A DNA stretch of 64,000 nucleotides from Epiperipatus broadwayi (lineage: Eukaryota; Animalia; Onychophora), in assembly GCA_028023455.1 (NCBI GenBank), contig JAQFVV010000003.1, positions 29,636,001 to 29,700,000 on the forward strand. The letters run 5' to 3'. Under the pieces are notes generated by a model, which worked only from the letters and a program-made list of their open reading frames with translations, did not search any database and was not told where the DNA came from. This document shows positions 1-64,000 of the stretch, piece after piece (the stretch's first letter is position 1; every line of letters begins with the position of its first letter). A program made the translations under genes and the position numbers.

Positions 1-1020
1 AAATAATTAGAGACTTCTTTAAATTTATAATAAATTTAACAATATTTATTAAAAATAAAGTCAACTTATTTAATATAACAAAAATAATTATGAAGATTTA
101 TTTCATGTTTCTATTATTTAGAAGTTTAAATATAAACTAACTTTCTATATTTACTTAGTAGATGCGTATTTATAATATGTACAGATTCAAGTAATGTATA
201 ATATAATAAATGGATTTTTATAATTTACTAGAATAAATTATAATACTAATAATTCTGCAATAACACATTTGTTAGAGAAGTTTCATTTTGTTCATAATTT
301 TATATACGCTAAGCGCTTTCGAAGTTCTTAGACTTCATATTCATAGCTGAGTGCAGTCAAATAAATATACAAATAAATAATAGTATTACATAATACCTCC
401 ATATGATAGAATTATATCTTCTGGAGACTATACCTATGCAGTAATATTAGTCATTCATACAAATAAGAACAAATAAACATTATTAATTTAAATTAGTAAT
501 AAGTGTTCTGTAAATGTCAAATCAAAAAATGTAATATGAAGAGTAATAAACTCTTACCTTCATATTAATTTACTTGAACCTTAATTTAAAAATCTTTTGT
601 CAAGTTGCTTTCATTTGAAGATCTGGACTTTAATATATATATATAAAATATTTAAGTTCATGATCTATTCATTTTCATTTAATCTCATAATTGAATTATT
701 CCAAATGTAAAAGTATTTTAATAACGAAGGAAATAAAATTAAATGTTTTAAAATGAAAGTTCATGAAGACGATGTAAGATAATGAAAAGTTCATGTTACT
801 GTCCTATTCATTTCCATGTGAAGAAGCAATGTTCATTCAGGATAAAGTTCTTTATCCAGGCAGCCAGTTATTCCTAACCATTCTTCTTATATGATGTTGG
901 TATCTTCTTCCGTAAATGATTTTATTAGCAATTGGAGTTTCAAAAAAATTATGGAGATGAAATTCATATAATTTCTAGGCATTTAAGTAGCATAAGCAAT
1001 TACATTTATCTGCGGTCAAA

Positions 1021-1144
1021 ACAATAATATTATATATCCTATGACGATTGGACTTTACTGACAAGGCATTTCTTTATATATTACAATAATATTATATATC
1101 CTATGACGATTGGACTTTACTGACAAGGCATTTCTTTATATATT
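1021..1144. repeat. Exact tandem duplication, 2 x 62 bp
   Basis: acaataatattatatatcctatgacgattgg...ctttatatatt occurs at 1021-1082 and 1083-1144. Confidence 0.9.
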
Positions 1145-2234
1145 AATCAACTTAAATTAATAATGATTTTAATATATAATGATTTTTGAAAAAGTTTATA
1201 TACTTCAGAATTCCAATTTAGAACTATGTTTTTAAGCTTTTAAGTAATAAAAGAAATATATATAATTTCGTTTTAATTACGAATTACATTAATAGAAAAT
1301 AACTTATTTATTGTTCTATTTGGCTAATATTAAAGTTTGTTTCTTAACAAAACTTTTCTTTAATAAATAAACCGTTCAATTTGTTAATCTATCTTTTTAT
1401 ATATATTCTATATTCGAACACAGTAAAATCAATATGCGAAGTATCTAGTACATTGGCAAAAGATAGAATACAAATTTTGATTCAGTATTTATAGTAAAAT
1501 CATTTCAAACATCATGTATTGCATATATCATTTGTTTTCACAAATTTACATTCTATAATGAATAATTGATATTTTAATTTTATTTTCCTTCATGTTATTT
1601 GATAGGCTGCGAACTTGACTTTAAAGGTTATCTTTATATCACGTTTTTATTAATGAACTTTGTTAGTTTAAACAATGTTAAAAATATTTATGAATGAAAA
1701 TAGTATTTTTACTTGTTTTAATTTTATTAAAAGAATTATAAAAAAATAAAGTATATATATTAATTATATATATCTATGTGATAGCATTGAGTATTCTCAC
1801 ACATATTATACCAAAATTTATAGTGTTACTATTATCTTAATTATAAATTTAAAATTTTGGAGATATAATATACATTTTATATGCTATTCCTACAATGGAT
1901 AACCAATCAAAAGGTTATGCTATATATATACACTGAACATTGACATAGGTATGTGTAAGAGGTCTGGACGAACTGATGAGTAGCTGGTTCAGCATAAAAT
2001 GTGCACCTTGGGGATCATAGATGTTTTTCACATATCTTCAGTCATATATTTATGATTACATCCATCCTCAAGATGTCAAAAGTGAATAGAAACCAATCCC
2101 TACCTTGTGTTAGAATGGTAAAGTGAAAATTACAGAAATATTATTCATTATTAGTACCTTTTATATGTTTATATAAATTTAAAAGTTGTAATACAAATAA
2201 CAAAATTGAAAATTTATATATTAACTATACCAAC

Positions 2235-2338
2235 CATCATGTATGGATCATCAACTAGTGGATAGAAAAAATCAGTTGTCTGAACAAGTGAAAGTCCTCC
2301 ATGACGTAAAGGTGTGATGCAAGCATCCATACCAATAC
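2235..2338 (-). CDS. SelD: Selenophosphate synthetase, coding exon 2 ([35 protein letters not shown])
   Basis: Contains the SelD/SEPHS motif [18 protein letters not shown]. Acceptor tttttaaag at 2339-2340 and donor gttggt at 2234. Phase joins the upstream exon (G|GT). The next exons (GKIACANV...) were not found in 1-2234, so they presumably lie outside the window. Confidence 0.95.
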
Positions 2339-2680
2339 CTTTAAAAAAGAGAATGATTTCTTGAGTTAAAGACAGATTAATATACAATGATGAAAATCTC
2401 CTTCTAAACATTTGTCAAAAAAAAAAAGTCCTCTTTAAATCATAGGTTAATTTTTAATGCCTGTCCACACACAATACATTTGTATAGCACAATTTCAAAG
2501 TACTTTCAATTTACTTTAACTGATTTTGGAAACTTGTGAGGTAATTTTAACACAAGCAAGGGCATTACATCACATACTGAAACCATTATTCGACATACGG
2601 TATAATTATATAATATTTGAACAATATCTAAAGAAATATTAAACTTTTCTTTAAGGGGAAAAATTTCAAATTCTTGAGCG

Positions 2681-2869
2681 ATGCATGAAAAACATACAGC
2701 TGTGTGGGCTGAAAAAAGTGAGCATTATTTTTGGAAGATGATAGTTGAAAATAATGCACTGTGGGATGAGTCTGATCCAAAATATCATATAGCTTGCAAG
2801 TGCAATGTATCTATGCACAGTAATGACTACACCAAGAGAATACATAGCTTTTCAAACAATTTGTCATAA
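2681..2869 (+). pseudogene. Possible MADF/Myb-SANT-like fragment (PIF/Harbinger ORF2-like relic)
   Basis: WAEKSEHYFWKMIVENNALWDESDPKYH resembles the MADF 'I..V....LWD....Y' pattern. No other parts of an element were recognised. Confidence 0.3.
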
Positions 2870-3849
2870 AAACTACAGCCATATAAATTAATTGAAAAAT
2901 TCAACTTTTTCACAATTGTACATTTTTTTAATTAAAATTTACAATTTTTGTATTCGTGATTTTGATTAAGTAATACTTTTTCATTTTTGGATTCTATAAT
3001 TCTGTGAATAACTTTTATTGGCCCGCCTACATGTTGAAATTCATTTTTAATTAGAACAATATATTTTATCAAATACAATAGTTTATTTATCATACAATAC
3101 CTTTCCAATATTTCTTGTAACGATATTAAAAACGTAATTTGCTTTTGATAAATTTATATATTTCATGGATGAAAAACGTAAATAGTTTTTACATTTTCTG
3201 TGTTGCTCAGTAGATGAAAAATCAATCAAAAACCATATTCACATGTGCGTAACACACATAGAAAACTTGTGTACTGATATAACACAAAAGAATATTTAAA
3301 AAATGCTGCATTAAATTTTTACTATATAAATGTTAAAAAAACAGTTGTAGTAATGATTAATCGAGATGGAAAAAGACACCACCAAGATGTAAGTATAAAA
3401 GACTACAAAAAATGACTTAACAAAGATGAATTTAGAGAATTTAATCAAATCACAGTTTATTTGCTTATACCATTATCTCTTGCAAAAAAAAAAAAAAAGG
3501 AGAGATCACATGATCACAACTTTCTCCAAGCATTTCTGTTCTGTACTTTAACTTTCAAGCACTATTTAATTATTTTTGATCATGCATGATGGTGCTGCAT
3601 ACTTATATAATACTTTCATTGGTGATGAATTTCAACTTATCCCATATACTTTTTTATATATAATTAACAAGGCAACAATGTTAGAACTTTTATCATCTAG
3701 CTACATATCCCCTGTTCAAAATTAAATGAGCTAAATGATTATCTAATAAAATTCCGGACGTGAACCGAAATCGTAGGCATGATAAGGAAAACAAGAACTT
3801 TTACAAGGCTTTCACAAATATAGCTATAATCGATGAGATATTTCTTAAG

Positions 3850-4903
3850 GGTAAACATTATCTTTAACGGGTCGAAATATATGCGCTCTGGCGGAATAAT
3901 TTCGAACTACAATGCATAGTTCTCAGCAATACAAATAATAAATTTCACAAAAATGTGTTATTAATGCAGAGTCCTGAATAAAAATTCCTGCAGATAGGAC
4001 GAAAATAAGGCATTACTGGTACGGAATTGCCATTTTAGCTTGCGCTTCGCACGCATCCACAGGTTCTCTACATTTTGTGCATGAATATCCGAGTAGTTGG
4101 GATACATTAAGTTCTTCTGATACATAACAACAGAATGCATATGTGCTACTATAAATTCTGTTTAGGTTATTGTATGCAGCCCAGCTGTCCGTAATAATGT
4201 GGGTCCTTGGCAAAATGTATTGTTGTATAAGGGTTTCAAGAATAGCAGCCGCCCTATTCGGAACCTGTTATAAAACATTTTCTCGACCCCATTTCTATGC
4301 CACCCCAATGACATTCTCCTCGATATTTTCTATGAAAATTAGAAAATATTTAGTCTCGTCGATTTCTACAATAAGTGACACAACATCATTGTCGAATCCA
4401 CGAGCTACGTGGATTTCGCTTAAAAGTATCTTGCACATTCATCTCTAAATATTTGCCCAGTCTATGATAACTCGGGCACTTACACCAGTCTCGCGAACAA
4501 TGTAATCTTGCGGCAAATTATTTGCCCAATAAAAGACTATACGCACAAGGACTTGCAGAGACAGACGACTTCTGGAAAAAAAAAAGAGGGGCCGTGTCTG
4601 ATGTATATACGGCGGCGACATAATCTGCATTGCCATCTAATATCATCAGCGCCTTCGCATATCTCACCAGTGAACTTTGTTCATCGCAATGCTGACATAA
4701 AACACTGTTCACCAGCCGCTTCCTCGCTAATTCCGGAGTTCTAAGTTTCTACCATAGCCTTATTGTAATTAGTCGTGAAGTAATGGATTTCAAACACCAA
4801 TTAACAACTACTGGTAAAAAAAAAGTAACAAAATTCCCCCCAAAAGTTCAAAATTATCCCGCCAGAGCACATATCTTTCAGCCCGCTAAAGGTAATGTTT
4901 ACT
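3850..4903 (-). mobile_element. Merlin (IS1595/ISXO2-like) DNA transposon with disrupted transposase, inside the SPS intron
   Basis: Frameshifted minus-strand pieces read LCQHC...FSRSRLSL...IIDWANI, VEIDETK, IITDSWAAYNNL and HAQNVENLWMRAKRKLKWQFRTSNALFSSYLQEF. Imperfect ~55-bp inverted repeats lie at ~3850-3909 and ~4844-4903 (GGTAAACATTATCTTTAACGGG...). No clear TSD. Confidence 0.88.
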
Positions 4904-5228
4904 TTTTGTTGAATACTTTGGAACCAATGCAAAAGATGAATGAAATTTAAAATTCCCCCTTTGCCAATCACAATACGTACAAAGTAGGAGTAAAGTTTCT
5001 CGAATAACGCGGGAAAACCCATAGTGACCACGAGGCTTGGTCGCCATATTATTAATAAGCGGAGATAAACATAAAAGCAGTAATACTAAAGAAAAATTTT
5101 TTTAAATGAAACATATTATATAAAAAATTATTTCTTGAAATTTCAATAAAATATTACTACAACAAGCACTACAAATTAATATTAAGAGAAAATATAGGAA
5201 AAGCACAAACACAATTTTATGAACTTAC

Positions 5229-5487
5229 CAATTCTAGGAATTGCAGTTAAATGTCCCAAAAAGTGAGTCTGTTCTACATCTTGGACATTATTATCCTGGC
5301 TCAGTCCCTCCAGGAGTTTGAGCAGTACCTCCTGGGGGACTTTACATCCTCATCCTTTCAATTCAGCAAATTTTGTAAGTCGGAAATTAGGATCTAATTC
5401 ATGAGCCACAGGATCAAACGGTCTTCTTAAAGCAATGACATTTACGTCAGCTCCAAGCTCTAGCTGTTGTACAGCTTGGAGTGCCAT
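5229..5487 (-). CDS. SelD: Selenophosphate synthetase, first coding exon with in-frame UGA at codon 46 ([88 protein letters not shown])
   Basis: ATG at 5487, TGA at 5352-5350 within the KG*GCKVP motif, donor gtaagt at 5228, and a likely upstream acceptor at 5498-5499. The exon is missing from the ORF track because of the UGA. Confidence 0.95.
5303..5341 (-). other. RNA stem-loop 3' of the UGA (SRE-like recoding element)
   Basis: AGUCCC-CCAGGAG/GUACUGCUCAAA/CUCCUGG-A-GGGACU: 13 bp, one bulge, 12-nt loop, starting at +9 after the UGA. Confidence 0.75.
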
Positions 5488-5539
5488 TTAAAATAATCTT
5501 TAAAAATGAGAAAAGTTGGATTACAGAATTTATATTTCT

Positions 5540-5770
5540 TAAAACTTTGAAGACGCACTAATTGCCAGTAACCCTTCGGGTTCCCTAACGCTAAAAAATG
5601 GCGTCCTCCCTTTGTGCAGGAAGCTAACTAGTACCCGGATGATAAGCAGGATTTCTATACATTTCATGGTTTTGCGCAGACCTTGGGAGCAGTCCTTGAA
5701 ACTTATCAATAGGGAGTCGGAATAATGAGCTCTATAAGGGATGAATGTGATGAGTTGCAAGGTAGCGGAT
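5540..5770. promoter_or_regulatory. CpG-containing patch upstream of the SPS start; candidate promoter or 5' UTR
   Basis: Locally GC/CpG-richer than the surroundings. Contains a YY1-like AAAATGGCG at ~5595-5603. Confidence 0.3.
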
Positions 5771-7583
5771 CAAAAGATTTAATTACATAAACCTTGTTCT
5801 ATGTAATTTTAAGTGTAATATAATAAAAACAAATATTTGTAAATAAATGGGAATTAAGTCTTAGCCTAATAATTGATATTATTAATTTAATAAAGTCAGT
5901 TCAAATCTAGTTTGCAAAACTTTAATAAGTTATTAGTAAATAATTAGACACTTATTTGTGGAAATACGGTAAAAATTGGCTGATGAATATTTTTTTGAAA
6001 ATTAATTACTTTTTTCATCTTTGCCGTAGATATATACATTTAAAATATATATATTAAACGTTTTAAAATAAACTTGAAGATTTAAAACGGAGTTGGATTT
6101 TTTTTATTCTTAAAAAGCTTATGTAGCTGTTTTTCCTTTAATTGTGTGTGCGTGTGTATGTACGTACAATGTAAAATTAGCCTTATGCAAATTTTTTGTA
6201 ATTCGATTGAGTATTGATTAATTCAAAAATCACTTTAAGATTTTTTTTTTTTAGTCCTCCCCCCAAAAAAAATACGCCCGGGAAATTTATGATGAACAGT
6301 GACAATTACTAGCGTGAATTGCCGTAGTTGTGGAAACTATAATATAATTAATATCTTGTTGGATATAATTTTTCTAATCAATTGTAAAATTTTTCTTATA
6401 TATCTTATAACGAGTTTCTTCAGATATCTAGTTATTCTCGAACACCAAAATGATAAATTGAGAATGATAGTTCTTTTATTAATAGCATTAACTGATTTTT
6501 TTTTTCTGTTACTTTTCTCAGATGGGAGATAATCCTGAAACATGTAGCTTTAGAGTCAGAAAATTCTACTGAGCTAAGCTCTACAGAAGTTTTTTTTTTT
6601 AAAAAAAAAAAAACCTCAATCAACACTTTATTTATCGTAATTGCCTTGAAATTTTTTTATTATTATTGAAAAATGAAAACAGTCTTTAAATAACTATAAA
6701 AACACCTTACCTATATAATATATTATGTAGAAAGGTACCGTCTTGGGACTGGCTTCTTTTTTTTTTTTTTTTTGTTAAAAGATGATGAACAATATTTTTT
6801 GTATTGTTGTTTTTAATTATCATTGCATCAAAATTCTTGTGTAATGAAATATGGAAGTTAATTGATGTACCAGATCCATCGAATCAGTAGTAGCTAAGCA
6901 AAAGATGAATAATAGATTCAATTTGCATCAATGATGATAGGTGAATGGTAAAACTACATCAGTTTACTATTATTTATCAGAAGATAATCAATATACAAAT
7001 GGTCCCAGACTGTTGAAGATGTGTAAAACATAATTTTTTCTGTGTTTTATAAGCATGTAAACATTATTTTTCATAAATAAAAGCTTTTGAGATTAAAAAG
7101 ATAAATCTTTAAGGAATTATATATCTAGCTTGTTGATATATATTGTGCAACAAATATATGTTCATAACGTGAGAAGTTTTCACTTAAAAAAATATTGTAA
7201 CTATTGCTGGCTAATGAGTGATATAATAAAATTTAAAATCCAATTGTTTAGTAATAATTTCATCGCAGCTGTATGGTTTAATACATTAGTAGAATTGTGA
7301 ATTCTGAAAGCCAAGGCCCATTGTTTGCAGCTTTGTCACTTCTGATACTTGAGCTTTTTAGGCATTCCTGAGCAATAAACCTTTCATTTATGTAGTTCTC
7401 TTTGCACAGAGATTTTTTTAGTTAATAAACGTGCTCTCTTTTAGGTTGGTCATCATACAAGTCATTTTGGGCTTTTACATGTATACATACCAATATATTT
7501 TTATCTATATCTAATCACATTAACTGTTTATACTTCTAAATGGAATTTAATAAATCTGCTTATACATAACTATAGAGAAGCTT

Positions 7584-7619
7584 TACACAAGCTGTTTTTC
7601 ACAGCTACTGTATGGAGAG
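7584..7619. mobile_element. 36-bp mini-insertion of repeat family A, 13-bp TSD
   Basis: TATAGAGAAGCTT at 7571-7583 and 7620-7632 flanks a forward plus an inverted piece of family-A sequence. Confidence 0.7.
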
Positions 7620-8012
7620 TATAGAGAAGCTTGTTATTTCTTTAAAGACGGCGTAGCACTTTTGAGAGCTTATGACATTTTCATATTCATAGCAAGATGA
7701 AATAGAATACTAATGGAGAGATGAATATAACTATATATTTGAAGATATTTAAATTCAGTATTAAATATTTAAATTATAGCATCCATTTTTTGGAGAAAGG
7801 GAAGGATGAGTCTCTATGGTTGATAGCATTCATATTATTGGTTATAAGTCATGTTTTTGGAAGCAACTACTAAATAAATCCAATTAAACAGTCAAATGCA
7901 ATCTGTTAAATTTCTAAGAATATAAAAAATATCAATCTGTTACAATTCAAGTGTCAACTTTTTTGACAAAATTAAGATTTTAGAACAATGGAAGGTGGGA
8001 ATTCATCTTTTG

Positions 8013-8059
8013 AGCCAATAAATATCACATGATCACCATTATAGAGTTCTGCCTGTTTT
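8013..8059. mobile_element. 47-bp mini-insertion of repeat family A, 13-bp TSD
   Basis: AATTCATCTTTTG at 8000-8012 and 8060-8072. The insert is forward atcacatgatcacc plus inverted gagttctgcctgtttt. Confidence 0.75.
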
Positions 8060-8669
8060 AATTCATCTTTTGCTTATAGAACTTACCTTAACAACAGTTT
8101 GAAGATTCAGAATTTAGATAAGTTTGGAGTGTTATCATATGATTACATTTATAAAATTATTGCTTTGTGCACAATCAGATTTATTACCTAATAATAATCG
8201 AGTGTTGGGGTTTGCAAGTTAAAAATGACTATTTATTAGTCTGCTTTCAAAACAGGTTATATTTATTTGTTAATGGGATTTATTTAATCTTCTAGAAATC
8301 CAAGTATTCTTAGGTCAGAATGAATGCAATCATTTTTTTTTTATTAAAAATACTTTGATTACCTACACAACATTAAATTTTTTATGCAACATATTCATTA
8401 CTTTCATGTAACTGCACTTTGAAAATACTATTAAAACTTACTTAAGTATTTGGTTAAAGTCCTTTTTTTTTAACAAGATATTATGATAACAGATAAACAA
8501 TTATGACATTTTCTAGTTAACTACTGCTAGAGAAAATTATATTTTATTCTGGTTGTCTTAACTCTTTTATATTGATCCATTGAGATGATGTGATGACTTA
8601 GGCCAACTAATAAGATAGTTTATTTAGAAATCCATCTTGGGAGTCATTTACATTTTTCTTGCAATCATA

Positions 8670-9204
8670 TATTTAAAGAAGTAATAAATTATAAATTGTG
8701 CTTTACACAAACAAGTAAAGCTCAGTATTATAAGAATTATTAGGCTGAGTGCTTTTGGGAAACTTTAGTCCCCATATTCATAGCCTATCTTGGGAGTGAC
8801 AGCTTATGTTGAGATTTTAAACCGAAAAACTGGATAGTAATTTATGCAAATTTATTCAATATTTTCATATAGTCCACTTTCTGGAGATTGAGAAGCATGA
8901 TTCCTTCCAGTATATGCAAATTAATTCAATATTTTTATATACTCAGTTTTTCGATTTAAAATCTATTCCTTCCAGTATATGCAAATTAATTCAATATTTT
9001 TATATACTCAGTTTTTCGATTTAAAATCTCAACGTAACCAGACACTCCCAAGATAGGCTATGAATTTGGAGACTAAAGTTCTCCAAAAGCACTCGGCCTA
9101 ATAATTCTTATAATATTGAGCTTCACTTGTTTGCATAAAGCGCAATTTATAACTTACTACTTGAAGGTGAAGTAAAAACAAGGATTTTATTTCAATTAAA
9201 GCAG
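8670..9204. mobile_element. Inverted-arm insertion, family C, with decayed A3:U8 hammerhead motifs at 8741-8787(-) and 9054-9100(+)
   Basis: Arms run ~8681-9162 with a right-hand tail. A 10-bp direct repeat TGCAATCATA lies at 8660-8669 and 9205-9214. Left-arm motif: UAGGCU AUGAAUA U GGGGAC UAAA GUUUCCC AAAAG CA CUC AGCCUA. Confidence 0.7.
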
Positions 9205-10989
9205 TGCAATCATAACTAGTTGTAGTTATAAGAGTAATCTAGCACTCATAATAAGTTCAGCTATCATATATTAGCATTGAATGGTAACAAATTGTTATTT
9301 TCACAATGAAGTGCTATAGATTTTTTTTAAAAAAAAAAACATTTCTCAATTTTAATTAAAAATAGTTAAATCATAATTACAAGTATATTTGCAATATCTT
9401 GAATTTTTAATTGAAAAATAAATGCATCATTGTTGTTAAACATTTGATGAGTGAAGATTGTTTACAAAATGCCTGCATAGTGAAAGATAGTCAGTTTCTG
9501 TATTGGTGGATGATTGCAGTTTAGTGGAGTTATATTGAGGAATGCACTTTAGAAATTTGAAAAAACTTTTAAACATATATGTTATGTTTTTTTATTCTTA
9601 TTGAAAAATTTTTTGGTACTTAAAGATTAGTCTGGACACCAAGATTGATTGTGGATAATTCTGGATATGTATATATTATTAATCAATGAAATTAATTGTT
9701 AAAATTTTAAATTAATTTGTTTCCACAAATTATGATCTGAAAGATGGATATAATAGCATTATTAATTAGTGTCTATTGGATATTCAGGTTAAAAGTGGAT
9801 GATTCTGGAGAAGAATGAAGATAACTCCTGAAAGAAATTTATTTTATGTTAATTAGAAAGTGTTTCTTTTTTTTACTTAATTATATGTATAAAAATATTT
9901 TTATGCAATAATTTTTAAGAAACATTAAATAGATTAATTTTGAACTTAATATAAAATGTTTGAAACTAAAAGATTGGATCTTGTTTTATTACAATATCTG
10001 ATAAAAATAATTGGAAAAATAATGACAAGTTTTAAAAAAAAAATTTAAAACAGCATACTTCAGAGCAAAGATTTTTCCAATACTCTTTCATGGAAAAGTA
10101 TTATTACCTTTTTAAATTACCAAGTGTTTTTTCATCTTTATTTCACTCTTTAGTTAAGAATAATTACATATCTATTTTTGCATATCATATTACTTTCACC
10201 TTTTTTTAAATACTTCAATAATACTAATTTTTATATCAAAACTTTATTCTTACAGTTTCGACTGTTCTGCAGTTATCATTAAGAAAAGTGAAAATGGTAT
10301 ATGTAAATAAAAAAATGCATAAAAAAAAAAGAAATATATATATATATTTTTGACCAAATTAGATGGCTATTGCTGTTGGCTACAAGTCAGTTATCCGAGA
10401 GAAAATTACAAGTCTGATTAAAACATTTCAAATTTTTATCTAGCATGACATGACAAGTGAATATGCTACTGCTGCATTATTAGTTTATATGTTACACATT
10501 AGAATACTGTAAATCTGATTAATTGCCAATTTCTAACATTTGAGCATATTTGTCATCTATCATGATTTGTGCAAAGTGCATACTATATTAAAAATGCACC
10601 ATTTTGATTAACATATTTTCATTGCAGTTACTGTTAAAATGCTTACACTAAAATGTTCAGTATTTTATTCTTAACTTTAATCATTTGTCTGCAATTAAGA
10701 TTTTAATACAGGGTCAATCACCAATGATGCTATCAGTAGTAAACATTTGTTATTGTTGCAAAAAAAAAAAAAAAAAGATTGAACTGTTAAAAAAACAAAA
10801 AAATATTTTCAAATCGGCTTTTACAAAAATGTTCAAATAACTATAATTTAATTTTATTATTCATTTAGTATAGTAATGGATGTAATTTTTTTAAATCATT
10901 TATTATTTGTAAAACTTGCTTAACTACAATTACAAAGAAATAAAATCATATGTCATATGGCCTAATTTAACAAGCTTGTATTATAAATG

Positions 10990-11325
10990 CTATATATAGA
11001 GCTTGCAAATAAGGTTTTAACAAGCTTTTTCTATCCCTAATCCCAGACCGGATTCTGCTACTGGTTTCCTCAGTCAGTGAGGTGCTAGGATATTCACGCA
11101 TCAGATTAAAAATACCAGGAGAAGCCCAGCACTTTATGAATGTCTGAAATTTTCAGATTTTCTACTTAATAGTTATCCATTAGATAAAGTGCTGGGCTTA
11201 TCCTGGTATTTTTAATGTAATGCTTGAATATCCTAGCACTTCACTAAGGAAGCCAGTAGCAGAAACTGGTCTGGGGATATTCTGCAAAGCTTGTTAAGAG
11301 CTTATCTGTGAGCTCTCTATATAAC
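10990..11325. mobile_element. Inverted-arm insertion related to family A, with degenerate hammerhead motifs
   Basis: The arms are mirror images and share cccagac..gtttc..cagtgagg with family A. Right arm: CUUCA CUAAGGA AGC CAGUA GCA GAAAC UG GUC UGGGGA. Confidence 0.65.
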
Positions 11326-12949
11326 TTGCTTAACTATATTAAACCAATTATAATCTGTTTAAATATTTTAATATTATCATTTTTTAGTGATAAACACTGT
11401 ATTCCTTTTATTAAAGTCAATTCTGTTCAGCCTCTTTTAGAACCATCTTAAGCCTGGGTAATAATTGGACATCAGATGGTACAGTCCTATAATATATGCA
11501 TCACAGATGTTTCTGCCTTTGAGCTGCAAGAACTTAGGATTCAAAACGGCATTTAGGCTTCTAGTAGCCACATTTTATTCACTTATATTAGTCAAGCTAA
11601 TAACTTGAAATTAAAAAAACTTACCCAAACCCAATTTGTTTGTCTAGCTATACAGATCTGATCTTAGACCAGATTTTTTTAATACTTTAGTGACCTCTCC
11701 TTATGCTGAAACTCCTTTGGGTAAAAAGTTTAATATCAATTATAATATCACGACTTCTCGCAGCTTGCTTACATGCTTCCAAGAGCAGACAATGATTTCT
11801 TGTAAGCCTGAATAAACACTGGTTACCAAATGCTGTAGTGCTATTAATATTCACATTCCTAGACCACTTTGTGGATTTTGGTTTCAGCACTGAAGAATTA
11901 GGATTCAAAAATGGAATTAATTTGCTTGTATATCAAAGCAAATAACTTTTAATTCTTTATATTATTCAAGAGGTTGAAAATTAAAAAAAAGTCTAAAGTT
12001 TTTTAATTCAAACCAATTTCCCTTCAAAACTATAAAAATCTGATTCCAAGTCATTAAAATATATGAAAGTGATCTGGTGTTAAATCTATATATATATAGT
12101 TGTGCAAAAGAATTGACTTTTATTCAAAATTTAATTTCAAATTATTTACTCGAATAATTTAAAGAAATAAAAGGTAGTCACTAGATGCATAAACATATCA
12201 GTTTTAGCTTAGAATTTCAAATACTCTCTAAACAAAGGTAATGGATGTTTAATAGTTCAGGAGTATAGATATTATAGTACTATCATCTGATGTTCAGTGA
12301 CTACTCTGACTTATAATAAATGACTATAATGGGGTAAAAAGAACTACTTTTGGAAGTATATAATTTGAAGGAAATTATATGATATTAGTATTAATCTTTC
12401 TAACCAAACGATAAAAAATGGCATACTGTTGGCTTAAAACTGAAATCACTAAATATATATATATATATTGTAATGATAATTGCCCTTTCATAACAAATAC
12501 TAATTGGTCAAAATAACAATAAAATGACAATATTCACAAATTAATTTTAATATAGGAGAATTATAAATATCTGACAGGGTGACTGAGTTGTGGTGGGGTG
12601 ATTACACAAAATTTTAATTGACTAATTTATAAATCACAGATATGAACCAGAATGGGCACACATAAAAGCAGGTCTTTATGCAGAACCAGCCATGTTTCCT
12701 GGCTGTTATCATCTCCACATTAATATTAAAAGATAAAGTAAAATAATATACTTAGAATTCAGATGAGAAATAAACAAGTAACAAAATTATTAATAACAAT
12801 AATTTTAATTAATGAGCAGAATGAGAATACAACAAATCATATTTATATCTTAATATTTGTAAGGACAGCATGTGTGATACGAAAATTGTTTATTCACAAT
12901 TCATTAAAAAAAAGTTGAGGGTGTGACAATATTTACATCTGCAGCATTG

Positions 12950-15100
12950 CTGGACCAGGGGTTACCTTCGGTGGGCCCTTGGGTATGGCAAAAGCTCCCA
13001 TGCTCCCCGGTCAATCGAGCGGCAACCGATATGCGGGAACTTCCATGCTTATTAGAATCCGGGAAAATTACACAGAAAAATTCAATCCTATCAGCTCTGT
13101 TAAGTCCTATAGGTCCTTCTTGACTGGGGGTTCAAATTCACACATCACCAAATCTCATATCCTAGCTAAAATCAAAGCGTTTCAGAATGGGACTCGCTCC
13201 TGTCTGTATGGAATTCCCAAGTTCCTTCTGATATACCTTAGGTCCTTCATGGTTCCAATTGTGAAGAACATGGTGGACCATCTTGCTGATGGATGCTGAG
13301 AAATTAGTGGGATCTATCCCATTGCTATGGTGTCTCTTTTGAAAAAGCCTTATGGTCCTAGTGATTTGGGGGATTTAAGACCCATTTCTATGGTCCCATT
13401 GTCAATAAAGATGATTGAAAGTATGATCAAGGATGATGTTCAGCAGAACATCATACAACAATTGTCCTCTTAGCAATTTGCTAAGAAGGGAAGCTCTACT
13501 GCTGATGCTGTCATCTGGTTCTGCCTCATAGTTAACCATGTATGTAATAGGATGAACCAGCCAGTCGCGGTACAACTGGACTTTGCCAGTGCTTTTGATT
13601 GCATTAGAACTGAAGTGCTGCTCCTAAGGCATACCTCCACATGATAGAGAACCTGCTGCAAAATCATGGTTTTCTGTCTTTGAATGGTCGGGTCACTCCA
13701 GGTTTTTGGCCCTGTGTGTCCATCCCTCAGTGCTCACCACTGAGGACTCTCCTTTTTATAGCCTACATCAACCCTCCTGTTGACCATTGAGGCATCTCTA
13801 ACCGGAGTTGCCATTCCATTGCTGGGAGAGAACATTCACATTTCCTACATGAATGTGGTGGTGTTTCTCTCTTCCCGAGAGGTTGGTGAGCGAGAGAAGA
13901 TATTAGACCAGGTTGCTTGTGACTTTGGTCTAAAGATCAATGAAGAGTAATCAGCCTTATGGTATATTAGAACCAGGAAACATATCTCAGGGAGATTTAG
14001 AGCTCCCCTATAGAAATTTCTTGGCTTCAGAATGGCTTCCCCACCTCTCCCAATGTTATGAGAAAAGAGGCAGAGGCTTTGTTTGATAAGGTCGAAAAAA
14101 TTAAAATTCCTTGAGGATAGTTCCTGTCATTGTTAGGAAAGGTTGTGCTACTAAATGCAGTGGTGCTGCCAAAGATAACATACTTTTTGACAGGCTTGTC
14201 CTCAACAAGTGTTTATTAAATGAATTGAAATACTATGTAGGAAGCTGTGCTGGGGAGGGGGGAAGACACCAGTAATCAGCAAGAGGATCCTTCAACAACC
14301 TAAAAAGTTTAATAGTTTAAGGCTACACTTTCTACAGAATTTTCTACTGCAATGGACCCATAACATCTTAGTCAGATTGTTGTGCGAGAATGAGAAAATT
14401 GAGTGTCCCTTACCATGCATTAAAGTGGAGCACACAGATCGACCCCCTAAAGGGAGTGTTTGGTTGAAGCAACAGGTCTCAATAGTTATCAACATCAAGA
14501 CTTCCAACAACTTGTTTGTGAGGAAACCTTATTGGGATACTTATGGGCTCTCACATAATGATAAGGCTGAAGAAAAAAGTAAACCCTTACTTGGTATAAT
14601 TGGATTTGCAAGGCTGACCAAGAGGTTAAAATTAGAACCAAAACTAGTAGACTTTCAGTCTTGGAGTCCTCCCTACTCGAGCCTTTCTAAATTATAGGAG
14701 AGGGATTAGTTTGGACACTATATGTTATCTCTGCAATAAAGCTGAGGAGGATCATGAACATATTATGCAAGATTGTGAAAAATGGAACTATATACGCAGA
14801 TGGTTCCTAATGCAAATGGATAAAAATACTGCCACAGTTGATATTACCAAAGTAATCAAAAAAGGTGAATTTGAGTTGATCAAACTTGCAACTCAAGTAA
14901 ACTTTTCCATTTGGGCAGCCCGGAACATTTTTAATATTTCAAAGGGGAACTGAACAAACCTTTCATTTAACTTTTCTTAAGAAAATTAAAGAGCTGTAAA
15001 AGACTGGCAAGAGAATGTGTCAAGAATGGATGGCGGCTCAAACTTGATCCAGAGTTAACTTGGCCAATACTATATCAATTAGATAGATACTCTAATGAAC
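12950..15100 (+). mobile_element. Decayed, 5'-truncated L1/Tx1-clade non-LTR retrotransposon (RT plus C-terminal CCHC)
   Basis: Interrupted frames give DLGDLRPISMVP, QLDFASAFDCI, HISYMNVVVF (decayed YxDD), GKVVLLNAVVLPKITYF and CYLCNKAEEDHEHIMQDC. Many stops and frameshifts. Boundaries are approximate. Confidence 0.85.
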
Positions 15101-15707
15101 TCATTGATTAACATTCTCTAAGTAATCACTGTTATTATGTACATGAGATATCCTTGTGACAACAATTTATTATACATCAAACGCAAAAGACTTGTATCCA
15201 TATTCCCTGATGGGCTCATAACTTATATGACACTATTACAGAGAAGCAGGAACATTGATCAAACATTGAGTAAATGTTTGACTACCTCCATTGATTAAGG
15301 TCCATTCTCCTGATCTCTGAAAGGATAGATTAGGAGGCATTCCAGGCCTTGGGTTTGGACGAATGTAGTCACTACAGACTTGAAGGGGCCCAATTTATAT
15401 TTCTGATTATATGAAAATTATATAATTTTATTGTACAAAAATGTAAATAATTGTTTGTAGATTTACAAATCAGGTATGTTTGCACTACCATGAAGTGTGA
15501 TCAGGACCCTCAAGAGTTGGAATGAAGACATTGTGCATCATGACAAAATTCAAGTTGTAATTTATTAACCAGGCTGCCTTGATAGGTCCCTGTAGATTAT
15601 TTGACCAGGGTTATCAAAAGATGATTGTTGTACCCAGAAAAATTACATGTGAAATATTGATGTTAAATATGGTAATCCCTATGATTGTTTGTCAGTTGGA
15701 TTATATA

Positions 15708-17219
15708 AACAAAGCAAAACTCCATACAGTAGTGCCACCTGTGCTAAACAGAGTAATCAATGGATGCCAGAAGGCTTGTGCATAAAATCCCTATCTAATG
15801 CCTACTCATCCAATATCCCCAGACTAGTTTCTGGCTTGTGGCGTTCGTCAGTGAGGAGCTTTGGATCTGAGACACTGCATCTAAATCTTAGGATCTATTG
15901 CAACCACCTTTTATCTCTACTTAACTACAAAACTATGAGAATGAAATTGAAAACACAAAAAATATTTTCAATCTAAGCTCAATAGCTTATATAGTCATAT
16001 GGGTCTGAACTCAGTTCAGCACCCATATATTTTGGTGTCTTTGGCTCTTTAACAACCATAGCCACCACTATCCTATTAGAAAGGATTGGTGTTAAACCAT
16101 TAAGCATCACATGATCACATCTCCTATACTAGCACATAATTGCTTATAAACAAAGCAAAACTCCATACAGTAGTGCCACCTGTGCTAAACAGAGTAATCA
16201 ATGGATGCCAGAAGGCTTGTGCATAAAATCCCTATCTAAAGCCTACTCATCCAATATCCCCAGACTAGTTTCTGGCTTGTGGCCTTCGTCAGTGAGGAGT
16301 TTTGGATCTGAGAGCACTGCATCTAAATCTTAGGATCTAATGCAACCCTCTAGCAACCACCTTTTATCTCTACTTAACTACAAAACTATGAGAATGAAAT
16401 TGAAAACACAAAAAAATATTTTCAATCTAAGCTCAATAGCTTATATAGTCATATGGGTCTGAACTCAGTTCAGCACCCATATATTTTGGTGTCTTTGGCT
16501 CTTTAACAACCATAGCCACCACTATCCTATTAGGGAGGATTGGTGTTAAACCATTAAGCATCACATGCTCACATCTCCTATACTAGCACATAATTGTTTA
16601 TAAACAAAGCAAAACTCCATACAGTAGTGCCACCTGTGCTAAACAGAGTAATCAATGGATGCCAGAAGGCTTGTGCATAAATCCCTATCTAATGCCTACT
16701 CATCCAATATCCCCAGACTAGTTTCTGGCTTGTGGCCTTCGTCAGTGAGGAGTTTTGGATCTGAGAGCACTGCATCTAGATCTTAGGATCTAATGCAACC
16801 CCCTTTTATCTCTACTTAACTACAAAACTATGAGAATGAAATTGAAAAAAATATTTTCAATCTAAGCTCAATAGCTTATATAGTCATATTGAGCTTAGAT
16901 TGAAAATATTTTTTGTGTTTTCAATTTCATTCTCATAGTTTTGTAGTTAAGTAGAGATAAAAGGTGGTTGCTAGAGGGTTGCATTAGATCCTAAGATCTA
17001 GATGCAGTGCTCTCAGATCCAAAGCTCCTCACTGACAAAGGCCACAAGAAACTAGTCTGGGGATATTGGATGAGTAGGCATTAGATAGGGATTTTATGCA
17101 CAAGCCTTCTGGCATCCATTGATTACTCTGCTTAGCACAGGTAGCACTACTGTATGGAGTTTTGCTTTGTTTATAAACAATTATGTGCTAGTATAGGAGA
17201 TGTGATCATGTGATGCTTA
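15708..17219. mobile_element. Family A retrozyme-like insertion: about 2.6 tandem monomers (periods 441 and 454 bp) plus an inverted arm, 12-bp TSD
   Basis: TTGGATTATATA at 15696-15707 and 17220-17231. The hairpin apex is at ~16873-16887. HHR motifs at 15816-15857(-), 16257-16298(-), 16710-16751(-), with a broken copy at 17026-17063(+). Confidence 0.85.
16257..16298 (-). ncRNA. Minimal type-I hammerhead ribozyme motif (family A)
   Basis: UCCUCA CUGACGA AGGC CACAA GCCA GAAAC UA GUC/UGGGGA: 6-bp stem I, intact core, palindromic ACUAGU stem III, A-A mismatch closing stem II. An identical copy lies at 16710-16751. Confidence 0.75.
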
Positions 17220-18214
17220 TTGGATTATATAGGTGAACAGGGAAGGTAGAATAAGTGTAACTTAAGACATTATTGTAATTTAATGATATTGACGAAGAGG
17301 GTTTATTCAGTTACCTATTTATGTTTCAGTGAGCTTACATTTCTTTAACTTTTGAATATCGACATATGGCCATAAGAATCTCATCTTTTAAACATTTTCA
17401 AGCAAATTTTAATATTTTAATTTCTAGTGGTTTATTTCAATCTTAGTTTATTCCCACAGTTTTTCCTATTATTGAGAGTTGCAAAATTATTCAGAGTTAT
17501 AGCAACTAATTACGTTTTCTTATACTAGGTGTCACATATTTTCAACATCCAAAAGCAATTAATAAACAGGCAGAATTGAAGTTACTTTCTAAAGCATTCT
17601 TTTATAGTTCCATAATAAGCTACACTACTGGAAATTTTAGGGTGAGGTATTCTGAAGACTCCTGAAAATACATTATATCTATTTAAATAATCATTAAAAT
17701 TTTCCTGACTTCAATTTGCAAAACAAAGAAGTGAATATTTCCTCTCTTTTGTTTAAAAACAGATGATCAGAGTATTCTTTTTCATTTCTAATTCATTTTC
17801 ATAGCAACTTGGTACTGTTAATAGTTAATTTTATTTTACAATAAAAAATTGTAATACATTTTTAATTTTTACAATTATTATTTTAAATTTCTTCACAATT
17901 TACTTTATACAACTTAAAATATATAATAAAAAATGCATACACATTTATCAAAAAACTATTTATGTAAACTCTGTCATGGAGATTACTATATATATATATA
18001 AACTGATCTGATGTCAGATCTATTTATACAGGTGAATTATCTTGGATTCAAAAACCACATGGTTTTTAAATTTAAGCATGAATAATATAAATAAGAATGA
18101 AAAATGGCTGCTAGATGCATATTCCAAATTCAAAAACTAATCCGCATTAATAAAGGCAGAAACTAGTATATGAATGTGGATATTATTGCAATAAGCCATA
18201 TGTTGATTACTCAC

Positions 18215-18266
18215 CTATCATAGTAGGATCTACTGTAAAGTGAATTGCTTTCAAAAGCATGTATAA
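18215..18266 (-). CDS. Candidate 52-bp exon (IHAFESNSLYSRSYYD) of an unrecognised gene
   Basis: Strong acceptor cttctttcag, donor gtgagt and an open frame. No homology recognised. Confidence 0.3.
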
Positions 18267-18689
18267 CTGAAAGAAGTAATGTTGGCATTTCTTTTTCTCT
18301 CTCTTACACAGACATAAATAAACTTTAATAATGTAATGTAAAATGGCTTCATCTTAATGGGCTTAGAAGTCAAACCTTTCCTTCTTCTAAAATCATTGTG
18401 TACCATAGTAAATTCAACGTGCTTATTTCTAAATAATTTTTCTAGCAGTTTTTCTTCTTCTTTGTAGTATTCCATTTTAATATAATCTATTTTGTTAATT
18501 CCAGTATACTATACTCACATTAAGACCTAAACTAAATAATCTTTATCTCTCCTTCTCTTCCATGCAATTTATTCCGATTATCTTTCAATATCCTACACTC
18601 AAAAAACTAAAAATTTAATATCCGTCCTATTTCCACCTAAAACACATCTCGAGTCCAATTTCTTTCTCTCTTGACTAAAATTTAAACCA

Positions 18690-19745
18690 TTAAAACATCA
18701 TATGATCACCATTGGACTTATGCCCACATCTGTTAAAACAGCAGTAACTTCATACAGTAATGCTATCCAATGCAAGCCATAATTAATTGATGGTTGCTAG
18801 GTTTGTGCATCAAAATTTTATTTAGTGCCTACTCATTCAATATCTTCAGACTAGTTTATAGTTTAAGGTTTTCATCAGTAAAGAGTATTGCATGTGAGAG
18901 CACTGCATCTAGATTTTTGGATCTAATACAATCCTCCACCAACTATAAAATTTCAATCCATGCTCATATAAATCCGAACCTAGTTCAGTATCTATACATT
19001 TTGGGGTTTTTTTTTTTAAAAAAAAAACCAGTCACTAATATCCTTTGGGCAGGATTGATATTAAACCATTAAAACATCACGACTACCATTTCTTATGTGT
19101 ATATAATCTGTTAAAACAGTAGCAATTTTCTCCATATAGTAATGTCTCCCAATACAAGTCATGCTAGAAAGTTTTTGCATCAAAATCCCTATCTAGTGCC
19201 TATCATCTAATACCACCAGACTAGTTTATAGCTTGTGGCTTTTGTCAGTGAGGAACCTTGGATCTGAGAGCATTGCACCTAGATCTTAGGATCTAATACA
19301 ACTTTTTAGTTAACTGTAAACACAATTGTTTTCAATCCAAGCCATTCACTTATTTACTGATGCAGATCTGAATCCAATTCAGTATCTATATATTTTGGTG
19401 TCATCCTGGCCTTGCTATTAAAAAAAAAAAACCCCAAAATGTATAGATGCTGAACTGGGTTCAGATTTATGTGTTTACAAGTGAATTAGCTTCAATTGAA
19501 AACATAACTGCTTTTATTTTGCTTTATAGTTAACTAAAAGATCGCTGCTGGAGGATTGCATTAGATCCAAAATTCTAGATGCAGTGCTCTCAGATCCAAG
19601 GCTTCTCCGATGAAAGCTACAAACTAATTTGGGGATATTGGATGAATATATTAGGGATTTTGATGCACAAACCTTCTGGCATTCATTAATTACTATGGCT
19701 TGCAATGAATGGCACTACTATATGGAGAAAATAGCTAATGTTTAA
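18690..19745. mobile_element. Older, diverged family A insertion (two forward monomers plus an inverted arm)
   Basis: Diverged copies of the same monomer. HHR cores are mutated and no clean TSD is visible. Confidence 0.75.
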
Positions 19746-21050
19746 AGTTTCTGTCCTTGCAGCAAATACAAGCTTTTTCTAGTGTTATATATTTTTTCAT
19801 ATTATTTTTATCTTCATGTCACTTCTCTATCATCTACACACTAATCTATTTCTTATATAAAAATAAATTTTCATCTTACTTTGTGTACAATAAACTATTT
19901 CTCATTCAATGCTTGTTGGCTTTTTTGCACAATCCTGTTTTGACTGATCTATTTTCTTTTTTATATTGTAGCCTTCCAAACATTTTTAAATTTCCTTTTA
20001 TTTCATTAAAATTTTCCCTATTGTCTCACTAACCACAATCTATATCAGTATTCTCTTTTTAATGATCTGTTTAAAAATGTCAAGTCCTTTGAGTAATACA
20101 AAGTGCTCATTCTTAAATGACAAAGCAGACATCATCATACTTTCTGCCATATTTTAATTTAATCCATTCTATTTTTTGCATTTTTGTCTCGATTCCAATT
20201 CTCAACTGTCCATACAATTTCTTTCTCGAAATAAACAAAGTCTCTAAATACTATTCCTTCTTATTGACAATTTTTTCACACATTCATTTTCAACTTGATT
20301 TCATATTTAATTTTCATTGATTCTGTATTCCTAATTTATAGTTTTAAAAATAATACTTCTAAAAATTCATCATCAAATGTTCTACAAGGACGAATGATTA
20401 ATAATAAGGAATAGCCTTAATGTAATTAAGTTTAAGGCAAAATATTCTAAACCTAATTAAGGTAGATATTGCAATAATTCCAAAAGCAGATTATAATAAT
20501 CTGAAAGAATGAAAACACAAATAAAGCCATCAATATATGGAATTGTTGCTGTCATTACTACTTTTTAACAATACCTGAAATACTTAGCGTCTAAAGAATA
20601 CATAATCTGCAGTTTTTTCACTCTTTTCAGTGTATTTCTCATTACTTAAAAAGGTAGTTATTAAATAGGAATAGATCCAGTGAGATGGAAGTGACACTAA
20701 CTGACTTTAATATTTTCTTGTCGAATCATGTTCAAATACCTATAACAGATTACTCTATTTAGAGATATTAAGCCAAACAGTGATTCCTCCACCCCTTTCC
20801 AAATTAAAAAATCAATCATTAGACATTCAGTGGTATGTTGAACATTTTAAGACTGAATTATGTTTAATTACCAAAAGGCACTATTATGAGAACAATTTTT
20901 TAATATTATTTATGAAACATTTTCTTGATTTTTTCATTTCCAATGCTCATATGATATTTTTCTTCTCTCAGCATTGTTATTTTAATACACTTAATAGGTA
21001 GTTTAATAACAATTCTAGAATTTTAAACATTAAATTTTTTTAACACATAC

Positions 21051-21216
21051 TGATGATGAGATAATTTTCATAGATAAATAATCCTTGGTTGGCACACAAC
21101 AAACTTTCAATAATTTTGCTTGTTTCTCTTTTGTGGGATTGTACAATCTCATTTAATGAGGGGGTGATAGAAAAGAAATTTAATGATAACAAAAGTGCAC
21201 ATATAATATTTATCAT
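21051..21216 (-). CDS. Candidate coding exon with a signal-peptide-like N-terminus (MINIICALLLSLNFFSITPSLNEIVQSHKRETSKIIESLLCANQGLFIYENYLII)
   Basis: Strong acceptor ttttccatttctgttag at 21270-21271, ATG at 21216 and donor gtatgt at 21050. No homology recognised. Confidence 0.25.
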
Positions 21217-23389
21217 CAGCTACTTCAAATATTGCATACAATTCTTGCCCTGCATTCAAGTAAAGCAGCCTAACAGAAATGGAAAATTGTAAGTTGTATA
21301 GAAAAGTTTTGACTGAATCTTATTTTTATGGTATAAATCAGTAAATTGGCTATTTATAAAATATTATACCCACCTACATAATAAAAATCAAACTGGGGCA
21401 TTATAAGTGAAATTAATTAAATTATCACTTATCTTTTTTTATTGAGATATTATTGCCAATTCATATAAATAAAGACAACTATATGCAAATGAAAAATTTA
21501 TCTATATTGCATTTGTAGATGGTTTATACTACCTTAACGTCTTTCATCTAATTATAATATATTAGCCAGTTATCACTTCTTTTTTAAAAAAATTGTTTAC
21601 ACATGAAAATATAATCTGTATATTTTATTATCTTTAAAATTCAAATATTATCAGATAAACCATCGATTCAACATCTTTAAGTAACACATCTTCCTCACTA
21701 ATCACATTTTTCTTTATGGTTACCATATCAATATTCATGATTGGCTTAGATTGACCGACTTTCAGGGTTGCAAACAACTTTTCCATTATTTAATGATGCA
21801 ATTAAATTCTATAAAATTGTTTTTGAAAATCAGAAATATGCTGATATTATGTAAATATATGTAACAACTTTTTACTACATATATACTTTAATAACAAAAA
21901 TACAAAAGTCTAAAGGAAAATATTTTTATGATTATAAAAATATTTCTAATATATTTTTATTATAAAATTGTAACTTTTTTGATTTTTAAGAGTCTATAAA
22001 TATTCAATTTAAAAATATTAAACAAAAAAAAAAAATTGCTTTATATTTTTACTTTAACAATTAGAAATGTTGAGAGAAAACTCGAGGCATTGCAGATCTA
22101 TTGTTAAATTCAATGAATATAACCCCAGGCAACAATTATATACAGTCCCTTAAGTTTTTTAACTCCACTGAACATACATATCACATCACTATACATATAT
22201 AGAAAATAGATTTTTATTCTCAGAAAATCATTATAGCTGATAAAAAATTTTTTTTTCTACAAATCTTTGTGCCCAATAAAGAATATTCATATAACTGTTT
22301 AATATATTAATAATAATTTAATATTTTATAACATTTTTCTTATGACCACATATAAATTTAGCCCTCAGTTTAAAAATGTGTTATATACTTATGATTATTT
22401 CATGAATATATATTTACATTTTACTATTTATTACTATTATATTTAAAACTTCATTTAATGCCCTCTTTTCACAATCTGCTTACTCATTTAACATCCTATT
22501 TTTCAATTAAAAATAATTAGATACTAATCTATTGACCTATACTGATAGCTAATTAACATGGTTATGGATGATCTATATGCAAAAATACTAAGCTTGTATA
22601 GAAAATGCTCAATTACTTGAAAACTTTTCTTAAGTTCACATTTGAACCCTAAAGGAATGTGGAGATTAAAGCATTAAAAAAAAAGTAGGTGTTACACTGC
22701 CCTCATAGGTACTGTAACAGTAGCTGGGTTCAAACCCTGTTACAAGAAAGTGAAAAGCGCGTACGCATTACCCTCAATACAGGCATATATTCAAGCGGGC
22801 GATAAAGGGTTAAAATATATATATAGTTATACATATATATACGTGCGTGAAGTAAATTTTAAACTCTTTTTCTTTATTATTCTTTTTTATTTTTTGTTAG
22901 AAAATAAATGGGGAAGGGATTGATTAGTAAGCATTATTTATTTAGAATGTTTTACTTTTAAAATATTACAAATTGACAAAATTACAGTTGTGCGCAAATA
23001 TGTTATATATTGTTTAGAATATTGATTTAAGTTTCAATTATATTTCAAATTAACGAGGGTAGCGAAAAGGAAATATTGTTTGTGCCTTCAAGCAATTCTG
23101 TGTTTGAATCACAATCGCTAATTACTGCAAAAATAAAATTCCAAGAAAAAAACCAAAGAATGTTTGACCAAAAAGAATAGATACAGGAATGATGGCACCA
23201 CCAAAACAATGGAAATGTAAAATTAAAGAAGTAAAAGTAATTTGGAAAGGAAAACCTATTCAAAGAAAAAGAATTAGATGGGAGATCCAATAAAAAAAAT
23301 TCCTTTGTCTGAGAAATGAAAATTAATTAGACAAAAAATTAATTAATGAGAATTTGAAAAAAAAAAAAAAGTCAGTTTTCAGTTAGATT

Positions 23390-24200
23390 GTGACCGCTGA
23401 GTGAGACAGACTCATAAAGATATAGAAAAAATATTTAACATGACGGGGTAGGACCATACGTAAAGGGCTTCATCACCCGCAGCCGATGCGAACTGACTAT
23501 AAACCGCCTGCCCGCCGAAAAACCTAGCGTAAGACTCCGGATTGCTGAACATAAAATGAAATAGAAAAAAATTGTACGTCCCAGAATATGAATTTATTTG
23601 ATTTGAAAATTATATTAGACAAGAATCCACTTACAGCTCCGCCATCACTTATGGACATCTAAATATCGGACTCTATAGAAAGAAATTATATATTGCGCTT
23701 TCATAAGGCAACTTCAAATACTACTAGATCACGGAAATCCACTTGATATGTTTCACTACATTCTAATCCCATGCCCCAGGGTTTCGTCAGGTAAAGTGAA
23801 CTCTGTTTTTATATAACTCAGAATTGCTTATAGCTACCCTCGAAAATAACAAACTTTCTTAAATTATTTTATAACATAAAATTATTGCGTACAACTGTAT
23901 AGTAAAATTTTTTTTTCATATATATATAAATTAATATGTGTTTATTCTAAATTAAATGTTTTATTGTTTCATTTATGATTTGGGAACTTATTATATATTT
24001 TAAATGGGAGGGATAAGAATTGATTTACATAGATAGCATTTAGATATTAATAATAAAATTTAGTACAGATTTATCTTTGCGTTGGAGTTATTCAGTAATT
24101 ATCGTTTACATTTTCCAATCAATTCATTTGCTAAATAAATTCCGATGATTCAAATATGTCCGAGGTAAGCGGATATATCTATAAGTGCATTATAAATTAA
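23390..24200. promoter_or_regulatory. CpG-enriched candidate promoter region with plus-strand splice donors
   Basis: CpG-rich patch at ~23440-23560. Donors CAG|gtaaag at 23791 and ATGTCCGAG|gtaagc at 24156-24170. Confidence 0.35.
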
Positions 24201-27200
24201 TTACAAACCTATATTTTTTTTTGTGTTATTATCTCCATTTATCCGATAGGTTTTCCTCCCCACCCTGGGAGTGAGTTAGCTTGGGTCAGGCACCTCATTA
24301 ATTGGGAAATATAATTCTCACCGTAATAGTGAGTTTGGCGCTTGAGGTCATCGATAAATTGACGCTCATAAATATATTCTCCCATAGACATTATTTTTAC
24401 ATTTAGATCTTATTCAAGATACAAGGGCTACCGGAAACTTTTATTCATGTATCTTAAATCCTATTTACACAACACTTAAAATTTGCGTCAAGTAAACAAT
24501 ACTTGTATGAATAATTCGTATCAGAATTCTCTTTGGTGGGTAATATTTAAATATTACCTACAGGTGTTATGGCGACTAGACAGCCATAGAAAATTCCATC
24601 TAGTCTTCGATTAGGGTCACTTGTCCATTTCTTGAGATCTATATTATTTGGTTTAAGTTCACCAACGTCGGATAAGACGTGAAAAAGGGGTTGCCCGTTA
24701 AAGTACTGATGCTTATATTAGTCATGTTTTGTTCCTGAATGCACTGACAGTTATTGAATTGATCAGAATTGTTCTAGAACTTGCTTTTTTCTCCAATTAA
24801 AAATATTAGATGCCCATTTATTGATTAATAATATATAGTTAACTAAGTTAAAAGTCCTGATCTCAAATAAGAAATTCTCAGCTACTAAAAAAATCTCTGT
24901 CCAAATCTAGATCTGATTTCAAATCATAGATATGGTAGATTAATGGATTAACCATTTTATTATTAGCTTCTTTGTAGATTATAATTTATGAAATAGAAGT
25001 TTAAACCCACTTTATATTATATTAAGCCAAGATATTGTAAATTTTATTTCTTTTATTACCAAGTGATAACTTTAGCACAGAAACTTTACAATATGAAAAA
25101 AATATTTAAAATTCTTTTTGTTTTTATTAACGCATCCTCTCATTTGGGATGGACACACTGATAAAAAAAAAAGTATCTTTATATAATTATAAAAATAACA
25201 GTAAACATTAAAGTAAGAAATAGTTTTTATTATCCTTTTAAAAATATAAGGTGCATTTACACAGAACTGTATGCAAAATTTACAACAAATTAAAAAGATT
25301 AAATTATTTCTGTCAAAACAATTTTTATATGTACATAGTATACCATTACACTTTTGATTTTTCTGGAAAATATGGAATACTTCATAACTTATGTGAATCC
25401 AGAAATACCTCTTTATTATATATATAAAAATCCTATCCCCTATCTCACCCAGTGGAGAACAAAAAAAAAAAAATCACATAAACAGTACAAATATAATGTG
25501 CATTTAATTTTAATCATCAATAAATCCCAAGAAACAGTTCCACTCTCCATTCCCATAATTTAATCAAATGAAAAGATTGAAAAATAAAATCAATTAAAAT
25601 TTCAGAAGGTATGAAAATAATAAACTGACTATTATTAAGCACCACATAATTTCCCTATCTTACATTTAATTAAACATAGTAGTATCTATCTCTTCATATC
25701 AAAGCCAAACCAAATAAGAAATCAGTAACAATGCAACTAGAATTATAGCTTACCGATAGAAATAACTGTTGTTTTTTTTTTTTTGTAAAGCCAACAGTTT
25801 AGTCATAGAAGTCTGGTTGCTCAGCTATCCAGTCTCCACTAAATTAGTTAATACATACATTTTTTGATTTTGAAAAAGATAGATGTTGCAATGTTTAATA
25901 TATTGGGAGGTGTAATAATTTAAAATGACATCAGTTCAAAACTTTAAAGAATGATTCTTTGAGATATAATTACATTATTATTTATTTTCATTAATTCTAC
26001 ATTTATTTTTTATTAATTGTACAAAAAGTAATACTTTTTTTTTTTTTTTGCTATTTATTGTGAACAAATATATATCCATACAGGTCAAAACATAAAAAAA
26101 AAGTTATCAAAATAGATTTTTAGTAGAAATTTATAAAAAAATAATAAATTACTAATAATTAAAAATTAATTACAGATTTAAATAAGAAGATGGAATGTAT
26201 TTTTTGAAGATGAACTATAAAATGCAAAAAAAAAAAAAAAACAAAAACCAAATACAGGATTTAAATGTGTCCATTGCACAATTTACCATGATTTTGAAAT
26301 ACTATAAGACAATTTAATAATAACCCAATTTAAATTTTTATTCTAATTTTTTTTCATTTAATGTTCATATGGAATAAAGTTACTTTAACTAAACTTCTAA
26401 TAGTAATTTTCCCATCAATAATAGTAAAATAAATTAATCGCACCAAATTAAAAAACAAAAATAAAATAATTAAATATAAGACACATTTGTATCATACTTT
26501 GTATGTATATATACATTAATTACTGGAGAATCCTTCACAATAATAGAAAACATAAATTTTATGTTTTTAATAAATGTTAACCCTTTTATATTTTTACAAA
26601 TATCACTTTTAATAAATAAAACTTTCCTATAATATGACAGATTATAATATATTTTGATTACAATTAATGTAACAAAAGAAATATCTGAAAATAGGTCAAA
26701 TATTTATCTTTAAAATAAATAAAGCAAAGAGAAATATGGAAAAAATTATGCTGGGACCAACAAGGAAAAAGCAGAAAAAGAAAGAAATGAATTTGATCCC
26801 AGATTAATATTAATGACTTAAAAATTAAATAACTTAAGAGATGAGATTGGACATGTAACAAAATAAATGATGGAATAGAACAATCTTTGACTGAATATAA
26901 TAAATAAAAAATATATGGAAGTTTGATGAATACTTATAAAAAAACTGTGACATATCTTTATGAAAAAGGGTCTGCCCTGCAATGGGTTGTTTGGCTCAAA
27001 ATGACCTATAAATCATTGTATAATATACAATAAGCATGACTATATGATTCAGATTAGAAATATCATGAAGCTGCAAACTATATCCATTTTTATTTTCTTC
27101 AGACTACTTGTAAATTTACTGTAAATATTATACTCCAATTATCTGGTATAAAAGTAAATGATAAACAAATAAATGAAATGGTAAAACTTTTGTTGGACTA

Positions 27201-30200
27201 GAGTTAAAAATTCCGGAACTGAAGATCAACCTGTTGCTTTTGATACTCAAATATATATATATATATCTCCTGAGTAACTAACCAAATGATTATTATTGTT
27301 ATTATTATTTAATTAATATGTATTCATTTTAGACAAATGTTGATAGCTAATTGTGTAAAAAAAATATATATATAACTTACATATATAAAACAAGTATCAT
27401 TTTGTTAATAATAAACTAAAACATTTCATTTAGTATAATATTATTGTATATTAAATTACTAAATTTATAAAATATTAATCTATTGGATAATTAATTTGCA
27501 TAAATTAAACAAATTGTTATCAATTTATTTATGAGAGAAAAAAAAGAAGAGAAAAACAAATTTATAAATTGGGTATTATTAAATATTTTAAAAAGTTCAA
27601 AATCATGACTATTGTTTAATTAAAGAAATAATTTTCAAAAAAACCTTGAATTATCAAGAATTTGGTCATTTATATATTTTTAAAGTATTTTTTTTTTTAT
27701 AAAAAAAATTGTACGTACATGTGCACAATCACACACATAATAAATATATACAAAAAAAATTTTTTTACATGAATTATATCTGACTGATACCATCATAAGT
27801 ACAAAAAAATAGGATGCCATGATCTTTTCTAAAAGCTAGATAGAATAATTAGTTAATATAATGAAATATTACAGTCAAGCAATGATATTTGAGCAACTAG
27901 ACAATTAAGTAGTACTGATTAAGTGGAAACAGTTACTATGCTCTCAACATAATTTATTATGACATCTCAATATTTCAAAGTATATTACAAGCTTTAATGA
28001 GCCTTTTATGTTAATTAATGGAGAAATATTTTTCTCTGATCAATTTAAATTTAATCTGAAGTGTGATTTAAGAGAGAAACCTCTAAAATTAATAAATAAA
28101 TCACTATTTTAGTACTTGTATTTAGATAATTTATATTCTCGGTGTTTGTGAAATGGTGTTGTACGTTGAATTCATTATTAAAATTCAATCATAATGAAGT
28201 TAGATATATAAACACTAATATACCAGTAATATATTGTGATAGAAGTATCATTTGATTGTTCTTTATAGTTCATATATTGTGATAGAAATATAATTTGAAT
28301 GTTCTTTATAGCTTAAAGTTTAAAACTCTTTCAAGATTTAAAAAAATTGCAATATTTTTCTAATTAAATTACATTTAATTATGATAATTCCAATGAGTTT
28401 TATGTAATTATTTTTAAATAACAGTTTTTTTTTTTGTAAGATAGAACTTCACATTTTAATCTTCATATAAAATATTGATTAAAATTATATTTTAATGTAG
28501 TTACCACTGTAAAATAATAGAAGTAAAAAAGTTTCCAATACGTTTAATCAAATGACAATAGGAATTTATTTATTGGATATTTAATCATATTTTGATTTGT
28601 GCTTTTCAATCTAAAAGTGCCAGATAATATAATGGTTTATGCAACTATTTATCATATCCTAAGATTTGAATCTGAATAAATATTTCTAACAATCTTAAGA
28701 TTTTTTTTTGACAACTAGATCATAGCTATCCCATCTAATTATCTTATTTCTGGTCAGCAAATAGATATCTAACTATTTTCATCTGGAGGATACAAATTTT
28801 GATTAATCTGAGTCAATTATATATTGCGATGTATTAGTCATAAAACAAAAATGATTGAAATCTAATCTAATCTAGATTAATGTGATTTCTTGGAAAAATT
28901 TAGATTATTCAAACTTGTATAAAATTATAATAAAAAAATTCAATAATATAAAATTTTGTAGGTAGTTTCCTAAATTAATAAACATTGCTAGATATTTATT
29001 TATTATGAACTATTATTTTTGTTTAATAATAATTTTATTCTTCAGTTAGCAGTGACAAGTAATCAGATATCATATGGTTGAGAACTTTAAAAAATGTAGC
29101 AAATTCTGCCCTAGGCCAAAATGCAAATGATTTTTTTTTTAAAAAACTAGGTTTCTTTTAGTTAAAATATGAGTGCATCTTAAATAACAAGAAATAAGTT
29201 AATGGTATTAAAATAATGAGATAAATTTATAAAAGTATAAATATTTAGCAAATAATTTTTTTTTGTTTATCTGTTGTAAATTACTAAAGACTTTTTAAAA
29301 TGATTTATTAATAATTTTCTTTAAATATATATATATAAATAAACAGGAGAGGATTTTAATTTTATGTTCCACATATAGAGATATCAATGTAAAAACTCAA
29401 CTCACTATCTAAATATGAACAAAGCAAAGTTGTTTTTCTCTTCAAAACCATAACAAAATATATGCACCTACTATTGCTTCATAATACAAATCCATCATGG
29501 ATGAAAATGCAGCTACTAATATTTAGAAGACAAAACTGAAAGTTCATTTATAGATTTCAGAAATAGCTCCATTTAAATTTTTTATCCATTATATTTGCAA
29601 AGTTGATTTTAGATTCAATGTTAATAGTATATAATATTAACATTTATGTTTTTGAGATGGCAAGCTATTATTATCACTCAGTCATACTTTGGTCTAATAC
29701 ATTCAACTTGCTTTTTAGCAAAAAATTTAATATATATATATGTTTACGCTTTATTTTCCATTTATTACTATAAGAGTATGTGTACACGTGCACAAGATCA
29801 ATGATTAAATTAACTTTTTGACGAGTGGCAGTTTGCAGTTCAATTTTTAACTTTAGAGTTTTGAGATAGAAATAAATTTTATGCTGCAATAATCAGAAAT
29901 CCTATACTAGATAATAGTCACTCTACGAATCAGTCTTCTAAACTGAAATAAAAAAAACTGCAAAAAGAAAAATTCTATAATAGAAGTTATGCTGTCAATG
30001 CATGTTTGAAATTCAATTAAAAATGGAACATGCTGATGGGCAATCTTGTCACACTTCAGCAATGAGAAAATTAAAAGACAATGTCATTATAATTTTACAC
30101 ACACACAAAAATTTCATATAGTAATGAATCATTCAGTGTTTACCAGTTGAAGATATAAACCAGCAAACAGACGTTTATAAATAATTTTAACATTTTCCAC

Positions 30201-32598
30201 AACTTTATCTTTAATATGAAAAATAATATAAATATGCTAAGAAGATTTCTTAATCTGTATAATTTTATTATTTGTAGCAGTAAAATACATTGTGACAACT
30301 TTAAATAGTCACCTTTTAGATAGATGCTAAACAGTAGAAATTTCCTAGACTAATGATAATTGATTAAAATCCAGTAATTGAAATACATTTAGTAATAATA
30401 ATAATTATAAAAACATTATAACAAATTACAAATCACTAGCCAAAATGTTTTTATACTATGGTTTCATATTAGCACACTTGAAAAAAAAATGTTATATATC
30501 TCTGATATAAATGACCAAATCGTGATAATTTGCAAAATAAATATAAATATTTCTTTCATACAAAGTTTATTTACAAACATGATTTTTGGAGGACTGAATA
30601 TTGGCATAGATATAACTAAAAATTATTAGATGTAATAATTTTTAATACTTATCTATTAGTAATATCTTGAAAAAATATAATTACTGTATATATAAGAAAA
30701 AAAAACCTACGAATAATAAGGATTTCCAAATTTTTATTTTATAATTATTGCTATGAACAGGAATAAAGAAAAATTAAAATTATATAACACAATGTAATAA
30801 ATATTTTATAGCCTATTATTTTGAATTAAAAACAAAGCATTACCATTTAATCAAATCTTTAGATTTAATATATATTTTATTTAATTTCTGTCACTTTCCT
30901 CTATTAGAAAAATTTATAAATCAATATTATAATGAAGACACAGCATATTTTATTTCCAAAAGTTTAATAAATATAAGGAGTTTTAAAATTGATATAATAT
31001 TTATGAAATAGGTAAATAACTATCAAGTGAAGTTTGCTTCTTGTTGTTATGCTTAAATGTTTATTTCATTAATGCATTTCAAGTGAACTACAATGTTCTA
31101 CTAATCTGTTAAAAAAAAATAAAAATTTGCAATTTATAACAAATGTACAATTATTATTTCAAGTATAATTTATATGCAGCAGAAAATAGGACTATTAAAA
31201 AAACAAAAACAAAGTTTTCTGAAATATGAACTAAGAGACAAATGGAAACTTCACTTAATGAATTCAGTTTTTTTTTTTTTAATGAGCAACTTATCATAAA
31301 CACATCTGAAAAATGTAACTCGGTCTCTGCAATGCATTTTAATTGATATCAAGATAGGTATATTGAAGTATTAAAAACAGTGAAAAAAAAAGGATTTTAA
31401 TAAAACAAATGAATATTTCATTGGGTATGTTCTGAGACATAAAGTAATAAAAAAATGAAGAAAAAAAGAAGAGATAAACAGATAATTTAAAAAAATAAAA
31501 TAAGATGAACATTTAAAAAAGTGAGCTAAGAGTGGAAGGCTCGAAGTGATGTATATGACTGGTTTTGTGCACAAATAACTAATGATATTAAAATTATAAA
31601 TAACTATAATTTTGTTAGTTTTAAAATGGAAGTTGATCATAAATGTTTTGAGTTAATAATTAATTTAACTAAGGCTGAATGTAATAATAACAATGTAGAG
31701 AAATAAAAATTTCCCCAAATGGAAATTTAACAAATTAAAAAATGATTAAATTGTAGAATATTTGCTTATTAAATGAACTAAAAAAAATAGTAATAATAAT
31801 TAATAATTAAATAAAATAAAGTAAGAAATGCTGAAATATTAATAGTAACACTGCATTATCACTTCTATTCTTAATCAATCAATGTATATTAGATAGTAGA
31901 ACTAGCTAAATCTGACTAATTTCTGTTTATTGACCTTTGTCAAAGAGAAACATTTGATCACATGATAGCTATATACTACTTTGCAGTTTTGATTGACATT
32001 AATGTCTGACATCCATTGCTTAGTTAGATGATGCTATTGTAGAGTGACAAGAATAAATTGCAAGCTAAGAGAGTCATAATGCTTTATTTGGTAAATACTC
32101 AAATCATCATTATGATGTTAAAAGTCAAATAGATCTCTCTTCTCCAAACACACTACTCATAGTTACCTCCTGTTTTAGCATCTATAAATTTTTACCTGTT
32201 TTCCTATTACTCTTTTATAATTCATCTAAGTGATGCTTCTTAATTCTCAAATATTTATTACAGAGGAAGGAGTGGTAATATATTTAAAAAAGAAACTAGT
32301 GAGAATTGTGAGGGAGAAAAGGAAAAGCAGGAGAAAGTAAATTATCCAGTAGAAAAATAAGAAATAGGAAAAAAAAAAGATAAGAAATATGAATCTGGAA
32401 AGTTTACCTGGTTTTAGATACATAAAAAAAAACTAATTGTTTCTATTTGATTTACAATTCCTATTTTTAATATTTTCATGTTTATTATTAATATCTATTC
32501 TAACTTTTTATAATATTCTTAATGTTTTGATTTATTGTCTTCCAAATATCATTCTATTAACTTTTAAATATTACTTTTTATATGTTTATGGATAAAAG

Positions 32599-32800
32599 TA
32601 TAATATTAATATCATCTATATTCTTTATTACTTTTACAATGCCTTTTTTACGACCTAATATGACAGTTATTGCTGGGGCAATCAAAACTCTCATATTAGC
32701 TTGTAAAAAAAAGCATTGTAAAAGTAATAAAGAACATAGATGATATTAATATTATATGGATTTGGCAATGCAATAGGAAAGAAAAAGTTATAATACTTCA
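32599..32800. mobile_element. AT-rich inverted-arm insertion with a right-hand tail and 12-bp TSD; no HHR seen
   Basis: TATGGATAAAAG at 32587-32598 and 32801-32812. Arms run ~32600-32757. Confidence 0.6.
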
Positions 32801-33110
32801 TATGGATAAAAGATAATTGCTTATAATTTTTATGCCTGAAAGCTTGATTTGCACTTAAATTCTCTTGAAAAAGATGATGGACTACTGAATTTCTCCATTA
32901 TGTACTTTGAAGCTAATCAGAAATTTTCCTATCCAAGTCTATGATAATAATCCTTTGAACACTTTTTTTAAGAGTTTACTATCTTAAAAATTATTTAAAA
33001 AACATAAACTTTGAGAAAAGTGGGTTGCATTCACATTGAAATCTCAGTTATTAATTTTTATTATTCTATTTTCATAGAATTATAGTCATAAACATGAATA
33101 GCAGAGTTTC

Positions 33111-33445
33111 ACAGAGGCACCACCCAATGCAAGCCAGAATAATCAATGGATGCAGGAAGATTTGTGCAAAAAATCCCTATCTAATGCCTACTCATCCAAT
33201 ATCCCCAGACTAATTTCTAGATTGTGGCTTTCATCAGTGAGGAGCTTTGGATCTGAGAGCACTACCCTAAATCTTAGGATCTAATACAACCCTCCATTAG
33301 ATAGGTATTTTATGCACAAATCTTCCTGCATACATTGATTACTCTGGTTTGCACTGAGTGGTGCTACTGTATGGAAAGTTTTGCCTCTGTGAAAAACAGC
33401 TTGTGTAAGCACAAAGAATAGTGATCATGTGATGTTTGATGGTTT
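33111..33445. mobile_element. Family A insertion (forward plus inverted fragment), 14-bp TSD, HHR motif at 33202-33243(-)
   Basis: AATAGCAGAGTTTC at 33097-33110 and 33446-33459. Motif: UCCUCA CUGAUGA AAGCCACAAUCUA GAAAU UA GUC UGGGGA (weak stem II). Confidence 0.85.
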
Positions 33446-36400
33446 AATAGCAGAGTTTCTATTTGGCTTCAAAATGCACACTGAAAAAATACAATAGATT
33501 AATGTCTTTTTCAAAAGGATATAAGAATAGACTGTAACAAACTAATCAAAATAGTTTTCAGTCATATTCAGTTTCTTATTAAAAAATCATAAGCAAATAT
33601 AAGTATATATCTATTATGAATTAATAATATATTATAGTCAACATCATTAAAGGTAATAATTTTATTGATATCTTTCTGAATATTTAAAATAACCAGCATC
33701 AATCCAAAGTCTCTAAATATAATTAGTAAATTTTAATGAAATGCAAACCTGGTATAAAATAAAAATCAAAAAAATATAAAATGCTAAAATAAACTGCAGA
33801 ATGACAACATATACTAATTGGACGAATATTTATCCTTTCTTAAGACAAAAAAACATTTAGAGCAATATAAAAAAAATAAAAATAGCAATAGTTACAAATC
33901 ACTAGTTATACTTCATTCAAAAGTATGATTATTTTTTTAAAAATAATTTACTCATTTTTTAAAAGTAATAATATTAATTTCACTATTGTATAGAATGTTT
34001 GACTTTTATAACCGAGATGTTCAATTTTCTTTTATAATTATCAGTATGTTTAAAACATAATTATAAAATTAATTACATTAATTTATATAATTTATTACTG
34101 AATAAAAAAATAAATTATACGATCCTTAATTACTAAATAATTTAATTGCAACAGTACTTTATTATCACTACCTAAATATATAAAATATGCAATAAGCCAT
34201 GACAATGTCAATTTAATCCCTGCATTTAACATGCATAATATCAATCTATAACTTTAGTTACTTAAATCACTAGGTATTCAAAATTTACTGATTATCTGTT
34301 CCATACAATATAATTATTTAATGACATGACAAAAAAATCAAGTAATAATATAATTATTTATATATAAATTAACCATGCAATAGTTTAATTAATAGGGAGT
34401 GTGAATAATATCTAAACAAACACATAACTTTTATATAGCGCATTTCAAGGTGTACGTTTAATTATTATACATACTTTTGGTTAAAATAGTATGTGGTTAA
34501 TTTGCATATGCATTATGCCACTGTCTTTATATATATTTGTTGCATTTCTGATGTTGATTTGGGACAATTTATAAGTTATAGAATAACTTATACACTGTGA
34601 TGGATATGGGTATGATTGGCAAATATTTTGGATGCATGAGATTTGTAAAACATACATCGTACATTGTATAAAATGATCAATTATATAAATTAACTATTTT
34701 TAATTACCAAGTAAAGTATAAGGGAAAACTACAAACTGTAATAAAAAAACAGCTGATTACCTTAGAATTAGTTTCTCTTACACTAAGAGGGATGTTAAAG
34801 AAGTTTTTCTTACCATGAAGCCACATAAACACTGTGTATATTTCTACTATGTATATATATATAAAAAATAAAATGAAGATTTTTATGAGCTACAGATAAA
34901 AAAAGTGATATTCGAGTTTATTATATTTCTACATTAAAAAATTTAAAGAGTAAATGATATTTTGATTAATTTTGATATTTTTTTGTTAATAATATTCAAA
35001 ATGACAAATCTTTATATATAGTAAGATATCAATGCAATCTACAAAACATTATTATTTAAATACTTATTTTGTGCTAATGCGCAACATTATAAATAATTGT
35101 TTGGCATACTGTACATCTATCTCTAGAGTACTAAATGATTTTTTTCTGGACAGTATATAAATATAGGTTTTAAAATCGTGCTTTTTAAATCATCTATCTG
35201 GCTCAGAAAATACAAATGACGTGTTTGAAGTCTGGTAAAGATATATTTTTTCTCACATGTTAACAGAATCAACCTTTACATGAAATTCACAACAAAAATG
35301 GAAAATTTCCCTTCCTTAATTAATGTATTTATCACAAAAAAAAAAAAAAATACACAATCTTTTGTCATTTTCCATTCTTAGAAAAAAATAAAACACACAG
35401 AAATCATCATCAAAATTCAGATTTTTTCTATAGTAAAATAGAGCAGTGAATTTTGCAGATAAATTCTGTTTAGAAGAAAAATACATTACATAAGCAGTAC
35501 CTAATTAGTTCCAAAACAACGGCAATAAAAAAACAAAGAAAAAAAATTATAGTTGTTAAAATTTGAGTTTCTTACATAAACAGTACAACAGACAGTATTA
35601 GATGTACTCTAAAAACTATATGTAAAAACTATGTAGACTATTAATCAAAAAATGTTACTTTCAACTAAGAACTCTATCCCTCTTGAGGCCCAGAAAGTCT
35701 AGAAAATCTCGTGGTATTTGTAGGTATAAATATCCATCACATTAGTGCTAGGATAGATTAACATAATAATGTAATAAAGCTATACTCGTCACCCTTTCTC
35801 TCTATGCTATGGATATTGACCACAGTGTAGCTTTTTCAAACACATCAAGGTCCTATTCAGATGACACTTAGCCATTAAAAAAAAAAACAGAGGCCATTAA
35901 AATTTTTAAGAGACCATCTGAAAAAAAAACTTTTTAAGGTCAATTAATGAAAATAATTTAATTTTAAATTAGATTTTTATTCAATGAACTTTTAATCTTG
36001 CAACTTTCTACAATATTTTTTAAAATAACATTCCTAATTCAAATAATGATAAATATAATCCAGATGAAACATCAGTACAATAATTCTAATTACACTAGGA
36101 TGAACCTGGATAATGTATCTTATACATGTATAAATGATAAAACAGCCTTTAAATAATCCATTATTGATACAGGTTTCTCTAACAACTCTTCAAAGAAGAA
36201 CAATCAAGGAGAAAATAGTATTATTAAGTTTGTCAACTGGTAGATAATGAAAGTTTAAGTGTTTTTCCATTCTTGTTTAACCCAATAATTAAAAATAGTT
36301 AGATATTTATCTGCCAATCATTATTGAAAACTTGTTTAGATTAGTTATGGATTGGCTCCTTAAAAAAGAATTAAATTTAGTCAGTGTAAATTCAAATTCA

Positions 36401-37280
36401 GGGCATAGGCTTATATACAGATATGACAACAAAATCTAGCATATACACGATTAGTAATCAAGAATATTATTTCAAAGATTTTATGAAATCCATTCAAAAA
36501 CTAATTAATTAAACTCATATATTTATTGTGTGGTCATTTACTCAACAAATCATTAATGTTCTAGCAACAAAGTGGCAAATAGAGCACAATAGTTTTTATT
36601 TAATTGATCTGAATTTTTTTTATTATTTCTTTAAGTTGAGAATTTATTTAAAATCTTTAGTTTTTCAAGCAGCCACTTATTATGAAACTAACTTCTCAAG
36701 CATTAGTCTTTCATAAAATATCTTAAAAAGATTTGATGAAAACTATTTTGTCTTTAGTCAAATCTAACTTCAAAATTACTTGCCTTGGCTACCAAATAAA
36801 TAAGATATGATCATTCTAAGTAGTAGGGGGAGGAAAAAAAAGACAAACAATAATAAGTTAAAGATGTCTTTTCCAATGATTATTTAAATGAATTCACAAA
36901 CCATAAATTTATCGACATATATCTCATGCTGGACCTTTCTTTTGTCTATTTATTTGACATTTTGTAATTCTATTTTTTAATATCACATTTTTTTTTTTTA
37001 AAAAAAAGTTTGCCTAAACTATAGCTTCATTGTATTCAATTCTATTCTCAAATAAATCCTTTCAATGAATGCAAGCAATAATAATATTTTGCTTCCATAT
37101 TTTAAATAAATTTTTTCCATTATCTTCATGTATACTGACAGATAGGCTATATCTCATTTCCTTATAATAAATTTAGTTGAGTAACCATTTTAATACAACT
37201 AATTTAATTAAAATTGTTCTATCATTATGATGAAATGTCCTAACTTGTTCAATGCAATAAACAGCACATTAGAGTTTGTG

Positions 37281-37508
37281 CTGCACTTTAACATTCAATT
37301 TCAATCTACAGTCAAATAATTTCTTTTACATAATTAATTATTTAAACTTTTTAATTTGACTTGCTAATTTTAAGTATTTACTGTAATTATGTTACTGCAC
37401 TTTAACATTCAATTTCAATCTACAGTCAAATAATTTCTTTTACATAATTAAATATTTAAACTTTTTAATTTGGCTTGCTAATTTTAAGTATTTACTGTAA
37501 TTATGTTA
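37281..37508. repeat. Tandem duplication, 2 x 114 bp
   Basis: ctgcactttaacattc... starts at 37281 and at 37395; the copies are near-identical. Confidence 0.9.
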
Positions 37509-39949
37509 TGTATTTCTATTATTAAATGTACATGATAAGAATAAACTAATTCATTTTATTACATTTTATGTTGAACTAGAGCATAGTTTGTGTAGGAGAC
37601 ATACATCTCATCTACATTATAAGGATTATTATGCCAAAACATTCTTAAGAACTAATGTCAATGTTTTCCATTAGGAAGATATGGCCATAAATAGAATCTA
37701 TTGGATAGATACAATTAGATGTAGTGCTGAAATATTTCAGAAAAGTTTTCTGTAGAAGAAATTAAAACAGCATCCTAAAATATCTAGGAAATATAAAAAT
37801 GGACCAGATGTTTATATGTGAAAAAAATTTGTTTTCTTAAATTGGTTTATATAGGTATTGTAATTCTTTTTTTACAACATTTTTTTTTCTTTCTTTTTAT
37901 TTAAAATTAAAATGGCTATAATCATTTTTTAGTGCCTGCTTATTGTTATTAGATTTTATGGAAAGTGCAGACCATGAGCAAAACATTTTACCTTTCATTT
38001 TTAGTAAAATACCAATACAGAATATTATTTGTTTTTTTTTTAACTTTTTTATCAGGCAATTCATTCACAAAGCAATGTTAAAAACAAATTAGTCATATGT
38101 ATATTTTAACAATGTTTATTCTATTTTAGATTACATTATTGTTGCTTTTTCCTTCATTAATAAAATCATCAAATAAAGTTGCAGATTAGGACATATTTTG
38201 TTATTTTAAGCAAAGTAACAATTTCATTTTTAAAAATATTTCTTATTATGTTAATTATTTTGAAATTTGTTTATTATTATTATTATTAAAATTTGTAATA
38301 TAAAAATTTATTTGTTTCATAAATACATTTGTTTAAATTGTTTTCTGATTCAGACACACAATTTAACTATTTTATATCCCATTTTACTGTCTACAATAGA
38401 TGTTAGCACATTAAATATAAAAATAAATAACTAAATGGCATTATTACTTGAGAGTTCATAAACAGTTGCAAAAAGTACCAACACTAGAATTGATTTGAAG
38501 CCAATACTCTCCAGAATATGACACTCTACAAGCATATTAAATCACGAAAGCATTCAATGGGTAAATACATTGATAGTAATTTCACATTGCAAATACATAA
38601 AGCTAAGGGAATTATATTTATTTGTAGTTTTCTGCCAGTAGTATTTCAGAAAATGAGGTAATAGTTTCTGAAAAAAAAAAAAAAAAATTAACAAATTATG
38701 TTTGTCCATAAGTTTAGCAATTTTTTTTACCATGACTTTTTTCCCTAATCATATCTGAATGAGTTTTTATTATCAACATTCAACTTTGGATTCTAATCTA
38801 CCAAAAAAATAAATTGATTTAAAAGTTGTTTAATAGCCCAGTCATCACATCCAAAAGTTATGGAAGACTAATGAAAATAAGTTGTCACAATGCTTGGTAT
38901 TTATAGATTATGTAAAAATATTTGGTTATAGAAGCATTTTTACAGTGATTAAAGCTTTGAGTAATCAAATTGTAGTCTCTGAATCCTGTCATATTCTGTA
39001 AAATATTCATCAAAATACAATTGAAATAAGTAAATGATTTAAAGATAGATTTTTAATATTAAAATAACTGTACAACAGGATGACTATTTTTACGAGTCTT
39101 ACTAGAAATAAGTTGTTTAAAATCGAAAACTAAAGAGTTAAATTAAATTGAAATTTTTAAAAACATATCAATTTTGTAAATGACACTGTTTTTGCTTACA
39201 GTAATGTTCAATGATTTTCAATCTCAAGAAGAAAATAAAGATTTATAATTATGAATTACAAAAATTACAGCATATACATAGGTCAGTATTTTACTACAGA
39301 TGGAAATATAATGGATGAAAATGTTCATAAAATTAAATGGAGTGCATTTATTAGAAATAACTTTATTATCAAATAAATGTGTCTAAAGAAAATTCTTAAT
39401 TATTTTCAGTTCATAAAGAAAAAAAATGTTTAATTTAATAATGAATTATTTAATCATTCGAACCAGATGTTGCTGAAGATTTTCCTTCCATTATCAGTTG
39501 AAAAAGTAATTTTTTGAATATTAATTACTAAAACAAACTTTATATAAATTTCATTCAAAGCATTTAAAAACACATTCTATGTTTCATTCTTTAAATTTAA
39601 GTTGACCAAAAAAAAAACCCAGCACAAAGCAATTAACTATATAAATCTAAAAACTAAAAAGTTCTTGTTTTTGCTTTTAAACGATTTGTGTTAAAACTGC
39701 ATCAAACCCATATCACATCCTTATGTCTATTTCATAAAGCCAACTATAAACTGTTCTAAAGATTATTAGCATAAAAATTAATAAGTCAAAGCTAATATAC
39801 AATCCTATATGATATTTTCTTTTCAATTGTCTCAGAATAACTATCAATTAGTAATAATGCTTTCTATCATATTATCATGCTGTAATTGTATATTTCATGG
39901 AAAACTAACTATGGTAAACATATCACAAACTTTCTTATTTATTGAGTCA

Positions 39950-40650
39950 ATGCCTTAATTAAATTGATAAAAGCAATCTATAATTGTAACTTTTATTATT
40001 TATTCTCTTTTTGCAATTAACTTTTGCAGCATTAGATGGCAATTATTGCCATTTTTCTATCTTCTTTATTTTAATATACTGGAACAATAGAAACATCTTT
40101 AAGAACAAGTGATAGAACTTCCCAGTTTCACATATTACTAAAAAAATTCCAATAGTTTTGAAAATAAGTATAACACCATTACATTTAAAACTTCTTCATG
40201 AATCTCATTAGGATTTGCAATCTTTCCATTTTTAGGATCATAATGAGCTGTTTTAACTACAGCTAAATATTTTTGTCCAAGTATAAATGAGTAATTAGGA
40301 TGATTATATCACTAAAAGTGCTCATTTAAATTTTCGTATATATTATTCAAAATGCGATAAAAATACTCTCCCCATTGTTAGAAATAACACCATCATATAA
40401 AAGAATGGCACTCACTCATTAACAGGATTATGATATAATTTTCAGGTACATAAAATACTTTCAAAGCACTAAGGAATTAACTATCAGTAAATGACTGTGT
40501 ATTCATTGCAATTTTAACTATCAATCATTCTTAAGACTTCTTGTCAGTTCTACTTTTAAATTCCTATATTATTATGAAATTCCAGATTCATTTTAATATT
40601 CAATTAAGAAAGCCATCTTTTCTTTTAATCAAATTATTAATAATACAATT
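39950..40650 (-). mobile_element. Decayed non-LTR (RTE-like) fragment, endonuclease-RT linker
   Basis: Interrupted frames give PKNGKIANPNEI...ICETGK...KDVSIVPVY*NKEDRK, matching GKA.GPD.IP.E...W..G...KDA.IV.IYK.KGD. Confidence 0.55.
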
Positions 40651-42351
40651 ACAAGACAACAACCAGATTTCTTTTTAGGAAACCCAAAATCAGATATTAT
40701 CATATCCAATTAAAAAATATGTAAACCAAACATATTGATAGAAAATTTGATATTCACTCTTTAAAAACAATCACTTCTTGTGGTAAATTTCAATGGCTGT
40801 TAAACAGTAAATTTATAAATTTGGATATTATAAACTGGTTATATTAATGAGGCGTGGAATTTTGTCCTAAGATATAATTAATAGTATTTGTTTTAAAAAT
40901 AAATTAAAAATAAATTTATTTTTTAATTTTGACAAATAATAATGTTTTTAAAACCATAATGTAATAATTAGTAATTTAAAAAACAAAACAAAAAACGAGA
41001 TAACATTGCAATAGAAACCAAAGAATAAAATCTGTGGAAATTAATATTTTTTATCCTAATCTGTCACACTACAATAAAAAAATTACGCCAAACTTCCTTC
41101 TAAATCTGCTTGATTTTTTAAGCTTATAAGCCATACCAAACTATTTACCAACATATACAAGCATATATAAATATGCAAACAACAAAGAAAACTGTCAAAA
41201 GAAAAACTGTTGACAAAACTAATTTATATCAATAATTATACCATGTACTATCTAAATATATTTTCACATTTCATTTAACAAGCTTGCAACTTTATTTAAA
41301 TCATTTAAATTATGACCTCTCGAGCACTTGCACAGATAGTTATAAACTAGAAAAAAAACATCATTATGACAACAAACAATAGTATAATAAAATTGATATT
41401 AAAATATTTATTAAAAATAATTTTGAAATTATGACTTAAAAAAGAATTGTAAAGAAAAAAGACATATAATATGTTAAATTTAGTTATAAAAAAAATAATC
41501 AAACATCCAACTATTTATTAACTAAAAAATATACTAATTGATCAAACATTTCTTTTTCTATATGTAATTCTAAGAATAACATGATTAAAAAAAAGATGTT
41601 AAAAAATTGGCAAGCAATGACAAATTTTCCTATAGTAAAGAGCTAATACATATATATAAACATGCTTATATGTGTATAATAAGAGACATAATAATGCTTT
41701 ATAGTTTAAATCCTTAAAAATTGAGAATTTATAATTTTTTAGTAAGTTCACCTAGTAAATATAATACTGTATATCAACAATAATTTCTTTGGAATAGCAA
41801 ATAATATTTTTTTAAAAATTATATAAATAAAAAGATTTATAATCACAAAATATTAAATTAAATAGATTTTCATGTACCATTTTAACCACCCTCCCCCAAT
41901 GATTGAGATATTTTTAAACATTACAAACTTTCAGTCATTTCTTTTTTCTCTCAAATATACATATATATCTGAAAGAAATAATAATTTAATCAGCTTTTAT
42001 TTTGAATGCATATAAGCAAATAACTAAAATATATCAAATTATTTACGAGTATATAATATAAATTATTATTGTCTCTCTATTTAGTTAGAAATGAAACTAC
42101 ATTACATAATTATCAATCTATGACAAAATATCCAACACTAAAGAACCTAGTTTGGAAAATCTCCCTCTTCCATTATCATAACTCAAAAAACAGAACAGTA
42201 TTATTTATATAAGACAGAAAAAAGTAGATAGAAAGAATAAAAAAAACCAAAAATGAATATTGGGAAGAATTTTAAATAGTTATTGAAATTTTAATAGTTG
42301 GGAACTTATTTAGCTGATTGATGATGAAAGTAAATAATAAAAAATATTTAA

Positions 42352-42885
42352 TATATATATGTGCTCTGCGCACAGTTAATGAAGCTATTAATAAATTGTC
42401 AAAATTTTTACTGCCAGGCACTTTCGGGACAGTCTACAGTCCCATATTCATGGTGAGTTATTCTGTTAATAACTATAAAACTATGCAAATTTTATGCAAA
42501 TTTATATGCAGATGTTACGTGGACCATTTACGAGATAGGGAATAGCAGGCCTCTCTTCTGATGATTGCCGATGGGTCAGCCGCAATGAAGTAAGCTTCCC
42601 TAACTTTACGTTTGGTATCGTTTGATTGCCATCGGCAATCAACAGAAGAGAGGCCTGCTATTCCCTATCTCGTAAATGGTCCATGTAACATCTGCATATA
42701 AATTTGCATAGTTTTATAGTTATTAACAGAATAACTCGCCATGAATATGGGACTGTAGACTGTCCCGAAAGCGCTTGGCAGTAAAAATTTTGACAATTTA
42801 TTAATAGCTTCATTAACTGTGCACAGAGCACATATATATATATTAATTTATTTAAGTGTTAATGAAGTAAAATCTTAACTATTTC
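42352..42885. mobile_element. Young family C inverted-arm insertion, 13-bp TSD, A3:U8 hammerhead motifs at 42410-42458(-) and 42734-42782(+)
   Basis: AAAAAATATTTAA at 42339-42351 and 42886-42898. Near-perfect ~215-bp arms (42361-42831) plus a ~45-bp right-hand tail. Confidence 0.8.
42734..42782 (+). ncRNA. Variant minimal type-I hammerhead motif (A3:U8, extra U after A9)
   Basis: ACU(C)GCC AUGAAUA U GGGAC UGUAGACU GUCCC GAAAG CG CUU/GGCAGU, with palindromic AAGCGCUU. Confidence 0.65.
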
Positions 42886-43302
42886 AAAAAATATTTAAAT
42901 AAAAACTACTATGATAAAGCAGACTTTTTTTCTTTTAATTAACAGAAAAAGGTTATATCATATAATTTTAAGTTTAATAGCTTATTATATGATCATAATT
43001 TAATCATATTTATAAACAAGCAGATTCAGTAATTGAAAATTATATTTTAATCAAGGAAAAAGATTTAATCATATGAAGAATGTTGTTTTTTTAATGACTA
43101 ACAAGTACACTCTAATTATGCATTTTTATAGAAAAATATACAATTTCATTATAATACTGTTTCTGAAAATGCTCAAATATAAAAATTATGGAAATCCTTA
43201 TTAAACAAATCTTAATGGAAAATTTCTTTGAAACAAAGATTGAAATTCCTCCGATAAAGATCAGTTCACAGAACTGAAATAATAATTAATACTTAGTTAT
43301 GC

Positions 43303-43416
43303 TTATTTATTCCTTTGCCTTCTTTTCATATTTGCTGTACATTGAGGACAGTACCATTTGCCTTTCGGTGGCTGGGTAATCCCAACACATGCATAGTGAA
43401 ACCATTCAAAAGGACA
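43303..43416 (-). CDS. ING3: ING3 last coding exon ([37 protein letters not shown])
   Basis: Second half of the ING PHD finger with the ING3-type C-terminus CPQCTA.MKRR. Acceptor at 43417-43418 and stop TAA at 43305-43303. Confidence 0.95.
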
Positions 43417-43470
43417 CTAAAAATAAACAATAAAACAAAAAAATTAATAAATAATGTCACAACAAACTAG

Positions 43471-43503
<33 letters not shown>

Positions 43504-44469
43504 CTCAACATTAATAATCTGACATCTTAGGCTTTAGAACCTTATTGGATTATCAATTACAGCAATCACTTCTTATCCTCTCATTATGTATCTCCAGTCT
43601 TTAAAATGAATAAGTTTCAAAAAACATTAAGAAATATAAAATCTAAATAGCAACTAATAAATTTTAATATGTATTAGATATATACCATGTTAAAAAGTTA
43701 TTTTTATATTAATATACTATCTCTATAATCAAAATAAATAGATAAACATTTTGTAGTTAATGTTTTTCTTTTTTTATTTCTTTTTCTTATAAAATTCTTG
43801 CCAGTTTTTAATAACATATAGTGATTATAATTTTTTTATTTATGCATTTTTGAAAAACAATAAACATAAACAAAGTCAATAGAAAATTTAAAAAGTAAAG
43901 TTTATTTGCACATTTTTAAAAATATTTTTTCAGTCAATAATAAAAAAAAAATAATTAGAAATTCTTGAATTATTAAAAGGGCTGGACAACTTTTTTTTTT
44001 TTACATCTTAGAGATAATATAAAAAAGAGAAATGCTCTTCCATTAATCAGATATATTTATTTACAGTATTATTTCTTTTATCTGTTTTTAAAATTATTTT
44101 TAAAACATGTATTGGTTTAGTCATGATTAATTAAAAATGTTATTCAAATAAATTGTAACTCATACTAAAATTATTAATTTCGTAGTTGTGGAATCTTGGT
44201 AAATGCCCTTCCACTATCTAATAATTTTGTTAGAATTAAAAGATATTCCAAATTTTAAGTTGTCAAATTATAAATATTTGAATTGAACTGTATAGATATA
44301 AAAAATAATTATTGAACATTTTAAATAAATTTAGTATTATGCTAAATAAAATCATTTGTTAACTATTTTTCAAACAAGAATGTACATTTTCAATATAAAT
44401 AATGTGAATGAAAGCTTTCACTTAATTGAATCAATGTTTATTATCCATAAAAACGATAATATATATTTG

Positions 44470-45200
44470 ATAAGCATTATATGTATAAAAAATAGATATG
44501 GAATAGGAATATGATGAGGACTGCTTATAGATTTGAAAGTGGAATAAGGCAAAAATGATTATGACTCTCTTCAATTTTGTTTAATATTTATTTGGATGTC
44601 ATCTAAATGAGTAGTGATTGAATAAGATTGAAAATAAAAATAGGGAGAAAAGGGGATCATTGTATCAAATTTGTTAATTATATAGTAATATTTGAAAATA
44701 AAAAAATAAGCTTAATAAAATGTTAATTAAAACGGAACAATTTGTGGAAAGCTTGCGATAAAAACAAATAAAGCATAAGTTAAAGCAATAAAAATAGAAA
44801 GAATATAAAAGTTATGGAATTTAGTGTTAATACTTTTATTACTTGGGAAGTCCTTTAATTGATTGATGGTGGAAGTACTAATAAGGAAATTAAAATGAAT
44901 ATGATTAAGACAAATGGGCTTTTATTAAGAAGAGATTTTATAACCCATTAAAATCTGTAGCTTGACTTTGTATGATGTAGAGACTTGGATGATTAACACA
45001 AAGAAAAGAGAAAAATAGGTATTAGAGATGTGAATCCAAAGAATGAAAAAAATAAGATTGGAAATACACATGTATTAAAAGGAGCAAGTAAAAAATATTT
45101 ATTGAGAAATTAAAAAGCAGATAAATAACTGAACTGAATATGTATTTAAAAATAAAGGAATTTTTATAGTTATGTTAGAAGATAAGAAATAGATAAAGAA
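44470..45200 (+). mobile_element. Heavily decayed RTE-like RT fragment, antisense in the last ING3 intron
   Basis: Traces of G.RQ..., YLGS.I...G....EI, LY..ETW and EMW..R..KI motifs across several frames. Confidence 0.45.
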
Positions 45201-45740
45201 AGAGTCTGACTAATGATTTTAAAAAGGATAGTATAATGACTAATAGTGATGATAATACTCTATAACTATTGTATAATGAAATATATAGATTTAATAATGG
45301 CTCTTTATGATTACAGATTCTAAATACAATCTTGTTTCATATTTTCAAAAATAACTGATAATTTGCAAATAACCATCCTACAAAAATGATTAGAAAATAC
45401 ATCAATGCATTCTTTACTTCCAAATACAAGTTTATATTATTTTTTTAAAACTAATATATGCCTAAATATGCTACAAAAATATAATTTAAAATGTGTATCT
45501 CACATAATTTCATAAATGCACTTAAAGGAATTATTTATCATTTCATGTTATATAATGATTGTTTAATAAATGAGAAATATATATGTGCATTTGGTAAATG
45601 ATAATATAACAACATATTGTTAAAACATTTTTTATTAGTCTGGTCATTCGCTAAATTTTGACAAAATTAAAATAACTAGATAATAAAATGAGTTTGAATA
45701 CATGAACAATTTTTCTATTATAAATTTTTTAGTATTTTTT

Positions 45741-46248
45741 GGAAAAGAATAAAAATCTTTATGCTGTTCTTCCATAAAATAATGAGAAAATAATAATAAA
45801 TTCTTTACAACAGCTATATAAATATCAATAATAAGTTTATACATAAAAAGTCTGATTTGGTGCCCTTTTCAAATGTTAATAATCTATTTAACATTAACGA
45901 AATATTTCAGATATAAAACCATCTAGTGTTCAATAATGAAATTAAAACAAGCAATAACAATATAAATCATTAAAATAAATCAAAACCCTCATATATAAAT
46001 CCAGTAATTACAAGATAATTGACTATAGGGTTTTGATTTATTTTAATGATTTATATTGTTATTGCTTGTTTTAATTCCATTATTGAATACTAGATGGTTT
46101 TATGTCTGAAATAGTTCATTAACGTTAAATAGATTATTAATATTTGAAAAGGGCATCAAACCAGGTGCTGAAAAAGATTTTTTATGTATAAAATTATTAT
46201 TGATATTTATATAGCTGTTGTAAAGAATTTATTATTATTTTCTGACTA
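45741..46248. mobile_element. AT-rich inverted-arm insertion (family D) with a left-hand tail, probable 12-bp TSD and possible U3:A8 HHR relic at 46140-46187(+)
   Basis: TTAGTATTTTTT at 45729-45740 and 46249-46260. Arms run ~45785-46240. Confidence 0.6.
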
Positions 46249-46678
46249 TTAGTATTTTTTATAGAGATTAAATATTGTCTGAATTGGGTAATTTTCTTTT
46301 TTTCATTTATATAGAACATGTTGAAAAAAAAAACCCAAACATTTATTTGATAAATTAGTTCCATAAATAAATTTATTTAATTTTATTTAGCAAAATAGTG
46401 AATTCATTTTATAATTATAAATGTTCATATATTAATGTGGGTATCAACAATAGAATGTTCAAAATCTGAACTTGGAAGATCTTTTTAAAAATTTTTTAAG
46501 ACAAGATTTGATTTTCGCTATGTCAATACTCTTTCCACTGAATGAAATCCAAATATGCAGGAACTAATGAAGAAAATGTTTAGAAAATGAACCGTAAACA
46601 CAAACAACAGCATTAATCTTAAAGGATTAGTAAAAGCTTAGATTTTTAATAACTTAAAAAAAAAAAAAAATTACTTAC

Positions 46679-46862
46679 ATCTTCATTATCACATGCAACC
46701 ATGTCTCCATAGGAGACCTGATTACATATACAATACCGAGGTTCATTTGGATCATATGTCCAATCAATAGCTTGACCATTTTCATCCATACAAGAATCAC
46801 TATAATCATCACTGGCTTGACTCTCTGTCTGAATTATTGTTGTCACAGCTTTAGTAGTACTC
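46679..46862 (-). CDS. ING3: ING3 penultimate coding exon (...[29 protein letters not shown])
   Basis: Contains the ING3 signature [20 protein letters not shown]. Acceptor at 46863-46864 and donor gtaagt at 46678. Phases are consistent with the neighbouring exons. Confidence 0.96.
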
Positions 46863-47624
46863 CTAAAAATAAAGAATGCAATTTATTAATTAACATGCTA
46901 TTTACTTTATGATACAAAATGTACATAAAGTGAATATATACAATCAATTAAATACATTTTATTAAGAATATATTTTTTGATATGTACAGGATTAGATATG
47001 ACCTGAAGCAGCTGTACAATCATTTTATTATTTTGGAAATAATTCACAAAGAAAAAAGTTTAACTTAAAGAGTTCATTATTTAAACTATTCCTAACTTGT
47101 TAGTACTTTCAATCAGTCGTTTGTTGGTTTATTTCCATAAATTAAATCAATCTTGATTATGCACACACAATTCTTTATAGTGTTATGCTATAATGTATAT
47201 TTTCTTATTACAATCCCTTATTTCATTCTGTTTTCTCTTTTTTGTTAATTTTTCACCACAGCATTCTCTTCACTGCTTATGGGCTTCTAGTTTCGCAAGC
47301 ACCTTACTGCTCACATTACATTTAGCACTGAACTGTTCTCTGGATATGTTCTTAACATTCAGCTAACATTTTAGATAGTTCTTTTTGTTTTTTAGATATA
47401 ATTTGCATAAAAGTTTTATTATTATCTGTATGCTAATTAACAGATTCAGGTTATTATGCATTTTAATTATTTCTAGAGTGACTTTTATTGCCTTTTACAT
47501 TGATTAATTTTATAAGCACACACATGCAACTTTATTTATTATTATTCACTTTAATCAATATACGCAATACTTCCCCTTCACTTTAGAAATAAAGAGTTTA
47601 ATCGCAAATATAATATAATCTTAA

Positions 47625-47711
47625 CAGAGGCAAAACTCTTTATACAGTAGTACTACCCAGTGCAAGCCAAAATAATCAATGGATGCAAAATCATGTGATG
47701 TTTGTGGTTTA
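47625..47711. mobile_element. 87-bp family A mini-insertion, 13-bp TSD
   Basis: AATATAATCTTAA at 47612-47624 and 47712-47724. The insert is a forward piece plus an inverted atcatgtgatg tip. Confidence 0.8.
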
Positions 47712-50700
47712 AATATAATCTTAAAAATTTTGTAGGTTTTCTTCATACTCTGGCCTTTCTTAAGAAGAGAGAGGCTTTCTTCTTCTTCTTTAGAGAAAAG
47801 CCTTTCTTTTTTTGTTGTGATTCACCATTTAATTCAGCAGGTAAATCCTGTAAGTCTTGGCTCAAAAGATTTTTTTTCTAGATCTATTTTGGTATTAGTA
47901 AATACATCCATTTTAACACTCCGTATTTTCTAGAGAATCTTCTACATGAACAGTAACTACACTTGTAATCTTATTCATTATCTTTATCGATTCAACACAA
48001 CAGCTTTTTATATGGTTAATGTGCCGTCTTACTTCTCTACTGTCTTCCAGTTTAATTTTGCTTTTTTGCTTAGACAGTAGCATAATTATAACTCCTGGTA
48101 TCCATTTTTTCCTCAGTATGTTTCTTATCCAGACAGTCTGTTCTATACTGAACTTAGTATTTTCAGAAATATTTCCTTGCTTTTAGTTTTGTCTGGAATC
48201 AACACAGAAATATATGATCTAAAATAGTATTTCATTAATAATTCAGTTGGAGTTTTCTTAGTAACTGAACTTAATGTGAAGTGCTGATAAAGCATCACTG
48301 TTGTTAGTGAATCATGAATATCAACATATCCCATTCAATTCAGTTTGCACTTTAGATGGTGAACATCCTTTACTGCTAATCTATTTGATTCTTGGTGGTA
48401 TTGTATTCCCTCCTGAGTGAGAAAATCCTTAAATTGTATTGAACAAAATCCTGCATCACTGTCCATAATTACAAGTTCAGGATATTCATGTGTGGCAAAA
48501 AGTTTCATAATTTTATTAAGTTATCTGCACTAGCATTTTTTTACCATTATGCATTCCATCTATTTGGAGTATAAATTGATAACTACAAAATATATATATC
48601 TATGAAATGATCTTACATGATCTAAGTGGACCCTTTCCCATGCTTTTGTAGCTTCAGGTCATGGTTGGAACTATTTACTAGGTAACTTTGATGTTTCATG
48701 ACAAAGGTTTTTTCAATATCATTATTCATGTCCAGTCACTAGATATATGAATGGACTAATTCTTTCATGAGCACTGTTCTGGGGTTTCTTCATTTAACAA
48801 CTATAGCACTTTTCCTCCTCTCAGTTGGAATTAAAACTCAGTCTATTATAAAAATGTCTTCTTGACGTAATTTTTCGCACTTTTGGCCATCCCTGTTTAA
48901 TCCAATTTTTAATTAATTGCTATCCTATGTCATTTCTTGTCCATTTCACTATTAGTTTACTAGCAGTGGAAATTTGTTCTGGATTTTAATTTTCAGTTTG
49001 CCTCTCTTGACACATTCAATTATTACCAGATATCATTACATATAACAGTAAATTTTTTATGTTTGTTTACATTTACCAGCATCATTATTATTCCTTTTAT
49101 ATTGATAGAATTCTCATTTATATCTGTCGCAACTAATTTTGTCTTTTTAATTTGTTATTTTATTGTTCCATTTTCTATTAATGGCTATCCAATCCTTAAA
49201 AAAATAAAAAAAGTTGAAAATATATCGAATTTACTAGATATCACAACTTGTAATCAAATCATAAAAATGGAAATTGGTAGTTTAATTTTGCTTAGACAGT
49301 ATCATAATTATAACTCCTGGTATCCATTTTTTCCTTAGTATGTTTCTTATCCAGACAGTCTGTCCTATACTGAACTTAGTATTTTCAGAAATATTTTCTT
49401 GCTTTTAGTTTTGTCTGGAATCAACACAGAAATATATGATCTAAAATAGTATTTCATTAATAATTCACCTGGAGTTTTCTTAGTAACTGAACTTAATGTG
49501 AAGTGCTGATAAAGCATCACTGTTGTTAGTAAATCATGAATATCAACATATCCCATTCAATTCAGTTTGCATTTTAGACGGTGAACATCCTTTACTGCTA
49601 ATCTATTTGATTCTTGGTGCTATTGTATTCCCTCCTGAGTGAGAAAATCCTTAAATTGCATTGAACAAAATCCTGCATCATAGTCCATAATTATAAGTTC
49701 AGGATATTCATGTGTGGCAAAAAGTTTGGTAAAAAATAATTTAAAGTGATTGGTTTATCTTCATGCTTTCATTTTCAGTGCTTAAGATTTGCCCATACTT
49801 AAGCATTTGGGTTGAAAGAATAGATGGATTCATTCTATTCTTTCGCAAAGACTTTATCTTGTGTTGGAAATGACAGTATTAATTTATTATTAACATTCAT
49901 AAAAAAGCGCATGTACATTAGCTTGAAATGCTGATCTTTAGTTTATTATAATTTTATTAAGTTATCTGCACTAGCATTTTTTACCATTATGCATTCCATC
50001 TATTTGGAGTATAAATTGATAACTACAAGAAATATATATCTATGAAATGGTCTTACATAATTTAAGTGGACCCTTTCCCATGCTTTTGTAGCTTCAGGTC
50101 ATGGTTTGAACTATTTACTAGGTAACTTTGCTGTTTCATGACAAAGGTTTTTTCAATATCATTATTCATATCCAGTCACTAGATATATGAATGGACTAAT
50201 TCTTTCATGAGCACTATTCTGGGGTTTTCTTCATTTAACAACTGTAGCACTTTTCCTCGACTCAGGTGGAATTAAAACTCAGTCTATCAACTGTAGCACT
50301 TTTCCTCCCCTCAGTTGAAATTAAAACGCAGTCTATCATAAAAATACCTTCTTGACATGTAGACAAACTTTCCTGAGCATTCAGATTTGCAGAACTATGT
50401 AATTTTTCGCACTTTTGGCCATCCCTGTTTAATCCAATTTTTAATTAATTGCTATCCTATGTCATTTCTTGTCCATTTCACTATAAGTTTACAAGCAGTG
50501 GAAATTTGTTCTGGATTTTAATTTTCAGTTTGCATCTCTTGACACATTCAATTATTCCCAGACATCATTACATATAACAGTAAATAAAAGTCATAGATCA
50601 ATTCATAGATCACATGACCCTATCTCTTAAGCTTGTAAGTTATAAACAGTGAGGATTGCCAATTCCTCTACAAGCTTTATGATAAATGCCTAGCCAGAGC

Positions 50701-50738
50701 CAGCACTTAAAATATCTCTGTCAGGAATCCCTCCCCAA

Positions 50739-50781
50739 ACCCCTGACCATGGTTTCGTGCTTTGGCACTCCTCAGAGAGGT
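50739..50781 (-). ncRNA. Canonical minimal type-I hammerhead ribozyme motif (family B, left arm)
   Basis: Exact reverse complement of 50817-50859. Confidence 0.85.
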
Positions 50782-50816
50782 GTCAGGGTAGATCTAGTGT
50801 CTGAACCTACCCTGAC

Positions 50817-50859
50817 ACCTCTCTGAGGAGTGCCAAAGCACGAAACCATGGTCAGGGGT
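50817..50859 (+). ncRNA. Canonical minimal type-I hammerhead ribozyme motif (family B, right arm)
   Basis: ACCUCU CUGAGGA GUGC CAAA GCAC GAAAC CAUG GUC/AGGGGU: full core, 4-bp stem II, palindromic ACCAUGGU, predicted cleavage after C50853. Confidence 0.85.
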
Positions 50860-53299
50860 TTGGGGAGGGATTCCTGACAGAGATATTTTAAGTGCTATTT
50901 TAAGTGCTGGCTCTGGCTAGGCATTTATCATAAAGCTTGTAGAGGAATTGGCAATCCTCACTGTTTATAACAGTAAATTTTTTATGTGTTTGTTTACATT
51001 TACCAGCATCATTATTATTCCTTTTATATTGATAGAATTCTCATTTATGTCTGTCGCAACTAATTTTGCCTTTTTTAATTTGTTATTTTATTGTTCCATT
51101 TTCTATTAATGGCTATCCAATCCTTAAAAAAGTAAAGAAAGTTGAAAATATATCGAATTTACTAGATATTACAATTTGTAATCAAATCACAAAAATGGAA
51201 ATTGGTAGTGGCACAGATGTATCACTCATATCTTTTAACATTTCACAGCATTCATAACAACTCCTCATCTCAATTTACTATTTGCAGATAAATCAGGTTT
51301 AGTCATTTATTGTTTGTTTGTGCAAACCTTTAACAAATGAGCTATCAATTCATAATTATAATACTTGTATTTCTTGAATTTACACATTTTTTTCTATGTG
51401 TTTTTTCTTTCCGCAGCAGGTGGGTTTCTGTTTAGTATTCTCTATCATCTGTGCTTTCACCTTGTTTATACATGTGCTTAGAATAACTTCATTTGCCATA
51501 TTTTTAAATTCTAGTGCATGTTTTAGGATACTTTTGTTTACTATTCCTGAATGAATGGCAGCAGTACAATTTAGTGAAAACTCACTTAGCAATATTTGTC
51601 TAAATTTTTTCTCACATGCTCCATAACAACTGAACTAATATCATTCCCTCTAAGTAATCTCTATATTTGCATTCCTTTGATAATTCTCACAGCACTATAT
51701 CATATCTAAATTTCTTCTCACATGCTCCCTAACAACTGAACTAATATCATTTCCTCTAAGTAATCTCTATATTTGCATTCCTTTGATAATTCTCGCAGCA
51801 CTATATCATATTCCTGTATGTTTTCATTTGGTGACAGCATTTTGTTTCATAAACGAAAATGCGCTATGTATTTCAAGGTGATTGGTTTGAAATATGAATT
51901 TAACTTTTGCAGCATTTCTTCGTATCAAATATCTTCAGAAATTTTTAGGTCGCAGAGATGATTTGTTAATCGCAGCACATCCTTTCCTGACATAATGTTA
52001 TTAATTATCTTGTATCTTTCAACAAGACTAACAAATATTTGCCATTGCCCTGAACTGCTTATGTTAAAAGGCATTATTGACTCCTCTGCATTGCCATGTT
52101 CTATGTCCACATTACTAACTGATGCTTAACACCAGAGTTGATCTAGGGAGCTGGACACTCATTTTATTATTTTGGAAATAATACACAAAGAAAAAAGTTT
52201 AACTTAGCAACAAGTTTATTTCTCAGAATAAATAATATTAATAGCTTGTTGCACTCATTTTATTATTTTGGAAGTAATACATAAAGAAAAAAATTTAACT
52301 TAGTAACAAGTTTATTACTCGGAATAAATAATATTAATAACTTGTATTTTCAATTAGCAGCTTGCTGATTGAATTCTGTAAATTAAATCAGTCTTGATTA
52401 TGTATGCACAGTTTTTTATAGTGTCGAACTATAATGCTGCATTTTCTTATTACAGTCCTTTATTACACTTTGTTATCTTCAGCATATTTCACTGCTCACT
52501 GTTTTTGCAAGCATCTTACTGTTCATATTACATTTAACAGTGAACTGCTCTCTGGATATGTTCTTAACATTCTGCTGACATTTTAGATAGACCTTTTTGT
52601 TTTTTAGATATAATTGCATAAAACAATTTTATTATTATCTCCATACAAATTAGCACTTTCCAGGTTATTTTGATATTTGTATAACTTAATTTATTATGCA
52701 TCTTAACTATTTCTAGAGTGACTTATTATATTTTATATTGGCTAATTTTACATGCACACATGTAATTTTATTTATTATTATTATTACACACTTTAGTCAA
52801 TATACAGCAGTTTTATATGAAGAGGAAAAAATGACTAAAGCTTTTAAAAAAGTAGTTGCGGAAAAAAATGAAAAACATTGGTTAATAAGATTAGAAAAAC
52901 TGATAAGTGAAGAGAGATAAAGATGTGATTAACATATTATTTTTATTAAGTAAACAGGTTTGTGATTTTTATGTATAGAATAAAAAAAATTCATTATTAT
53001 TGTTGTGGAAAATTTAAGATATTTGAAATGAAAACTGTTATTAAAAACAATGTGTACTAAGTAGAACATTATTTTCCATTTTTAAGATGGTAGTTATTTG
53101 AATAGTTTATAGGCAATTTCATTCACTAGGCATCAAGATGCAAAATATTTTAAATAAGAACTGATTTAAAAAAAAAACAAGAACCATATCTTCTGGTTTC
53201 TAGATTTAGTATGCTGGTAATTTTATTATTATTATCAAATCAAAATGATATACAACATTGTTTTGAATATAGCCTCAAGTGCTTTATCACTCAGTAATG

Positions 53300-53696
53300 G
53301 AAGAAAAATCTTCAGCAATTTTTAGCTTTAATGGTCATTAACTTACGGTCATAAATCAATTTAAATAATGCAAACTTTGGTATTGAGATGAAGTACTGAC
53401 TACAATGAGTTGCTATTGCATGTAATAATTTAAAAAGAGTATTTCAATTAAACTGATTAATAAGATTCTAAAAATATGACAATAAAATGCTTATTAGATA
53501 TAATCCTATCAAATCTTCTGTTTTAAAGACACATCATTGGATTGAGCATGTGAAGAGACCAAACAATAAAATTTCTAACCAGTATTTTATGGTAAACTTG
53601 AGGATTGTTGTCTTGGGAGACAGACCTCATTTACAGTATAGAGATTATTTCAAAAATATTCTAAAAAGGTACAACATTGAGAATTTTCATAGAAAG
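53300..53696 (+). mobile_element. RTE-clade 3' fragment interrupted by gypsy element 2 (appears to resume at ~60192-60260)
   Basis: HHWIEHVKRP...GDRPHLQYRDYFKNILKRYNI matches W.GHV.R...GRP...Y.D..K..LK. KIQWWSTIKQDVKAF follows 60192. Confidence 0.55.
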
Positions 53697-54318
53697 GGCT
53701 ATGTTCTGAGGATCTCTAAAGACCAGTCACACAGCATAATAAATTACACAGTATACAAACAATAGGTACATAATCGTGTTTATTAACATTTATTTAAGAT
53801 AGACATTAAACTAGAAAACATTTAGACATTTTGAGTTTAAACTTCATAACATATCAAATAATAACAATAAGAATAACCGCTATTGATTTATTAGGACGGA
53901 CTAACAGAATTCTAAAGTTTTACACTTTGTTCAGACCCTTTTTGTCCAATCTTAGAGTACTGCTTCTTCTGCCTTAGCACCAACTCCAACACATTCCGTC
54001 TCATTTCTGTGCAGGAGTAGCCTTCTCATGTCCTTATATCAGTTTTTTCTAATGCTGTCATTTGCATACACATATTTTGAAATATATTTTAGTTGCAGCG
54101 TTCTCTTTATTAGTTTTCTAGAATTTTAGGGAGTAATTATGAGTGAAAATAATTTGTCCATGTCTATCAATAAATACACTTTATTTATATGAAATTGCAT
54201 ATGCAGACATTCCATTCCTCCGCTTATTCTAAAAAATCACAAACTTACTAGCAGACTTAATCTTTTAAATTAAACAGATGATGGGTCAATTTGTGGGTTC
54301 TAGGAGTTATTATATCAA

Positions 54319-55857
54319 AACAGGCAAAACTCTCTACACATATTGCCACTCAGTGCAAGCCAGGGTGATCAATGGATGCCAGAAGGCTTGTGAATAAAAT
54401 CCCCATCTAGTGCCTTACTCATCCAATATCCCCAGACTAGTTTCAAGCTTATGGCCTTTGTCAGTGAGGAGCCTTGGATCTGAGAGCACTCTTAGGATCT
54501 AATGCAACCCTCCAGCAGCCACCTTTTATCTCTACTTAACTACAAAACTATAAGACTTAAATTGAAAACACTATAACATTTTCAATCCAAGCTCATCAAC
54601 TTATGTAGTTATACAGGTCTGAACTCAGTTCAGTACCTATATATTTTGGTGTCTTTGGTTCTTTAATAACCATAGCCACCATTATCCTATTAGGCAGGAT
54701 TGTTTTTAAGCCAATAAACATCACATGATCACCATTTCTTATGCTTGCTCTTAACTGTTATTAAAACAGGCAAAACTCTCTATACGTATTGCCACTCAGT
54801 GCAAGCCATAAGGCTTGTGCATAAAATCCCCATCTAGTACCTATTCATCCAATATCCCCAGACTAGTTTCTGGCTTGTGACTTCATCAGTGAGGAGCCTT
54901 GGATCTGAGAGCACTGCACCTAGATCTTAGGATACAATGCAACACTCCAGCAGCTACTTTTCATCTCTACTTAACTACAAAACTATGGGACTTAAATTGA
55001 AAACACTATAATATTTTCAATCCAAGCTCATCAACTTATATAGTCATATAGGTCTGAACTCAGTTCAGTACCTATAAATTTAGACGTCTTTGGTTCTTTA
55101 ATAACCATAACCACGACTATCCTATTAGGCAGGATGTACTGCCATTCAGTGCAAGCCAGAGTAATCAATGGATGCCAGAAGGCTTGTGCTCTCAGATCCA
55201 AGGCCCCTCACTGATGAAGGCCACAAGTCAGAAACTAGTCGGGGAATATTGGATGAGTAGGCACTAGATGGGGATTTTATGCACAAGCCTTCTGGCATTC
55301 ATTGATTACTCTGGTTTGCACTGAGTGGCAATACATATAGAAAATTTTGCCTGTTTTAATAACAGTTAAGAGCAAGCATAAGAAATGGTGATCATGTTAT
55401 GTTTATTGGCTTAAAACCAATCCTGCCTAATAGGATAGTGGTGGCTATGGTTATTAAAGAACCAAAGACACCAAAATATATAGGTACTGAATTGAGTTCA
55501 GACCTATATGACTATATAAGCTGATGAGCTTGGATTGAAAATATTATAGTGTTTCCAATTTAAGTCTCATAGTTTTGTAGTTAAGTAGAGATAAAAGGTG
55601 GCTGCTGGAGTGTTGCATTGGATCCTAAGATCTAGGTGCAGTGCTCTCAGATCCAAGGTTCCTCACTGACGAAGGTCACAAGCCAGAAACTAGTCTGGGG
55701 ATATTGGATGAGTAGGCACTAGATGGGGATTTTATGCACAAGCCTTCTGGCATCCATTGATTACTCTAGCTTGGACTGAGTGGCAATACGTATAGTGAAT
55801 TTTGCCTGTTTTAATAACAATTAAGAGCAAGCATAAAAAATGGTGATCATGTGATAA
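54319..55857. mobile_element. Family A retrozyme-like insertion (two forward and two inverted monomers, period ~446 bp), 12-bp TSD, nested in gypsy element 2
   Basis: TTATTATATCAA at 54307-54318 and 55858-55869. HHR motifs at 54429-54470(-), 54855-54895(-), ~55205-55245(+) and 55660-55701(+). Confidence 0.88.
55660..55701 (+). ncRNA. Minimal type-I hammerhead motif (family A)
   Basis: UCCUCA CUGACGA AGGU CACAA GCCA GAAAC UA GUC/UGGGGA. Confidence 0.7.
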
Positions 55858-58800
55858 TTATTATATCAATTTAATCTATTGGAGTAGTTAAACCTTGCTG
55901 CTGTTTATGTACAATCTCTTCTTTGTGTCAATACCTCTAAATCTAGATTGCTATCTGGATTATTCAATAATGTATTTCTTTTAATTATTTTATCTTCAAA
56001 CATTTTATTTTGATGAATGTCTGATAAAGTGTCCTCACAATGACAGTGGAGGTGATTAATATATTTTTTTAACTCCTCCCCATTCTGTAATTTTACTAAT
56101 CTCACTTGCTTCAACAACACTTCCATTATTATACCAGGCATACATCTACATTTTAGAAGATCACATATTCATACATTTTCACCTGCCAAAAAATTTATAA
56201 AATTTTGATTTTTCTTTCATTTATTAGTAGTGGGTAACAGTTTAGTGAAGTGAGAGTGGAAAGAGAGACACATCAGTAACTCTGTCAGTGTGTTATTTGT
56301 TGCAGGGCTAGGCATAAAATGCTGACTGTACATCGCTTCTACTAAAGTTTCTGATATACTTCTTATTTTAGTTTTTTTCCATTTTTTAAATGTTGCACAG
56401 CTTTTTCGGAAATTTCGTTACTTTCAGAATGATATGGCAGAGAAAGGATATGTTTAATTTCTTTGTTTTGCAAATATTTTTTACACTTTTACGATGTAAT
56501 ATGTGTAAAATCTGTCACTATCAATTCAGGGAATAATGTGTAGCAAATATTTCATTCAATGCTATTATTGTACACTCAGCATTTGTGCTCGTCACTAACA
56601 TATTTAGTCCATGGTGAATAAGCATCTACTAGTATTAATATAGTATGTCCATTTAATGGGCCAGAATGGTTTAGATGAATATGAGTCCAAAGAGTTGTAG
56701 ATTTTCCCTATAATTCAAATTGTTTACTGGCGATTTAGCAATTTCTTGACAGTTAGAGCACACTTTTGTCATTTACTCAATATAAATTAAGTTTGGCCAT
56801 CATATGTACAGCCAAGCTAAAGCTTTCAACCTGACAAATCTAGGATGGTCTTGATGTAGTAGATTCAGTATGGATGTTCTGCCCTTGGGAGGAAAGAGAT
56901 CGCATTCATTTCATTACAAACAAAAAACCCACCTTGCAAGTTCCAAATTGATTTATTAATTCCCATAGTACATGTCTTCGGCCAGCCAGATTTGATCCAT
57001 TTCATAAGTTGGGAATATCCCTTATCATGCCTGGTGTACTCAGCTATAACAGCGCAGTGTATACTTTCAGAGTTCAATGAGTCTATATAATTTATTTCTT
57101 CTATTAATATTCTTTTTCTTTATTGTTAGGTAATAGGGATAAAGGCTTTTCCTGGTTAATAAATCAAATTTATAGATAGAACATTAAACCAAGATAGCAT
57201 TTGCTGGCTTACATGTTGTGTAATTTTTTTTTCTGTGCCAAGAATACTCATTAAGGAGCGATAGTCTGTGAAAATTTTAAATCTCTGCCTGAAACCATAT
57301 TGGTGGAACTTCTTGATTGTGAAAACGACGGCCAGAGCCTCCTTATTTGACTATTTTTTTCTTCTGCTGAATCAAAACTCTGGAGGCATACGCAATTGGC
57401 CCTTCGCCTCCATAACATGAATGAGACATAACTGCTCTGATACCACATTTGGATGCGATTCTTATTATCACCTATAGATTGTTACGGTATTTCATCAATA
57501 ATTTTTCAGAGGTTAACAAGACCTTAGTATTCTTAAAACCTTGTTAGATTTGCTAGTACAATGTTGTTTCTTTTTGAGCAATTGGTATAATGGTAATAAA
57601 CAGCGTGATTTTTTTCTTCATAAAACTTTTGCAAAAGTTCAAAGTCCTCGCCTGCAGTTCTTTTACATTTTTAGGCTTCTTGGCATTTTTAATTGCTTTT
57701 ACTTTGTCAGGGTCTGGATATCAGCCATAGACATTTCTTATATGTCCTAGAAATTTTATTTCTTTTGTAGATCATATACATTTATTAGCTTTTACTTTGG
57801 CGTTTGCATTTTCTAGGTTTGAGCAAACTATGTCCACTTGCTTTTCTAATTCTGCTACTGTTGTTGCAGTAATCAAGATGTAATCTAGGTAGGGAACTAC
57901 GTCAATCATAGTTCTCCACTTTTGCCTGGAAAATGTTTAGTGCAATGAAAATATCATAAGATAATTTATTACATTTGTATAATCCCTTATGAGTGGTTAA
58001 GATTAACAGTTCTGCTGTTTTCTGTTACTGGTATCTGAAGGAAAGCAGTTCTTAGACTTATTTGCTCAAAGTAGTTAGCTTTCTATAATAGTGCCAATAC
58101 TTCACATACACTTGGAACTGAATATGACCCTTTGTTTATGAATTTATTCAAAGTAAATTTTATAATCTCAGCACAATCTCAAATGGGAACTATTGGTGTG
58201 GTCCACATGGAATCTTCAGTGGGTGTTAAAACTCCCTTAGAGACAATACCCAGTATTTTTTCAACTTCTTATCTCTTGAGGCAAAAGGTACTTTAGAGAC
58301 TTACATATGATCGGTTGCATGTCTTTCAGCAATTCAACATTCACTGGTCTTGTTCTTAGTTCTGCCGATCCAAATTTAAATAATTATGGATATTGCTTTC
58401 TCATAAGAGTTTTCACTTGAACTGTTTTTAATACGTTTATGTGTATACCCAGAGGTCCAAACCAGTTTCTTCCTAGCAGAGACTAAACTCTTTATTTACC
58501 ATGTGCAACATCAGCCTCACAGGAACTACAACTTTTCTGCAAATGTCGACTTTATTTCCATTAATGCCTATAGCCATCACATCAAACTTTTGTAGAATGA
58601 TTTTCTTTTTATGATTTTCACTAATTTTAATCCATTTTTTTATGCGACATCAGTGACAATCCGGTTCCACTGTCAACTTCGATTGCTATTTGTTTACTGC
58701 AGATCTCCACGCCTAATAATATGTGGTCCATTTTACTATCATTTAATGTTTTTATATTTGTTTTCCTATGCTCCATCTTTCCCCAAGATTTGTAGTCCGT

Positions 58801-60654
58801 TTTTTTCTTATTAGTAGCTCCACAATCTTTAAAATGACAGACAACTGCTAAATGTCCTTTAGAATCAGAATTTCTATAATTTTTCTCTTTATGCTTGCAA
58901 TAAATTTTTAAATGTCTGAACTTCCGACAGCAATAGCATGTTTGCTCATTTTTCTCTCTATTGGGAATCAAGAAATTTTTTTTTTTAAGATTTTCTTTAG
59001 TGATGGAAATTTTTTCTAACTGTTGAGGCAATTCATACTCAGAAGCATTGCTTAACATAGTGTCTTGGGCGACACACTTGTTCATTGCAAGTTTATAATT
59101 TAAATCAGGATTGCTCAGCAGTACTTTTCTAAAACTTTCATCTGTCATACTGTATAAAAATTGTTCCAGTAAAGAAACATTTACCTCCGATCCTAACTCG
59201 CAATCTTTAAATAACTTTCTCAAGGCAAGATCATAATCTCTATATTTTTCTTATGGTAATTGTTTCTGGTTTCTCAATCTCAGACACATTACCCACTTAA
59301 GATATTCTCGGGGCGAAATAGCCATTTAATTACTTCTATAACTTCTTTATATGGAAGTTCCTCAGGATGTTTAGGGTCAGTTAATTTATTCGCAAGCTGT
59401 ATAACATCTGAGCCTACAAAGTAAAGGGGTGTAGACACTTACTTTATTTAGGAATATGTAGTACTCTACATGTTTTATGTAACTCTTCCACAAGTCAATG
59501 TTATTTATATCAAATTCGTGAATCATAGAATTTAGTGCTGTCATTATTTATAGTAAAAGTTATCTTGTGTCATCTGCTAATTTTATCTCTTTCATTTCAT
59601 TGACTATATCTACTGTCAACTTGCACCACTCTGCTATGTTCTAAAGGTCTCTAAAGACCAGTCAGACAGCGATAATAAATTATGCAGTATACAAAGAACA
59701 TGTACATAATAGTGTTTATTAACATTTATTTAAGATTGACATTAAACTAAAAAACATTTAGTCATTTTGAATTTAAACTTCACAACATAACAAAGAGCAG
59801 ACATTTAAATTTACTTCTTAACATAACAAATAATAGCAAAAAGAATAACCGCTATTAATTCCTTTAGATGGTCTACTAGAGTTCTAAAGTAATACACTTT
59901 GTTTGGAACCATTTTGTTTAACCTCAGAATGCTGCTTCTTCTATCTTAGCATTATTAAATGATTCCAACACATTCAGTCTCATTTCTGCGAGTAGCTCTC
60001 TCATGTCCTTATATCAGTTTTTTCCAATGCTCTAATTTACAAACACTTCTCTTGTAATATATTTTAGCTGCAGTGCTCTCTTTATTAATTTTCTAGAATG
60101 TTTTTAGGAAATTATGAATGAAAGCAATTTGTGTGCATCAACCAATAAATACACTTTATTTATACTAAATTATATATATGCAGACATTCCAGAAAATATG
60201 AAAAATTGAGAAAATACAATGGTGGTCTACAATTAAACAAGATGTTAAAGCATTTCCATAGAATTAAAATTCATTAATGAAGAAGTTGAAAGACAGCATT
60301 GCAAGATGTCAAATAAACAAATTAAAGTATTGGTATGTGATGTATGTTAAATGTATTTGTGCTTTCAAGAATTGACTATATAGACATTACAAAACAGATT
60401 GACAATGTTTTGTTTTATTTTTTTTCTCTCTTCTGGAATTAGACATATTTATTTATGAATAGATGTAGTTGTTAATAATTTACAAATATGTCAAATATTG
60501 ATTTAACTTTTCAATTACAAATAAAAAAAATTTCTTATACATATTTACAAAATGTCATTTGCTCAACTAATGTTTGCTACTGACATATCTCTCTCAATAT
60601 ATGTGTGTATTTATGTATGGGATGCATGTAGAATATAAATAATTAGACAATTAC

Positions 60655-60857
60655 TTTTTTGTTCGTCCTGTTCTTGATGATTCTACCCGTTCTGATGTAG
60701 ATGATGATGATGAAGGAACTGAAGTCACTGTAGAATTAATAGTGGTTGAAGCACCATTTAAACTTTCTCGTCCAATTAATGCTCTAAAATCAGCATTGGC
60801 ATTCTTCATTACTTCAAAACTAGCTTTGAGGCTTGCTGTCCTCCTTCCCTGCTGCAT
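60655..60857 (-). CDS. ING3: ING3 internal coding exon (MQQGRRTASLKASFEVMK...RTGRTK)
   Basis: GRRT.SLKAS.E is an ING3 motif. Acceptor tttgaatacag, donor gtaatt at 60654, and phase 2 matches the exon at 46862. Upstream exons were not found in the window. Confidence 0.88.
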
Positions 60858-63800
60858 CTGTATTCAAAATTAATTGTTACATAGAATATGTAAAAAAAAA
60901 TAATAGCAATAATAGACTATCTTTTACAAAAAAAAAAACAAAAAAAAAAAAACAACAGAAACAATTTGTTTGCTTTAAACACTGTTTTATCATAGCATTA
61001 AGATAAAGATTTTTTGTGGAATAGTCATTACATTGTTATGATAACTATTACAATTTATACATTTATAATGCCATATAACTATTTGTGTAAATAGAAAATT
61101 ATATTTTAAAAGTTTTTAGTTCAGTTCAAATTAGAAGACTATAAGACATTAATAATTTGTTGCTAATGTTTAAGCAATATTTCAAAGTCCACGTAATAGA
61201 TTTTTTTACTGACTGATACTTATAGTAATTAAATAAGCCATGCGCATATGTGTTCACTTTTTTTTCTCATTTCTCCCTAATGCATTAATCATGAAGATTT
61301 AAGTGTTTTATTGAATATATTTAAATCTTTTCATTATTTTAGCTTTAATGATATGTGAGTCAATTTGTTTGACATCACAGAGTATTTTTAGAAATTAATA
61401 TACTTTATATATATATATATATAATAAAAAGGATGAATCATTTACAATCATATAAATAAAAAAATTAATAAAGTAAATAAATGTTAAATATAGAGAACTT
61501 TATCTAAATAAGCCTACAATAAGTTACATTTATAAATTATTAAACAAATAATCCACTTTTACTATGAATAAATTATAGCCTATCACAGTTAAGGGGTTCT
61601 TTATTGCTTGCGGTTCCATTCTGCAATATATTTAAACCTAGTGAATTTCTTGTGTGAATTGAGACCAATAAAACTTCAGCCTTTGGGAAAATCTATTGCT
61701 TGTTTTTGGATTATGTTAAAAGCAAATTAGTTTTATGCTAAACATGAGACTCTGTGGGCTTCTCTTTCTGTTATGGGTAGACATTTTTATCATTAAAAGT
61801 TGACTTCTATACAACAACAACAACAAAAAAATGTTTTACCTATGTTATAGAGATCAAGCATTCCTTGGATAATAATTATCTTTAAATTTCCTATACAGAT
61901 AAAATATTTCTTAACCGCCTTTTAAATTTTATTTTAAAAAAGGTTATTTTGTTTTATTTTTTTTCACTAATGTTTTAATGTTAAAATATATTAATGCTGT
62001 GAAACATTATTTTCTTGTATTAGAAAGCATTTTTATTATTGATGTAAATTTAATACCTTCTAATATTAACAATCCAAAGCTATTAGACTTTGACATAATT
62101 TACTCCTTTCAATAAAACACTATTTTTTTTTACTGTATATTATTCCTGTTAAATCTGAAAATAAGTATCATAATAAAATATATAGGTTTCTTAATTATTA
62201 AAATAAAAGTTATTTAATATTAATATATGAATAATGTGTAAGTATACATGCACGTTTATAAAAAAGGATTTGATTCATTAGTTAATATCTTTAGAAATGA
62301 ATAATTCTATTATTTAGATATGTGAAAAAAGTATTATAAGTTATTAATTTGGAAAAGTCTCAAAGATATTTAAAATATACGGAACTGCATATAATCCCAT
62401 CTTAATTAAATGCCATTAAGGTTAAAGAAAAAGAAAACATTAAATGAGGAGAATCCATTATAATTAATTTCTGAATGAGAAGAAATAATTTATATTTTAT
62501 TGTCAGTTGTAAGCACTTAGAATTAATCATAATTGAATACTAGCAGAATGATTTAAAAGGTTAAATACTGAGTTATACAGGTGTTTATATTATAGAATAA
62601 TATTAATTATAATGTAGATATTTATCAATAAATATTACTGAATATGGATACCATAAACAATGTTCATTTCATAAGAGTTTAAAGATAATTTATTGTAGAT
62701 ATATTTTACTATGGAGAATTAAAGTAGCCCTGTACCATAAACCATGAGATAATGAATTTATAAGTACTGTAGTATTTAGAAAATAATTTATTAATATTTT
62801 GCCAGATGTAGTTAATGTAACCTTGTTGTACATGACCTTGAACATACTTTTGAGGTTATATTATGTATCATGGCTTAAATGTTGAACAAAGATTATCAAA
62901 AATTTTCCTATGTTTTTGAAGAATTTATAATGTTGTTGGATGACATGATGATATCTACTTCTTAGTCATTTTATTAATTAATTCTATCTGTGAAGTATTT
63001 CAACTCCGATATATTTAAATTTTGTTGAACAATGTAGGCAATATAGTCAATATGATGATTTTTCAGCACTTGATTAGTATGATGAAGATTTAAAGTTATG
63101 AATTTTATTAAATTGAGCTCAATGGCCAATAATTTATGCAGTATTGAAAAAAAAATTACTTCCAAAATATACTTGTAAGTGTAAAATTTAAGAGTAAGTG
63201 TAATGAGTTCTCAACATTGCTAGTGTTACATTAGAGTCAAAATAATAATAATAATTATTATTATTGTAATAATTGACATTGGTTTTATTATTTATTTAGA
63301 TACGATTAAAAACAACATAGAATTTAAACTGATAAGTGAATTATTTAAAAAAGAAGTAATAAATAATATTGGGTATAATATAAGAAGTCAAATTTATTTA
63401 AAACAGTTAAAAATAATCTTTTGGATAATTATTAATAGATTTTTGTGTATAAAATTGAAATGCAATATATTGATTAAATAATCAACCAATAATGGAATTG
63501 TATATAGCTTGTATATGATAAATCTATTATTATATTTGTTAAAATAATATCTTTTTTAGATATTTTCTAGTAGTGGTTTCATTCAATACGGAAACCAGAA
63601 AAGTTCAAGACTTACTGGCCTATAATGGAAATAACTAGCATGATGTAATGGTCGAGATGAAAAAGAAGATGCAAAAAGATGAACTGGGAGAAATAAAAAT
63701 CCTTTTCAGAAAATAGTTTTATAATTTTGTTATAGTTTTGACAAAGAAAATTGTTGTTCTTATTTTATGGAATAAAAACTGAAACTCAAAACATAAGGAC

Positions 63801-64000
63801 AATATTATGGGAAGATTGGGATCAATTCAATTTCAATGATTCAGATTCTGGAAGAACTTGGTGGTGTCCAAAACTACTATAAATAGCTGCTAAAAAGTAT
63901 TAGAAAAACATTAAACTTGTAGCATTTTTCTCCAGCATTCCAAACATATATTTTCTATATTACATTCACTGAAATATGTGGGTAATACATATATGATTTT

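Follow-up and report, generated by a model that had tools for sequence, protein, structure and literature searches.

Insertions in the window and their target sites

The window, i.e. the whole 64-kb stretch of DNA that was analysed, contains 13 insertions, each of which begins with an antisense piece and continues with a sense one; two inverted pieces had also been reported in a preliminary description. In 12 of the 13, one arm ends at a precise position, here termed the proximal site, and the other runs on for a further 42–66 nt to a distal site. The stretch between both sites, present in one arm only, is referred to as the tail. Exact target-site duplications (TSDs) of 10–14 bp flank 12 of the 13 insertions. 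Ten insertions with direct repeats of 12–14 bp had been listed before and all ten were recovered with exact TSDs, and three were newly found (8670–9204, 10927–11322 and 18682–19732).

Seven insertions belong to family A, a non-coding tandem repeat with units of 441–454 nt and one hammerhead per unit, cut at unit position 340. At 15708–17219 (A1; TSD 15696–15707 and 17220–17231, 12 bp), the left arm comprises 2.6 antisense tandem units beginning at the proximal site and the right arm 0.66 sense unit plus a 48-nt tail; this template can be read either as a tandem-array transcript or as rolling-circle copying of a circle. The insertion at 54319–55857 (A3; TSD 54307–54318 and 55858–55869, 12 bp) has three pieces: an antisense stretch of about 816 nt that starts at the proximal site, a further 54 antisense nt reached by an internal jump, and a sense stretch of 672 nt with a 47-nt tail at its end. 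At 33111–33445 (A2; TSD 33097–33110 and 33446–33459, 14 bp), the tail-less left arm holds the hammerhead and extends 111 nt farther upstream than the shorter right arm, which carries a 54-nt tail. Three micro-insertions have arms that do not overlap: 36 bp at 7584–7619 (A2; TSD 7571–7583 and 7620–7632, 13 bp) with 21 nt antisense, 15 nt sense and, as the single exception in the window, atypical start points; 47 bp at 8013–8059 (A3; TSD 8000–8012 and 8060–8072, 13 bp) with 28 nt antisense from the distal site and 17–19 nt sense up to the proximal site; and 87 bp at 47625–47711 (A2; TSD 47612–47624 and 47712–47724, 13 bp) with 63 nt antisense from the proximal site and ~22 nt sense up to the distal site. 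An old, newly found copy (A4, 18682–19732) has arms which are ~73% alike, a tail of ~61–66 nt on the left and none on the right; its TSD has decayed and is no longer recoverable.

The remaining families are represented by single-unit 3' fragments. The young family D insertion at 50586–50965 (TSD 50573–50585 and 50966–50978, 13 bp) has arms of 98–100% complementarity, a 59-nt tail on the left and a 15-nt loop continuous with the tail-less right arm. The family F insertion at 10927–11322 (TSD 10913–10926 and 11323–11336, 14 bp) likewise has its tail (65 nt) on the left and a 46-nt loop continuous with the tail-less right arm. Family B at 42352–42885 (TSD 42339–42351 and 42886–42898, 13 bp) shows a 45-nt tail on the right, a 54-nt loop and one outward hammerhead-like motif with an A3-U8 core per arm. 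The head-to-head arms of the B' insertion at 8670–9204 (TSD 8660–8669 and 9205–9214, 10 bp) both contain a hammerhead-like motif with an A3-U8 core in which G12 is replaced by A, and the 42-nt tail is on the right. Family C at 45741–46248 (TSD 45729–45740 and 46249–46260, 12 bp) has a 44-nt tail on the left, a 37-nt loop and a weak U3-A8 hammerhead candidate at 46144 (plus strand) only. The 202-bp family E insertion at 32599–32800 (TSD 32587–32598 and 32801–32812, 12 bp) has a 44-nt tail on the right and is too short for a hammerhead if one sits ~100 nt upstream. A k-mer match to the family B tail at 52700 is also present in an older paralog and was rejected as an insertion.

The families had been described as unrelated, which is overstated: a conserved tail block is common to A, D and F, the hammerhead 3' flank is common to A and F, and B and B' are related to each other. 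Only C and E stand separate, and at least four tail types can be distinguished.

The outer ends of the inverted arms alone were used to place flanking repeats, and a direct repeat of at least 12 bp was obtained in six of nine elements, compared to 1.4% when the spans of the elements were placed at random 3000 times (binomial p ~5e-10). The matches are far commoner than chance predicts. Direct repeats of 12–16 bp are plentiful in the AT-rich window (96, versus 53 in shuffles), hence, the signal is their position and not their existence. At this shuffle background of 53, further micro-insertions could not be called in a de novo screen for direct repeats of 12–16 bp; candidates were noted at 34307 and 42998. 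The insertion targets are AT-rich.

For the 50586 insertion, an empty-site comparison was possible inside the window, where a local 1.2-kb duplication preserves the unfilled target. The paralogous segment 48980–49120 contains the 13-bp target once and uninterrupted (49041–49053), and the copy at 50573–50978 contains the same 13 bp twice, on either side of the 380-bp insertion. In public runs (Logan contigs, the best holders probably being the assembly's own sample), no whole-insertion joint indicating an empty site or polymorphism was present among the matches listed.

These data bear on DNA-level explanations, i.e. foldback or MITE-type transposons, or assembly artefacts which make inverted duplications. 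The inverted arms are long, and the inverted structures of Penelope-like elements (PLEs) are known to trouble assemblies (PMC8557442). However, the tail renders the ends asymmetric, a single family spans 36 to 1539 bp with variable internal truncation, and the TSDs of 10–14 bp are exact and accompanied by an empty site. Furthermore, short contigs of independent runs show 50582–50586 as the element end, with differing flanks, in numerous further genomic copies of family D. An origin of this kind is therefore extremely improbable, in agreement with the earlier statement that the insertions are not TIR or MITE elements.

Hammerhead motifs

A strict type-I descriptor detected five intact hammerhead motifs, compared to 0.02 expected in shuffles, and 17 hammerhead-like motif copies were found in the window by similarity mapping. 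All 17 lie on the minus strand in left arms or on the plus strand in right arms and, as had been claimed, read outward. Two identical intact motifs of family A are located at 16263–16292 and 16716–16745 (both minus strand), with a helix I of 6 bp, a helix II of 3 bp and a helix III of 2 bp with a palindromic loop. The 50586 insertion contains two (50745–50775, minus strand; 50823–50853, plus strand) and the 54319 insertion one (55666–55695, plus strand). Judged from sequence, the hammerhead core (CUGANGA ... GAAA, helices I–III and a cleavable H17) is predicted for all five. In variant copies helix II is retained via G-U changes, and in the family A hammerhead this helix is flanked on either side by unpaired A residues. 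The core is canonical in families A, D and F, though decayed in the F copy present here, and family B has the A3-U8 variant. No convincing hammerhead was found in families C and E (none in E, the weak candidate in C). Rfam searches, at the gathering threshold and with E up to 10, returned no hammerhead and only spurious miRNA-like matches on the 50586 hairpin.

The cleavage site coincides with none of the arm ends or turning points, and arms traverse up to three uncut sites. Consequently, the templates were not processed 'small ribozyme RNAs', as had been proposed for the mobilised molecules, but uncleaved and partly multimeric RNAs. No end was defined by hammerhead cleavage, and the inserted copies were not shaped by it.

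Start sites and priming

The palindrome is offset by 0–9 nt at one end and by 42–75 nt at the other in all ten long insertions. Each of these has a one-sided tail, which had been noticed for several of them only. Across six family A insertions the proximal end is constant within ~2 nt. The distance from the hammerhead cut downstream to the proximal site is 112–114 nt in families A and D, and ~51–64 nt in B and F. In 12 of the 13 insertions both start sites are used, each of them once (p ~2e-4 under independent choice per nick). The arm beginning at the proximal site reaches farther 5' in all eight determinable insertions; the tail is carried by the shorter-reaching arm and the loop, wherever assignable, is continuous with the tail-less arm. 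In eight of the ten long insertions the turning points of the two arms almost coincide on the template, leaving a loop of 15–55 nt, and turning is asymmetric in 33111 and 54319. No conserved or significant fold was detected in the tail and start-site region (z = -0.55), and poly(A) is absent at every insertion end.

The insertions are very probably retrotransposition footprints left by PLE machinery on RNAs that were non-coding or 5'-truncated and had PLE-type 3' regions. In the published PLE footprint, a 5'-truncated copy lies adjacent in inverted orientation, partial tandems occur, one end only bears a tail of 30–40 bp and the repeat contains hammerheads (Craig 2021, PMC8557442; Arkhipova 2013, PMC3846280; Cervera 2014, PMC4209133); the PLE origin suspected from the outset agrees with it. 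The likeness to Penelope/Poseidon, Neptune and Naiad elements covers all of these features as well as short variable TSDs and near-palindromic junctions. In contrast, tails are 42–66 nt long here, TSDs are 12–14 bp compared to 8–10 bp for PLEs of the rotifer Adineta vaga (PMC3846280), and the copies lack the RT/GIY-YIG ORF of PLEs and are truncated down to 36 bp. Published Naiad-type PLEs likewise lack a hammerhead (PMC8557442). The pattern is genuine, although it belongs to a type of element that has already been described.

For integration, the sequences of the insertions show that the target was opened with a stagger of 12–14 bp and that the element RNA was copied into cDNA from each target 3'-OH, one cDNA beginning at the proximal site and the other 42–66 nt further downstream at the distal site. 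Because cDNA primed from both 3'-OHs places the RNA 3' side outermost in both arms, the hammerheads point outward. Head-to-head joining of the two cDNAs would then follow, for which a jump of the leading reverse transcriptase onto the other cDNA's end is the simplest route.

Priming at both target nicks, which had been suggested before, matches experiments with a purified PLE protein, in which both strands were cleaved and extended and cDNA synthesis began at two sites inside the RNA, the tail being the sequence between them (Frangieh 2024, PMC11167929). The three micro-insertions show the same in vivo: their non-overlapping arms require two separate initiations and not snap-back copying. The element studied in vitro, PAc (Poseidon of Anolis carolinensis), is also alike in that its two starts are adjacent and non-homologous to the target, targets are AT-rich, and hammerhead cleavage is unneeded and does not mark ends. 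However, no strand preference for the start sites was reported for PAc (PMC11167929), whereas each site is used once per insertion here, and its AC-rich stem-loop has no detectable counterpart at the start sites of the present families. The window thus provides an in-genome confirmation of the anole in vitro result, in that two internal start sites are used and both nicks serve as primers, and extends it to non-coding hammerhead repeats. The single RT/endonuclease system assumed in the preliminary description does not follow from these data, as at least four tail types are present.

Alternatively, reverse transcription might be primed at a single nick and the cDNA might snap back and prime itself, whereupon the second arm would be a copy of the first. 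This has been proposed for PLE inverted repeats with palindromic junctions, and self-priming was favoured by Arkhipova 2013 (PMC3846280). The near-identical turning position with a short loop in most long insertions and the private variants in both arms of 50586 are in line with it. As a sole mechanism it is contradicted by 8013, 47625 and 7584, in which neither arm is a copy of the other, so that the micro-insertions exclude pure snap-back models. In addition, the tail sits on the shorter-reaching arm and could not be copied from a tail-less first strand, assignable loops continue the tail-less arm, and 33111 and 54319 turn asymmetrically. Snap-back copying is therefore regarded as improbable.

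Still less probable is that a cDNA started at the distal site on sense RNA jumps to an antisense transcript whose 5' end is at the proximal site, which would then be a transcription start. Such a jump also yields one tailed and one tail-less arm and permits non-overlapping arms, and bidirectional promoter motifs have been proposed in pLTRs (PMC3846280). Against it, two internal sites on the sense RNA were used and both target strands extended in vitro (PMC11167929).

A LINE-type enzyme with twin priming, as in L1 5' inversions, was also considered. TSDs of 12–14 bp, AT-rich targets and inverted 5' pieces resemble L1 twin priming, in which likewise both nicks of a staggered break prime and inverted and direct pieces come to lie between the TSDs. 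A weak zf-RVT match at 14711–14953 hints at a decayed non-LTR element nearby. In L1, however, annealing of the second primer is internal, and neighbouring segments of a single poly(A) RNA make up the pieces, whereas here there are two fixed starts near the 3' end and the same 3' region is covered by both arms in all long insertions. The 3' ends have neither poly(A) nor a microsatellite but are specific internal sequences, and the one-sided tail is specific to PLEs (PMC8557442, PMC11167929). The probability of a LINE-type origin is accordingly close to negligible.

With PLE-type priming at both nicks, it is conceivable, and put forward tentatively, that one RNA molecule is copied in tandem by both protomers of a PLE dimer, neither overtaking the other, and that the leading enzyme then jumps onto the trailing cDNA end. 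This reading rests on the use of each start site once (12/13), the farther reach of the proximal arm (8/8) and the private variants of 50586: three minority variants of this copy are common to both its arms, which points to one template or source for both. In 15708, the tailed arm was compared with each unit of the other arm for the same purpose, yet all comparisons differed by ~2% and were hence uninformative. If true, tandem copying would account for the tail on one arm only and for the head-to-head arrangement, a matter not yet settled for PLEs. The rules on start-site use and arm reach have not previously been stated for PLEs and may add mechanistic detail. The 13 insertion events, which occupy 11% of the 64 kb, form a clean and dense natural sample of PLE integration in vivo, a reaction of which little is understood so far.

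Retrozymes, coding capacity and copy number

Non-autonomous hammerhead repeats have been interpreted as PLE derivatives (Li, Clavereau and Pollet 2026, bioRxiv 10.64898/2026.07.22.740005), in line with the link between retrozymes and PLEs drawn in the preliminary description. Family A resembles metazoan non-LTR retrozymes (Cervera and de la Pena 2020; Li, Clavereau and Pollet 2026) in being a non-coding tandem with one type-I hammerhead per unit, in the helix III of 1–2 bp with a palindromic loop, in TSDs of >4 bp and in the proposed dependence on PLE enzymes. It differs in its units of 441–454 nt and in that insertions end at PLE start sites, not at ribozyme cuts. Defined as tandem non-coding monomers with one type-I hammerhead each, retrozymes are represented by family A only; families B–F are present as single-unit fragments.

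As stated before, no autonomous PLE ORF is present in the window. Pfam gave no RT or GIY-YIG match in 34 ORF pieces, which comprised every ORF of ≥ 75 aa in the window (17) and, within 11.5–15.7 kb, pieces of ≥ 40 aa; apart from the zf-RVT match, there were only sub-threshold hits. The insertion copies are non-autonomous or truncated, and no family was linked to an autonomous PLE within the analysis of this window. In family B (42352), an open frame of 45 codons terminates ~50 nt upstream of the hammerhead-like motif. It gave no link to a coding PLE: the single match in a full-library HMMER search was a bacterial repeat protein and proved spurious by Pfam and BLASTP.

No match to the family A hammerhead flank was found in two scans of metagenome contigs. 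Summed contig depth of families A and D reached 1e6–1e7, compared to ~35–80 on unique flanks. In an RNA-labelled run, the summed depth of both families was also far above that of the flanks, a value in which contigs can neither separate DNA carry-over nor show circles. The families are thus very high in copy number and invisible to Rfam, and a descriptor combining TSD, tail and two arms would find them.

Insertions, target duplications and an empty site

Insertions are designated by their start position in the window, which is AT-rich animal DNA (G+C 20-37% in 2-kb bins). Each listed site was read directly, inverted and direct repeats were mapped and the junctions were checked by script. The ten insertions of the preliminary description (7584, 8013, 15708, 32599, 33111, 42352, 45741, 47625, 50586 and 54319) start exactly where it placed them, and an exact 12-14 bp direct repeat borders each of them on both sides. 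Three additional insertions of the same build were found at 10927-11322 (14-bp target-site duplication, TSD), 8670-9204 (10-bp TSD) and 18682-19732 (old, TSD decayed). The 13 insertions take up 7162 bp, i.e. 11% of the window. They comprise family A (15708, 33111, 47625, 54319, 8013, 7584, 18682), B (42352), B' (8670), C (45741), D (50586), E (32599) and F (10927). The families had been described as unrelated, which does not hold for A, D and F or for B and B'; they are partly related.

Sequence of this composition is rich in 12-16 bp direct repeats (96 in the window versus 53 in block shuffles), hence the comparison with chance had to be positional. Element boundaries were set solely by where the inverted arms end on the outside, with 85 nt slack. 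A flanking repeat of ≥ 12 bp was present for 6 of 9 elements versus 1.4% of 3000 random placements (binomial p ~5e-10). An empty site for 50586 is provided by a local tandem segmental duplication of ~1.2 kb (48064-49281 and 49286-51209, 95-97% identity): the first duplicate carries the 13-bp target once (49041-49053), the second twice, bracketing the 380-bp insertion. Origin as a DNA transposon or assembly artefact fails on the TSDs and this empty site, as well as on the asymmetric ends and the wide size range of the insertions. Also present in the second duplicate are 220 additional bp (49728-49947) with a short 'agttt' microhomology at their borders; they lack the signature of Penelope-like elements (PLEs). 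Short segments of 26 and 53 bp lie between exact 14-bp and 12-bp direct repeats at 34307-34360 and 42998-43074, respectively; these could be micro-insertions of families otherwise absent from the window, where the repeat background is high.

Hammerheads and the two ends of the arms

With the hammerhead strand as reference, all 13 insertions have an antisense piece first and a sense piece second, in line with the inverted build described earlier. A strict descriptor for type-I hammerheads detected five intact motifs, versus ~0.02 expected in shuffles, at 16263-16292 (-), 16716-16745 (-), 50745-50775 (-), 50823-50853 (+) and 55666-55695 (+). Their helices I, II and III have 6 bp, 3-4 bp and 2-3 bp, the last with a palindromic loop, which is the dimer-type architecture of metazoan and PLE hammerheads (Cervera 2014, PMC4209133). 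Similarity mapping gave 17 motif copies, intact or decayed, and the outward orientation noticed earlier applies to 17/17 (minus strand in the left arm or plus strand in the right arm). Family B (42352; decayed in 8670) has the identical motif layout with the core pair A3-U8 instead of C3-G8. The older B' copy, 8670-9204, has an A at the catalytic G12 position of this hammerhead-like motif in both arms, reflecting either an inactive source or parallel decay of the arms. The family C candidate (46144-46190, +) is weak, having a U3-A8 core, a 6-bp helix II and a helix I of only four A-U-rich pairs; in the other arm, helix II has an 11-nt deletion. No hammerhead motif was found in the arms of family E, which may be too short to reach one. 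An Rfam search reported none of the hammerhead motifs of the window.

A 454-nt unit of family A was used as a ruler for positions. The hammerhead cut is at position 340. None of the arms ends or turns at such a cut, and those of 15708 and 54319 traverse two or three uncut sites. One arm per insertion ends at a proximal site, unit position 454, constant to ~2 nt across six independent family A insertions. The other arm continues for another ~47-66 nt and ends at a distal site, which comes after a conserved block that families A, D and F have in common. In each of the ten long insertions, the palindrome is offset by 0-9 nt from one end and leaves 42-75 nt uncovered at the other. A tail on one arm only is thus a property of every long insertion, not merely of several. 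Proximal and distal sites are each used once in 12 of 13 insertions (p ~2e-4 under independent choice by each nick).

Priming and copying of the template

The micro-insertions 8013, 47625 and 7584 (47, 87 and 36 bp) reveal the most about the two arms. In 8013, an antisense piece of 28 nt begins at the distal site and a sense piece of 17-19 nt stops at the proximal site; in 47625, the antisense piece (63 nt) begins at the proximal site and the sense piece (~22 nt) stops at the distal site. The topology of 7584 is the same, with atypical start points. The arms do not overlap in any of the three, hence neither is a copy of the other, and they are two separate initiations, one per target nick. Snap-back as the sole mechanism is excluded, being contradicted by the micro-insertions and by the location of the tail on the shorter arm. 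Twin priming as in LINEs fails, since poly(A) is absent, the internal ends are fixed and 3' regions are duplicated.

In 8 of 10 long insertions the arms turn at a near-identical template position, leaving a loop of 15-55 nt. Wherever loop or arm lengths could be assigned, the proximal-start arm extends farther upstream: by the unit ruler in 15708, 33111 and 54319, also in 8013 and 47625, and in 50586 and 10927 by a related copy in another organism's contig. Reading-frame continuity indicates that this is probably also the case in 42352. Three variants of 50586, a minority among other genomic family D copies, occur in complementary form in both arms, which therefore derive from one template or source.

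The insertions very probably arose by retrotransposition through PLE machinery. The insertions demonstrate a staggered break of 12-14 bp and cDNA primed at both nicks, starting at two fixed internal sites whose spacing gives the tail. They also show that 5' truncation varies, leaving as little as a few tens of nucleotides, and that the family A templates were multimeric and uncleaved. How the two cDNAs are then joined is what we infer. As a sub-model we prefer, with considerable reserve, that two reverse transcriptases follow each other along a single RNA, with the proximal starter in the lead and then jumping onto the trailing cDNA end. This would explain why each start site is used once, why the turns are nearly symmetric, why the loop goes with the tail-less arm and why both arms share variants. 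A rival reading, in which the switch is to an antisense transcript, is conceivable but unsupported. The preliminary interpretation, mobilization of small ribozyme RNAs by one enzyme system, is supported overall, except that processed small ribozyme RNAs were not the templates and a single system is not demonstrated.

Relation to Penelope-like elements and other features

Known PLEs leave an inverted 5'-truncated copy, partial tandems and a tail of 30-40 bp on one side only, and have hammerheads in their pLTRs, which suffice in trans, and palindromic junctions (Craig 2021, PMC8557442; Arkhipova 2013, PMC3846280). The insertions match this footprint exactly in kind. One purified PLE protein was shown to cut and extend both strands; two internal RNA starts bound the tail and ribozyme cleavage is dispensable (Frangieh 2024, PMC11167929). 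Differences are a matter of degree: here, tails are longer (42-66 nt), TSDs have 12-14 bp, truncations are extreme, no copy contains an ORF, and start sites are used once each per insertion, whereas no strand preference was seen in vitro (Frangieh 2024). A genome-wide census of once-each use, proximal-arm reach, turns and shared variants could test the question of PLE head-to-head assembly.

In agreement with the preliminary description, no ORF combining RT and GIY-YIG was found in the window; the insertions thus do not count as PLEs in the strict sense but as products of the PLE mechanism that are either non-autonomous or truncated. Type-I hammerhead repeats have been linked to PLEs as non-autonomous derivatives (Cervera and de la Pena 2014, PMC4209133, and 2020; Li et al. 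2026, bioRxiv 10.64898/2026.07.22.740005). In public runs, the summed contig depth of families A and D was 1e6-1e7 versus ~35-80 on unique flanks, which indicates a very high copy number without being one itself. Many copies end at 50582-50586 with differing flanks, and near-identical copies are present in runs labelled as other organisms. The families were also found in a run labelled RNA, as contigs only, which cannot establish expression or circles.

The single ORF of ≥ 120 codons (58627-59223, -, 198 aa) has only sub-threshold Pfam matches (DUF5751, LAGLIDADG_1). The region 12000-15700 has a higher G+C (~36%) and numerous short plus-strand ORFs, one of which (14711-14953, +) has a weak, sub-threshold zf-RVT match (E 0.006); it may be a decayed non-LTR retrotransposon adjoining 15708. 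Two pairs of dispersed direct duplications (47010-47546/52149-52782 and 53698-54214/59633-60191, 76-95% identity) may belong to a further repeat family or be duplicated portions of genes. Short tandem duplications at 1021-1145, 28229-28311, 37281-37508 and 51599-51811, with units of 63, 43, 114 and 106 bp and 92-100% identity, have no relation to the hammerhead families.
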